Part shown: piece after piece, positions 1 through 32,000 of the stretch
How the letters are laid out: every line of letters starts with the position of its first letter
How positions within the stretch are numbered: position 1 is the stretch's first letter
Program-made: the position numbers and the translations under genes
DNA from: Candidatus Pacearchaeota archaeon
GTDB lineage: Archaea > Nanobdellota > Nanobdellia > Pacearchaeales > UBA284
Assembly: GCA_026016245.1 (NCBI GenBank)
Contig: CP061211.1
Location: 420,001-452,000 of the forward strand
Direction: 5' to 3'
Length of the DNA stretch: 32,000 nt
Notes under the pieces: model-generated
What the model saw: the letters and a program-made list of their open reading frames with translations, nothing else
Databases searched by the model: none
What the model was told of the DNA's origin: nothing

Positions 1-212
1 ATACTAGCTAAAATCCTTGCTTCATGAATTCTTGATTTCCATAACTTTAGTGCTAGTTCATGATTTTTACCTATCTTTTTACCAAGGTTTCTAATATTTG
101 GCATTGAGATTCCAAGCATAGTTTCTCCTTTAATCCCAAATTGCTTCATACCTTCTATATTTTTTGGATTTCTAAATTTCTTTAATTCTTTAATAATTTG
201 TTCATATTTCAT
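1..212 (-). CDS. DNA alkylation repair protein (AlkD/AlkC-like HEAT-repeat family), N-terminal part, runs off window edge
   Basis: Absent from the ORF track because it is open at the window edge. My minus-strand translation from the ATG at 212..210 is MKYEQIIKELKKFRNPKNIEGMKQFGIKGETMLGISMPNIRNLGKKIGKNHELALKLWKSRIHEARILAS. This fits the N-terminal pattern I recall for the DNA_alkylation family (NP..a..M..Fgi....lGi.mP.iR.l.k.ig..heLA..LW.s..hEaRilA). Confidence 0.55.
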   Translation of the reverse strand, partial: MKYEQIIKELKKFRNPKNIEGMKQFGIKGETMLGISMPNIRNLGKKIGKNHELALKLWKSRIHEARILAS

Positions 213-218
213 TTGAAA

Positions 219-290
219 TGCCCCCACGCGGACTCGAACCGCGATCACCGGCTCCGCAAGCCAGCAGTCTATCCATTAACCTATAGGGGC
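219..290 (-). tRNA. tRNA-Arg (anticodon GCG)
   Basis: Reverse complement is GCCCCTATAGGTTAATGGATAGACTGCTGGCTTGCGGAGCCGGTGATCGCGGTTCGAGTCCGCGTGGGGGCA. It folds as a cloverleaf with acceptor GCCCCTA/TGGGGGC, anticodon stem CTGGC/GCCGG, loop TTGCGGA and T-arm CGCGG-TTCGAGT-CCGCG. No CCA is encoded. Confidence 0.85.
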
Positions 291-372
291 CAAAATAAAA
301 AAGAAGAGAGAATTAAAAAAGCTTTGGACTTTTGTAATTTTCTGAAAAGAAAAATTAGAGGGGATAACTGAG

Positions 373-1509
373 TTATATAGCTTCCAAGGATGCTTCACAG
401 ATTTTTATATATTTATTCATGATTTTATCCCAATGTAAATAGCTTTTTATTTGTTCTCTAGTTCCTTCTTTTATTTTTAAACTAGTGGTTTCTATAATTT
501 TGTTTAAAACTTTTTCTGCTGAACTGAAATCCTCTAATACCAAATTTGTTAGCCCAAGATCTCTAAATATTTCTGATACCCCCATATTTTCACTAACCAA
601 TGCAGGAGTTCCTGTTGCAATAGCTTCCAGAGACACATTGCCATATGTTTCAAAGTGAGAAGGACATACTATTACTGTCATTTTCATGAAAAATTGCCTT
701 AATTTATAAGTACTCATCTCTGGGACTATCTCTATATCTCTATCTTCTAATTTCTTTCTTATTTCTTTATCTTTTTTTATTTCTGACACTGCTAAAATAT
801 GATAGTTACTGCTCTTTTTATCTAATGCTCTTGCTAAGGATATAAGAAATTCTATATTTTTTATTGGATGGGCTCTGCCTACAAATCCTATTGAATTCTT
901 TTTTTTAGTAATACATTCCTCTTTGAAAAATTCTGGGGCTACACCATTGGGGATGACTATAGAATTCTTGATTTTCCTTCTGAATATTTTTTCTATTTCT
1001 CTCTTAGTAAGTTTTGAAGGGAAAACATAGAAATTATTTGGCCTATCAAAATCCAGTTCTATCTGTTTAAACAGGTGTAATAGGGGGGCTGGAGTACCCG
1101 CCTCTTCTTTTGTTAAAATTCCTGCATAATTAACTATTGTTGGTTTATTAAGGTTTTTTGATGCTTTATATATCATCCAAGGAGCATAGAATGTTCCTTC
1201 AGACAATACCACATCTATTCTTTCATCTTTCATTATTTCTTGAATTTCTTTTATAGTAGGTTTAAGTCTTCTTTCCAAATCATTAATATCCCTAAGTCCC
1301 CTATAAATATCCATCGAACAATTTACTCCTTTTCCGACAGTAAGGTGATAAATCTTCACAGAGCCTCTTTCTTCTATTTTAGGTTTTTCTTTTGTTATGC
1401 CTATGACTACTAATGGGATTCCTTTTTCTTCACAATAGCGAATCATTTCATTAGCTCTTCTCGCTATCCCCCCTCCAGAATGTAAATTTGTGTTTGTTAA
1501 GATTCTCAT
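373..1509 (-). CDS. Glycosyltransferase, GT-B fold (family 4/group 1-like)
   Basis: The N-terminus MRILTNTNLHSGGGIARR is typical of GT4. The C-terminal region HFETYGNVSLEAIATGTPALVSE matches the EX7E motif. I prefer the ATG at 1509 to the TTG at 1524 used by the ORF track. Confidence 0.75.
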   Translation of the reverse strand: MRILTNTNLHSGGGIARRANEMIRYCEEKGIPLVVIGITKEKPKIEERGSVKIYHLTVGKGVNCSMDIYRGLRDINDLERRLKPTIKEIQEIMKDERIDVVLSEGTFYAPWMIYKASKNLNKPTIVNYAGILTKEEAGTPAPLLHLFKQIELDFDRPNNFYVFPSKLTKREIEKIFRRKIKNSIVIPNGVAPEFFKEECITKKKNSIGFVGRAHPIKNIEFLISLARALDKKSSNYHILAVSEIKKDKEIRKKLEDRDIEIVPEMSTYKLRQFFMKMTVIVCPSHFETYGNVSLEAIATGTPALVSENMGVSEIFRDLGLTNLVLEDFSSAEKVLNKIIETTSLKIKEGTREQIKSYLHWDKIMNKYIKICEASLEAI

Positions 1510-1623
1510 GTTATTATTGACCAAAAAACCTGTGGAGTATCAAAAAGGTAATTCTTTAAAAATTTTTCCTAAAAAACATGGCTTTGCTACCACCTGGGAA
1601 CAAAATTAAACAAATTCAAATAA

Positions 1624-3936
1624 CTAAACCAAAGTTTCTTGTTTTTCAGTCTCAATTATTGCTTCTCCATACTGGCCATCAAAACCTGGTTTTACTTTAA
1701 TTTTCTCCCCTCTATTTTTCAAGATAGCAGATGCAATTTTATCTGTTGTTATCTTTCTTAAATCTTCTACTGGAACATTTAGAAGAATATTATATTCGTC
1801 TTTGAATTTATCTATCAATTTATTATATTCAGCCCATACTTTTTTAGTTGACATTGCTGAATTAAGTAGCTTAGAGAGAATTTCATGTAAAGGTAATAAG
1901 GTATAGAACTTTACAGCTTCTTTTGGTTTGTATCCTTTTTTTCTGTCTGCCAGCTCTTCAACTCTATGTTCTACACCTATTGTTAATGGCTTCTTACATA
2001 TTGGACAGATATTATGGTATTTTTCTATAGCCTCTTTTGGTGAGCATGAAAAGTTGCAAGTCCTGTGTCCATCAAAATGATATTTACCATAAGCAGGATT
2101 AACTTCAATTGTTCCTTTATAACCTTCTTTTGTTCTTATTGCTTTGATAATGTTTTTATATGTTAGTTTAGGCAGATCAAAAATAGTTGCTTCTCTTCCT
2201 AAACGCCATGGCCAGAATGAGTGTAGGTCTGAAAAAGAGGTTATTGTGTATTTATCTAATATACTAAGTCGCCAATTCATTTCAGGGTCAGAATTTCCAC
2301 ACCAAACAGGGATCCCATTCCTTCTAATATAAATGATATGATTTGGAACCTCAAGACAGTACACAAAACCATCATAATTAACCCACGATTCTTTATAGTT
2401 ATATTTTTTGACAATTGAAGGTAGAACTGTATGGGTATTCTTCCTGATAAAGTAGATCACCCACGAATCTTCTGATTGTCTATAGCTTTTTAGTTTAGCA
2501 TGTGGTAACGAAGTAATTGGCGTGCCTTTTTTAAGATGTAATTTATAATATGCAGAAATACCCATTTTCAAAGCAATTTCTTGAAGATCATCTCGTAGCC
2601 TAGTAGAAATAGTAGTTGCAGATAAACCTTTTCTATTTCTTCCATAAATATGACCATCCCCTTTAATGTAATACTCAAAAAAGATTTCTAAAAGTTCTTT
2701 TGATAAAGATTTTATTTCTAGAGGGATAAATTTATTATAGCTTTTTCCAAATTGCTTAAGATAATGAAATAATTGATAATCTCTTACCCTAATCACATTA
2801 TTTCCCTGGTAAATACTATAACCAAAGCTTTCGAGAATTTTCTTCATTTCAAAAAGTAAATCTGTATTTGAGTTAGCTAAACAAACATTATAATCCCCAT
2901 TTTTGCCTTTAGTCGTCCATCCCTCTGCCATCCAAAATCCAAAGAATTTTAACCAAGGTTTTATGGGAATGTGCTTTTCTTTTTTAACTCGAAATCCTTT
3001 GTAATGACGACTTCCATGTTTTATTTTAACAGTTGGTAATGTGAAATATTTTATATTTTTGCCAATCCAGATACCATCTTTTTTAAATCTCTTTGATTTG
3101 TTGAATAAAAATTCTGCTTCTTTAAGAAAAAAATTAGGGGGTTTACGAAAATCACACTTGCTAATCAAAAGTTTATGATTAGGAGTAACTAATAAATCTA
3201 CCCTTTTAGTTTTTAATCTATACATCTTTCCTTTATGTTTATAAGTAAATATTTTTCGTGGTTTCTGAAATTCAATTTTATTATTTTTAATATTTAATGT
3301 GCAAATTTTGTTAGTTTTTTTTACTTGAGGAAATTTTTTCCAACCATTATTAGTTAAAACTTCTGTTTTTTCATCATAACAAGACAGACCTGTTTCAAGA
3401 GCATATATATGTTTGACTTGATCTTCAAATGCCTCTTCAAAACTATCAAAACCTGATTTACTGCCTAAGACGCCAAACCAGGGTGTCCAAATATGTGCTG
3501 GTATAACTTCTATATCTTGTGATATGGATTTTAATGCTTCTGTAACTTCAGGTAAAGGCATTCCAAAAATAGGTCTGCCATCATAGTCTAAACGGCCTTT
3601 TTTTCCTAGATAACTATTGATTTGTTCTACTATTTCAAGATTTGGGGCTAAGATGACGATATGAACTCTCCTTCCTTTATTTCCTTGAGTGTACATTAAT
3701 GAAATTTCTGTTTGCAGAATGAAAGGAAAGCCATTTGCTGTTTTTAAGATTCCTGTATCTTGCTCTTCTAAATATTGCTTTATCTCCTGAAGCCATAAAG
3801 GATGTGTAAAATCACTTGTTCCTAGCAAGTTAACACCTTTAATTTTTGCCCATTTTTCTAGGTTGGGAATACTAAGCTCATGACTTGTTGCTCTTGAGAA
3901 TCTGCTATGTATGTGTAAATCAGCTATAGTTTGCAT
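1624..3936 (-). CDS. endoQ: Endonuclease Q (PHP-domain, TIGR00375-like) carrying an in-frame intein
   Basis: The N-extein carries ADLHIHSRFSRATS (PHP motif I), IVILAPN, PAHIWTPWFG and ALETGLS. The C-extein carries SDPEMNWRLS, SFSDLHS and a Cys-rich zinc finger, CNFSC..(12)..CPICKK..GVEHRVEELADR. The exteins sum to 407 aa, the size expected for EndoQ. Confidence 0.8.
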   Translation of the reverse strand: MQTIADLHIHSRFSRATSHELSIPNLEKWAKIKGVNLLGTSDFTHPLWLQEIKQYLEEQDTGILKTANGFPFILQTEISLMYTQGNKGRRVHIVILAPNLEIVEQINSYLGKKGRLDYDGRPIFGMPLPEVTEALKSISQDIEVIPAHIWTPWFGVLGSKSGFDSFEEAFEDQVKHIYALETGLSCYDEKTEVLTNNGWKKFPQVKKTNKICTLNIKNNKIEFQKPRKIFTYKHKGKMYRLKTKRVDLLVTPNHKLLISKCDFRKPPNFFLKEAEFLFNKSKRFKKDGIWIGKNIKYFTLPTVKIKHGSRHYKGFRVKKEKHIPIKPWLKFFGFWMAEGWTTKGKNGDYNVCLANSNTDLLFEMKKILESFGYSIYQGNNVIRVRDYQLFHYLKQFGKSYNKFIPLEIKSLSKELLEIFFEYYIKGDGHIYGRNRKGLSATTISTRLRDDLQEIALKMGISAYYKLHLKKGTPITSLPHAKLKSYRQSEDSWVIYFIRKNTHTVLPSIVKKYNYKESWVNYDGFVYCLEVPNHIIYIRRNGIPVWCGNSDPEMNWRLSILDKYTITSFSDLHSFWPWRLGREATIFDLPKLTYKNIIKAIRTKEGYKGTIEVNPAYGKYHFDGHRTCNFSCSPKEAIEKYHNICPICKKPLTIGVEHRVEELADRKKGYKPKEAVKFYTLLPLHEILSKLLNSAMSTKKVWAEYNKLIDKFKDEYNILLNVPVEDLRKITTDKIASAILKNRGEKIKVKPGFDGQYGEAIIETEKQETLV
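2293..3381 (-). mobile_element. Intein with LAGLIDADG homing-endonuclease domain (residues 186-548 of the EndoQ ORF, 363 aa)
   Basis: Block A is Cys1 (CYDEKTEVLTNNGW). Block B is LLVTPNHKLL (TxxH). The two LAGLIDADG motifs are LKFFGFWMAEGWT and LEIFFEYYIKGDGHI. Blocks F/G are DGFVYCLEVPNHIIYIRRNGIPVWCGN, followed by a +1 Ser. I checked the boundary codons in the sequence: aca at 3379-3381 encodes Cys, att at 2293-2295 encodes Asn, and aga at 2290-2292 encodes the +1 Ser. Confidence 0.8.
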
Positions 3937-3965
3937 TTTATAGGAAAGTAAAAAAGATTTTTATA

Positions 3966-3976
3966 TGTTTATATAC
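3966..3976 (+). promoter_or_regulatory. Candidate TATA box for tRNA-Ser, in a divergent promoter region shared with endoQ
   Basis: The A/T tract gatttttatatgtttatatactc ends about 15-25 nt upstream of the tRNA 5' end at 3989. This spacing is compatible with an archaeal TATA box at about -26. Confidence 0.3.
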
Positions 3977-3988
3977 TCTTTTGGATAT

Positions 3989-4070
3989 GCCGGGATGGCC
4001 CAATGGTAAGGCGCAGCCCTGGAAAGGCTGTTTCCGTAAGGATATCTGGGTTCGAATCCCAGTCCCGGCG
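3989..4070 (+). tRNA. tRNA-Ser (anticodon GGA), long variable arm
   Basis: Sequence is GCCGGGATGGCCCAATGGTAAGGCGCAGCCCTGGAAAGGCTGTTTCCGTAAGGATATCTGGGTTCGAATCCCAGTCCCGGCG. Acceptor is GCCGGGA/TCCCGGC, anticodon stem CAGCC/GGCTG, loop CTGGAAA. A long extra arm precedes the T-arm TGGG-TTCGAAT-CCCA. Confidence 0.9.
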
Positions 4071-4083
4071 CTTCCCAAGAAAA

Positions 4084-4710
4084 ATGAAATATAAAGAGCT
4101 AAAAACACTAAACCAAATTATTCTTTCTACTAGAGAACCAGGAGAACGCCAGACTTTATCTCCAGTAGTGAATATACTACTTCCAACACAAAGATACTTA
4201 ATTATTAGTTCTGATCCATCTTCAGATACCGACAAAACTAAAGATCCTCTAGAGAAACATTCAGGATTTGAAGCAAGAATACTGGCCCTCATGTTTTATG
4301 GTTCAGATGATGCACAAACTGTAGTCAAAATTAGACCCCACTACAAAGAATATAAGGAACTATTTTTTAAGAATTTTTACTGGACTCATTTTTCTAAAAT
4401 CTATGCTAGAGGAAAACCTAATTCTTTCTGGGCCGACAAGTTTTTGATTAAGGAAGTTAAGTTATTTGAGCCTGAATGCATAATAGTATTCGGCAGTATT
4501 GTGACAGATTTCCTTTTTGGAAGGGGAAAATTCATTGATAGAATAAACAAGGTTCTTTTGTGGAATAATATCCCAACAATTTGTTGTCTTCATCCTTCAA
4601 AAGACTGGAATATTCGTCGTCGTAATGAATATAGTTTTTATGCAACTTGGAAATTGATAAGACAAAAATGTAAGTTCTACCATAAAGAGGAAGTTGAAAA
4701 ATTAAAATAG
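4084..4710 (+). CDS. Uracil-DNA glycosylase superfamily-like protein with a divergent motif A
   Basis: The ORF-track start at 4003 overlaps tRNA-Ser, so I use the ATG at 4084 (MKYKELKTLN). The layout is UDG-like: RYLIISSDPSSD sits where family-4 enzymes have the GEAPG motif, and PTICCLHPSKDW resembles the HPS motif B. Confidence 0.45.
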   Translation: MKYKELKTLNQIILSTREPGERQTLSPVVNILLPTQRYLIISSDPSSDTDKTKDPLEKHSGFEARILALMFYGSDDAQTVVKIRPHYKEYKELFFKNFYWTHFSKIYARGKPNSFWADKFLIKEVKLFEPECIIVFGSIVTDFLFGRGKFIDRINKVLLWNNIPTICCLHPSKDWNIRRRNEYSFYATWKLIRQKCKFYHKEEVEKLK

Positions 4711-4732
4711 ATAGCTCGAGGGCTCGCTTAGG
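4711..4732 (+). repeat. Dispersed repeat copy A (ataGCTCGAGGGCTCGCTTAGG)
   Basis: Exact 19-mer shared with copy C (8995-9013). It lies immediately after the stop of the CDS at 4084..4710 and 49 nt upstream of the CDS starting at 4781. Confidence 0.8.
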
Positions 4733-4780
4733 ATAACTTTTTATAATAACAATTTTTTAGATAAATAAGGTTAGGGGAAA

Positions 4781-5395
4781 ATGATAAAAAATATTGAATT
4801 TATCTGCTCTGGTAATAAAGATAGAAGCCCAACAGCACAAGGCTATGCAGAATTAGTGCTATCAAAAAATAGAATTTATGAAGTAAAGATAATTTCTAGT
4901 GGGACACAGGTTGATATAGCGAAAAAGTTTGATGAGTTTGATGAATTAGATGATCTCAACTTAAGAGAATTTGTCTTGCCTTATATTCCTACTGCATCTA
5001 ATAATGGATTTATTTCAGAAGAAGAAGCAGAAAAAATAAAAGAAGGTATTGAAATAAGGCCAATCATAAAAAGAATTGTGGGGATTTTTTTAAAAAAGAG
5101 TGAAGAATATAGAAAAAAAATAGTAGAAGAAAAAAGTTATTTAGCACCTTATTTAATTAATCATTCACCAAATCAAACAATAGTCAGACCACAAACAGAA
5201 TTAATTCTTCCTATATCAAAAGGAAATTTAGAAAGAACAATCAAGATTTATGAGAACACAAACAAAAAACCATGGATAGAATTATTAGCAGATATTTCTG
5301 ATCCTTTTCCTTCAGATTATGGAATGTATAAGAACACCCTAGAAAGAGTAGAATCAGCTGTCTTAAATAAGTTAAAAGAAATTTATGAATTTTGA
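4781..5395 (+). CDS. Low-molecular-weight phosphotyrosine phosphatase / ArsC-fold P-loop protein
   Basis: N-terminal IEFICSGNKDRSPTAQGYAE contains the CX5R(S/T) P-loop. A C-terminal DP motif is present (ADISDPFPSDYG). At 204 aa it is longer than typical family members, with an acidic insertion. Confidence 0.55.
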   Translation: MIKNIEFICSGNKDRSPTAQGYAELVLSKNRIYEVKIISSGTQVDIAKKFDEFDELDDLNLREFVLPYIPTASNNGFISEEEAEKIKEGIEIRPIIKRIVGIFLKKSEEYRKKIVEEKSYLAPYLINHSPNQTIVRPQTELILPISKGNLERTIKIYENTNKKPWIELLADISDPFPSDYGMYKNTLERVESAVLNKLKEIYEF

Positions 5396-6625
5396 TAAAA
5401 TGGATTTAGAGCAAATCAAAAGAGCACAGTTCGCAGCAAGAGAACCAGATGTCCCTTTATTTTGGCAGACGTTATCTACATATGCTAAAGGAGATTATCT
5501 TATGTTGGCGAAGCCACCCCTTTCAGAAGTCTATTATTTAAATAGTAGTGGGAATATTGAATCAGAAATAGGTTACAATACTTTCCGGAAAGTAGAAAAT
5601 GTAAAAGAAATAATTTTGAAATACAGCTCATTTTTAGATAGATTGGAAGATTTCTCAAAACGATTAAAAAAAGAGAATATAAGGGGTATAGAAGATGAAG
5701 AAATAAAGAAACTTTTCTATGAGATAATAGAGTTTTTATCTGAAGTGATGGAGATTTATAAATACACGGAAGCTGCACGATTTGAGAAGATTGAGAAACA
5801 TATTTATAATTTTTTAGATAAAAAAATAGAAGATAAAAATAAGGTTAAAGAAATTCTTCTTAAATTAATTTCTAATGAAAAGACTACTGGAGTTATGAAT
5901 GAAGAAAAATCAAATCTTTTGAGGGTGTTTGGAGCAGATGATGAAATCTATAATTTTGTTTTTGCTGTTTCTAAGCTGTCCTATCTTAGATTTAAATTAA
6001 AAGAAAATCTGATGAAAGTTGTTCAAGAAGATATTTATCCGATACTTCAAGAAATAGGGACAAGATTTAAAATAACACTAGAAGAGATGTTTATAACTAA
6101 AATTGATGAATTTGAAAAAATTTTAGATGGAAAAACTAAACCATTAGAGGAAATATATAAAAAAAGAATGAAAGGATATGCATTTCTCCAACTGAATGGA
6201 AAAAGAGAAGTTATTGAAGGAACTGAATTTGAAAGATTAGATGAGCACATTCATAATTTAACTATTAAAAAGGAGATAACTGAGATTAAGGGCCAAACAG
6301 CTATGAAAGGAAAAATTATTGGGAAAGTCAGAAAAATAATGGATTACGAAAGAGAAATGAAAAATTTTATAGAGCGATTTAAAAAAGGAGATATTATAGT
6401 TACTGGAATGACTCAACAAACATAACCGTTCTTACTGGGAAGGCTGGTGCGATAGTAACTGATGAAGGAGGCATAATCTGTCATGCAGCGATTATCTCTA
6501 GAGAATTTGGAGTTCCTTGTATTATTGGTACAAAAATTGCTACAAAAGTTTTAAAAGAAGGCGAATTAGTGGAAGTTGACGCTGATAATGGAGTAATAAA
6601 AAGATTAGAAAATAATATCAAGTAA
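5385..6625 (+). pseudogene. PEP-utilizing-enzyme mobile (swivel phosphohistidine) domain protein, interrupted by a frameshift near 6414-6425
   Basis: Frame A (5385..6425) ends ...[15 protein letters not shown]. The -1 frame continues without a start codon as [68 protein letters not shown], with its stop at 6623-6625. This is the canonical PEP-utilizer swivel domain (..VT..T.P.....[11 protein letters not shown]..sHaAIvaREfGiP.v.G..). Adding one A to the run at 6418-6420 restores a single ORF of about 413 aa. Confidence 0.75.
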
Positions 6626-6642
6626 AAAGATAAAAATAAATA

Positions 6643-6670
6643 ACTTGAGGGCTTGCTTAGGCTGGGTTTT
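6643..6670 (+). repeat. Dispersed repeat copy B (aCTTGAGGGCTTGCTTAGGCTGGGTTTT)
   Basis: A variant of copies A and C with two C-to-T changes. It shares the extension GG(C/T)TGGGTTTT with copy C. It overlaps the last 4 codons and the stop of the minus-strand gene at 6657..7250. Confidence 0.7.
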
Positions 6671-7250
6671 CTAAATATAAAGAATACCATTTAGCAAAAT
6701 TTCTGCCTGTAGCATTAGCTTCTAATGAAGTTTTAGTCCACATAACATATTCTTCATGTGTCATTTCTGCAAGAGTTTTATCATAATTTTCTGGGATAAA
6801 TATTAAGCCTATTTCAGACCATAAATGTTCTTGCATTTTCCCTCTTATCTTCTCAGCAAGTATTCCTTTAATATGACTAATAAAATATTTCGGATTTTTA
6901 AGACTCTTATCAATATATGCAAGGCATTCTCTAAATTCACAATTTCTTTTTTTATTTTCAACTAATTTTAAGATTCCTTCAAGACCTATTGTCTCTAGAG
7001 CAAAGTTAGCAAAAGCCTTTGGAAAACCATTTAATGAAGGAATATAAAAACCAGCATCTAAAGCTACAACTGGTTTCTTAAGTTCATTATAGGCAAATAA
7101 TACTTTTTCTTTTGCAATCTTAACAACATCATCAGACCTAGGTTCATGAATCTCTAATGGGGCTTGAAGAACTTTTACATTATATTTTTCTAATTCTCTC
7201 TGCAAAGATTGTATTTTGCCTTGATTTTTAGTAGCATAGAATAATTCCAT
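6657..7250 (-). CDS. HAM1/RdgB-family non-canonical purine NTP pyrophosphatase (ITPase)-like protein
   Basis: MELFYATKNQGKIQSL matches the ATgN.gK motif. VVALDAGFYIPSLNGFPKAF matches the DDSGL.vdaLnG.PG region. IFIPENYDKTLAEMTHEEY matches F.p.gy.kTfAEm..eeK. Confidence 0.6.
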   Translation of the reverse strand: MELFYATKNQGKIQSLQRELEKYNVKVLQAPLEIHEPRSDDVVKIAKEKVLFAYNELKKPVVALDAGFYIPSLNGFPKAFANFALETIGLEGILKLVENKKRNCEFRECLAYIDKSLKNPKYFISHIKGILAEKIRGKMQEHLWSEIGLIFIPENYDKTLAEMTHEEYVMWTKTSLEANATGRNFAKWYSLYLENPA

Positions 7251-7348
7251 TTCAATGTCAGCTTTTTATTGTTAATAAAGACTATTATAGTAAAATATTA
7301 GAACACAAAAATATATAAATTCCTGTACATTTTAATAAAAAAGTTAAA

Positions 7349-7537
7349 ATGTCACACAATATGTATAGATTAACACCAGATGGACATTATAAAAAGGTAG
7401 ATATAACAGAAGAGATGAAGTTACTAAAACGAGCAGGAAAGAATATGGAAAATGCAAGAAAGGAAGGATATCTAGAGAAACTTAAAATAAGAACAGAGGT
7501 TGTAAGAGGAATATTAAAAGTTTTTATGGCTCGATAA
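7349..7537 (+). CDS. Small hypothetical protein (62 aa)
   Basis: ORF only. It is basic and probably helical, and I recognise no family. Confidence 0.3.
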   Translation: MSHNMYRLTPDGHYKKVDITEEMKLLKRAGKNMENARKEGYLEKLKIRTEVVRGILKVFMAR

Positions 7538-7585
7538 TAAAAGAAATAATTTTAACATTTATAAGATATTTGGTTGGAGGTATTT

Positions 7586-8395
7586 ATGACACACTATTCA
7601 GAAAGAAAAGTTCCAAAAAACTTTGAAGATACATCATATATGCAATCTACAAGAAAGTATCTTATAGAAAAGATAGCAAATGCATTATCAGAACCAGAAA
7701 AAACTATTTTTATGGGCTTAAATAACATAATTATCTTTTTTGATAGGAATGTTGATAGCCAAAAACTTCCTGATTCAACTTTTGATAAAATTCTAAAAAT
7801 CTTACAAGGCAGAGATATAGATTTTGAATACAAAGAAAGATTATATAATTTTTTAGAAACAGTAGATAAATTACCTTCAGAGAAAAGAAGAAAAAGAATT
7901 TATTATCTTCTAAGAGAACATTTTGAGAATTCAATAAAGAATGTTAAGAGAAGATATCAGGTATTAGATGCAAATAAGATCGAAGAGTTAAGAACAGGAG
8001 AGCACCCGACATTTACTATAGAAACAGTTCTTTTATTCCCAAAACTAGATTTTGATATTTTAGACAAGATAAGTAGGAAATATACAATGGGTGCAAAAAT
8101 GGGAGATGACATGACTGATTTTCAAGATGATGTAAAACAAGGATTTTTATATGTTCCTAAAAAACATGTAAACAAAGTTAAAGGAATTGAGGTAATAGAT
8201 GATCATTATAAAGTAACTGGAGAGCCCATTTTAGAAAAAAATTATATTCAACAAGAATTAAAAGAAGCAAAAAGAATATTTAAAGAGGGGGACCTTATAG
8301 CTCGAGGGCTTAATTTCCCAACTCATTTTGAATATTTTAGAGGGATGATGTATTCTTGGATTGAAGAAGCAGAAGAAGAGGGCATTCTGATTTGA
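7586..8395 (+). CDS. Hypothetical protein, possibly an isoprenoid-synthase fold (phytoene/squalene-synthase-like)
   Basis: The ATG at 7586 is preceded by GGAGGT. The track's TTG at 7574 is less likely. GAKMGDDMTDFQDDVKQGFLYVPKKHV resembles the second Asp-rich region of phytoene/squalene synthases (NilRDv.eD...gr.YlP). IFFDRNVDS could be the first DxxxD motif. The assignment is weak. Confidence 0.3.
   Translation: MTHYSERKVPKNFEDTSYMQSTRKYLIEKIANALSEPEKTIFMGLNNIIIFFDRNVDSQKLPDSTFDKILKILQGRDIDFEYKERLYNFLETVDKLPSEKRRKRIYYLLREHFENSIKNVKRRYQVLDANKIEELRTGEHPTFTIETVLLFPKLDFDILDKISRKYTMGAKMGDDMTDFQDDVKQGFLYVPKKHVNKVKGIEVIDDHYKVTGEPILEKNYIQQELKEAKRIFKEGDLIARGLNFPTHFEYFRGMMYSWIEEAEEEGILI
8297..8310 (+). 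repeat. Partial repeat copy D (atagctcgagggct) inside a CDS
   Basis: 14-nt exact match to the first 14 nt of copy A (4711-4724). Here it encodes LIARGL within the 7586..8395 protein. Confidence 0.5.
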
Positions 8396-8449
8396 GATGG
8401 CCAAGTGACTGAGGAGTTGCGATTGAGAGCTCAAGCTCAGTCCCGGCGC
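8396..8449 (+). other. tRNA-Ser-like remnant with a duplicated tRNA-Ser 3' end
   Basis: Sequence is GATGGCCAAGTGACTGAGGAGTTGCGATTGAGAGCTCAAGCTCAGTCCCGGCGCTT. The 5' part resembles the tRNA-Ser D-arm region (GATGGCCCAATGG). The last 14 nt (cagtcccggcgctt, 8436-8449) are identical to 4060-4073 at the 3' end of the intact tRNA-Ser. It has no 5' acceptor strand and no valid T-arm, so it is not a functional tRNA. Confidence 0.6.
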
Positions 8450-8496
8450 TTTTAGAATTCTGATATTTAGAAACCCTTGCCGATATTCTTGTGGTT

Positions 8497-8919
8497 TTAT
8501 AAAGAATGAGAGTAAGAAATGATTAGCTCCCTGAGGTTCGCTAGAGACTGTTTTTCAAATAATTCCTTTACTGTTATGATCTGACCATCTAGTAAATCAT
8601 ACTCTAAGCTAGCTTGTCTTTCCATAGAAATCCCTTCCGCATATTTACATTTTCCATTAACTAAATTATCACATAAACCACATATGTGATCTTTATTATT
8701 TACAATTTCTATTTTTGTACTTGGAGAGTTAGATAAAGTTCTGAAAAAATTTACCATTCTTTCAAGGCTATCTTTAGTGAGCTTATAATAATCTGGGAAT
8801 AAGTAATTTCCATCTACAAATTCATATTTCATATAATTTTCCCACCTCTTATAATTATCTTCCCTTTCTTTCAAAAATATAGCTATGTGGTGTGGTTTTA
8901 ATCTTATTTCTTCTGACAT
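8497..8919 (-). CDS. DUF1284-like Cys-containing protein
   Basis: The ATG at 8919 is preceded by AGGAG, and I judge the track's GTG at 8955 less likely. MSEEIRLKPHHIAIFL resembles the lRpHHllC start of DUF1284. An internal KDHICGLCDNLVNGKC cysteine cluster is present. Confidence 0.4.
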   Translation of the reverse strand: MSEEIRLKPHHIAIFLKEREDNYKRWENYMKYEFVDGNYLFPDYYKLTKDSLERMVNFFRTLSNSPSTKIEIVNNKDHICGLCDNLVNGKCKYAEGISMERQASLEYDLLDGQIITVKELFEKQSLANLRELIISYSHSL

Positions 8920-8994
8920 TTTAATTCTCCTAGAACCCTTAGAGGCCCTAATCACCTCTTGATTTGTCAGTTAATGGAACTTTAAAAATTTATT

Positions 8995-9023
8995 GCTCGA
9001 GGGCTCGCTTAGGTTGGGTTTTT
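8995..9023 (+). repeat. Dispersed repeat copy C (GCTCGAGGGCTCGCTTAGGTTGGGTTTTT)
   Basis: The 19-mer is identical to copy A, and the extension is shared with copy B. It overlaps the last 4 codons and the stop of the minus-strand ORF ending at 9009. Confidence 0.8.
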
Positions 9024-9721
9024 GGATATTTTATCTACAAGTTTGATCAATTTTGGAAGATTGCTTATGAATAATTTTTTATCCCAATCACTTTTCTTGA
9101 GTTTTAGTAGCAAATTCACTAATTCTTTATCTTTTTTATTAGAATTTTTTATTAGGGTCTTATATGAGAAGATATGAGATCCTTTATTGATTTGATTAAT
9201 TAAATAGCAAACCCTAAATAAATTTTTACATACATACTCTATCCAAGAGAAGTCTCCCTTACTTATTTTAGGCATATGAAAACTATAAAATTTTTTAAGC
9301 ATGTTTCTTATTGCTTCTTCATAGGTCCATTCTTTTGTAGGAAAATCTGACCTAGAAAATTTTCTTCCACATATATGCTTCCAGTATCTAAAGTCTAGAA
9401 GAAGTAAATTTGGATGGATAAGTCTGGCGAGTCTGCTCCTAGGCTTTTTTCCTTCGAGTTCTTCTAGGAATAAATAATTTATTTTGAAATGTTTTAATCC
9501 AGATTTTTCTTCTGATAAAAAATTCTTTATTTTTTCCCTATATTAGAACCAAAATTATTTTTTACAATAGCTATAGAATCTATATCGCTCTTACCCAAAT
9601 TAAAATCTTCACTTAAAATAGATCCCCATAAATAGATAGATATTATTCCTTTCCCCTCATATCTCAAGAAGATATTCTTGAGAGCTGAGTAAGTCTTTGC
9701 TAATATTTCTTCCCTATTCAT
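9009..9721 (-). pseudogene. AadA/ANT-like nucleotidyltransferase (NTase domain plus DUF4111-like helical domain), frameshifted in an A6 run
   Basis: The N-terminal ORF (9527..9721) has IYLWGSILSEDFNLGKSDIDSIAIV, the GS..(n)..D.D pol-beta NTase motif. It stops right after an A6 run (minus strand ggg aaa aaa taa; T6 at 9530-9535 on the plus strand). The -1 frame then reads without stops from that point to 9009: EKIKNFLSEEKSGLKHFKINYLFLEELEGKKPRSRLARLIHPN...MLKKFYSF...VCKNLFRVCYLINQINKGSHIFSYKTL...ISKNPT*. This joins the second track ORF (9009..9302). One extra A restores an ORF of about 237 aa. Confidence 0.7.
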
Positions 9722-9804
9722 TTTATTATTAAATCTGTTTTCTTATTAAACTTATATATTTTTTAATTTTTTAGAATTCTATATCATTAATCCAAATAAA
9801 AAAA

Positions 9805-10548
9805 TTAAATTTTTATTGACTTTGCTTTTTTCCAAAATTGTTCAAAAATAAATCTTTGTGTTAAATTCACAGCTTTATCATGAATAATTATACCAATAAA
9901 GTTTTCTTTCTGAAAAGACAAAATAGCAACTTTATCACTATAAATATGTGTCCAGGTTGGTAATTCTTTGAGTTCTTCCAGAATTCTAACTTGAGTTAAT
10001 CTTCTATAAGCTGGTTTTTTCCACATTTTGATGTCTAAAATACTTGAATCAGAAATTCCTCTTAGTTTAATTTTTTTAGAAATTCTTTTCTTTCTAAAAT
10101 CTATTCCTTGATACTGTAATAGTTTATTAATAATAGTAAAAGAACCATAAGCTAAAATTTCTTGTTTTTCTTTTAAAACATCTAAATGAACTACATCAAT
10201 TCCCTTTTTGCCTTCGTAAAATTCTACTAGGGGTTTCTTTCCAATTATTTTTTGTTTTTCTTTAAGTTTGGGCAAAATTTGTTGCAATTTTTTTTCTTTT
10301 TCCTTAAGTTGCTCCAATAATATTTTAGGATCAGAAGCATAAAACTGCTTAATATGTTCTATGATTGTGTAACCAACAATGCCTTTTTTAAGCAATGCTT
10401 CAAGAATATCATAAAGACTTGTTCTGTTGATTCCTGTAATTTCAGCAAGTCTTAAAATAGGACTTTGACCTAGTTCAAGCAACCTAAGATAAACTTTGAT
10501 TTCCTTGTCATTTAAACCTACTTCCTTTAGTATATCTTCTTCTGTCAT
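9805..10548 (-). CDS. TrmB-family transcriptional regulator
   Basis: The N-terminal winged HTH LKEVGLNDKEIKVYLRLLELGQSPILRLAEITGINRTSLYDILEALLKKGIV is typical of TrmB. It is followed by a coiled coil and a C-terminal domain of the expected size. Confidence 0.8.
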   Translation of the reverse strand: MTEEDILKEVGLNDKEIKVYLRLLELGQSPILRLAEITGINRTSLYDILEALLKKGIVGYTIIEHIKQFYASDPKILLEQLKEKEKKLQQILPKLKEKQKIIGKKPLVEFYEGKKGIDVVHLDVLKEKQEILAYGSFTIINKLLQYQGIDFRKKRISKKIKLRGISDSSILDIKMWKKPAYRRLTQVRILEELKELPTWTHIYSDKVAILSFQKENFIGIIIHDKAVNLTQRFIFEQFWKKAKSIKI

Positions 10549-10584
10549 GTTTTTTCTTGTACTTTCGTATTTTTAAATCTTTTC

Positions 10585-10597
10585 GTGGATTTTCCAC
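10585..10597. promoter_or_regulatory. Perfect palindrome GTGGA-TTT-TCCAC in a divergent promoter region
   Basis: It lies between the divergent starts at 10548 (TrmB) and 10638 (AlaRS-like). It is flanked by TATA-like tracts (tatttttaaatc and cataaatttaaatc). It is a candidate operator. Confidence 0.25.
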
Positions 10598-10637
10598 AGC
10601 ATAAATTTAAATCAATTTGTTACTGAAAAATAATAAA

Positions 10638-11810
10638 ATGAGAATGAAAGAATTAAGGCAAATAATAGAAAAATTTCCTAAGAGGAAAGGGACTCAAAAC
10701 ATAAATCAAGATCCGATAGTTAATGAAGGTTATCCTGGAACTTTTAATTCAAGTTACTCAGAAGGATATTGGTCAGAATTATTTGGACCAAATTTAGAGA
10801 TATATGATTTAATTGTACATAAAATACAACCCTGCATTAGATTTAGTGATTTCATTAATAAAATATTGAAAGATACTTCTAAAATTCATTTATCTTGCTT
10901 CGATATGGGTGACATAAGTGGGGCAGTTAATTTTACATCAAGTAAAAACCATAAGAGAATAAGCAGAGAAAATGTAAATGCAATGTTGACTTTCTTAACA
11001 AATTTAGGTTTCAAGCTTCTAGATATTTATATTACTTGTTTTCCTAGAGGAAATTTAAATGAAATAAGTAAACTCAATTATGGAAGAGAATCATTTAATT
11101 TTTATATAAAACCAGACCCAAATATAGATGAATTTAAAAAATTTTTACCTAAAGAAAATATTATATTAACAAAAAAAGATACTTTTTTATGTATAGATCT
11201 TGAAGGATTTAATAAAACACTTAATGGGTACAGAAATGAGATTTTATTTAAAACAAATAAAGGGATGATAGATATTGGAACTATGGAAAATCTTTATCTT
11301 ATGCCACAAAAAGAAAATAATAAAATTAGAGGTTACATTAATAAGGGTTTATTTTCAATTGCAGGAATTGGCCTTGAAAGAGTTTTACTTTGTAAAAATA
11401 ATTTTAATCATATTATAGAGTGTGACCATATTTATCCTTTATATCAACAAATATTAAAAGACTTTAAGAAAAAAGACGAACATGGGGCATTTATTTATAC
11501 AGAATCATTAAGAAGCTTGCATAGGGTATTTAGTGAAAATAACTACAGAAATTTATCTAAGAATAGGAAAAGAAAAGTTAAAAAATTTTTACAGCAGATT
11601 TATCATATTTCAAAAGAAAATATTAAAAATTATTTAGAAATTAATGCACAATTGCAGGATTATTATCCTGAATTAAAAAAAGGAATAGAGAATACTAATA
11701 ATGAAATCATTGGATATTTTGAAAGGAGAAAATCTTCTTTTTTAGAAAGAAAATTAGAAAGAAAAAATATTAGAAATCTTGGTACCAAACAAAAGGCTGT
11801 TCAAGGCTGA
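10638..11810 (+). CDS. Stand-alone alanyl-tRNA synthetase catalytic-core (class IIc) paralog
   Basis: IQPCIRFSDF...KIHLSCFDMGDISG aligns to the AlaRS motif sQPCIR.dD....gr.HlT.FEMlg..sF. IDIGTMENLYLM aligns to lEvatlvFm. FSIAGIGLERVLL aligns to vDTGyGLERf.w. The protein is only about 390 aa. I recognise no tRNA-recognition, editing or C-Ala domain, though about 110 aa downstream of the GLER motif are unassigned. I prefer the ATG at 10638 to the TTG at 10617. Confidence 0.55.
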   Translation: MRMKELRQIIEKFPKRKGTQNINQDPIVNEGYPGTFNSSYSEGYWSELFGPNLEIYDLIVHKIQPCIRFSDFINKILKDTSKIHLSCFDMGDISGAVNFTSSKNHKRISRENVNAMLTFLTNLGFKLLDIYITCFPRGNLNEISKLNYGRESFNFYIKPDPNIDEFKKFLPKENIILTKKDTFLCIDLEGFNKTLNGYRNEILFKTNKGMIDIGTMENLYLMPQKENNKIRGYINKGLFSIAGIGLERVLLCKNNFNHIIECDHIYPLYQQILKDFKKKDEHGAFIYTESLRSLHRVFSENNYRNLSKNRKRKVKKFLQQIYHISKENIKNYLEINAQLQDYYPELKKGIENTNNEIIGYFERRKSSFLERKLERKNIRNLGTKQKAVQG

Positions 11811-12420
11811 GGCCTGGGCATGCTGTATTTATCCAGCACTGGATTTTTGGGAAATTTTCCAGCTGATTTATATCCAGAGTGTCGAATGTGAAGATGTAAG
11901 CTTTCTTTTTTTGTTTTTCTAGTTTCTTTTTTAATTCCATGGCTTGCTTTAATTTGTTTTGTCCAGGCTTTATTGAGACAAGAATACCATAAGTTTGCGC
12001 TGACAGGAATTTAAGCTTTTGGCCTTTTTTCCTTGCCTTTGCTTTGTTTATATCTTCTGTTTTTAGTTTTGAGAATTGATTTGTAAGGGGATTATAGATA
12101 TAGATTGGTTTGTTTGTTGCTAATGCGAGCTGTAAAGGGTGAAATTTTCCTGATCCTATATAGAGAAAGGCTTGAACTTTATCTTGTATTGATATAGCTG
12201 CTTTTACATTGCAACCTAGGATTTGGCCTTTTTCCAGAAACTTGGATTTTCCTATTATTACTTTCTTCTTGTGTTTTTCTAGAAAAGCTTTGATTTTTTC
12301 TAAGCTATTTGTGTGTTGGATTGTTGTTATTAATCCTATGGTTTCTGGTAGCTTGTTTGGTTTTATATTTTTAAGAGAACAAGAAGCTGTATATTTAGAA
12401 GGTAAGAATAGAATTTTCAT
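11770..12420 (-). CDS. dph2: Diphthamide synthase Dph2-like protein (2-(3-amino-3-carboxypropyl)histidine synthase), short form
   Basis: GQILGCN, FLYIGSGKFHPLQLALAT, YGILVSIKPGQ and CWINTACPG match domains 2 and 3 of archaeal Dph2. At 216 aa it is much shorter than the roughly 340 aa typical of the family. Confidence 0.7.
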   Translation of the reverse strand: MKILFLPSKYTASCSLKNIKPNKLPETIGLITTIQHTNSLEKIKAFLEKHKKKVIIGKSKFLEKGQILGCNVKAAISIQDKVQAFLYIGSGKFHPLQLALATNKPIYIYNPLTNQFSKLKTEDINKAKARKKGQKLKFLSAQTYGILVSIKPGQNKLKQAMELKKKLEKQKKKAYIFTFDTLDINQLENFPKIQCWINTACPGLSLEQPFVWYQDF

Positions 12421-12426
12421 CCTTGT

Positions 12427-12801
12427 TTAAATTTTTTCTACTTTTCCTACTTTTTCACCCCTATAGATATCAACAAAAGAAGGTGTTGCCACAATCGTAT
12501 TTTCTCCAAAGCCGGCTATGTTGCCTTCAAGTGCATCAACTGTCTTTTTTAACTTGCTTATGGCCCTCTTTAATTCAACAACATCTTTTTGTTTAAGGGG
12601 TTTAATATCTACTAAAGCAATAGTATATCCTTCTCTTAGAACCTCAAGTATTCTTGTAACATCATCAAAACTCTTAAGAATAAAAGGTCTTACAACAATA
12701 TTGACTCTCTTTTCTTCCTTACCTGTATCTACCTCAATATACTCTGGAGATTCTGGGGTTTCTCCCCCTTTTCCGCCGAAAATTTTCTTGAATATGCCCA
12801 T
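12427..12801 (-). CDS. sepF: Cell division protein SepF
   Basis: N-terminal amphipathic MGIFKKIFGG is followed by a linker. The core VVRPFILKSFDDVTRILEVLREGYTIALVDIKPL...VELKRAISKLKKTVDALEGNIAGFGENTIVATP is typical of the SepF/DUF552 domain. Confidence 0.75.
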   Translation of the reverse strand: MGIFKKIFGGKGGETPESPEYIEVDTGKEEKRVNIVVRPFILKSFDDVTRILEVLREGYTIALVDIKPLKQKDVVELKRAISKLKKTVDALEGNIAGFGENTIVATPSFVDIYRGEKVGKVEKI

Positions 12802-12879
12802 TTTTTATGATATACTTATAAAAATTTCTTTAGTTTATAAATTTTTTGATGATATTTTTAATATATCCCAAAGTATCTT

Positions 12880-13239
12880 TTAGGCTTTTTTAAAGCCTTT
12901 AATTATCTCTTCTCTAACTTTCATCAGCTTATCTTTAATGCCTTCTTCCTGCTTTTCAATAGCTTTGATCCTCAAATTTAGGATATCTCTCTTTTTTTCA
13001 AGATCCTTTGTCAGCTGTGTTTTATTTGATTTGAACATTAAAGTACCAACAATCTTGAAAACATCCCCATCATTGCTTTTTTTTAGCTCCTCAAAAGCAT
13101 TGTTTGTTTCATTAAGCTCAAGCTGAAAGACTTGTTTTTGCAAAAGCAGATTCTGAAGACTTTGTTCAGCTATTTGAAGCTGGCCTAATCTTTCTTCTGG
13201 TTTTTCTTTTTCTATTTCTTTTTCTTTTGTTTTTGCCAT
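12880..13239 (-). CDS. pfdB: Prefoldin beta subunit
   Basis: Size and coiled-coil/beta-hairpin/coiled-coil layout fit, for example QLQIAEQSLQNLLLQKQVFQLELNETNNAFEELKK...VFKIVGTLMFK. Confidence 0.75.
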   Translation of the reverse strand: MAKTKEKEIEKEKPEERLGQLQIAEQSLQNLLLQKQVFQLELNETNNAFEELKKSNDGDVFKIVGTLMFKSNKTQLTKDLEKKRDILNLRIKAIEKQEEGIKDKLMKVREEIIKGFKKA

Positions 13240-13240
13240 T

Positions 13241-13378
13241 TTATACTGCTTTAACCCTTTTTATGGCAGTTCTTGGCTTGAAAAATACCTTAGAACCACA
13301 GTAAGGACAAGAGAAACGTTCTTTTAAAGCCTTGGTTGATATTGTCTTACCACAGAAAAAACATTTGTATGTTGCCAT
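13241..13378 (-). CDS. rpoP: DNA-directed RNA polymerase subunit P (Rpo12/RpoP)
   Basis: Absent from the ORF track because it is only 45 aa. My translation is MATYKCFFCGKTISTKALKERFSCPYCGSKVFFKPRTAIKRVKAV, with the CxxC..(n)..CPYCG zinc ribbon and KPR motif of RpoP. The stop abuts the pfdB start. Confidence 0.8.
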   Translation of the reverse strand: MATYKCFFCGKTISTKALKERFSCPYCGSKVFFKPRTAIKRVKAV

Positions 13379-13409
13379 CTTTCTATTTGTCTTTTAATAT
13401 TTATAAATT

Positions 13410-13625
13410 TTAGGATTTAATATAATAAGTTTGTGAAGTGAACTTTTTCTTGCATGATCTGCATAACCATATTCCCTTTGAAAGCCTTTTGACTGTTTGT
13501 TTTTTACAGAAAGGACATTTTTGTTTTTTTCTTTGTTTTGATTCTATTGCTCTCACTCTTTCCTTAACTACAGATCCATACCTAGGGCCAAAACGTGCTG
13601 TTGATTTTGTCTTTTTTGTTCTCAT
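13410..13625 (-). CDS. rpl37ae: Ribosomal protein eL43 (L37Ae)
   Basis: TARFGPRYG and the CPFC..(n)..CRSC zinc ribbon are present, and the size (71 aa) fits. Confidence 0.9.
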   Translation of the reverse strand: MRTKKTKSTARFGPRYGSVVKERVRAIESKQRKKQKCPFCKKQTVKRLSKGIWLCRSCKKKFTSQTYYIKS

Positions 13626-13634
13626 CTTATTATA

Positions 13635-13709
13635 TGGGGCTGCCCGGATTTGAACCGGGGTCGAGAGGTCCCAAACCTCTAATGCTAAACCAAGCTACAC
13701 CACAGCCCC
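13635..13709 (-). tRNA. tRNA-Pro (anticodon TGG)
   Basis: Reverse complement is GGGGCTGTGGTGTAGCTTGGTTTAGCATTAGAGGTTTGGGACCTCTCGACCCCGGTTCAAATCCGGGCAGCCCCA. Anticodon stem is AGAGG/CCTCT, loop TTTGGGA, T-arm CCGG-TTCAAAT-CCGG. Confidence 0.88.
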
Positions 13710-13750
13710 TGAGTTAAAAGCGTGGTGTTTATATTTAAATCTTATCAAAC

Positions 13751-14419
13751 TTATTTTTTCTTTTCTTCCTTTTTTTCCTCAGGTTTTGCCTCAGTTGGAG
13801 CTGGGGCACCTGGAGCAGCAGGAGCTGCTGCAGCTTTTTCTTCCTCTTTCTGTTCTATTTCCTTAATAAGAGCTTCTTGATCCTTCTTTACTTCCTCAAA
13901 ATCAGAAGCTAGCTTGTCTAATTTTTCTTTATCTGCTATTTCTTTGCCTTCAGAAATAATTTTATCATAAACTCCACTATCTACTTGTTCTATAACTTCC
14001 TTAGGATCTTTGCTCTCAACAAGAATTCCATTACTCACACATGAGCCTAATATAGATTTAACAGCTGATTTCAAAGTATCTGTGAACATGTCTTTCTGTT
14101 TCACCTTAGCGACCTTGATTATAACCTCTATGGCAGCATTAGCTACCTTGATTTTATCTGGTTGCTGAGAGCCTTTTTTTAATCCAAGCTCCTTCTTTAA
14201 TAATTCAGTTGCAGGTGGCGTAGAGACAGAAACAGTAAAATTCTTTGTTTTTGTATCTATGTCGAGTGTTACAGGAACCTTGATTCCTTTGAAGTCAGTG
14301 GTTGCTTTACTAACCTCTGCTATAACTTTTCCGAGATTGATTCCTAAAGGGCCTAGTTTTTGACTTAAAGCAGGACCTGGTTTCATTTCTCCACCTTCAA
14401 CAAGTAATTTGATTTGCAT
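13751..14419 (-). CDS. rpl11: Ribosomal protein uL11 with a C-terminal extension of about 55-60 aa
   Basis: The core (GGEMKPGPALSQKLGPLGINLGKV...STPPATELLKKELG...) is canonical uL11. The tail after ...VYDKIISEG is acidic and coiled-coil-like, then AAAAPAAPGAPAPTEAKPEEKKEEKKK. Confidence 0.9.
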   Translation of the reverse strand: MQIKLLVEGGEMKPGPALSQKLGPLGINLGKVIAEVSKATTDFKGIKVPVTLDIDTKTKNFTVSVSTPPATELLKKELGLKKGSQQPDKIKVANAAIEVIIKVAKVKQKDMFTDTLKSAVKSILGSCVSNGILVESKDPKEVIEQVDSGVYDKIISEGKEIADKEKLDKLASDFEEVKKDQEALIKEIEQKEEEKAAAAPAAPGAPAPTEAKPEEKKEEKKK

Positions 14420-14534
14420 CTCCTTTTCAAAGAAAATCTAGTTTTAAAGACTTTTGTTTATATTTTAGAAACATTTAAATATTAATCAGATTATTTTTTT
14501 GATAGAAAAAGAGTAAAAAATTTCTTTTTATTTT

Positions 14535-14792
14535 TTATTTTATCTCGCAATCAGTATTAATTGCTTGCCCTGGCAGACCTTTTTCAAATACTACTCTAAG
14601 AAGCCCCTTATTCCCGTGTGATGCAGTTATCTTACCTTTAATTATTTTTCCTGCTGGGCTTTTCCACTCAACTTCCTTACCCAAATATTTTTCTGCATCT
14701 TTCTTGTTTTTTACTTTTTCAGTCTGGATAATAAATTGTCTTGGTTTATAAGTGTGCCTTCCACGTCTAAAACTTACAACTGTCGCTTTCAT
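14535..14792 (-). CDS. rpl35ae: Ribosomal protein eL33 (L35Ae)
   Basis: GKITASHGNKGLLRVVFEKGLPGQAI is the characteristic C-terminal motif. The protein is 85 aa. Confidence 0.85.
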   Translation of the reverse strand: MKATVVSFRRGRHTYKPRQFIIQTEKVKNKKDAEKYLGKEVEWKSPAGKIIKGKITASHGNKGLLRVVFEKGLPGQAINTDCEIK

Positions 14793-14793
14793 T

Positions 14794-16614
14794 TTAAAAA
14801 ATCAACTCAAACTTTCCAAAGATCTTTCTAAGTGCATCTACCAATTCTGGAGAAATTCTTTTTTCGATTTTCTCTTTCTTTGCTGTGGCTTTTCTAAGTT
14901 CCTCTTTTGTGGCATCTGTAACCTTGCCATCTTTAAATTTCTTTATTCCATCTAGAGTTATGTCAGGGATAATGAAGGTGATATCTTTAAACAAGAATAT
15001 CTCTCCTTTTTTCCTAACCTCCTTCCTTTCCTCGTTTGTTTTATAAATCAATATTATTCTATGTTTTTCTGCTTCAAGAAGTTCACGTCTTTGGCTATAT
15101 TCTGTAAGCGCTAATGTCAATTGATAAGAAGCTTTTCTTACTTCAGAAAGGTCTTGTTTTGTTATTTTTCCTTTCTTATATTTTTTCTTGGCATCTATTA
15201 TCTCTTTCAAATATATGAGATTTCTTGGAGAAAGCTTTGATTTTTTAATTAACTCATTTTCAAATTTTTTGACTATGGCTGCTTCTCCACCTTTTCCTAA
15301 AATTCCTTTCATGAGCTTAAGGGTAGTATCATATATCTGTAGAATCTCTATCTCACCAGCTTTTTTCTCTATCTGCTTCATCAATTCTTTAAGTCTTTTG
15401 ATATATTCTGAAGATTGTTTCAAGAGTATATCTATTTCCCTTCCACTAATTGTTTTTATCTCTTCATGCTCATATTTTTTATAGATATCAATTATTTTCT
15501 CCAGGATATTGATATATTTTGGTTCAAGAAGTTTTTCCTTCTCAACAAAAACTCTTCTCATTAATTTTACTGCTTCTTTAGGTACTGGGGGAGCAAGACC
15601 ATATAACATTAAAGCTGCTTGACTTGGTGTAATGATGCCCCAATAGATATCTTCAGTAACAATATCATTCAACTTTCTCTGTACATTTTTAGCTACTCTC
15701 TCACCAAGACTCATGAACATATCTATAGCCTCAGGACTTGGTTTAATCTTGCCCATCTTAAGGAGAAGTTTCCATGGCATGAAAGCTCCTCTGTCATAAA
15801 GAGGAACACCATCACGAATGAATGTAAAAATTACAGGATGTGCATCTTTTACTGCTTCCCAGAACTCTGTCAATATATAAATCTGAGGATTTAACTTGTT
15901 CTCTACTCCAGCTATCTCACTTGCTTCCATAGTGTAGCTGTAAATTATAGCCCTCAATTTCTCTTTTAACTCATATCTTGACATTCTTTTAACGTCTGTA
16001 TCATCTATAACCACAAAAATATCAACATCACTCGTCTTTGTTGCATCTCCCCTAACTAAAGAGCCAGCAAGAACATAACTAACAACATACTTCTCAAACT
16101 TTTTTAGGACAAGAGTTTTATGAATAGAGGATGCTCTTAGTGCACCTAAAATACCTTTATCACATAAGGGGAAAGACATGGCTATTGCCTCTATTAAAGC
16201 ATATTTTCCATCAAAACATGTTTCCCAAACCTGCTTTATGTTCTTGATATGAAGCCACACTCTTGGTTTCATGCCTTGAATGAGTCTTATTCCCTCTACC
16301 TTTATCTTGCCTACTTCCTTGGATTTTTCTTCTGGGACTATGATAACAACATGGATTATTCTTTCATCTTTTTCTTTTTCCACCTCTTCTTCCTCTTCTA
16401 TTATTTTTGCAGCTGGAGGGGGTAGAATTCCTATAGCAGAAATATAAGGGAATTTTTTTATTAGAGCCTTCTTGAAATCCTTTAAATTGTCTCTAATTCT
16501 TTCTATCTCTTTTTTAACTTCCTTTGGGATTTGTTTCTCAATATCCCCAATTTTTTCCATTTCATACTTCTTTCCCTCTTTGTTTTTTTCAGTTTTTTTC
16601 TTCATTTTCCTCAA
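14794..16614 (-). CDS. Large nucleotidyltransferase-domain protein (606 aa)
   Basis: The central region LAGSLVRGDATKTSDVDIFVVIDD is a pol-beta-type NTase motif. It is followed by a helical region (IYWGIITPSQAALMLYGLAPPVPKEA) resembling NTase-associated substrate-binding or HEPN-like helices. The upstream segment (ISAIGILPP...IHVVIIVPEE) looks like a degenerate second NTase-like unit. The C-terminal ~200 aa are of unknown function. Confidence 0.6.
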   Translation of the reverse strand: MRKMKKKTEKNKEGKKYEMEKIGDIEKQIPKEVKKEIERIRDNLKDFKKALIKKFPYISAIGILPPPAAKIIEEEEEVEKEKDERIIHVVIIVPEEKSKEVGKIKVEGIRLIQGMKPRVWLHIKNIKQVWETCFDGKYALIEAIAMSFPLCDKGILGALRASSIHKTLVLKKFEKYVVSYVLAGSLVRGDATKTSDVDIFVVIDDTDVKRMSRYELKEKLRAIIYSYTMEASEIAGVENKLNPQIYILTEFWEAVKDAHPVIFTFIRDGVPLYDRGAFMPWKLLLKMGKIKPSPEAIDMFMSLGERVAKNVQRKLNDIVTEDIYWGIITPSQAALMLYGLAPPVPKEAVKLMRRVFVEKEKLLEPKYINILEKIIDIYKKYEHEEIKTISGREIDILLKQSSEYIKRLKELMKQIEKKAGEIEILQIYDTTLKLMKGILGKGGEAAIVKKFENELIKKSKLSPRNLIYLKEIIDAKKKYKKGKITKQDLSEVRKASYQLTLALTEYSQRRELLEAEKHRIILIYKTNEERKEVRKKGEIFLFKDITFIIPDITLDGIKKFKDGKVTDATKEELRKATAKKEKIEKRISPELVDALRKIFGKFELIF

Positions 16615-16665
16615 GTATTTAAAAGGGTAAAAACCTTTTTAAAGTTTTACTCTAAATAAGAATAT

Positions 16666-16738
16666 AGGGCCTGTGGTCTAGTGGTTACGACGCCACCCTT
16701 ACAAGGTGGAGGTCCCTGGTTCGATCCCAGGCAGGCCC
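16666..16738 (+). tRNA. tRNA-Val (anticodon TAC)
   Basis: Sequence is GGGCCTGTGGTCTAGTGGTTACGACGCCACCCTTACAAGGTGGAGGTCCCTGGTTCGATCCCAGGCAGGCCCA. Anticodon stem is CCACC/GGTGG, loop CTTACAA, T-arm CCTGG-TTCGATC-CCAGG. Confidence 0.9.
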
Positions 16739-16754
16739 ATAAAAAGACACAAAA

Positions 16755-17441
16755 ATGTTCATAAAAAAGATTTTTCAAAACAAGGTTGATGAAACTGTAC
16801 ATAAACAATTCATAAGATTTGGTAAAGGGGAGTTTGGAAGCAAAGCTATAATAAATATAAGAAAAACTAGTGTGGTAAAGCTAACAACAAGTTTTGAACT
16901 AGCTGGGGATATCATAATTTTCATCAGTTCTCTTGCTCCATGGTTTAGAGTTGAGGGACTCTTGTCCAACAGGGAGCAGATTCCTTGTTTTGAAGGAAAG
17001 AAGAAAAAAGGGCTTTTTGTTTATAATATAGCAAAAGAGTTGAGAAGTGAAGAACTTAGAGATCTTGTATTAAAATCATATCCTACTTTACTTGATTGTA
17101 TTTCTGGAGATGAAAGTATAAACTTGAAGATAAAAAAGAGGATTCCAAAGCCAGGCAAGAAAACTGAAGCTAAAGTTGATGATAAGTTTTGTCAGTTAAA
17201 TCTTGATGCCAAATACTGGCCACAATTACATAATGAGTTTTTATTTGATCTGCCTTTTGAGATAAAGAAAGCAAGAATAGTGCATACTTTCATCATCAAA
17301 GATATAAAGATTCCGAAAGAGCTGGAAAAAGAGGGGGATTATGAAAAAATTAGGTTGGGGGCCAAGCGAATTGGAAAGGTGATAAGGAAGGTCGTTGTAG
17401 ACGGTAAAGAGATAGTAAAAGAGAAGGATTTTATAGCATAA
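16755..17441 (+). CDS. Hypothetical protein (228 aa) preceding the uL3 operon
   Basis: Long ORF with coding-like composition. I recognise no family. It sits between tRNA-Val and rpl3. Confidence 0.5.
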   Translation: MFIKKIFQNKVDETVHKQFIRFGKGEFGSKAIINIRKTSVVKLTTSFELAGDIIIFISSLAPWFRVEGLLSNREQIPCFEGKKKKGLFVYNIAKELRSEELRDLVLKSYPTLLDCISGDESINLKIKKRIPKPGKKTEAKVDDKFCQLNLDAKYWPQLHNEFLFDLPFEIKKARIVHTFIIKDIKIPKELEKEGDYEKIRLGAKRIGKVIRKVVVDGKEIVKEKDFIA

Positions 17442-17537
17442 ACTTTATAAAGTTCGTCAGATTCATTTTTATAGGTTCATACCTTTTTGGGGTTGTACTG
17501 GGTAGAATGACGCTAAAAATAAAATTAGCTATTAGAA

Positions 17538-18509
17538 ATGCCAAAGACACACAAGCCAAGAGCTGGGTCACTACAGTTCTGGCCGAGAAAGAGAGCTACT
17601 AGAATTTTATCTAGTGCGAACTGGAAACCTCTACAAAAAAAACATTCTGGTCTTCTTGGTTTTATATGTTATAAGGTGGGCATGATACGTGTTCTTGCTC
17701 GAGACTTAACACCTAATTCTATGACTAAAAATAAACAAATCATTATTCCTTCTACATTTGTTGGATGCCCCCCAATGAGAATTCTCGCAGTGAGATTCTA
17801 CAAAGATGATATGGTTGTTTTTGATATTCTTAATGAAAATCTTGATAAGGAATTAAAAAGAAAAATAAAGCTGCCTAAAGAAAAATCAAAAATAGGGAAA
17901 AGGCTGGTTGAGGTTGAGAAGAAAATAAATGAGTTTGATGATATTAGGCTTCTTGTTTACACTCTACCTAAAGAAACTGGCCTCAAGAAGACACCAGATA
18001 TAGCTGAAATAGGTCTTGGAGGAAGTAATTCAGAGAAATTAGATTTTGTTAAGAAATATATTAGCAAGGATATTAAGATGGTGGATTTTTTAAAGTCAGG
18101 ACAGGTTGTTGATGTGAGGGGCGTGACAAAAGGGCATGGGTTTACTGGACCTGTAAAACGTTTTAAGATAGGTCTAAGGCAGCACAAATCTGAGAAAGGC
18201 AGAAGACGCCCTGGAAGTGTTGGCCCCTGGACCCCTTCAAGAATCACTTTTAGAGCGCCTATGGCTGGCCAGTATGGCTTTTTTAGCCGAATTCAATATA
18301 ATTCTAAACTTTTAAGTTCTGGTTCTGCCAGAGATATAGAAAAATTTTCTTTTGAATTTCCACACTATGGTAAGATAAAAACAAACTATATTATTATTAG
18401 GGGTTCTATTCATGGGCCTGCTAAAAGACAGCTTCTTCTTACACTTCCTTTAAGAGAAACAAGATCTGCTACTAAGAAAAATTTTGAAATTTTAAATTTG
18501 CTAAAATAA
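17538..18509 (+). CDS. rpl3: Ribosomal protein uL3
   Basis: PRAGSLQFWPRKRA, GVTKGHGFTGPVKRF and operon position. Confidence 0.95.
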   Translation: MPKTHKPRAGSLQFWPRKRATRILSSANWKPLQKKHSGLLGFICYKVGMIRVLARDLTPNSMTKNKQIIIPSTFVGCPPMRILAVRFYKDDMVVFDILNENLDKELKRKIKLPKEKSKIGKRLVEVEKKINEFDDIRLLVYTLPKETGLKKTPDIAEIGLGGSNSEKLDFVKKYISKDIKMVDFLKSGQVVDVRGVTKGHGFTGPVKRFKIGLRQHKSEKGRRRPGSVGPWTPSRITFRAPMAGQYGFFSRIQYNSKLLSSGSARDIEKFSFEFPHYGKIKTNYIIIRGSIHGPAKRQLLLTLPLRETRSATKKNFEILNLLK

Positions 18510-18510
18510 A

Positions 18511-19287
18511 ATGAAGAAAGTATCTATTATTGGATTAGAAGGAGGAAAGGTTAAGGAGATTGAATTACCAGCTGTGTTTAATGTTCATGTTCGTGAGGAT
18601 ATAATCCACAAAGTATTTGAATCAACTAAAAAACAGCAGCTCTATGGTTCCTATACATTAGCTGGAATAGAAGCTGCTGCTAGCAGCAAGCAGAGCCATA
18701 GAAGACATAAGTATAAGACTCTTTATGGTCATGGTATTTCCAGAGTTCCAAGAAAAGTTCTTACAAGAAGAGGGGAAAGATTTTATTGGAGGGGTGCTTT
18801 CATTCCTGGAACTGTAGGAGGTAGGGCAGCACATCCCCCAAAAGCATTAAAAAGAAGGATAAAAGTGAACAAAAAGGAAGGAAAGATTGCTCTTCAAGGC
18901 TCCATAGCTGCAACTGCTTCAAAAAAAATACTCGAGAAGAAATATAAGAAACTTAAAATCACTTTTGAGCTTCCAGTGATAATAGAATCCTCGATTTTGG
19001 AACAAAAAGCTAAGGACATAGCTAAGTTCATATCAAAATTATTAAACATAAGAATAAGGTCTGAAAAGAAAATAAGGGCTGGAAAAGGAAAGATGAGAGG
19101 AAGGAAATACAAAAAAGTTAGGAAAATTTTGCTTGTTACTTCAAGCAAAGAAAAAGCAAGCAAATTAAAAAATTTTGGTTTGGATATAACTCAAACTAGC
19201 CAATTAAATGTCTCAACTCTTTCTTCAGGAGGAATCCCTGGAAGAATTGTAATCTGGACTGAAAGAGCCATGGGAGAATTAAAATGA
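18511..19287 (+). CDS. rpl4: Ribosomal protein uL4
   Basis: HGISRVPR...RGAFIPGTVGGRAAHPPK, and operon order. Confidence 0.93.
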   Translation: MKKVSIIGLEGGKVKEIELPAVFNVHVREDIIHKVFESTKKQQLYGSYTLAGIEAAASSKQSHRRHKYKTLYGHGISRVPRKVLTRRGERFYWRGAFIPGTVGGRAAHPPKALKRRIKVNKKEGKIALQGSIAATASKKILEKKYKKLKITFELPVIIESSILEQKAKDIAKFISKLLNIRIRSEKKIRAGKGKMRGRKYKKVRKILLVTSSKEKASKLKNFGLDITQTSQLNVSTLSSGGIPGRIVIWTERAMGELK

Positions 19288-19535
19288 AAAAAATATTACT
19301 ATATCCTTTAACAACAGAAAAATCAATTAGGATGATAGAGATTGAAAATAAAATTACTTTTGTGGTTAATAGGAAAGCAGGCAAAGTAGAGATCGCAAAG
19401 GCAATTACAGAAAATTTTAAATCTAAGGTCAAGGAGGTAAATGTTCAAATAATAAATAATAAAAAAGTGGCTTTTATCAGACTCAAACCTGAAACTCCTG
19501 CCATAGATATCGCAACAAAGCTTGGAATCATATAA
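19284..19535 (+). CDS. rpl23: Ribosomal protein uL23
   Basis: LLYPLTTEKSIRMIEIENKITFVV, size and position. The start overlaps the rpl4 stop (ATGA). Confidence 0.93.
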   Translation: MKKILLYPLTTEKSIRMIEIENKITFVVNRKAGKVEIAKAITENFKSKVKEVNVQIINNKKVAFIRLKPETPAIDIATKLGII

Positions 19536-19536
19536 A

Positions 19537-20238
19537 ATGGGAAAAAGAATAATATCACAAGCGAGAGGAAGAGGAAGCCTTACTTATAGAACAAGAAAAA
19601 AAGCATTTAGGATCAGTGTAAGCTATCCTAGCACAGAGGGGATAGGTAGAGTTGAGAAGTTAATAAATGTTTCTTGTTACAAGGCCCCGGTCGCTAAAAT
19701 AAGAATAGATGGAAAAGTCTTTTATAATATTGCTGCTGAGGGTATATATGAAGGACAAGAAGTTAGTGTTGGAAAAAAAGCAGATATCATACCAGGAAAC
19801 ATAACTCAGCTAGCAAATATCCCTATAGGAACTGAGATATTCAGTATTGAAACAGTCCCTGGTGATGGACCAAAATTAGTCAGAGCCAGTGGTTTAAATG
19901 CAAGAATCACTAAAAAAAGTCTTAAAGCTGTTTATGTTTTATTGCCTTCTAAAAAAGAAAAGATATTTAGTCCTAATGCTAGAGCCACTGTAGGAGTCAC
20001 AGCTGCATCTGGAAGACACGAAAAACCTCTTCTTAAAGCTGGTAAGAAGTACCACATGGCTAAGGCCATTGGAGGCAGGATTTATCCGAGAACAAGTGCT
20101 GTTAAAATGAATGTTGTTGATCATCCTTTTGGTTCTGGCAGGGGTAAAAGAATTAAGAGCAAAATAGCTAAAAGAAATGCCCCTCCTGGAAGAAAAGTTG
20201 GGTTGCTAAGACCAAGGAGGACAGGAAAGAGGAAATAA
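19537..20238 (+). CDS. rpl2: Ribosomal protein uL2
   Basis: [14 protein letters not shown]..., [14 protein letters not shown] prefer the ATG at 19537 to the TTG at 19522. Confidence 0.95.
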
Positions 20239-20239
20239 G

Positions 20240-20626
20240 ATGGTAAAAGAATTTAATTATAGGGGTAAAACACTTTCAGAATTGAAAACTATAGATCTAA
20301 GAGAGTTTTCAAAGTTTTTGCCTTCAAGAGAAAGAAGAAGTTTATTGAGACAATCAGAAATAGTAGAGAGATTCTTAAAACATTGTGAGAAAAAAATGGC
20401 CAAAGGAAAACCAATCAAAACACATTTGAGAGATCTGATAATTGTCCCGCAGATGGTTAACTTAACTATTAATGTTTATAATGGCAAAACTTTCTTGCCT
20501 GTTAAAATAGTTGAAGAAATGATGGGACACCGTCTTGGAGAATTTGCTCATACTAGAGGAAAAATTCAGCACGGTACTCCAGGTATTGGTGCAACAAGAA
20601 GTTCAGCTTTCCTATCAGTTAAATAA
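20240..20626 (+). CDS. rps19: Ribosomal protein uS19
   Basis: [28 protein letters not shown]. Confidence 0.95.
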
Positions 20627-20633
20627 AGATAAA

Positions 20634-21230
20634 ATGGAAAAAACAAAAGAAATGAAGGAAGTAAAAAAAGAAGAAAAGAAAAAGGGAAGAAATATAGTTG
20701 CAAGAGCATTAGGAAAAGATTTTCCTATTAGTACAAAACACTCAATTGCTATATGCTCTTTTATTAAAGGAAAGAACCCGCAAGAAGTTATCACTTTTTT
20801 AGAACAGGTTATTAGAAAAAAGGTTGCTGTTCCAATGAAAGGAGAAATACCTCATAGAGCAAATATGCCAAAAGGAAAATATTCTGGAAGATATCCTGCA
20901 AAAGCATCTAGATATTTCATTAAATTACTAAAAAATTTGGTTGCGAATGCCTCTGTAAAGGGGCTCGACCCAGATTCTTTAATAATAAGTAAGGCGATAG
21001 CAAACAAAGCTTCAAGACCTTTTAGAGGAACGAGAATTGCTTATGGTAGAAAATTTTTCAAAAGAACACACATAGATCTTGAAGCAATTGAAATCAAGAA
21101 AAAGAAAAAAGAGGAAAAGAAAACAAAAGAAACAAAGGAAGAGAAAAAAGAAGAAAAGAAAGAGGAAAAAAAGCCAGAAGAAAAGACAGGAAAAGAGAAG
21201 AAAAAGGAGGAGAAGGAGAAAGAAAAATGA
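20634..21230 (+). CDS. rpl22: Ribosomal protein uL22 with a Lys/Glu-rich C-terminal tail
   Basis: VARALGKDFPISTKHSIAICSFIKGKN... is the uL22 core. The ATG at 20634 follows the rps19 stop, whereas the track start at 20535 overlaps rps19. The tail is KKKKKEEKKTKETKEEKKEEKKEEKKPEEKTGKEKKKEEKEKEK. Confidence 0.92.
   Translation: MEKTKEMKEVKKEEKKKGRNIVARALGKDFPISTKHSIAICSFIKGKNPQEVITFLEQVIRKKVAVPMKGEIPHRANMPKGKYSGRYPAKASRYFIKLLKNLVANASVKGLDPDSLIISKAIANKASRPFRGTRIAYGRKFFKRTHIDLEAIEIKKKKKEEKKTKETKEEKKEEKKEEKKPEEKTGKEKKKEEKEKEK
21100..21170 (+). repeat. Lys/Glu-coding module, copy 1 (in the uL22 tail)
   Basis: Positions 21100-21160 match 26580-26640 with a single mismatch (21142 a versus 26622 t). 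The next 10 nt match 8 of 10. Both copies are in the same codon phase. Confidence 0.85.
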
Positions 21231-21991
21231 TTAAAAAGAAATTTATTGAAGCAAAAAAGCAGGAATTTGAGATAAAGGAGTTTATAAAAACACAGCTTGG
21301 GAAAGGGAGGGTGAGTGATATTAAGATTGAGAGAACGCCTGTTGGAGAAAAAATAGTGATAATAACTTCAAGACCTGGGCTGGTAATCGGTCGTGGAGGA
21401 GAGATTATTCAGAAAGTAAATACATCATTAAAGAAAAGATTCAAACTTGAAAATCCTCAGATTGAAGTATCTGAAATTCAAGAGGCAATATTTGATGCTC
21501 AAACTGTTGCTGATCAAATAGCTTTATCATTAGAAAGATTTGGCCCGCTTAGTTTTAAATTAATAGCATATAGAGAACTTGATGGGATATCAAAGGCAGG
21601 AGCTCTTGGTGCAGAAATAAGGTTAAGTGGCAGGCTTCCAAGCGAGAGATCTAGAAGTTGGAGATTCGCTTTTGGTTATCTCAGCAAGACAGGGGCAATT
21701 GCAGATATTATAGTTAACAGAGCCCAAGCAAAGGCATTCACAAGACCAGGAGTGGTTGGTGTAAAGGTAGCAATAGTTCCTAGAGATGCTAAGATCCCTG
21801 ATAAAATAAGCATCAGTAAGAAAATTATAGAAGAAGAAATAAAAGAAAAGTTAAAGAAAGCTGAGGAAGAGGCAGAAGTAAAAACTAAGAAAAAGGCAAA
21901 ATCTAAAGAGAAAAAGAAAAGGAAGAAAACAACTAAGAAAAAGAAAGAAGTAAAGGAAGAGAAAAAGGGAGGGGAGGAGGAAGCAAAATAA
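21227..21991 (+). CDS. rps3: Ribosomal protein uS3 with a Lys/Glu-rich C-terminal tail
   Basis: KH-domain core (VIITSRPGLVIGRGGEIIQK...) plus operon position. Confidence 0.95.
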   Translation: MIKKKFIEAKKQEFEIKEFIKTQLGKGRVSDIKIERTPVGEKIVIITSRPGLVIGRGGEIIQKVNTSLKKRFKLENPQIEVSEIQEAIFDAQTVADQIALSLERFGPLSFKLIAYRELDGISKAGALGAEIRLSGRLPSERSRSWRFAFGYLSKTGAIADIIVNRAQAKAFTRPGVVGVKVAIVPRDAKIPDKISISKKIIEEEIKEKLKKAEEEAEVKTKKKAKSKEKKKRKKTTKKKKEVKEEKKGGEEEAK

Positions 21992-21992
21992 A

Positions 21993-22187
21993 ATGGCAAT
22001 ACTTAGAAATAGAGAAATACAAGTTTGGAATAAGAAAGAATTATTAAATAAAAGAAAAGAGCTTCAGCTTGAATTATTAAAATTAAAAATTCAAAAAGGC
22101 CAGGCAAGCGCTGGAACTAAAAAATTAAAAGAAATTAAAAAAACAATAGCAAGAATTAATACTAAGTTAAATCAACTTAAAGAATAA
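21993..22187 (+). CDS. rpl29: Ribosomal protein uL29
   Basis: ELLNKRKELQLELLKLKIQKGQ; 64 aa; position. Confidence 0.9.
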   Translation: MAILRNREIQVWNKKELLNKRKELQLELLKLKIQKGQASAGTKKLKEIKKTIARINTKLNQLKE

Positions 22188-22188
22188 G

Positions 22189-22479
22189 ATGGATATATGC
22201 CCAAATTGTGGCTTACCAATAGAAACTTGCATTTGTAAGGAACTAGCAAAAACAAAACAAAAGATAAAGATACAGACAACGAAAAGAAGATTCGGTAAAA
22301 TTGTTACAATAGTTTCAGGGATTGAGAATGACATCAAAGGAATAGCAAAAAAACTGAAGGAAGAGTTGGCTTGTGGTGGAACAGTAAAAAACAACACCGT
22401 TGAACTTCAAGGAAATCATATAAACAAAGTGAAACAGAAATTGATAGAGATTGGATTCAATAAAGATAATATAGAATAA
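22189..22479 (+). CDS. sui1: Translation initiation factor aSUI1 (eIF1 homolog)
   Basis: N-terminal CPNCG..CIC zinc knuckle, then RRFGKIVTIVSGIE...LKEELACGGTVKNNTVELQGNH. Confidence 0.9.
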   Translation: MDICPNCGLPIETCICKELAKTKQKIKIQTTKRRFGKIVTIVSGIENDIKGIAKKLKEELACGGTVKNNTVELQGNHINKVKQKLIEIGFNKDNIE

Positions 22480-22502
22480 ACAAAGCAAGAAAAAACAAGA
22501 AA

Positions 22503-22724
22503 ATGAAGGAAGTGCCGCAGTTAGTCATAGGTAGCATAATAAGAATAACAAAAGCAAAGAACAAGTCACTTAGAGGGATGGGAGGAAAAGTGATAGATGA
22601 GACAAAAAATTTACTCATCATCGAAACAAGAAAAGGAATAAAAAAAATAATTAAAGAGCAAATAGAATTTAAGATTGAAAATGAAAGAAAAGAAGAAAAA
22701 GGAAGAAGGAAGGAAGAAGGATAG
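22503..22724 (+). CDS. rnp1: RNase P protein component 1 (Rpp29/Pop4 family), short form
   Basis: SIIRITKAKNKSLRGMGGKVIDETKNLLIIETRKGIKKIIKE matches the v.V..S.n.s..G..G.vvdETkn.l.i pattern. It occupies the canonical position between SUI1 and S17. Confidence 0.8.
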   Translation: MKEVPQLVIGSIIRITKAKNKSLRGMGGKVIDETKNLLIIETRKGIKKIIKEQIEFKIENERKEEKGRRKEEG

Positions 22725-23019
22725 TGCGAAGTGTGATGACAAGAAATGTCCGATTCATGGCCAGTTAAGTATAAGAGGAAAATATTTTAAAGGAAGTGTT
22801 AAGAAAATAGTTGGCCAGAGAGCTGTTATTGAATTTAAGAGACTCATTTATGTGAAAAAATATGAACGTTTTTCCAAGGCATCCACAAAATTGCATGCTT
22901 ATCTACCCAAATGTTTGATTGAAAAAATAAATGTTGGAGATAGAGTAAAGATAGGCGAATGCAGGCCCTTGAACAAGATAATGCATTTTGCTGTAATTGA
23001 AAAAATAAAAGAAAAATAA
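22681..23019 (+). CDS. rps17: Ribosomal protein uS17
   Basis: CDDKKCPIHGQLSIRGKYFKGSVKK...KVGDRVKIGECRPL. The ATG at 22681 overlaps the rnp1 3' end by 44 nt. Confidence 0.92.
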   Translation: MKEKKKKEEGRKKDSAKCDDKKCPIHGQLSIRGKYFKGSVKKIVGQRAVIEFKRLIYVKKYERFSKASTKLHAYLPKCLIEKINVGDRVKIGECRPLNKIMHFAVIEKIKEK

Positions 23020-23020
23020 A

Positions 23021-23422
23021 ATGAAAGCAACAGCCGCAAGAATTGTGAAAGGAATCAATATAGGAGCGTTGATAAATGTCGCAGATAATAGTGGAGCAAA
23101 AATTGTAAGAATAATTGGAGTAAAAAGAGGCAAGGGCAGAAAGGGAAGGCAGATAGCTTGTGGTGTGGCAGATCTTGTGAGAGTCAGTGTTCGTAAAGGA
23201 ACTATTGCAGTACGTAAGCAGGTTTTTTTTGCTGTTGTAGTGAGGCAGAAAAAAGAATATAGAAGGAATACTGGTGAACGTATTAGTTTTTTTGATAATG
23301 CTGTGGTTATACTTAAAGATAAAGAAGGGAATCCAAAAGGAACCCAAATTAAAGGGCCTATTGCTAGAGAGGCTGCTGATAGGTGGCCTTTTGTGTCTAG
23401 AGTGGCAAATCTCATTGTTTAA
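23021..23422 (+). CDS. rpl14: Ribosomal protein uL14
   Basis: LINVADNSGAKIVRIIGV and the C-terminal ARVANLIV-like end. Confidence 0.95.
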   Translation: MKATAARIVKGINIGALINVADNSGAKIVRIIGVKRGKGRKGRQIACGVADLVRVSVRKGTIAVRKQVFFAVVVRQKKEYRRNTGERISFFDNAVVILKDKEGNPKGTQIKGPIAREAADRWPFVSRVANLIV

Positions 23423-23425
23423 AAA

Positions 23426-23818
23426 ATGAAACAAAAATTTTCACGGAAATGGAAGGCATCAAAACAGCCTAGAAAACAAAGAAAATACAAAGCCAAAGCT
23501 CCATTACACGTGAAACATAAAATGTTAGCTACTCATTTATCAAAAGAGCTTAGAAAGAAACACGGTAAAAGATCTATAACTTTAAGAAAGGATGATGTTG
23601 TTAAAATAATCCGTGGAACCTTCAAAGGAAAGCAAGGAAAAATTTCAATAGTCAACATGAAAAAAATAAGGGTTTATATTGAAGGGATACAAAGAACGAG
23701 AAAAGACGGGACAAAGGTCAATGTCCCATTTAATCCTTCAAACCTAATAATTGTAGAATTAAATTTAGATGATAAAAAAAGAAATAAAAAATTAAGGAGG
23801 AGAGAAGGAGAAAAATAA
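23426..23818 (+). CDS. rpl24: Ribosomal protein uL24
   Basis: KOW motif LRKDDVVKIIRGTFKGKQGKI; position. Confidence 0.93.
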   Translation: MKQKFSRKWKASKQPRKQRKYKAKAPLHVKHKMLATHLSKELRKKHGKRSITLRKDDVVKIIRGTFKGKQGKISIVNMKKIRVYIEGIQRTRKDGTKVNVPFNPSNLIIVELNLDDKKRNKKLRRREGEK

Positions 23819-23819
23819 A

Positions 23820-24482
23820 ATGCATCTTAAAAGAATAGCTATGCCAAGAAGTTGGCCACTTCCAAAGAAGGAAAGAACATTTATTGTAAAAGGTAGGGGT
23901 CCCCATCCTTCAAAGATGTCCCTTCCTCTACTAGTGGTTCTTAGAGACATAATAAAAGAGGCTAAAACAAGAAAGGAAGTTAAAAAAATATTGAGTGAAG
24001 GTCTAGTTCTTATTGATAATAGGGTTATAAAGGATGAAAAATTTAATGTGGGATTATTTGATAGAATTTATATTAAAAAGCTTGAAAAGGCATTCACTGT
24101 ACATCTAACAAAAAAAGGGAAACTTAAGATTCAGGAAATAAGCAAGGAAAAAGTTCATAAAAAACCTTGTAAAGTAGCTGGGAAAAAGATTCTTAAAAAA
24201 AATAAAGTGCAGATTAATTTACATGATGGCCGAAACTTGATAATAAAAGAGAAGGATATTAGGGTTGGGGGGAGTATAATTCTTGATCTAAAAACAAATA
24301 AAGCTACTGATTATTTGAAACTAGATAAGGGTTCTTTAGTATTGGTTATTGGTGGAAAACATACTGGAGATAATGGCAAAATTTCTGATATAGATGATAA
24401 AGTATCTGTGGTGATAGGGGAGAAAATATTCAAGATATCAAAGGAAAATGTATTTGTTATAGATAAGGGAGAATTAAAATGA
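23820..24482 (+). CDS. rps4e: Ribosomal protein eS4
   Basis: MHLKRIAMPRSWPLPKKERTFIVKGRGPH. Confidence 0.93.
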   Translation: MHLKRIAMPRSWPLPKKERTFIVKGRGPHPSKMSLPLLVVLRDIIKEAKTRKEVKKILSEGLVLIDNRVIKDEKFNVGLFDRIYIKKLEKAFTVHLTKKGKLKIQEISKEKVHKKPCKVAGKKILKKNKVQINLHDGRNLIIKEKDIRVGGSIILDLKTNKATDYLKLDKGSLVLVIGGKHTGDNGKISDIDDKVSVVIGEKIFKISKENVFVIDKGELK

Positions 24483-24982
24483 ATGAAGACAAAATGAGAG
24501 AGATTAAAATAGACAGTATAACATTGCACTGTTCAACATCAGACCCAGGAAAACTGGATAAATCTATAAAACTCCTGAAGTTGATTGCCAAGGCAACTCC
24601 TGTTAAAACACTGGCCAAGAAAAGGATCCCTGCATTCAAGATAAGGCCAGGACTGCCGATTGGTTGTAAGGTTACTGTTAGAAAAAATACTAATGAATTA
24701 TTGAAAATGTTATTTACAGGTATACCCTCCCTTAAAGATAAACAGTTCAATCCAGGCTTTTTAAGTTTTGGAGTAAAAGAGTATATTGAAATTACTTCGA
24801 TACCCTATCAAAGAGATATTGGAATAATAGGTTTTGATGTTGTTGTTAAATTAAAGAGGCCTGGTTTTAGAATAACACAGAGAAAAAGAACAAAAAGCAA
24901 GATAGGAAAAAAACATAGAATTACAAAGGTTGAAACAAAAGAATTTTTTGAAAAAAATTTTGAAATAAATATTGAAAAATAA
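24479..24982 (+). CDS. rpl5: Ribosomal protein uL5
   Basis: [18 protein letters not shown]...[12 protein letters not shown]. Confidence 0.93.
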
Positions 24983-24983
24983 A

Positions 24984-25214
24984 ATGACAGCAAGCGATTG
25001 GAGAAAAATATTGAAGCAACTGGAAAATAAGCCAGCAATAAAAGCTCGCTTTTTGAAATTTTGTAAGCCAAAGGACCGTAAGTTTGGAATTGCGGCGCGT
25101 AAATGTGTAAGGTGTGGAAGATATGGAGCACACATCAAAAAATATGATCTCCATCTCTGCAGACAATGTTTCAGAGAAATAGCTAAAGAAATTGGTTTTA
25201 AAAAATATATGTAA
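24984..25214 (+). CDS. rps14: Ribosomal protein uS14 (zinc type) with an N-terminal extension of about 20 aa
   Basis: [44 protein letters not shown] prefer the ATG at 24984 to the TTG at 24972. Confidence 0.9.
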
Positions 25215-25216
25215 AA

Positions 25217-25603
25217 ATGGTAGTTAGAGACTGGCTTTCGGCGATGCTGAATGATTTAATGAATTGCAAAAAAGCTGGAAAGAAAGAAACTATAGCGATG
25301 CCTGTATCCAACTTGATGTTGGGGGTATTAAAAATATTAAAGGATGAAGGGTATATTGAAGATTTCAATATAGTGGAGGATAAGTTTAAGCATGTTTTAA
25401 TAAAAATCAAAAAAATAAACAAGTGTGGGGCAATAAAGCCCAGATTTTTTGTGAAAAAAAAGGAGTTTGATAAGTATATTAAGAGATACCTTCCTGCAAG
25501 AGGTTTTGGGATACTCATAGTTTCTACGAATAAAGGTTTGATTACCCATCGTGAGGCTATAGAAAAGAATATTGGAGGAAGCTTGATAGCTTACTGTTAT
25601 TAA
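25217..25603 (+). CDS. rps8: Ribosomal protein uS8
   Basis: LKILKDEGYIEDF...GILIVSTNKGLITHREA...GGSLIAYCY. Confidence 0.95.
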   Translation: MVVRDWLSAMLNDLMNCKKAGKKETIAMPVSNLMLGVLKILKDEGYIEDFNIVEDKFKHVLIKIKKINKCGAIKPRFFVKKKEFDKYIKRYLPARGFGILIVSTNKGLITHREAIEKNIGGSLIAYCY

Positions 25604-25604
25604 A

Positions 25605-26162
25605 ATGAAAAAGAAAATAACAAAAATAATCAAGATACCAGAAAAAACAGAAATAAAACTAGAACTTCCGAAAATAGTTGTTAGTGGCCCTCTTGGAAGT
25701 ATTGAGAAAAAATTCAAATTTAAAAGAATACAGATAAAAAAGGAAAATAATGAGATGATAATTGAACATGAAAAAGCCACAAAAAAAGATAAAAAAATAA
25801 TAAATACGATGGCAAGTCTTGTTGAAAGTATGATTAGGGGGGTTAATGAGGGTTATGAGTATAAACTCCAAATATGCTCAACACATTTTCCTATAAGTGT
25901 CAAAATAGACAAGGAAAAAAATCTCTTGGTTATAAAGAATTTTCTTGGTGAGAATAAAGATAGGATAGTGAGATTACTCCCCGAAGTGGATATAAAGATA
26001 CAGGGAGATATCATATCTATAAATTCAGTAAATAAAGAACTAGCTGGACAGCAGGCAGCAGATATTGAAGTTGTTTCAAGAATCAAAAGACGTGATAGGA
26101 GAGTTTTCCAAGATGGAATATGGATAATTAAAAAAGAAAAAGGAAGACCAAAATCAAAATGA
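25605..26162 (+). CDS. rpl6: Ribosomal protein uL6
   Basis: Two-domain uL6 pattern (VVSGPLGSIEKKF...GYEYKLQICSTHFPISV...); position. Confidence 0.93.
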   Translation: MKKKITKIIKIPEKTEIKLELPKIVVSGPLGSIEKKFKFKRIQIKKENNEMIIEHEKATKKDKKIINTMASLVESMIRGVNEGYEYKLQICSTHFPISVKIDKEKNLLVIKNFLGENKDRIVRLLPEVDIKIQGDIISINSVNKELAGQQAADIEVVSRIKRRDRRVFQDGIWIIKKEKGRPKSK

Positions 26163-26767
26163 TAAAGAAAAAGCCCAGATTTTTGAGAAAAGACACTTTC
26201 AAGAAATCAAGATTAGGGAAAAGAAAGAAAAAAAAACAGATATGGAGAAGGCCTATAGGTAGGCATAGCAAAATAAGGGAAAAAAGAAGGGGTTATGGGA
26301 AACAGCCATCAATAGGTTATAGTTCCCCACGTAAAATCAGAGGCTCTATGAGGGGATTGAAACCTGTATTAATTTATTCTCCCAAAGATATTAATGAAAT
26401 TAAAAAAAATGAAATTGTTATTGTGGGCAAGGTTGGTAAAAAAAGAAAAATAGATATCGCTAAGAAAGCTCTTGAGAAAAAGATTATTCTTTCAAATCTA
26501 AATGCTCAAAAATTCATAAGGAAAATTGAGGCAGAAAAGAAAAAGAAAGAAGAATTAAGGAAGAAAAGAAAAGTGGAAGAAAAGAAAAAAGAGGAAAAGA
26601 AAACAAAAGAAACAAAGGAAGTGAAAAAAGAAGAAAAGAAGGAGGAAAAGGAAAAAGGAAAAATCCTGCGTAAGGAAACAAAAAAAGAAAAGCCAGAAGT
26701 AAAAATTAAGCCAAAAGGAGGGCCTAAAGAAAAAAAAGAAATGTTTAGAAAGGCGCTTGAAAAATGA
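26159..26767 (+). CDS. rpl32e: Ribosomal protein eL32 with a Lys/Glu-rich C-terminal extension of about 75 aa
   Basis: PRFLRKDTFKKSRLGK..WRRPIGRHSKIR..GYSSPRKIRG is the eL32 core. The tail contains KKKEEKKTKETKEVKKEEKKEEKEK. Confidence 0.92.
   Translation: MIKKKPRFLRKDTFKKSRLGKRKKKKQIWRRPIGRHSKIREKRRGYGKQPSIGYSSPRKIRGSMRGLKPVLIYSPKDINEIKKNEIVIVGKVGKKRKIDIAKKALEKKIILSNLNAQKFIRKIEAEKKKKEELRKKRKVEEKKKEEKKTKETKEVKKEEKKEEKEKGKILRKETKKEKPEVKIKPKGGPKEKKEMFRKALEK
26580..26650 (+). repeat. Lys/Glu-coding module, copy 2 (in the eL32 tail)
   Basis: See copy 1 at 21100-21170. The two share 61 nt with 1 mismatch, in the same reading frame. Confidence 0.85.
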
Positions 26768-27192
26768 AAACACTAGCTTTACAAAAAAGACTTGCAGCTG
26801 CCGTACTTAAAGTTGGACAGAATAAGGTATGGTTTGATCCTTCTATGATTAGTGAGATTCGGGAAGCTATCACAAAAGAGGATATAAAGGCTCTGATAAA
26901 GGAAAAAGCAATTAAGAAAAAACCTATCATTGGAGTTAAAAGGAGAGCTGGTAAAAAAAGACAGAAAAGGAAGAGAAAGGGAAGGGGCAGAGGAGCTGGA
27001 AGAAAAAGAAAGATTGTGAAAAAAAGGAAAAAAGAATATATGATAAAAATAAGAAATCTGCGCTCTTATATTCATGAACTAAAATTAGGAGGAAAAATAG
27101 ATTCAAAAGAAAGCAGAAAATTAAGGAGGCTTGCAAAAGCTGGCGTATTCAAATCTAAAAAAGATATTAAAGAAAAGGTAAAAATAAGATGA
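26764..27192 (+). CDS. rpl19e: Ribosomal protein eL19
   Basis: LALQKRLAAAVLKVGQNKVWFDP. Confidence 0.93.
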   Translation: MKTLALQKRLAAAVLKVGQNKVWFDPSMISEIREAITKEDIKALIKEKAIKKKPIIGVKRRAGKKRQKRKRKGRGRGAGRKRKIVKKRKKEYMIKIRNLRSYIHELKLGGKIDSKESRKLRRLAKAGVFKSKKDIKEKVKIR

Positions 27193-27689
27193 AAAGAAAA
27201 TTCGCTAAAGTAACATTCAGGAGAAGACATGAAGGAAAAACAGATTATAAAGCAAGAGCTACTCTCCTTAAATCTAAAGAACCCAGATTGATTATAAGAA
27301 AAACAGATAAGTACATCATTGCACAAATCGTGAAAAGTAAGGAAGCTCAAGATTCAACTGTGTGTTATGCTAACTCAAAAGAATTAGGTAGGCTGGGATG
27401 GGATTTAAGTTTCAAAAATATCCCTGCTTCATATTTAACAGGGCTTTTGATAGCTAAAAAGGCTAAGGAGAAAGGAATAAAGAAAGCGATAATTGACATC
27501 GGCCTTTATAGGTCTATTAAGGGCTCAAAACTATATGCTGTTGTTAAGGGGGCATTAGATGGCGGATTAGATATCCCACATGAAGAGAAAATGATACCAA
27601 AGGAGGAAAGAATAAAAGGCTCTCATGCCAAAAATGCTGAAAAAATAAATAAGATATTTAATGAAATAAGAGAAAAATTAAAGGGATAA
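27189..27689 (+). CDS. rpl18: Ribosomal protein uL18
   Basis: FRRRHEGKTDYKARATLLKS..PRLIIRKT.KYIIAQIV. Confidence 0.93.
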   Translation: MKRKFAKVTFRRRHEGKTDYKARATLLKSKEPRLIIRKTDKYIIAQIVKSKEAQDSTVCYANSKELGRLGWDLSFKNIPASYLTGLLIAKKAKEKGIKKAIIDIGLYRSIKGSKLYAVVKGALDGGLDIPHEEKMIPKEERIKGSHAKNAEKINKIFNEIREKLKG

Positions 27690-27690
27690 A

Positions 27691-28521
27691 ATGTCAAGAG
27701 CTGGAAAAAAGGAAAAGGAAAGAGAAGTTAAAAGAATAGAGAAAGAACGTGAAGGTCAACAAGCCAAAGTAGAAGAGAGAATAGAAACAAAAGTAAAAGA
27801 GGAAGTGATGAAGAAGGAGGAGAAAAAGGAAGAAATTAAGCAGGTTAGAAGATCAGCAAGGAGGGAGAGAGAAAGAAAGAGCACTTTGGTTAGTTGGGTG
27901 CCTAGAACCCAACTTGGTAGAGATGTAAAACAAGGAAAAATTAAAAATATAAATGAAATTTTTGAAAAAAATTTAAAGATTCTAGAACCACAGATTGTTG
28001 ACTTCCTAATCCCAGAACTTGATTCAGACCTATTACGTATCGGACAAGCTAAAGGCAAGTTTGGTGGTGGAAAAAGACGCCCTTGGAGACAAACACAGAA
28101 AAAAACTTCGGAAGGAAATGTCCCAAGTTTTGCATGCATGGCTGTTGTTGGAGATAAGAAAGGATATGTTGGTTTAGGTCATGGTAAAGCAAAAGAAACT
28201 GTGCCCTCAAAGCAAAAAGCTCTAGCTAAAGCAAAGGTAAATTTAATTCGTGTCAGGAGAGGCTGTGGAAGTTTTGAGTGCGTTTGTAATGAACCACACA
28301 GCATTCCTTTTGTTACGGAAGGAAAAAGTGGAAGTTCTAGAATAAAACTAATGCCTGCACCAAAAGGAACAGGACTAGTTATTGATGATGAATGTAAAAA
28401 AATTCTAAGATTAGCAGGAATAAAAGATGTTTATAGCAAGACTTTTGGACAGACAAAAACAAAATTCAATCTAGCTAAAGCATGTATGATAGCTTTGGAA
28501 AAATTAGGCGGATATATTTAA
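27691..28521 (+). CDS. rps5: Ribosomal protein uS5 with a Lys/Glu-rich N-terminal extension of about 65 aa
   Basis: Core WVPRTQLGRDVKQGKI...FACMAVVGDKKGYVGLGHGKAKE...APKGTGLV. Confidence 0.93.
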   Translation: MSRAGKKEKEREVKRIEKEREGQQAKVEERIETKVKEEVMKKEEKKEEIKQVRRSARRERERKSTLVSWVPRTQLGRDVKQGKIKNINEIFEKNLKILEPQIVDFLIPELDSDLLRIGQAKGKFGGGKRRPWRQTQKKTSEGNVPSFACMAVVGDKKGYVGLGHGKAKETVPSKQKALAKAKVNLIRVRRGCGSFECVCNEPHSIPFVTEGKSGSSRIKLMPAPKGTGLVIDDECKKILRLAGIKDVYSKTFGQTKTKFNLAKACMIALEKLGGYI

Positions 28522-28526
28522 AGAAA

Positions 28527-28964
28527 ATGGTAAAAATAATTGTTATCAGAATGAGGGGCATGGTGAATGTAGCCCCAGATGTGAAAAAAACTTTGGATAT
28601 GCTGAGACTGAGGAAAAAATTTTCTTGTGTGATAGTTGATGACAACCCAGAAACTATTGGCAAGCTAAAAAAAGTGCAAAATTATGCTTCTTATGGCCCT
28701 ATAAAGGAAAATACAATAAAACAATTGATTCTAAAGAGAGCAAAACTTCCAGGAAATAAACCATTTAAAGATGAAAAAAAAGTAGAGGGTTTTGTTAAAG
28801 ATTTTATTGAAGGAAAAAAGAATATGAAAGAATTGGGAATAAAACCTTTCTTTAGATTACATCCTCCAAGAGGAGGATTTAAGAGAGAAACTAGAAAATT
28901 ATTCCCTAAAGGTATCTTGGGGAATAATAAAGAAATAAATAAACTTGTTTTGAAAATGTTGTAA
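28527..28964 (+). CDS. rpl30: Ribosomal protein uL30
   Basis: VIRMRGMVNVAPDVKKTLDMLRLRKKFSCVIV. The ATG at 28527 follows the rps5 stop, whereas the track start at 28482 overlaps rps5. Confidence 0.9.
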   Translation: MVKIIVIRMRGMVNVAPDVKKTLDMLRLRKKFSCVIVDDNPETIGKLKKVQNYASYGPIKENTIKQLILKRAKLPGNKPFKDEKKVEGFVKDFIEGKKNMKELGIKPFFRLHPPRGGFKRETRKLFPKGILGNNKEINKLVLKML

Positions 28965-28965
28965 G

Positions 28966-29406
28966 ATGAAAAAGAAAAGATCCAAGCGTTCAAGATTGAG
29001 AGGAAGGAGAAGTTGTGGTTATGGAGCTAGAAAAAAACACAGAGGCAAGGGAAGTAAAGGTGGTAAAGGAATGGCTGGGACTGGAAAAAGAGCAGGACAG
29101 AAAAGAACATGGGTTTTAAAGTACGACCCAGATCACTTTGGTAAAAGGGGCTTTACAAGTTTAAAAAAAATAAGAAGGAAAAAGATGAAAACAATAAACT
29201 TTTCACAAATTCAAGATCAGATTGATAGTTTAATGAAAAAAGGTTTGGGAAAAAAGACTGCTGAAGGAATAGAGCTTAATTTGAAGAATTATAAAGTTTT
29301 GGCAGGAGGGGATTTGGAAGATAAATTTATAATCAAAGCATCCTCATTCTCTAAAAAAGTTGAGGAAAAAATAAAAACATCGGGTAGCAAAATCATGAAG
29401 ATATAA
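28966..29406 (+). CDS. rpl15: Ribosomal protein uL15
   Basis: RGRRSCGYGARKKHRGKGSKGGKGMAG. Confidence 0.92.
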   Translation: MKKKRSKRSRLRGRRSCGYGARKKHRGKGSKGGKGMAGTGKRAGQKRTWVLKYDPDHFGKRGFTSLKKIRRKKMKTINFSQIQDQIDSLMKKGLGKKTAEGIELNLKNYKVLAGGDLEDKFIIKASSFSKKVEEKIKTSGSKIMKI

Positions 29407-30779
29407 TGTCTTTTAAAAATTTATTAGCAAATTTGCCAGAAGTCAAGGGGCCTGAAGAGAAAAAGCTTAGTTTTGGTAAAAAACTTAAGTGGACCCTCAT
29501 AATTCTGATAGCTTTCTTTGTCTTATCTAATATTCCTCTTTATGGCTTGTCTGAGAATGCATTGAGCAGATTTGAATACCTTTCTATCATCTTAGGGGCA
29601 AGTTTTGGTTCTTTAATGAGCTTAGGTATAGGACCTATCGTGACTGCATCCATTGTTTTACAACTTTTGGTAGGTTCGGGTATCTTGAATATAGATATGA
29701 CAAGTACTGAAGGAAAGAAATATTTTCAAGGTTTGCAGAAAGTCTTGGCAATCTCATTTGCTATATTTGAGGCTGTTATTTATGTTATGATGAAAGGGCT
29801 GCAAGCAACCCCTGGTCTCGAATGGCTTTTAATTTTCCAACTTTTCTTGGGTGGAATGTTGATCATTTTTATGGATGAAGTGATTAGTAAGTGGGGTTTT
29901 GGAAATGGTGTTGGTCTTTTCATTGTAGGAGGAGTGGCATGGCAGCTTATTGTTAGAGCATTCAGTTTCTTAGGACCTGAAAAAACAATACAGCCAGTTG
30001 GTAAAATTCCTGTGCTTATTGTTTCTATAATAAATGCTGATACTATTGGGGCATTAGCAGCATTCGTAGCTATTGCAGCCACAATTATTATATTCATTAT
30101 AGTTGTTTATACCCAAGCAATAAAAGTTGAAGTTCCGCTCTCGTTTGGAAGGGTTCGTGGTTTTGGTATTAGATGGCCTCTTGCTTTCTTTTACACTAGT
30201 GTTATTCCTGTTATTTTAACAGCTGCACTTCATGCAAACATAAATCTTATGGCCACTCTAGCAGAAAGAGTAGCTGGCTATGCAACTTTCCTTGGGGGTT
30301 TTAGTCCTGAAGGTATTCCAATAAGTGGTCTAGCATTCTGGTTCAGTGCACCGCCAGCAGGAATTATTGAGCATATAATAAAAGGATCATTTATGCCAGT
30401 TATGATATGGCAATCTTTAATGTATATCTTATTTATGGTTGCTGGCTCTGTAATGTTCTCCATTTTCTGGATGAAAACATCTGGAATGGATGCAGCAAGC
30501 CAGGCTCGACAGATATCATCTTCAGGATTACAAATTCCAGGATTCAGAAGAGATAATAGAGTTATAGAAAGCATTTTATCAAGATATATCCTGCCTTTAA
30601 CAGTCATGGGAGGTGCAGCAGTAGGCTTATTAGCAGCTTTATCAGATGTGACTGGAGCTTTAGTTAGGGGGACTGGTATATTACTTAGTGTTATGATAAT
30701 TTATCGTTTATATGAAGAAATTGCCCAACAGCATGCTCTTGATATGCATCCTCTTGCAAGAAAATTTATTGCAACATAG
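29406..30779 (+). CDS. secY: Preprotein translocase subunit SecY
   Basis: A polytopic membrane protein of 457 aa in the canonical position after rpl15, with a typical SecY N-terminus and a plug and hinge region. Confidence 0.93.
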   Translation: MSFKNLLANLPEVKGPEEKKLSFGKKLKWTLIILIAFFVLSNIPLYGLSENALSRFEYLSIILGASFGSLMSLGIGPIVTASIVLQLLVGSGILNIDMTSTEGKKYFQGLQKVLAISFAIFEAVIYVMMKGLQATPGLEWLLIFQLFLGGMLIIFMDEVISKWGFGNGVGLFIVGGVAWQLIVRAFSFLGPEKTIQPVGKIPVLIVSIINADTIGALAAFVAIAATIIIFIIVVYTQAIKVEVPLSFGRVRGFGIRWPLAFFYTSVIPVILTAALHANINLMATLAERVAGYATFLGGFSPEGIPISGLAFWFSAPPAGIIEHIIKGSFMPVMIWQSLMYILFMVAGSVMFSIFWMKTSGMDAASQARQISSSGLQIPGFRRDNRVIESILSRYILPLTVMGGAAVGLLAALSDVTGALVRGTGILLSVMIIYRLYEEIAQQHALDMHPLARKFIAT

Positions 30780-30834
30780 CATAAGATTTAAATAAAACAA
30801 AATAAAAATTAGAAGATAAGATAGATAAAATAAA

Positions 30835-31287
30835 ATGAGTATATTTGTGGATTTTGTTCAGTGGAGCCCTTTAGCTAGCATAATCATATTTGCTTTTGTA
30901 ATAACATTCATCCTCACATTTCTGTATAAAAAATTGATCAATAAAAAAAAGATGGACGAACTAAAAGAAAAACAGAAAGAAGCAAAAGAAAAAATAAAAG
31001 AATATAAGGGTAATCCTGAAAAAATGGCAGAAATTCAGAAAGAGATGATGGAGGCAAGCATGCAGAGTATGAAATTAACCCTAAAACCCATGTTAATCAC
31101 ATTCCTTCCCTTATTACTTATATTTTATGGGCTTAAAATTTTATATATGGATGCTGTAAAGGTTGGAAATATTATAGAATGGGGGACTAATCTTCCCATA
31201 ATTGGAAATGGTGCAGGTTGGCTTCTTTGTTATATTGTTTTTGGTTTTGTCTTTAGTCTGATTTTACGCAAATTATTCAAAATATAA
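30835..31287 (+). CDS. DUF106 / EMC3-TMCO1-like membrane protein (archaeal Oxa1/YidC-superfamily insertase candidate)
   Basis: Three hydrophobic segments with a cytosolic coiled-coil, KKMDELKEKQKEAKEKIKEY..PEKMAEIQKEMMEASMQSMKLTLKPML, which is typical of DUF106. It lies in the conserved neighbourhood downstream of secY. Confidence 0.6.
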   Translation: MSIFVDFVQWSPLASIIIFAFVITFILTFLYKKLINKKKMDELKEKQKEAKEKIKEYKGNPEKMAEIQKEMMEASMQSMKLTLKPMLITFLPLLLIFYGLKILYMDAVKVGNIIEWGTNLPIIGNGAGWLLCYIVFGFVFSLILRKLFKI

Positions 31288-31288
31288 G

Positions 31289-31711
31289 ATGGATAAAGAA
31301 AATAAAGAATTTGAGAAAAAGATAATTGAGTTTAATATTCTTGATGCTAGAATTAGGGAGTTAGAGCAAAATATAGTTCTTTTGGAAAAACAAATTACAG
31401 AGATACAGAATTGTCAACTATCTCTAGATGAACTTAAGAACACAAAGGAAGGAACTGAAACATTTTCATCCATTAGTCCAGGAATCCTCGTGAAATCTAA
31501 ACTATTGGATAATTCAGAAGTTATGATGGATGTTGGAGCCAAAATTTTCTGTAAAAAAAGTGTTGATGGAGCTAAAGAAATAATACAGAAAAGATTAGAT
31601 CAGGCTCTTGAAATTCATAAAAAACTATCTGAGGAGATAACTCTATTATTACAGGAAATAACTAAGTTAGAGAAGGAGATAAGAGAAAAACAATTAAAAT
31701 CTATTTCTTAA
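31289..31711 (+). CDS. pfdA: Prefoldin alpha subunit
   Basis: Coiled-coil, then two beta hairpins (ILVKSKLLDNSEVMMDVGAKIFCKKSVDGA), then coiled-coil. 140 aa. Confidence 0.75.
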   Translation: MDKENKEFEKKIIEFNILDARIRELEQNIVLLEKQITEIQNCQLSLDELKNTKEGTETFSSISPGILVKSKLLDNSEVMMDVGAKIFCKKSVDGAKEIIQKRLDQALEIHKKLSEEITLLLQEITKLEKEIREKQLKSIS

Positions 31712-32000
31712 ACATAAAAGGATAAACTCTTCTAACCTCGCTGATAAAAGATTTTTTCATGAAAACTCCAAGCTCTGAAATTATTGCTGTAACAAGTGCT
31801 GGATCTATTTTTTCAAAAGCCATGTTAGAGATCTTAACACCTTTTGGAGGATTAGACCAAACTTCCTTAATACTTCTTTTTTCAATTTTTTCTTCTATTC
31901 CATAAATTGTTTCTGGATCAAATTTCCAAGAATCTGTTGCTACATAGAGAGGAACATCATACTTTTTCGCAATAATAGCAAAAAGTTCGCTTCCTATTTT
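31701..32000 (-). CDS. eIF-2B alpha/beta/delta-family protein (aIF-2B or ribose-1,5-bisphosphate isomerase-like), C-terminal 99 aa, runs off window
   Basis: Absent from the ORF track. My translation is KIGSELFAIIAKKYDVPLYVATDSWKFDPETIYGIEEKIEKRSIKEVWSNPPKGVKISNMAFEKIDPALVTAIISELGVF...FKK*. It matches nKiGT...A..A......P..V.a...Kf.......iE.R...Ev.........n.aFD.tP..li..iiTE.G. Confidence 0.7.
   Translation of the reverse strand, partial: KIGSELFAIIAKKYDVPLYVATDSWKFDPETIYGIEEKIEKRSIKEVWSNPPKGVKISNMAFEKIDPALVTAIISELGVFMKKSFISEVRRVYPFMFKK

Follow-up and report, generated by a model that had tools for sequence, protein, structure and literature searches.

Organization of the tRNA-ORF units

The window, a stretch of 32,000 nucleotides, comprises positions 420,001 to 452,000 of contig CP061211.1 (assembly GCA_026016245.1, Candidatus Pacearchaeota archaeon). 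tRNA genes were searched over the whole window with ARAGORN and Rfam, which were in agreement and recovered exactly four. Each of them is located directly upstream of the ATG of a co-oriented ORF and is preceded by a BRE/TATA-like motif. The features of the four units are the following:

310..325, minus strand: BRE/TATA-like promoter of the tRNA-Arg(GCG) unit, AAAGC TTTTTTAA TTC, starting at -35 from tRNA +1
219..290, minus strand: tRNA-Arg(GCG), 60 bits, CCA not encoded
1..212, minus strand: AlkD-like DNA-alkylation-repair gene, ATG at 212, 217 aa in total, running past the window start
3955..3970, plus strand: BRE/TATA promoter of the tRNA-Ser(GGA) unit, PWM 10.9, predicted TSS 3989 (tRNA +1)
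3989..4071, plus strand: tRNA-Ser(GGA), end at 4070 or 4071, 60.3 bits
4084..4710, plus strand: UDG-superfamily-like ORF, 208 aa, PF03167 at 21.3 bits, below cut-off
13729..13744, minus strand: BRE/TATA promoter of the tRNA-Pro(TGG) unit, PWM 11.4, predicted TSS 13710 (tRNA -1)
13635..13709, minus strand: tRNA-Pro(TGG), 57.6 bits
13410..13625, minus strand: ribosomal protein eL43 (L37Ae), PF01780
16633..16648, plus strand: BRE/TATA promoter of the tRNA-Val(TAC) unit, PWM 7.0, predicted TSS 16667 (tRNA +1)
16667..16739, plus strand: tRNA-Val(TAC), 67.7 bits
16755..17441, plus strand: 228-aa conserved protein with no assigned function, ATG 15 nt past tRNA-Val

The gap between tRNA and ATG is 6 nt in the tRNA-Arg/AlkD-like unit (spacer TTTCAA), 12-13 nt before the UDG-like ORF (ATG at 4084), 9 nt before eL43 (spacer TATAATAAG) and 15 nt before the 228-aa ORF. 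The proximity of all four tRNAs to a co-oriented ATG, reported in a previous sequence-only reading of this DNA, was thus confirmed; the tRNA-Val unit described there was also recovered, with its position corrected by one base to 16667-16739 and its gap to 15 nt. The promoter of tRNA-Arg(GCG) matches the PWM as a weak variant and is placed at the standard register. Searches in Pfam, NCBIfam and the ESM Atlas returned nothing usable on the identity of the 228-aa ORF. Gene calls were obtained with a home-made ORF caller, and anticodon labels are uncertain for intron-containing tRNAs.

Promoter register and processing signals

The analysis was extended to the complete genome of the window (G000, 711 kb, 42 tRNAs) and to comparison genomes including G002, G019, G032, G041 and G102, the last one a genome of 490,885 bp of which 400 of 491 kb were analysed. 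Promoters were searched with a BRE/TATA PWM, and distances were measured from the motif start. A single BRE/TATA motif was found at -34 from leaderless ATGs and at -34 to -36 from tRNA +1, with the TATA start at about -29 to -31 from tRNA +1. The motif started between -33 and -37 from tRNA +1 in 28 of the 30 strong sites and between -34 and -36 in 25 of them, and 74 of 171 head-gene hits were placed at -34/-35 from the ATG. The same tRNA and ATG register was found in four relatives. In the window, the predicted TSS are at offsets of +0, +0 and +1 for tRNA-Ser, tRNA-Val and tRNA-Pro, respectively.

Every short-gap tRNA is preceded by the motif, which in tandem pairs stands before the lead tRNA, and no promoter-like site was detected from tRNA +1 to the ATG in the short-gap units (maximum PWM 6.6, mostly below 0). 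The earlier view that none of the gaps has room for a promoter is in accordance with these data, as motifs are found only upstream of the tRNA and none inside or after it. ORFs of G102 at 25-36 nt are served by a retained TATA box that directly abuts the tRNA; a "no room" limit of 33 nt is for this reason slightly too generous, and headline counts are therefore given at ≤16 nt.

No SD of at least 5 nt was found for any of the 14 short-gap ORFs of the genome, including the tRNA 3' strand and the spacer. SD occurs in 13% of internal genes, and because its use is weak genome-wide, its lack does not discriminate. GGAGG/GAGG is present in some units of the 24-40-nt class. Runs of T5 or more within 20 nt were observed for 7 of 59 short-gap tRNAs (pooled) vs 33 of 110 others (p = 0.008), a modest contrast obtained with a crude criterion; T5-6 runs were present in 2 of the 18 G000 units with a gap ≤33 nt (TTTTTTAAAAATG and TTTTTAATTTCAAAATG). 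A T directly follows the discriminator in 164 of 186 tRNAs.

The genome encodes RNase Z (338 bits) and a CCA-adding enzyme (262 bits). CCA is encoded in no tRNA gene, so that every tRNA requires an RNase Z cut behind its discriminator. RNase P has apparently not been lost, given the presence of Pop5 and of an RNase P RNA candidate that spans model positions 1-288 and scores 69.6 bits (E = 8e-20), short of the Rfam gathering score of 84; Rpp30 was not found in the genome.

Frequency of short gaps in the genome and its relatives

Genome-wide, 14 of the 42 tRNAs have a gap ≤16 nt to the next ATG (gaps of 5-15 nt), and 18 of 42 a gap ≤33 nt. For this reason, the previous statement that every tRNA shows a short gap holds for the window (4/4) and not for the genome. 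The window is a rich patch for short-gap tRNAs, with a run of five consecutive ones whose probability is about 0.09 after correction.

It had also been asked whether such distances differ from chance in a compact genome. They do not: spacing ≤33 nt was observed in 55% of tRNA-to-ORF and in 65% of co-oriented ORF-to-ORF pairs of the same genome (p = 0.26), and short gaps are thus not over-represented. The tRNA-to-ORF spacing is the ordinary operon spacing of this genome, and special selection for the arrangement is consequently not demonstrated. On the other hand, short-gap tRNAs are enriched in the family to which this genome belongs, with 34 of 121 vs 6 of 94 in equally compact relatives outside it (p = 3e-5; p-values are overstated, since the compared genomes are kin and not independent). 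The trait is therefore a lineage effect and not mere compaction.

Proposed tRNA-headed transcription units

Considering that promoters are located only upstream of the tRNAs, that SD is missing and that both RNase Z and the CCA-adding enzyme are encoded, the most economical reading is that these are tRNA-headed units, in which the ORF is co-transcribed with the tRNA and released by RNase Z. We assign it a probability of about 0.7; the layout of the units, the promoter register, the missing internal promoters, the start sites, the enzyme genes, the conservation and the lineage enrichment are shown by the sequences, and read-through, the cut and the translation route are the parts that we infer. 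Most first genes would be transcribed leaderless from a BRE/TATA motif at a fixed distance from the ATG, and tRNA genes, placed on the same leaderless register, would be transcribed from tRNA +1 or within 0-2 nt of it. For about a third of the tRNAs, RNA polymerase would continue into a co-oriented ORF apparently devoid of its own promoter, 5-16 nt past the discriminator base. The RNase Z cut would free a mature-length tRNA for CCA addition and, at the same time, an mRNA with a 5'-monophosphate and an A-rich, SD-less leader of 5-16 nt, which may be translated by an SD-independent, 5'-end-proximal route. Two routes of origin can be envisaged: old syntenic pairs such as tRNA-Pro/eL43 may have lost the intergenic terminator and promoter, and accessory genes may have been inserted at a tRNA 3' flank, as for AlkD and the UDG-like island.

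A stronger proposal, which we put forward tentatively and at less than even odds, is that about a quarter to a third of the tRNA-linked genes in this SD-poor, leaderless-type family become active only through the RNase Z cut, since no other event would bring a 5' end near enough to the AUG for 5'-end-dependent initiation. If so, the output of these proteins, eL43 and L18e among them, would be tied mechanically to how tRNAs are transcribed and matured, and the conserved 5-nt minimum spacer would reflect what RNase Z needs, or what the ribosome needs on short-leader mRNAs with a 5'-monophosphate.

Conservation of the units and insertions at tRNA 3' flanks

The 30 genomes sampled from the order show, with practically no exception, tRNA-Pro followed by eL43, in one of two states: a gap of 9-31 nt and no promoter, or a gap of about 37-70 nt that holds a fresh TTTAAAA box, placed about 25 nt ahead of the ATG. 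The pair of tRNA-Val and the 228-aa ORF is also present in G002 (gap of 6 nt) and G019 (gap of 24 nt); the orthologs in G032 and G041 have no tRNA upstream. Other conserved short-gap units are those of L18e and RNase HII. The Pro-eL43 and Val-228-aa units are thus conserved, and AlkD and the UDG-like ORF are strain-specific insertions at tRNA 3' flanks.

AlkD is missing at tRNA-Arg in G002 and G019, where the next gene is found 15 nt after this tRNA. Likewise, a segment of about 7.7 kb (about 4072-11770), with the UDG-like ORF as its first gene, has no counterpart in these two genomes, and there the flanking genes adjoin the tRNAs. An exact 14-mer, CAGTCCCGGCGCTT, which covers the 3' end of tRNA-Ser and its trailer (4060-4073), is copied on the plus strand at 8438-8451 within a 17/19 match (0.01 expected by chance). 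The segment thus combines two features of a tRNA-targeted integrated island, a direct repeat of a tRNA 3' end and absence from close relatives, and the copy is an att-like remnant inside it and not a tRNA. What had been described as a tRNA-like remnant after position 8395 is real as this 14-19-nt copy of the tRNA-Ser 3' end and not as a tRNA; a degraded tRNA at 8396 was rejected, as Rfam finds none near 8395/8396 even at E ≤ 10 and the similarity in the MAFFT alignment is limited to the 3' end.

The absences in G002 and G019 and the 14-nt repeat are what would be expected if the abutment of tRNA-Arg/AlkD and of tRNA-Ser/UDG-like were a by-product of site-specific insertion, without any expression design. 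However, no integrase or recombinase was recognised by Pfam among the island ORFs, several of which have no family at all, and strain-specific genes are not in excess beside tRNAs genome-wide (7 of 20 tRNA-adjacent genes without orthologs vs 235 of 779; p = 0.63). The tRNA 3' flank as a general insertion hot spot was accordingly rejected, and insertion was retained only for AlkD and the UDG-like ORF. Moreover, insertion accounts for the origin only, as a promoterless first gene must still be read from the tRNA promoter, and it is not applicable to the conserved eL43, 228-aa, L18e and RNase HII units. As the explanation for these two units, it is considered rather unlikely.

Alternatives to the proposed tRNA-headed expression

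Neutral operon fusion would explain the data by the loss of promoters through streamlining; the cut would be incidental and without a punctuation role, and the uncut precursor could be translated. The distribution of tRNA-to-ORF gaps, similar to that of ORF-to-ORF gaps, agrees with it, and so do the functional mixture of the downstream genes (repair enzymes, ribosomal proteins and small membrane proteins) and the fact that tRNA-adjacent genes are no more often strain-specific than others. However, the equally compact G032, G041 and G102 keep separate promoters, so streamlining alone does not yield the tRNA-headed state, and spacers of 0-4 nt were found in none of 39 units, which suggests a constraint. 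The small ribosomal subunit covers about 12-15 nt of the message on the upstream side of the P site; a folded tRNA at 5-9 nt from the AUG would fall within the covered mRNA, and translation of the uncut precursor is, judging from ribosome structure, sterically unlikely. On balance, neutral fusion is regarded as unlikely.

A promoter inside the tRNA gene, offered earlier as the alternative to co-transcription, is very improbable. The T-loop TTCRAAT would act as a TATA box at -29 for a 9-nt gap and give a leaderless ORF transcript; the T-loop of tRNA-Pro (TTCAAAT) begins exactly 29 nt before the eL43 ATG, and T-loops are at -28 to -30 in 13 of 57 short units. Nevertheless, PWM scores inside tRNAs are low (-6.7 to 6.6; -1.1 for tRNA-Pro), T-loop flanks are GC-rich and lack a BRE, and T-loop sequences are alike in short-gap and other tRNAs. 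The T-loop was rejected as a hidden TATA box because its distance to the ATG is broad (-25 to -53), with no sharp peak of ±1.

Concerning the start codons, position 1 of the Pfam profile aligns with residue 2 of eL43 (PF01780) and residue 6 of AlkD (PF08713), and profile position 7 with residue 35 of the UDG-like ORF. Among the short-gap ORFs eL43, RNase HII, AlkD and AMMECR1, profiles start at residues 2-12, and they likewise begin near the ATG in LMW-PTP and HisRS, which belong to the 24-40-nt units; orthologs of the 228-aa ORF were identified in four relatives. True starts further downstream, which would have undone the reported closeness, are thus contradicted where testable by Pfam alignments and orthologs, which back the proposed ATGs. 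Hardly any credence is left for an annotation artefact, with ATGs that are not true starts or ORFs that are not genes: 5 of the 14 short-gap ORFs are small (56-107 aa) and without a significant family match above cut-off, but profiles begin close to the ATG, orthologs are placed behind the same tRNA in G002 and G019, and any start further upstream would fall inside the tRNA.

Significance and comparison with known systems

The tRNA-headed units provide a testable picture of the gene expression layout in an uncultured DPANN lineage, with one promoter type at one register for leaderless mRNAs and tRNAs, and with a large class of genes without their own promoter that depend on tRNA genes. Release by RNase Z would make them a natural set of 5'-monophosphate, SD-less messages with leaders of 5-16 nt, which would bear on how archaea initiate translation when SD is lacking and the AUG is not strictly terminal. 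In genome annotation, tRNA genes should then be considered as possible operon heads, and tRNA promoters would allow the immediate expression of new insertions such as AlkD and the UDG-like island. In equally compact relatives a TATA box persists in the narrow space behind the tRNA, which indicates that streamlining has more than one solution.

The arrangement belongs to a known kind, of which it is a lineage-specific and large-scale example. No papers on tRNA-mRNA units in DPANN archaea were found in the searchable literature, which is not proof of novelty. In mitochondrial tRNA punctuation (the Ojala-Montoya-Attardi model), tRNAs flank the mRNAs on both sides along a long polycistron. The units described here are similar in that the mRNA 5' end is proposed to derive from the tRNA 3' endonuclease (RNase Z/ELAC2) and in the compactness of the genome, with 5-16-nt SD-less leaders here and almost no 5' UTR and no SD in mitochondrial mRNAs. 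In contrast to mitochondria, the tRNAs here own a promoter, head their units and seldom follow an ORF, and about a third of them are involved; as they head units and rarely follow an ORF, there is no punctuation of a long polycistron. The proposed analogy with mitochondria holds for the 5' side and fails for the ORF-before-tRNA side, since an ORF ends ≤24 nt upstream of the tRNA in 2 of 23 cases vs 319 of 519 ORF pairs (p = 4e-7), a scarcity that is the same in all five genomes compared.

Mixed tRNA-mRNA operons are represented in Escherichia coli by thrU-tyrU-glyT-thrT-tufB, in which a long spacer precedes tufB and an SD of its own is present. In the mixed operon secG-leuU the tRNA is downstream (PMC7049720). 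As in these bacterial operons, one promoter would serve the tRNA(s) and a protein gene, with tRNA nucleases presumably separating them; unlike in tufB and secG-leuU, a spacer of 5-16 nt without SD separates the ORF from a tRNA that invariably comes first, and the promoter consists of an archaeal BRE/TATA at the leaderless register.

Among archaea, a tRNA-Lys is located in the 159-nt 5'-UTR of TK0306 of Thermococcus kodakarensis (PMC4247193), and Nanoarchaeum equitans has dicistronic tRNA-C/D sRNA precursors, in which RNase Z makes the sRNA 5' end behind tRNA-Val (PMC3491384). These cases share with ours a tRNA directly upstream, no promoter between and RNase Z as the proposed source of the 5' end; they differ in being single or few, whereas 14 of 42 tRNAs are associated with protein genes here, and the partner in N. 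equitans is a small RNA. Transcription of tRNAs is leaderless in N. equitans, with the promoter 26-27 nt upstream (PMC10100707), and a promoter at a strict distance from tRNA +1 is also predicted here. Unlike in N. equitans, RNase P components are present (Pop5 and the RNA candidate), and CCA is not encoded, so that 3' processing remains necessary. Efficient translation of SD-less leaders has been described for haloarchaea (PMC2151090).

In plants, dicistronic tRNA-snoRNA and tRNA-mRNA transcripts have been described (bioRxiv 10.1101/2020.04.13.039131; for dicistronic transcripts, also Kruszka 2003, as cited in PMC3491384). They resemble the present units in having a tRNA and a second gene on one RNA that is processed by RNase Z, a step that would also operate here. 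They differ in their eukaryotic Pol III/Pol II transcription, in a proposed role in RNA mobility and in having no link to leaderless translation.

tRNA–ORF junctions in the window

Four tRNA genes were detected in the window by ARAGORN and Rfam in agreement, and each of them (4/4) is followed by a close co-oriented ATG, as the sequence-only reading had described. Gaps are given from the tRNA 3′ end, after the discriminator base, to the ATG. CCA is not encoded in any of the four genes.

tRNA genes of the window and the ORFs behind them
290 to 219, minus strand: tRNA-Arg-GCG; ATG of the AlkD-like ORF at 212; spacer TTTCAA; gap 6 nt
3989 to 4070/71, plus strand: tRNA-Ser-GGA; ATG of the UDG-like ORF at 4084; spacer (C)TTCCCAAGAAAA; gap 12–13 nt
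13709 to 13635, minus strand: tRNA-Pro-TGG; ATG of the eL43 ORF at 13625; spacer TATAATAAG; gap 9 nt
16667 to 16739, plus strand: tRNA-Val-TAC; ATG of a 228-aa ORF at 16755; spacer TAAAAAGACACAAAA; gap 15 nt

Where profile alignments allow a check, these ATGs are the true starts: in the eL43 ORF the Pfam profile L37Ae begins at residue 2, and in the AlkD-like ORF the profile DNA_alkylation begins at residue 6. In the UDG-like ORF, profile position 7 corresponds to residue 35, the match scoring too low for the Pfam cut-off. Four relatives carry an ortholog of the 228-aa ORF, for which a family search found no match.

Genome-wide spacing behind tRNA genes

The genome (G000) is a single contig of 710,724 bp with 31.9% GC. 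ARAGORN called 44 tRNAs, 42 of them confirmed by Rfam, and for each the gap to the next co-oriented ATG of a real ORF was measured. Three classes were distinguished. The short class comprises 14 of the 42 tRNAs, with gaps of 5–15 nt, no Shine–Dalgarno (SD) sequence and mostly no T-run. Six tRNAs with gaps of 24–40 nt form the middle class, several of them with GGAGG, GAGG or GGGG ahead of the ATG. The remaining tRNAs (long class) have oligo-T directly behind the tRNA and a fresh TATA box ahead of the ORF. Thus, the arrangement claimed for every tRNA holds within the window but not over the genome (14/42). Four short-class members lie in the window and a fifth, tRNA-Met at genome position 418645, is the adjacent tRNA outside it; the corrected probability of such a run of five is about 0.09.

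The downstream spacing of a tRNA is like that of any operon first gene: gaps of ≤16 nt were found in 55% of co-oriented ORF–ORF pairs versus 42% of tRNA–ORF pairs, and gaps of ≤33 nt in 65% versus 55% (p = 0.26). The upstream side is different, an ORF ending ≤24 nt upstream of only 2 of 23 tRNAs versus 319 of 519 ORF pairs (p = 4e-7), and this asymmetry recurs in all five genomes analysed. tRNAs therefore head units and are not embedded within them.

No gap of 0–4 nt occurs among the 39 units with gaps ≤16 nt in five genomes (P ~1e-6 with gaps modelled as uniform, and weaker when orthologous units are discounted). True leaderless mRNAs (gap 0) are apparently avoided behind tRNAs. The minimum spacer is compatible with an RNase Z that needs a trailer of a few nucleotides starting with U, and also with a ribosome requirement.

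Other tRNA features were recorded. tRNA-His, of the middle class, precedes the HisRS gene by 32 nt with GGAGGT in the spacer (genome 625282–626526, L012); the distance is 40 nt in G002 (same genus) and ~273 nt in G041 (another family of the order), and in G019 (same family) HisRS lies 23 nt behind a tRNA labelled Ser(AGA) by ARAGORN. Two tandem tRNA pairs are nearly contiguous, Arg-TCT/Cys (genome 23701–23881, L001; spacing 1 nt) and Leu-CAA/Arg-CCT (genome 471592–471752, L008; ~0 nt), with three such pairs in G002 (gaps 1, 1 and 2) and one in G032, from another family; in these pairs one endonucleolytic cut would yield the first 3′ end and the second 5′ end. ARAGORN anticodon labels are doubtful for intron-containing tRNAs (genome 679428–679532, 604795–604905 and 81599–81948), the doubtful labels being a ‘SeC-TCA’, a ‘Phe-AAA’, a second Ser-GGA and a second Tyr-GTA, and probably reflect misread non-canonical intron positions. 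ARAGORN called no Asn, Lys or Ile-GAT tRNA in this genome; the ORF behind ‘Ser-GGA’ at genome 81799 has a G002 ortholog with an Ile-GAT-called tRNA upstream.

Distribution among relatives

Four nearly whole relatives and 400 kb of a fifth (G102, a further relative) were compared. Within the family, a co-oriented ORF starts ≤16 nt behind 14 of 42 (G000), 10 of 36 (G002) and 10 of 43 (G019) tRNAs; the values are 2 of 27 in G032 and 3 of 38 in G041, which represent two different families of the order, 1 of 29 in G102, and 2 of 35 in a sample of 29 other genomes from the phylum, where a simpler criterion was used. The pooled difference, 34/121 in the three family members versus 6/94 in G032, G041 and G102, has p = 3e-5, a value that overstates significance because the genomes are kin. 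Compaction alone is not the explanation, since coding density (0.89–0.92) and ORF–ORF packing are alike in all compared genomes. G102 has a different answer to the same space problem: eight of its ORFs lie 25–36 nt behind a tRNA, and their TATA box starts within 1–6 nt of the tRNA 3′ end (L216–L235), so that the tRNA end touches or overlaps the promoter of the following gene.

Several units are conserved within the family, whereas the orthologs of their ORFs in G032 and G041 mostly have no tRNA upstream.

Conserved units and gaps (nt) in G000, G002 and G019
Phe, 107-aa ORF: 12, 16, 8
Val-TAC, 228-aa ORF: 15, 6, 24
Leu-AAG, L18e: 6, 9, 8
Met, RNase HII: 10, 7, 20 (in G019 the upstream tRNA is labelled Leu-CAG by ARAGORN)

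Of the 30 genomes sampled across the order, essentially all have tRNA-Pro(TGG) and eL43 in synteny, in two states. In the tight state, with gaps of 9, 13 and 14 nt in the genus of G000 and 13–31 nt elsewhere, a promoter cannot fit; in the wide state the gaps are ~37–70 nt, with a TTTAAAA box ~25 nt ahead of the ATG. The promoterless state thus arises when the promoter and terminator between the two genes are lost.

Promoters and translation signals

Nearly all tRNAs of the genome are preceded by a BRE/TATA-like motif with consensus AAAnnTTTAWAW, starting at −33 to −37 from the tRNA +1 in 28 of 30 strong sites; each of the five analysed genomes of the order has the start at −34 to −36. On the first genes of transcription units, the same matrix starts −34 (60 genes) or −35 (14 genes) from the A of the ATG, which indicates that the genome runs mainly on leaderless mRNAs. 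Since the tRNA register equals that of leaderless mRNAs, tRNA transcripts are predicted to carry a 5′ leader of 0–2 nt. Transcription is predicted to start on the first base in tRNA-Ser and tRNA-Val, and one base ahead of tRNA-Pro (promoter to tRNA +1: 3955–3989, 16633–16667 and 13709–13744, respectively).

Between tRNA +1 and the downstream ATG the matrix found no promoter-like site in any short-gap unit, confirming that the gaps are without a promoter of their own. A promoter inside the tRNA gene, the other option considered earlier, is disfavoured by the same scan; the T-loop was tried as a TATA box, and its distance to the ATG ranges widely between −25 and −53 and lacks the sharp peak of genuine promoters. 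With the motif upstream of the tRNA and none behind it, the inference of co-transcription is sound.

The 16S rRNA 3′ end is GGATCACCTCCT. SD sequences of ≥5 nt occur ahead of 13% of the genes inside operons and 0.8% of the leaderless first genes (random sites, 4%), and ahead of none of the 14 short-gap ORFs. SD use is weak across the whole genome.

3′ end processing

Oligo-T is rarer behind short-gap tRNAs (7/59) than behind other tRNAs (33/110; p = 0.008). A T directly after the discriminator was found in 164 of 186 tRNAs of five genomes, including 56 of 59 short-gap tRNAs, which is far more than the T content of ~34% would give; this T may be a determinant for RNase Z, or it may already begin the terminator. 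RNase Z (genome 602090–602980, 338 bits) and an archaeal CCA-adding enzyme (262 bits) are encoded, and because CCA is missing from every tRNA gene, each transcript must be cut endonucleolytically behind the discriminator. An RNase P RNA candidate lies at genome 629486–629925 and scores 69.6 bits, short of the Rfam cut-off (84). Pop5 is present; Rpp30 was sought in the genome and not found.

Proposed mechanism and precedents

In the best-supported reading, transcription would proceed from the tRNA promoter through the ORF, RNase Z would cut after the discriminator, the ‘trailer’ of a short-gap tRNA thus being the mRNA, and this 5′-monophosphate, short-leader mRNA would be translated independently of SD; these RNA-level steps are predicted. 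Going by established ribosome structure, translation before cutting is unlikely, because a folded tRNA located 5–9 nt from the AUG would fall within the mRNA covered by the small ribosomal subunit.

Mixed operons are known in bacteria, as that of tufB. Another is secG-leuU (PMC7049720), and dicistronic tRNA-mRNA transcripts are described in plants (bioRxiv 10.1101/2020.04.13.039131). Among archaea, a tRNA-Lys lies within the 5′-UTR of TK0306 in T. kodakarensis (PMC4247193), tRNA-C/D sRNA precursors are cut by RNase Z in N. equitans (PMC3491384), and SD-less leaders are translated efficiently in haloarchaea (PMC2151090). The leaderless tRNAs of N. equitans (PMC10100707) resemble those of G000 in strict promoter placement, but G000 has an RNase P RNA candidate and Pop5. 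The proposed likeness to mitochondrial punctuation holds on the 5′ side only, as the tRNAs head their units. A literature search found no paper on such organisation in DPANN archaea. The arrangement is a lineage-enriched, large-scale case of known tRNA-headed mixed operons processed by tRNA nucleases, and not a new mechanism, its RNA-level steps being predicted.

AlkD and the tRNA-Ser island

Orthologs of the AlkD-like and UDG-like genes were sought in the relatives and none was found. In G002, the gap behind tRNA-Arg(GCG) is 15 nt and leads to the gene that adjoins the far side of AlkD in G000. The AlkD-like gene (genome 419559–420212; window 1–212 and beyond) is an insertion between these two, and it fits into a pre-existing tRNA-headed unit, since its stop has a 4-nt overlap with the start of the next gene.

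The segment ~4072–11770 (~7.7 kb, ten ORFs), which separates tRNA-Ser from the Dph2-like gene in G000, is missing in G002 and G019, where these two are direct neighbours; its contents include the UDG-like gene, Ham1, DUF1284, a TrmB regulator and a 390-aa orphan. The tRNA-like remnant reported previously corresponds to 14 nt at 8438–8451 that repeat the 3′ end of tRNA-Ser exactly; Rfam detects no tRNA there. The repeat looks like an att-type repeat from an insertion at tRNA-Ser; no integrase was recognised in the island. Genome-wide, strain-specific genes are not enriched beside tRNAs.

Window 1624–3936 holds a 770-aa gene with a LAGLIDADG intein (Pfam LAGLIDADG_3 and Intein_splicing). Its tblastn match in G002 spans only ~222 residues, so G002 may be without the intein. 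Over the genome, 279 of 799 ORFs (~35%) have no tblastn match (E < 1e-6) in G002, itself 89% complete; for a genome of 0.7 Mb, the accessory part seems very large.

Follow-up and report, generated by a model that had tools for sequence, protein, structure and literature searches.

A probable LAGLIDADG intein with a penultimate glycine splits endonuclease Q in a Pacearchaeota archaeon

The endonuclease Q gene of the window carries an in-frame insert of 363 codons

The window, that is, the whole 32,000-nt stretch of Candidatus Pacearchaeota DNA analysed here, contains on its minus strand an open reading frame of 770 codons with zero internal stops. Its 89.8-kDa product is 100% identical to a protein encoded on a 710-kb contig of a Pacearchaeota metagenome-assembled genome (P0001 in our set), and the NCBI record of this exact protein reads 'MAG: hypothetical protein IB618_02420 [Candidatus Pacearchaeota archaeon]'. 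The features of the locus are the following (residues of the insert are numbered from its own Cys1; conservation refers to 120 allelic inteins).

1624..3936, minus strand: endonuclease Q (EndoQ) precursor ORF, made of N-extein, putative intein and C-extein
3382..3936, minus strand: N-extein, aa 1-185, PHP-domain half by alignment to Pyrococcus furiosus EndoQ (PfuEndoQ), last residue Ser-1
2293..3381, minus strand: putative intein of 363 aa (43.2 kDa, pI 9.9), LAGLIDADG endonuclease within a Hint splicing domain
3379..3381, minus strand: Cys1, block A nucleophile; C-Y-D invariant in 120/120 alleles
3175..3186, minus strand: block B T-P-N-H (Thr66 and His69 are B:7 and B:10); T, P and H invariant
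2920..2952, minus strand: LAGLIDADG motif 1, LKFFGFWMAEG, within the Pfam LAGLIDADG_3 match; predicted catalytic acid E153, E or D in 119/120
2653..2685, minus strand: LAGLIDADG motif 2, IFFEYYIKGDG, aligning to PI-PkoII (2cw7); predicted catalytic acid D242, D in 115/120
2293..2364, minus strand: blocks F and G, VYCLEVPNHIIYIRRNGIPVWCGN; Cys342 is F:4, Gly is G:6 and Asn363 is G:7
1624..2292, minus strand: C-extein, aa 549-770 plus stop codon, first residue Ser+1 (2290..2292, codon TCT)
3382..3396 and 2269..2292, minus strand: ETGLS and SDPEMNWR, which in empty alleles adjoin to form the presumed homing site

The insert comprises residues 186-548 (Cys186 to Asn548), 363 in-frame codons between Ser185 and Ser549, and its junctions read ALETGLS/CYDEKTEV at the N-side and VYCLEVPNHIIYIRRNGIPVWCGN/SDPEMNW at the C-side. 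A previous sequence-only reading of this DNA had proposed that a LAGLIDADG intein interrupts an EndoQ-type PHP nuclease within its ETGLS/SD motif. The boundaries that this reading gave (exteins of 185 and 222 aa flanking the 363-codon insert) were correct to the base, the hallmarks that it listed (Cys1, VTPNH, two LAGLIDADG motifs, blocks F/G and a +1 Ser) all lie where it placed them, and the profile, fold and alignment analyses described below support the proposal itself. The reading had also correctly suspected a DPANN origin.

When the 407-aa extein was spliced in silico, it aligned with PfuEndoQ (5zb8/7k30) over residues 5-400 with E=3e-52 and without a gap at the junction, an end-to-end match. 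With residue roles in PfuEndoQ taken from PMC5961232, the N-extein contains the Zn ligands H8, H10, E77, H92 and H148, together with R121 and the pocket residues E181-T-G-L184, and the C-extein contains D570 and H572 (corresponding to Pfu D193 and H195), a four-Cys Zn finger and the C-terminal domain. The spliced extein keeps all EndoQ catalytic residues (H8, H10, E77, H92, R121, H148, D207, H209 and CxxC...CxxC), and full-length homology, PHP Zn ligands, equivalents of Arg114 and His195 and the four-Cys Zn finger all place it in the EndoQ family. Close extein homologs bear the NCBI name 'endonuclease Q family protein', and Pfam PF27218 ('MJ0043_C', the EndoQ C-terminal domain) matches the EndoQ proteins of this study. 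TIGR00375 matched the precursor in two stretches with a break at profile position 165/166, and the spliced protein scored 184.5 bits, below the curated cut-off of 326.6. The window EndoQ is a divergent DPANN branch of the TIGR00375/PF27218 family.

The insert has the sequence and fold features of an endonuclease-containing intein

Five residues, C1, T66, H69, N363 and S+1, were each invariant in 120/120 allelic inteins, and the two putative catalytic acids, E153 and D242, were nearly so. Near the C-terminal junction, W360, Gly (G:6) and N363 were also invariant and Cys361 (G:5) was present in 119/120, while position 342 (F:4) was Cys in 101 alleles and Ser in 19, and the block F His position varied among H, Q, K and R. 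In the profile search of residues 186-548, Pfam LAGLIDADG_3 (PF14528) matched the insert in two stretches above its gathering score (E=4e-13) and TIGR01445 (intein_Nterm) matched the excised insert with 25.4 bits against a cut-off of 24.5, matches that are not attributable to chance; Pfam Intein_splicing (PF14890), with 27.4 bits, remained below its gathering score of 35.8.

We then compared an AF2 model of the intein, of medium confidence (pLDDT 66, residues 69-107 unmodelled), with known structures using Foldseek. In spite of a pLDDT of only 66, the top 15 matches were all endonuclease-containing inteins with a probability of 1.00; the best ones were TliVMA, PI-SceI, PI-PkoII, PhoVMA and PI-PfuI (E values from 7e-12 to 4e-8), with TM values of 0.45-0.57 for TliVMA/PhoVMA, PI-SceI and PI-PfuI, and the endonuclease part of the model next matched I-DmoI (TMt about 0.6). 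PI-PkoII, the Pol-2 intein of Thermococcus kodakarensis (PDB 2cw7), was the sole PDB sequence match to the window intein (E=5e-8). All these solved inteins (PI-PkoII, TliVMA/PhoVMA in 7qsu, 7qss and 7qst, PI-SceI and PI-PfuI) share the Hint domain and a double LAGLIDADG endonuclease, but their identity to the window intein is only 10-14% over structural alignments, and they reside in DNA polymerase, VMA ATPase and ribonucleotide reductase instead of EndoQ. They also carry the usual penultimate His, and the Asp of the PI-PkoII VYDL motif aligns with Cys342 (F:4) of the window intein.

The in-frame insertion, the nucleophile, TxxH, Asn and +1 residues and the Hint profile and fold matches are those expected of a class 1 intein, although two assisting and non-obligatory residues of this class, the penultimate His at G:6 and the Asp at F:4, are replaced. 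Likewise, the two acid-ended motifs together with the profile and fold matches are those of a single-chain LAGLIDADG endonuclease. Class 3 inteins lack a position-1 nucleophile and have a Trp(B:12)-Cys(F:4)-Thr(G:5) triad. We considered this class on account of the Cys at F:4 and rejected it: the window intein has Cys1, a Leu at B:12 and a Cys at G:5, so that only Cys F:4 is shared with the class, in which it is conserved along with two other positions (PMC4031507). From these data, the insert in this Pacearchaeota EndoQ gene is very likely an intein of the class 1 type whose homing endonuclease has two LAGLIDADG motifs, and it is predicted from its sequence to splice and to cleave DNA.

The insertion site lies in the deaminated-base pocket

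The insertion point is located directly after the Glu-x-Gly-Leu that corresponds to the deaminated-base pocket of PfuEndoQ (E167-L170; PMC5961232), and the insert parts the N-terminal Zn ligands from the Asp and His equivalent to Pfu D193 and H195. The motif E-T-G-[LM]-S-S-D-P-x-M-N-W-R was invariant or nearly so across 120 intein-free homologs, in agreement with the high conservation previously attributed to ETGLS-SDPEMNW, and zero inserted columns were present at the junction.

A second EndoQ intein was found in four proteins (P0042, P0046, P0064 and P0092) at PAH/CWTPW, where it immediately follows the counterpart of the Zn ligand Pfu His139. This intein resides in the same host family and also in the active site. 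Unlike the window intein, it has canonical C...HN/C ends, a length of 380-417 aa and an unrelated sequence; the PAH/C site is empty in the window EndoQ (H148-I149).

The penultimate glycine is shared by a large clade of inteins

The Gly that precedes the terminal Asn had been singled out in the sequence-only reading as an unusual detail. The residue is indeed there, but it is not peculiar to the window copy: Gly occupies G:6 in 120/120 allelic inteins and in 84/86 representatives of a much larger clade with the pattern C[YF]D...W[CS]GN. Because of this invariance in alleles and near-invariance in the clade, the penultimate Gly appears to be a selected, splicing-compatible state. At the 50% identity level, 1552 clusters matched the window intein at E<=1e-30. 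Members of this GN clade (C[YF][DS]xxTE...[WF][CS]GN) resemble the window intein in full-length homology (29-48% identity), Gly at G:6 and a +1 Ser, Thr or Cys, and differ from it in host gene and insertion site, their hosts including MCM, NrdD, an AAA ATPase, an RNA polymerase beta-like protein, an NAD-dependent epimerase, an aminotransferase, a carbamoyltransferase, PurD and Lak megaphage.

Inteins without His at G:6 make up about 5% of the functional ones, and at F:4 only one residue is commoner than Cys (PMC4031507). Functional inteins of this type, whose G:6 residue, as in the window intein, is not His but permits splicing, are cited in that review (Chen, Benner and Perler 2000; Wang and Liu 1997, for Ceu ClpP). 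Since reversion of G:6 to His may help or harm splicing (PMC4031507), a G547H change in the window precursor could impair splicing as easily as help it.

The EndoQ allele is widespread and patchily distributed

Public genomes and metagenomes contained the same intein at the same EndoQ site in 120 or more protein clusters and in at least 50 species genomes, whose hosts belong to DPANN, Bathyarchaeia, Nitrososphaeria, CPR bacteria and Omnitrophota. The suggestion that this could be a new allele and insertion site is not supported in view of this distribution. These allelic inteins, located at ETG[LM]S/SDP (for example P0002-P0120 and L002-L050), share host, site and invariant residues with the window intein, are 355-369 aa long and show 56-77% identity to it. 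The proteins bear database names such as 'hypothetical protein', 'LAGLIDADG family homing endonuclease' or 'PHP family Zn ribbon phosphoesterase', and our search of the open-access literature for EndoQ together with inteins returned no paper, the allelic inteins being undescribed in that literature. MJ0043 of M. jannaschii carries the 'Mja Hyp-1' intein (InBase/Swiss-Prot), so EndoQ has probably been a listed intein host family since the 1990s. The two cases share the host family (PF27218, 'MJ0043_C'). No Methanocaldococcus locus was present among the best 80 of the 107 confirmed loci in a scan of the species-genome collection, and the matches listed in a PfuEndoQ homology search were Thermococcales only, all 120 of them intein-free and 316-440 aa long.

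Both empty and occupied alleles, which the previous reading had proposed to look for, were thus recovered. The 120 closest extein relatives (62-85% identity) were all intein-free and contiguous at the junction, and the occupied alleles had exteins only 43-61% identical to that of the window but inteins 56-77% identical. Overall, the intein was conserved above its host protein (70% vs 52% identity), and intein and extein identities were uncorrelated (Spearman 0.16, p=0.29). When alleles were grouped by host domain, inteins of bacteria were closer to the window intein than those of archaea (mean 71% vs 66% identity), with exteins in the reverse order (48% vs 51%). Misbinning of the 'bacterial' hosts was ruled out for two loci, in which Lgt and Fpg genes adjoin. 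The dN/dS values were 0.07-0.14 (about 0.1) for the whole intein and 0.05-0.17 in the endonuclease domain, and they are rough because dS was saturated. Like the invariant splicing residues and the nearly invariant acids, they point to functions kept by selection.

The codon for Ser+1 was TCN in 50/50 occupied loci and in the window, whereas empty alleles had 41 TCN and 35 AGY, a comparison between alleles that are not phylogenetically independent. Four control Ser codons in the same occupied genes showed AGY at 30-42%; one control codon, S206, also differed between the occupied and empty sets, in the opposite direction. No near-identical intein donor was found, the closest intein being 77% identical. 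Windowed nucleotide identity of the flanks of occupied and empty alleles revealed no clear co-conversion tract beyond the junction codons, and the immediate gene neighbours differed from those of the closest empty allele (L001), with no match of context. Base composition was uninformative as a sign of foreign origin, given the small difference between the GC content of the intein (28.5%) and of the exteins (35.3% and 32.0%). Taken together, these comparisons indicate that the intein entered the Pacearchaeota lineage by horizontal transfer and that one and the same allele spreads between the EndoQ genes of archaea and bacteria. The patchy distribution, the discordant intein and extein histories and the TCN at +1 lend indirect support to the predicted site-specific cleavage of the intein-free allele.

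Proposed splicing and homing, and alternative explanations

Following the general mechanism of the intein family, the 90-kDa precursor would very probably be inactive. Cys1, aided by Thr66 and His69, would form a thioester with Ser185, and the hydroxyl of Ser+1 would receive the N-extein. Cyclisation of Asn363 would then free the intein without a penultimate His, through clade-conserved residues, and an O-to-N shift would rebuild ETGLS-SDPEMNW to give a 47-kDa active EndoQ. The freed 43-kDa basic intein would act as a site-specific endonuclease whose Glu153 and Asp242 bind metal; it would cut intein-free EndoQ alleles at the conserved junction, and repair would copy the intein in (homing).

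Several other explanations have to be weighed against a splicing and mobile intein. The window copy could splice but carry a dead endonuclease, as a late stage of the homing cycle kept since precise loss is rare. In favour of this, neither near-identical donor nor recipient alleles were found (best intein match 77%, dS saturated) and a few family alleles have lost an acid (E153G in 1/120, D242N in 5/120); however, the window copy keeps both acids and every family-invariant residue, and dN/dS in its endonuclease domain (0.05-0.17) is as low as in the splicing domain, so we consider this unlikely. A gene that is a pseudogene, or that encodes a permanently fused two-domain protein around a degenerate, non-splicing intein, is very improbable. 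Although the penultimate His and the F:4 Asp are missing and Pfam Intein_splicing stays below threshold, 120 alleles and a clade of thousands show no change at any nucleophile or block B residue, the extein retains every catalytic residue, and the review figures given above for inteins without His at G:6 or with Cys at F:4 (PMC4031507) speak for function.

It is also conceivable, if rather improbable, that splicing, and hence EndoQ activity, awaits a redox (Cys1, Cys342, Cys361), temperature or DNA signal, and that the intein is partly kept for regulation. Its location in the active-site pocket, its conservation above the host (70% vs 52%) and the conserved cysteines near the splice junctions (C1; C342, 101 Cys and 19 Ser of 120; C361, 119/120) fit such a switch, for which precedents are documented in other repair and replication inteins (PMC4513877 and PMC6195587). 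Against it, the closest EndoQ relatives are altogether intein-free, Ser replaces Cys342 and Cys361 in many clade members, and the patchy distribution fits selfish mobility. As for an assembly or binning artefact fusing unrelated sequences, the origin of the DNA in a metagenome-assembled genome and the lower GC of the intein (28.5% vs 35.3% and 32.0%) might raise the concern, which becomes negligible in the face of an insertion exactly in frame at a splice-competent junction and of an architecture that recurs in 120 or more independent protein clusters and at least 50 genomes.

On a broader scale, we put forward, as a tentative view with less than even chances, that the window intein represents a very large, essentially undescribed lineage with Gly in place of His, Cys or Ser in place of the F:4 Asp and an uncharacterised mode of Asn cyclisation, whose EndoQ allele may now be crossing the boundary between Archaea and Bacteria among ultra-small DPANN and CPR hosts, with related copies in megaphages.

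Significance of the EndoQ intein

The correct label for this gene would be intein-containing endonuclease Q, instead of 'hypothetical protein' or 'LAGLIDADG homing endonuclease'. EndoQ, a repair nuclease for deaminated bases, joins the enzymes of DNA metabolism that inteins target at the active site, and its family has at least two such sites. Inteins of this GN-ending kind could supply new splicing chemistry for protein engineering. They could also act as natural tracers by which to follow horizontal exchange within groundwater and sediment communities and, if the broader view is true, the EndoQ allele of the GN lineage would be a tractable marker of inter-domain gene flow.

An intein interrupts endonuclease Q beside its base-binding pocket

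The endonuclease Q (EndoQ) gene of the window lies on the minus strand and holds a real, well-formed LAGLIDADG intein. The sequence-only reading had proposed a 363-codon in-frame insert within a 770-aa ORF; its coordinates proved exact, and each motif that it quoted was found at the position given. The insert is flanked by 185 aa of extein upstream and 222 aa downstream, and the encoded intein is basic (pI 9.9).

1624..3936, minus strand: EndoQ precursor ORF, 770 aa
2293..3381, minus strand: intein, Cys186-Asn548, 363 codons
3382-3384 (-1) and 2290-2292 (+1), minus strand: junction Ser codons

The excised 363 aa (residues 186-548) matched Pfam LAGLIDADG_3 in two stretches (E=4e-13, over the gathering score) and TIGR01445 intein_Nterm at 25.4 bits (cut-off 24.5), although Pfam Intein_splicing, at 27.4 bits, stayed under its gathering threshold of 35.8. 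The sole PDB sequence match was the intein endonuclease PI-PkoII (E=5e-8), whose block F 'YVYDLSV' aligned to 'FVYCLEV' of the window intein, thus assigning Cys342 to block position F:4. An AlphaFold model built from 14 allelic inteins was of medium quality (pLDDT 66, pTM 0.59, residues 69-107 unmodelled); when it was compared with the PDB by Foldseek, the best matches were all endonuclease-containing inteins (E 7e-12 to 4e-8, TM 0.45-0.57), with TliVMA, PI-SceI, PI-PkoII, PhoVMA and PI-PfuI at the top, and I-DmoI came next, matching the endonuclease domain. Profiles, the PI-PkoII match and fold matches thus uphold the reading of the insert as a LAGLIDADG intein.

The host protein is likewise a complete EndoQ, as had been claimed: residues 5-400 of the conceptually spliced 407-aa extein aligned to Pyrococcus furiosus EndoQ (PfuEndoQ, 5zb8/7k30) with E=3e-52 and no gap at the junction. 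TIGR00375 was covered from profile position 2 to 373 with 184.5 bits, under the curated cut-off of 326.6. According to the alignment, the PfuEndoQ residues whose importance is known from mutagenesis (H8, H10, E76, H84, R114, H139, D193 and H195) are all preserved, as is the CxxC...CxxC zinc finger. The junction is equivalent to Pfu S171|A172 and, since Glu167, Leu168, Gly169 and Leu170 line the pocket of the flipped deaminated base (PMC5961232), the intein directly follows a pocket-forming strand. Five Zn-ligand or pocket elements lie in the N-extein, and an Asp and a His in the C-extein, beyond the intein; before splicing, the precursor is very probably inactive.

EndoQ has a second intein site, PAH|CWTPW, where the residue just before the insertion is the Zn ligand corresponding to Pfu His139. 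Four homologs (P0042, P0046, P0064 and P0092) carry there an intein of 380-417 aa with canonical C...HN|C ends, unrelated to the window-type intein that they also contain. In the window, the H148|I149 site (about 3490-3495, minus strand) is empty. No intein was found in Thermococcales EndoQ, the 120 clusters among the matches listed being all intein-free. Pfam names the C-terminal domain of the family 'MJ0043_C', and M. jannaschii MJ0043 is presumably the host of the InBase 'Mja Hyp-1' intein.

The same allele occurs in archaea and bacteria

An identical protein is present in NCBI ('MAG: hypothetical protein IB618_02420, Candidatus Pacearchaeota archaeon', 710-kb contig), and the same full-precursor search recovered this architecture in at least 119 more clusters (90% identity level), with an identical insertion point in 120 of the 120 clusters listed. 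With each species represented by one genome, a scan yielded 107 genomes with a relative of the window intein; among the best 80 of these 107 loci, the intein at ETG[LMI]S|S[DN]P was complete in 50 and broken off by the contig end in one more (L043). Thus, the earlier proposal of a new allele and insertion site is not supported, nor is the allele rare: with at least 120 clusters and at least 50 species genomes, the EndoQ intein allele is already abundant in sequence databases, and the literature searched apparently holds no published description of it. Archaeal labels among the 50 hosts were Woese-, Pace-, Aenigm-, Micr- and Nanoarchaeota, Bathyarchaeia, Nitrososphaeria, Brockarchaeota and 'Methanobacteriota'; the bacterial hosts include Wolfe-, Portnoy-, Roizman-, Taga- and Peregrinibacteria, Saccharibacteria, Omnitrophota, Cloacimonadota and Planctomycetales, and bacterial-type neighbours (Lgt and Fpg) were present at the two bacterial loci checked.

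Across the 120 allelic inteins, C1-Y-D, T66-P-x-H69, W360-C-G-N363 and S+1 were invariant or nearly so, and the LAGLIDADG catalytic acids were conserved in 119 (first) and 115 (second). F:4 was Cys in 101 and Ser in 19, never Asp, and the block F His position held H, Q, K or R.

Mobility and selection

Empty as well as occupied alleles were found. The closest relatives of the spliced extein, 120 among the matches listed, were all intein-free (62-85% identity, 399-456 aa, largely Pace- and Woesearchaeota) and uninterrupted at ETG[LM]S-SDPxMNWR. In intein-bearing homologs, exteins were 43-61% and inteins 56-77% identical to the window, and across the 45 loci whose genes are complete the two identities showed no correlation (Spearman 0.16, p=0.29). 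Mean intein identity was 71% for bacterial and 66% for archaeal hosts, the reverse of the exteins (48% and 51%). Against the ten nearest inteins, dN/dS was 0.07-0.14 (endonuclease domain alone, 0.05-0.17) with dS saturated. Splicing and endonuclease activities have thus both been under purifying selection, and a recent donor is absent from the sampled sequences.

Every one of the 50 occupied loci has a TCN codon for the +1 Ser, as does the window (TCT|TCT); at -1, the codon is TCN in 45 of the 50. In 76 empty alleles, found with search patterns that excluded the junction, the +1 codon was split between TCN (41) and AGY (35), and empty alleles mix the two at -1 as well; the nearest empty allele reads AGT|AGT. 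As a control, four other conserved Ser codons of the same occupied genes were AGY in 30-42%. The TCN excess fits either homing with co-conversion of the flanks or an endonuclease that prefers such targets, in a comparison that disregards phylogeny and in which one control codon differs between the two sets in the opposite direction. No co-conversion tract longer than the junction codons was detectable.

A clade of Gly-Asn inteins

The penultimate Gly (G:6) had been remarked on as a departure from the usual His; it is the norm of the clade and is present in 120 of 120 allelic inteins. Searching 1.84 billion 50%-identity representatives gave 10,010 matches at E<=1e-3 (1,552 at E<=1e-30), and 84 of the 86 best full-length ones ended in Gly-Asn. 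The other loci of the best 80 encode inteins 29-41% identical, with ends C[YF][DS]xxTE...[WF][CS]GN, in non-EndoQ hosts: the AAA ATPase P-loop (GPPG|CGKT), MCM, NrdD, NAD-dependent epimerase, class III aminotransferase, carbamoyltransferase, PurD and an RNA polymerase beta-like protein. Gly-Asn ends across allele and clade argue that the penultimate Gly is a selected character of the whole clade. His is absent at G:6 in about 5% of functional inteins, and reversion to His improved some and impaired others (PMC4031507).

Many top representatives showed 2-8 matched stretches. The AAA ATPase Walker A motif is split by a Gly-Asn intein at loci L053, L057, L058, L060-L063 and L065, from Nitrososphaerales and 'archaeon' MAGs; this host, assigned to Pfam AAA, looks by its N-terminal sequence like a Vps4/CdvC-type cell-division ATPase. 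Ahead of the Gly-Asn intein at L071, the in-frame N-extein of NrdD appears to carry at least one more LAGLIDADG-type insert, so that this anaerobic ribonucleotide reductase appears to be a multi-intein host. Phages also carry full-length relatives of the window intein, 28-34% identical: those of Lak megaphages at 34% (H1-H4, in Prevotella phage Lak-A1 at about 504.2-505.3 kb) and those in the thymidylate synthase of Corynebacterium phage P1201 (H5/H6). Phage and megaphage genomes could be vehicles for the clade.

Genomic neighbourhood

3989-4071, plus strand: tRNA-Ser(GGA), divergent from EndoQ, 53 nt upstream of its start codon
4003-4710, plus strand: weak uracil-DNA-glycosylase (UDG)-superfamily ORF, Pfam UDG 20.8 bits, under the gathering score
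6657-7250, minus strand: clear Ham1/ITPase gene, E=4e-21
17000-31300, plus strand: long run of genes on one strand, ending in SecY; GC and AT skew both strongly positive
29406-30779, plus strand: SecY

ORF 3969..4292 (minus strand) and the initial ~27 codons of 4003..4710 translate the tRNA and are probably spurious, and the UDG-like ORF likely starts at the Met at 4084 or 4291. This ORF and the Ham1/ITPase gene both lie within about 3 kb of EndoQ, and the three genes may make up a small neighbourhood that deals with deaminated bases and nucleotides. The 17000-31300 run, in which SecY was the gene checked, looks like the archaeal ribosomal-protein/SecY cluster.

Proposed mechanism and significance

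The anatomy, conservation and distribution of the intein are shown; the chemistry and the DNA cleavage are inferred, with standard class 1 splicing as the most likely course. Cys1 would form the thioester, the Ser+1 (Ser549) hydroxyl would receive the N-extein, Asn363 would cyclise without His at G:6 and F:13, and an O-to-N shift would restore ETGLS-SDPEMNW. As a homing endonuclease, the released basic intein would then target empty EndoQ alleles. The main value of the finding lies in the spread of the intein between domains and in the uncharacterised Gly-Asn splicing chemistry of its clade.

Follow-up and report, generated by a model that had tools for sequence, protein, structure and literature searches.

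The window (the whole 32,000-nucleotide stretch that was analysed) holds a gene for a 390-aa protein, P0001, which is related to the catalytic core of alanyl-tRNA synthetase (AlaRS) and lies divergent to a gene for a TrmBL2-like regulator. The features of this locus, with the evidence for each, are as follows:

9805 to 10548, minus strand: TrmBL2-like regulator, 247 aa (PF01978, E 1e-12; profile match to 3qph and 5box)
10581 to 10599, no strand: candidate operator, the palindrome TTCGTGGATTTTCCACA, within the 89 bp between the two divergent genes (sequence)
10638 to 11810, plus strand: AlaRS-core paralog P0001, 390 aa (open reading frame; family profile, hhalign, AF2, Foldseek)
10638 to 11384, plus strand: class II catalytic (aminoacylation) domain, residues 1-249 (hhalign and MAFFT, E. 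coli AlaRS residues ~3-245; strand pattern of the model)
10827 to 10841, plus strand: motif 2 core QPCIR, residues 64-68 (conservation table, alignment)
11226 to 11240, plus strand: family-specific G-Y-R-N-E, residues 197-201, in place of the G-P-C-x-E (GPCGPCxE) of AlaRS (conservation table, alignment)
11271 to 11288, plus strand: active-site strand D-I-G-T-M-E, residues 212-217 (MAFFT seed alignment, conservation table)
11358 to 11381, plus strand: motif 3 region I-A-G-I-G-L-E-R, residues 241-248 (alignments, conservation)
11385 to 11753, plus strand: helical domain, residues 250-372 (HMM alignment to AlaRS residues 215-356; hhalign; conservation)

A TTG at 10617 is a possible upstream start of the P0001 gene; homologues begin at the position of M1/M3. 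The open reading frame agrees with the protein of roughly 390 aa described in the initial annotation, and all AlaRS landmarks cited there were found in the correct order, with QPCIR at residues 64-68 and Asp71, HLSCFDM at 84-90, IDIGTMENLYLM at 211-222 and GIGLER at 243-248. Searches with the single P0001 sequence (Pfam, NCBIfam and phmmer against the PDB) gave nothing meaningful: there was no Pfam match even at E ≤ 1, and the protein was also missed by a genome-wide scan with PF01411 (tRNA-synt_2c). A profile of the 59-member family searched against the PDB led to AlaRS catalytic fragments (E 8e-15), PF01411 was matched by 20 of the 59 members (best 8e-13), and hhalign of the family against an alignment of the AlaRS N-terminal part resulted in a probability of 99.8% (E 4e-29). 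Similarly, the AlphaFold (AF2) model of P0001 (pLDDT 93.5) gave AlaRS entries, nearly all of them catalytic fragments, as the top 19 Foldseek matches (E 4e-16 to 1e-13, TM 0.67-0.70), with archaeal-type AlaRS and GlyRS-alpha at lower rank, and its Atlas structural neighbours are AlaRS clusters. By homology and fold, P0001 is an AlaRS-type class II catalytic core. Profile and structure comparison thus confirmed the class IIc assignment, and the description as a stand-alone, highly diverged AlaRS catalytic-core paralog holds as well, since profile and fold searches agree and a separate full AlaRS is encoded in the genome.

This separate AlaRS of the 0.71-Mb genome (G000:C1:294860-296989) is complete, counts 709 aa and includes an editing domain (tRNA_SAD). 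A tRNA_SAD scan of the genome led to a single match, inside the 709-aa AlaRS, and to no stand-alone beta-half. As a complete AlaRS is present elsewhere in the genome, P0001 is not a split enzyme of the Nanoarchaeum type. The initial annotation had allowed for an AlaRS half in a genome with no other AlaRS; with the full enzyme present and the beta-half not found, the paralog survives as such. From the list of functions given there the split-enzyme subunit can be removed, and the choice between the remaining options has been narrowed only in part. The substitution of a missing synthetase such as GlyRS by P0001 was rejected, as the full set of five class IIb synthetase-type genes was found and, of 401 near-complete genomes searched in the phylum, only 8 have the paralog.

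P0001 consists of the aminoacylation domain, followed by the N-terminal half of the helical domain for tRNA recognition. The part downstream of GLER counts 142 aa, not about 110 aa as previously stated, and since it aligns with E. coli residues ~250-365, the first half of this domain in AlaRS, a remnant of the tRNA-recognition domain is present. Of the domains initially described as missing, the editing domain (tRNA_SAD, HxxxH/CxxxH) and C-Ala are indeed absent from P0001, which stops at residue 390, but the tRNA-recognition domain is partially kept. Conserved positions of the helical domain are E289, R292, H295, D300, L306, R310, N336 and a P344-E-L motif, and residues 373-390 form a tail without conservation. 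From the net charge of this domain (median +4) nothing could be learned. The protein stops short of the Y-D-T-Y-G-F-P segment that bears Asp400 in E. coli, and this half of the tRNA-recognition domain is missing. Truncations of E. coli AlaRS to a comparable length make the adenylate but are not known to charge tRNA, which speaks against the loading of a tRNA-type acceptor by P0001. The position of E. coli Asn303, which takes part in reading G3:U70, is occupied by Ser307 in P0001; residues with this role are dispensable in the AlaRS of Tupanvirus and thus not an absolute requirement (PMC10036535).

Residue conservation was counted in 59 family members on a MAFFT seed alignment against E. coli AlaRS, with the mapping of Asn212 and Val214 taken from sequence alignment and secondary structure. 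Arg68 of motif 2 (E. coli Arg69) is present in 59/59 members, and Asp71 and Phe88 downstream of it are also invariant. The ATP-site set is complete, with R68, F88, G245 and R248 in 59/59 and E247 in 58/59 members, and the catalytic residues R68, F88, E201, D212, G245, E247 and R248 are all either invariant or at least 90% conserved. Asp212 is the equivalent of Glu209 in E. coli AlaRS, and the family has Asp or Glu there. Within the family-specific G-Y-R-N-E, Gly197 and Arg199 are invariant, and Tyr198 and Glu201 reach a conservation of at least 90% in the family alignment. On the side of the amino acid, Asn212 is replaced by Thr215 in 58/59, Val214 by Glu217 in 53/59 and Trp170 by Leu184 in 54/59 members, and Asp235, the anchor of the alpha-amino group, is Ile241 in P0001 and I, L, V or G family-wide. 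In AlaRS, Asp235 holds the alpha-amino group of alanine, and the invariant Val214 and Trp170 give the methyl pocket its form and keep D-amino acids out (PMC10123102; PMC12143591). The Ile-Ala pair that had been noticed before GxGLER is confirmed as Ile241-Ala242, with loss of the Asp throughout the family at what is now a hydrophobic position. The suspicion raised with it, that alanine may not be activated, has gained ground with the family-wide replacement of Asp235, Trp170 and Val214, and we conclude that P0001 probably does not activate alanine. Judged by its sequence, it has none of the residue and domain features that were checked for a functional alanyl-tRNA synthetase (EC 6.1.1.7).

It is therefore hard to see P0001 as a genuine alanine-charging enzyme, be it a Tupanvirus-like mini-AlaRS, a back-up copy or the alpha-half of a split enzyme, and we consider this extremely improbable. 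Active mini-AlaRS without editing domain and C-Ala are known (PMC10036535), and the catalytic domain of the host's housekeeping AlaRS contains an unusual HAD-like insertion that could, in theory, be detrimental to this enzyme. However, the residues Asp235, Trp170 and Val214, each of them essential or invariant in the AlaRS of every domain, are replaced here in the whole family, the genome encodes a complete AlaRS and no stand-alone beta-half was found in it, and most close relatives that have no HAD insertion are also without the paralog.

The family comprises 113 clusters at 50% identity, none of which is named or annotated in the databases queried. Members from DPANN archaea, CPR bacteria and a relative of Bdellovibrio interleave in the tree, with SH-aLRT support of at least 99 for the mixing of archaeal and bacterial sequences; by this phylogenetic pattern, the family spreads horizontally across archaea and bacteria. 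One deltaproteobacterial member (L029) with an extremely long branch and a doubtful ORF call was excluded from all conclusions, and the search for related loci was seeded with an alignment of 13 closer members. As no relative was found on IMG/VR viral contigs, a phage origin is unsupported, and the PADLOC defence models gave no match for the enzyme or its fusions. Neighbouring genes are heterogeneous across loci, the context of a biosynthetic cluster is absent, and in about half of the loci there is neither a TrmB-like gene nor a tRNA next to the enzyme gene. An integrase was seen near two loci.

At several loci of bacterial relatives, tRNA-like genes start 0-60 nt past the stop codon of the enzyme gene or overlap it (L025, L026, L027, L028 with two copies, and L030). 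Common to them are TGC in the T-loop, a D-loop that lacks GG and anticodon stems extended to 6-9 bp; they reach 72-87 bits with the covariance model and are unique in their genomes. A TGC T-loop is also the mark of the staphylococcal non-ribosomal tRNAGly (PMC7826273). That these tRNAs are att sites of a mobile island is less likely, as they are atypical, full-length, genome-unique and located 0-60 nt 3' of the gene. In the genome of P0001 no atypical tRNA was detected (best covariance-model score 25.7 bits); the T- and D-loops are canonical in each of its 44 called tRNAs, and in the window no unusual tRNA adjoins the P0001 gene. The link to a tRNA consequently rests on a bacterial subclade to which P0001 does not belong. 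Genes for tRNA-Ile(TAT) adjoin the paralog in L021, L030 and L034, from which the idea of a dedicated tRNA-Ile(UAU) synthetase originated; for the archaeal lineage it was rejected, as an intron-bearing tRNA-Ile(UAU) occurs in at least 19 relatives without the paralog.

The tRNA-like genes of the bacterial loci would be compatible with tRNA-dependent reactions in general, including that of an aminoacyl-tRNA-dependent transferase of the AcmF type, which takes a charged tRNA and passes the aminoacyl group to a small molecule or another acceptor in an ATP-free reaction. AcmF shows the same truncated architecture and mutated alanine-site residues (PMC12945691). Nevertheless, we regard such an activity as unlikely for P0001, because AcmF has reportedly lost most of its ATP-binding residues, whereas the motif 2 Arg, the stacking Phe and G-x-E-R of motif 3 are kept here. 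In addition, the gene is surrounded by mixed neighbours and no biosynthetic cluster, and the host organisms have a minimal secondary metabolism.

The N-terminal winged HTH of the regulator matched PF01978 with 48 bits (cut-off 25.6; E 1e-12), and profile comparison led to TrmB (3qph, E 2e-14, TrmB residues 7-191 of 342) and to full-length TrmBL2 (5box, E 2e-7). Its C-terminal part has a fold similar to the effector domain of TrmB, and the C-terminal sugar-binding barrel of TrmB sensu stricto is absent from the 247-aa protein. PADLOC searches with the HTH of the regulator gave weak CARF/CasR-type noise only. The palindrome GTGGA-TTT-TCCAC is located at 10585-10597, and A/T-rich TATA-like boxes border the operator candidate on either side, so that the divergent TrmB-family regulator and the palindrome in the shared spacer were both described correctly at the outset. 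The same element, TTTCGTGGGTTTTCCACA, was detected in the equivalent spacer of L031 and L038, and a second and a third type of palindrome occupy this position in L032/L039/L040 and L042/L043, respectively. A TrmBL2-like gene is the divergent neighbour in 11 of 27 loci, and TrmB-like genes are the sole recurrent class of neighbours (7/80). Moreover, P0005, P0018, P0060 and the ORF of L037 are fusions of the enzyme with the TrmB-like C-domain (HMM E 1e-24 to 1e-28), and the predicted fold of the fused protein has pLDDT 93 and pTM 0.82. Complex prediction for the enzyme and the TrmB-like C-domain led to an ipSAE of 0.00, which, obtained without controls, is evidence neither way. As the host genome encodes seven TrmBL2-like paralogs, adjacency in any one genome would be weak evidence alone. 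Across the family, the pairing with TrmB is a conserved module with gene fusions and not an incidental neighbourhood.

Such a module could also be read as a sensor, with P0001 as a non- or semi-catalytic ligand-binding partner of the TrmB-like regulator and transcriptional control as its output. Models for this are HisZ with HisG, BirA with its adenylate as co-repressor and the alanine-dependent autorepression by E. coli AlaRS. The conserved divergent pairing and operators and the fusion of the regulator C-domain to the enzyme fit a sensor, as does the annotation of E. coli alaS as ligase and DNA-binding repressor. We nevertheless think that a sensor is improbable, since the fused forms have lost the HTH and are therefore unable to bind DNA themselves, and since strictly invariant catalytic Arg residues would not be expected in a pure sensor. 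Furthermore, roughly every second locus has no TrmB-like neighbour, and a comparison with six unassociated paralogs revealed no residue by which the associated regulators stand out.

EpmA/PoxA, which lysylates EF-P, BirA, LplA and the lactyl-transferase side activity of AlaRS are precedents for an acyl-adenylate ligase that acts on a protein or small molecule instead of RNA, and for P0001 the substrate might then be a hydroxy or beta-amino acid, e.g. lactate or beta-alanine. Loss of Asp235 together with a new Glu near C-beta would suit a substrate without canonical alpha-amine, lactate is activated by bacterial AlaRS (PMC12143591), and P0001 is as long as the part of AlaRS that is restricted to adenylation. 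Acylation of a conserved lysine in the regulator C-domain was not supported, as the candidate acceptor K153 varies in the fused forms. That the helical domain for the acceptor stem is retained and conserved favours RNA, as do the tRNA-like genes that abut the enzyme gene in bacteria; a ligase for proteins or small molecules thus appears unlikely.

From the fold, the residues kept at the ATP site, those replaced at the alanine site, the retained helical domain and the regulator, we favour with a probability of about 50% that P0001 is an ATP-dependent ligase for a non-alanine substrate, which loads a tRNA-type acceptor under TrmB-like control. Such an enzyme would descend from a bacterial-type AlaRS that was trimmed to the adenylate-forming core and the first half of the domain that binds the acceptor helix, and is predicted to be catalytically competent with a re-specified amino-acid pocket. 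ATP would be bound via the retained class II residues, as their invariance suggests, and a carboxylate would be activated that is not L-alanine in its canonical pose, given the hydrophobic residue at the Asp anchor and the Glu at the Val214 position. The activated group may then be transferred to the 3' end of a tRNA-type acceptor, to which the helical domain and the bacterial tRNA-like genes point, and the product might enter a non-ribosomal or otherwise specialised use and not general translation. Putatively, the divergent TrmBL2-like protein acts as repressor on the palindrome between both genes, and its C-terminal domain, given its fusion to the enzyme in further lineages, may either sense a ligand linked to the enzyme or touch the enzyme itself. 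Taken together, this would be an accessory module of rare occurrence, passed on horizontally between DPANN archaea, CPR and predatory bacteria.

A more specific proposal, which we make only tentatively, is that of a new AlaRS-derived synthetase lineage with its own dedicated tRNA of the non-ribosomal type, which would be marked by a TGC T-loop, a long anticodon stem and the absence of G18G19 and, in CPR bacteria, be encoded immediately downstream of the gene. The enzyme would load this tRNA with some amino acid that is not L-alanine and so provide an aminoacyl donor to a non-ribosomal process or to special decoding in episymbiotic and predatory prokaryotes, and the TrmBL2-like protein would be a ligand-responsive switch. 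If the enzyme indeed charges the adjacent RNA, this would be a new natural synthetase-tRNA pair, with a bearing on the evolution of the genetic code, on orthogonal pairs in synthetic biology and on the use of aminoacyl-tRNA outside translation in episymbionts. If the RNA is not charged, the family would still be a clear example of an aaRS that has taken on a new function, and one whose partner can be tested. A whole family appears to keep the ATP chemistry while systematically swapping the three residues that define the recognition of L-alanine, and as the archaea and bacteria with the smallest genomes shed nearly everything non-essential, its retention there deserves attention.

AlaRS is held to be among the most architecturally conserved synthetases. 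With its catalytic fragments (E. coli 1-441, 3HXU; A. aeolicus, 1RIQ; human, 4XEM) P0001 shares the fold, the domain order, Q-x-C-[IV]-R of motif 2, F-[ED]-M and G-x-G-[LV]-E-R of motif 3, but it differs from them in an identity of only 13-17%, in x-W-G-Y-R-N for GPCGPC and in having no equivalent of Asp400. Recruitment of aaRS cores to new acceptors or to regulation is established for GluQ-RS/YadB, EpmA/PoxA, HisZ and the SerRS-like amino acid:carrier-protein ligases, and in BirA a class II-like adenylating core is joined to the function of a winged-HTH repressor. None of these truncated paralogs (GluQ-RS, EpmA, HisZ, SerRS-like, BirA) is known to derive from AlaRS, or to be associated with a TrmB-family regulator or a dedicated tRNA-like gene with TGC T-loop.

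In the literature, AcmF was the only functionally distinct paralog of the AlaRS catalytic core that we found. This enzyme of ascamycin formation in Streptomyces sp. 80H647 is an AlaRS-like, Ala-tRNA-dependent transferase in a clade apart from AlaRS (PMC12945691). Like P0001 it is naturally truncated to the aminoacylation and tRNA-recognition domains and has an altered alanine site, but, compared by description only, AcmF has reportedly lost most ATP-site residues and belongs to a nucleoside-antibiotic cluster, whereas the P0001 family has kept these residues and occurs in DPANN and CPR hosts without such a cluster. The mini-AlaRS of Tupanvirus and the small-AlaRS of CPR and DPANN organisms are natural AlaRS that, as P0001, have no C-terminal domains (PMC10036535; bioRxiv 10.1101/2023.05.29.542759), and a small-AlaRS of ~590 aa is the housekeeping enzyme in relatives of the P0001 host. 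The small-AlaRS is however the only AlaRS of its genome, the mini-AlaRS can replace a genome's AlaRS and both charge alanine, whereas P0001 coexists with a complete AlaRS and does not have the alanine-binding residues.

Similarly, the staphylococcal non-proteogenic tRNAGly resembles the bacterial tRNA-like genes in TGC for TTC and a D-loop without GG (PMC7826273), but it is charged by the normal GlyRS, whereas the gene next to the bacterial RNAs is that of a distinct enzyme derived from AlaRS. A synthetase gene beside that of its own unusual tRNA, as at the bacterial loci, is also the arrangement of pylS and pylT (PylRS/tRNAPyl). With TrmBL2 and TrmB of the Thermococcales, finally, the regulator shares the winged HTH and, for TrmBL2, an alignment over the full length; it differs from both as the locus-specific partner of an aaRS-like gene, with a C-domain that also occurs fused to the enzyme.

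The open frame of the AlaRS-like gene in the window spans 390 codons; its surroundings are as follows.

Genes at the AlaRS-like locus
window 10638-11810, plus strand: AlaRS-like gene, 390 aa (P0001)
window 9805-10548, minus strand: TrmB-like gene, 247 aa
window 9527-9721 and 9009-9302, minus strand: two short ORFs between the TrmB-like gene and a DUF1284 gene
window 11770-12420, minus strand: Dph2-like diphthamide-synthesis ORF, 216 aa

An upstream TTG at 10617 would allow seven additional residues; homologues start at the position of Met1 or Met3. The window is AT-rich (27-35% GC) and contains an archaeal ribosomal-protein cluster, and its genome (G000) is a single contig of 710,724 bp. The short Dph2-like ORF matches the Pfam model (302 positions) from position 80 to 273 and is convergent with the AlaRS-like gene, the 3' ends overlapping by 41 nt. 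One of the two short ORFs (64 aa), possibly a remnant, weakly resembles the N-terminus of a Pol-beta-type nucleotidyltransferase (E 0.004).

The sequence of P0001 alone is too diverged to be placed, as it gave no match in Pfam, NCBIfam or a phmmer search of the PDB, was not reached by a PF01411 scan of the whole G000 genome at E<=10, and aligned with the AlaRS of G000 by BLASTP only over the N-terminal 136 residues (E 0.008). When 1.8 billion cluster representatives were searched exhaustively, 113 relatives came up, most of them 370-390 aa long and thus stand-alone like P0001. The profile of a 59-member family alignment matched AlaRS catalytic fragments (E 8e-15), with 20 of the 59 members matching PF01411 individually, and hhalign against aligned E. 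coli and DPANN AlaRS N-termini gave a probability of 99.8% (E 4e-29, 340 columns). When the AlphaFold2 model built on the same alignment (pLDDT 93.5, pTM 0.90) was compared with the PDB by Foldseek, the best 19 matches were all AlaRS entries (E about 1e-15, TM 0.67-0.70), nearly all bacterial- or eukaryotic-type catalytic fragments, and archaeal-type AlaRS and the GlyRS alpha-subunit scored much lower. This evidence establishes that P0001 is homologous to the AlaRS core and upholds the catalytic-core identity proposed in the initial annotation; all motifs listed there were found in the protein. Its description of the C-terminus had to be corrected, as 142 and not about 110 residues follow G-L-E-R, and this tail, in which no tRNA-recognition domain had been recognised, aligns with the helical tRNA-recognition domain of AlaRS over the first half of that domain.

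P0001 is a stand-alone homologue and not the housekeeping enzyme of its genome. We found a complete AlaRS of 709 aa with catalytic, helical and tRNA_SAD editing domains (C1:294860-296989), and as this is the sole tRNA_SAD match in G000, the genome holds no orphan AlaRS beta-half. A split enzyme of the Nanoarchaeum type, which the initial annotation had named as the finding that would reduce the gene to a housekeeping subunit, is thereby excluded. With five class IIb synthetase-type genes present in G000, the paralog also fills no obvious gap. It is a rare accessory gene, detected in 8 of 401 near-complete genomes of the phylum and in only 4 of 41 close relatives, the remaining ones showing just the housekeeping enzyme, here a 'small-AlaRS' (about 590 aa) of the kind reported from CPR and DPANN (bioRxiv 10.1101/2023.05.29.542759). 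In the housekeeping AlaRS P0004 (L002:802-2931), the E-I-W-N strand and motif 3 of the catalytic domain are separated by an in-frame insertion of ~130 aa (residues about 215-345) with the signature of a HAD-like hydrolase (PF13419; 29.9 bits, which exceeds the cut-off); judged by length, it is apparently absent from the AlaRS of the same genus (L008, 584 aa) and of other relatives (about 590 aa).

A pattern scan with one genome per species recovered 19 loci, from DPANN archaea (Pacearchaeota, Woesearchaeota, Nanoarchaeota, Iainarchaeum), CPR bacteria (Saccharibacteria, Paceibacterota, Peribacteria, Vogelbacteria, Berkelbacteria), one Pseudobdellovibrionaceae and one doubtful Deltaproteobacteria. 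In the maximum-likelihood tree a long supported branch parts the family from AlaRS, and archaeal and bacterial members interleave, for example a Saccharibacteria sequence pairing with a Nanoarchaeota sequence and a Woesearchaeota sequence being nested among Peribacteria and Vogelbacteria (SH-aLRT 99 each), which indicates that the family was transferred repeatedly between domains. Searches of IMG/VR and PADLOC returned no relative, the nearest ESM Atlas clusters are labelled 'hypothetical protein', and a literature search found no paper describing the family. In L004, a locus of genome G036, a tyrosine (phage-type) integrase (2549-3397; PF00589, E 3e-42) lies divergently beside the AlaRS-like gene in the place of the TrmB-like gene, and one more locus has an integrase among its neighbours, which hints at carriage by mobile elements. 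The AlaRS-like gene at L043:1480-2653 (G158) is split into two overlapping frames with an in-frame TGA and is probably a decaying copy, still adjoined by its TrmB-like gene.

The active site was compared with that of E. coli AlaRS. Retained were Arg68 (E. coli Arg69; 59/59 members), Phe88 of the F-[ED]-M element (59/59), Glu201 (Glu183; 57/59), Asp/Glu212 (Glu209) and, in motif 3, Gly245 (59/59), Glu247 (58/59) and Arg248 (59/59). Replaced were Trp170 by Leu184 (54/59), Asn212 by Thr215 (58/59), Val214 by Glu217 (53/59) and Asp235 by Ile241, a position at which family members have I, L, V or G, so that the loss of Asp before GxGLER, noted earlier as Ile-Ala in place of Asp-Thr, proved to be a family trait; GPCGPC is changed to x-W-G-Y-R-N with Gly197 and Arg199 invariant. 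The mappings of Arg69, Trp170, Glu183, Asp235 and motif 3 agree between hhalign and a MAFFT seed merge, and that of the Glu209-Asn212-Val214 strand, where hhalign is gapped, follows the ungapped MAFFT alignment and the strand pattern of the model. In AlaRS the carboxyl of alanine is held by Arg69 and its alpha-amino group fixed by Asp235 (PMC10123102), termed essential (PMC12143591), and D-amino acids are excluded by the Val, 3.4 Å from the methyl group of alanine (PMC12143591), and the Trp, neither of which varies in any domain of life (PMC10123102). The ATP half of the site is thus conserved; the alanine half has been rebuilt, and its new residues are themselves conserved. The lost alpha-amine anchor and the carboxylate beside C-beta together point to another substrate or another binding pose; proposals such as a beta-amino acid, a D-amino acid or a hydroxy acid (for example lactate, which AlaRS can activate; PMC12143591) are speculative. 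Given the altered alanine half and the complete AlaRS in the same genome, we consider it very improbable that P0001 is a true AlaRS.

The divergent TrmB-family neighbour reported initially was confirmed and is not confined to the window. Among the clustered neighbours from 23 loci, the sole recurrent family was a divergent ~250-aa protein upstream of the AlaRS-like gene, and in a Pfam tally of neighbours the TrmB HTH reached 7 of 80, with no other family above 3. All six loci added by a phylum survey have the TrmB-like gene, one of them (L041) being a duplicate of L031. After merging these two, it is present in 11 of 27 distinct loci (window, L027, L028, L031, L032, L035, L038, L039, L040, L042, L043) from archaea, Saccharibacteria and a Bdellovibrio relative, with a second copy downstream in L028 and L035. 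The protein aligns over its full length with TrmBL2 (5BOX) and over residues 7-191 with TrmB (3QPH), so that it consists of a winged HTH and the first effector-domain fold, without the sugar barrel that TrmB has. G000, at 0.71 Mb, encodes seven full-length TrmBL2-like paralogs (250-260 aa), a large share of its regulators, and two HTH-only matches; against the six others, no association-specific residues were detected in the partner. Several enzyme-family members are longer.

Long members of the enzyme family
P0005: 522 aa
P0018: 533 aa
P0060: 527 aa
Berkelbacteria ORF in L037: 543 aa
P0055 and P0108: fragments

At the C-terminus of each, residues about 105-245 of the TrmB-like protein have a homologous counterpart (HMM E 1e-24 to 1e-28), a separate regulator gene is missing from both fusion loci with visible flanks (L017, L037), and a fused protein was confidently modelled as one unit (pLDDT 93, pTM 0.82). 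Such a Rosetta-stone pattern means that the two proteins are very likely linked in function, whether through shared-ligand sensing, physical contact or oligomerisation. A role of P0001 itself as sensor or co-regulator would suit the fusions, and beside the retained ATP residues we rate it as unlikely.

The perfect palindrome described in the shared promoter region was found as GTGGA-TTT-TCCAC at 10585-10597, within the 89-bp spacer and flanked by two TATA-like A/T boxes. L031 and L038, whose enzymes belong to other subclades (28% identity for L031), share with the window an extended element, TTTCGTGG[A/G]TTTTCCACA. L032, L039 and L040 have a different palindrome of the TGTAAAA-T-TTTTACA type in the same place, and L042 and L043 a third, GTGGTTAAATTnACCAC. 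A fixed position with varying palindrome sequence is expected of co-evolving operator-repressor pairs, and the palindromes may thus be bound by the TrmB-like proteins. In L040 the spacer (945-1500) is about 550 bp long with an extra open frame, the operator-like palindrome adjoining the TrmB-like gene.

In several loci, ARAGORN and Rfam revealed same-strand tRNA genes 0-60 nt past the stop codon of the enzyme gene or overlapping it (L006, a tRNA-Leu; L025, L026, L028, L030, L034). A tRNA-like gene lies 1 nt past the stop in L027, and a 95-nt tRNA-like element just upstream of the enzyme gene in L035. In one bacterial subclade (L025/L026/L027/L028/L030, SH-aLRT 95) these RNAs are mutually related and atypical, and accompany the enzyme as a dedicated gene.

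Atypical tRNA-like genes
L025: 7138-7217
L026: 2756-2833
L027: 7147-7230
L028: 7145-7229 and 7232-7307
L030: 3141-3233 and 3252-3324
L035: 5862-5956

All of those listed, found in CPR and related bacteria, directly adjoin the AlaRS-like gene, are unique in their genomes and have a TGC T-loop, a D-loop without GG and long anticodon stems. Those of the subclade begin with xGGGGTG-TAGCyCA and have a T-loop GGTGCRAnTCC in which G replaces the universal U55, in most cases an acceptor stem with a G-U wobble (chiefly at 5:68), and anticodon-side stems of 6-9 bp whose loops are short; a CCA end is encoded in three of them, the first L030 element and the two L028 copies. Several were missed or mislabelled by ARAGORN. 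Their Rfam tRNA scores are 34-56 bits versus 57-71 for ordinary tRNAs of the same loci. With six of them as the basis of a covariance model, 72-87 bits were reached only by enzyme-abutting elements, both in 244 kb of loci and in the five complete source genomes, with one extra hit (59.5 bits) on another contig of the L027 genome and ordinary tRNAs at or below 47 bits. Staphylococcal tRNAGly reserved for peptidoglycan synthesis shows the same TGC-for-TTC T-loop change (TGC/TGT in place of TTC) and binds EF-Tu poorly (PMC7826273). By this analogy, the tRNA-like genes are the best evidence that the family may still act on a tRNA-type acceptor, with a product outside ordinary translation. The link does not extend to the window, as no tRNA lies within 1.8 kb of its AlaRS-like gene, the covariance model found no match in G000, and all 44 called tRNAs of this genome are canonical. 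An enzyme specific for tRNA-Ile(UAU), considered from recurring UAU-type anticodons, was dropped for the archaeal lineage, because at least 19 relatives without the paralog also have a conserved tRNA-Ile(UAU) gene with an intron. This intron-containing gene lies at C1:272305-272420 (minus strand) in G000 and in L053-L075 of relatives, and AUA appears to be read by the UAU tRNA in this lineage; its 3' end recurs in a second gene, C1:81799-81948, which ARAGORN labels tRNA-Ser(GGA).

In the helical part, residues 250-372 retain the AlaRS pattern D/E-x-x-R...D...R (E289, R292, D300, R310) and a conserved P-E-L. E. coli AlaRS fragments of similar length synthesise the adenylate and are not known to charge tRNA, so that acceptor binding by this part of P0001 is uncertain. 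P0001 ends before the segment with E. coli Asp400 and has Ser at the Asn303 position; the mini-AlaRS of Tupanvirus works without the canonical G3:U70 readers, which can thus be dispensable (PMC10036535). An acyl ligase with a non-RNA acceptor would agree poorly with the bacterial tRNA-like genes; we hold it to be quite unlikely.

The initial interpretation as a diverged AlaRS-core paralog stands, and P0001 is a neofunctionalised aaRS paralog, more structured than a lone diverged gene. We favour, with a probability of roughly one half, an adenylate-forming ligase that would activate a non-alanine substrate with ATP, may transfer the activated group to a tRNA-type acceptor and would be repressed via the palindrome. 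In prokaryotes that are among the least understood, the family provides a candidate for a new natural synthetase-tRNA pair that can be tested directly. In function, its nearest precedent is AcmF, an AlaRS-like enzyme in truncated form that uses Ala-tRNA as donor (PMC12945691). A transferase of this type is improbable for P0001 and the adenylate-forming ligase ranks first, since AcmF has reportedly lost the ATP residues whereas the AlaRS-like family keeps them.
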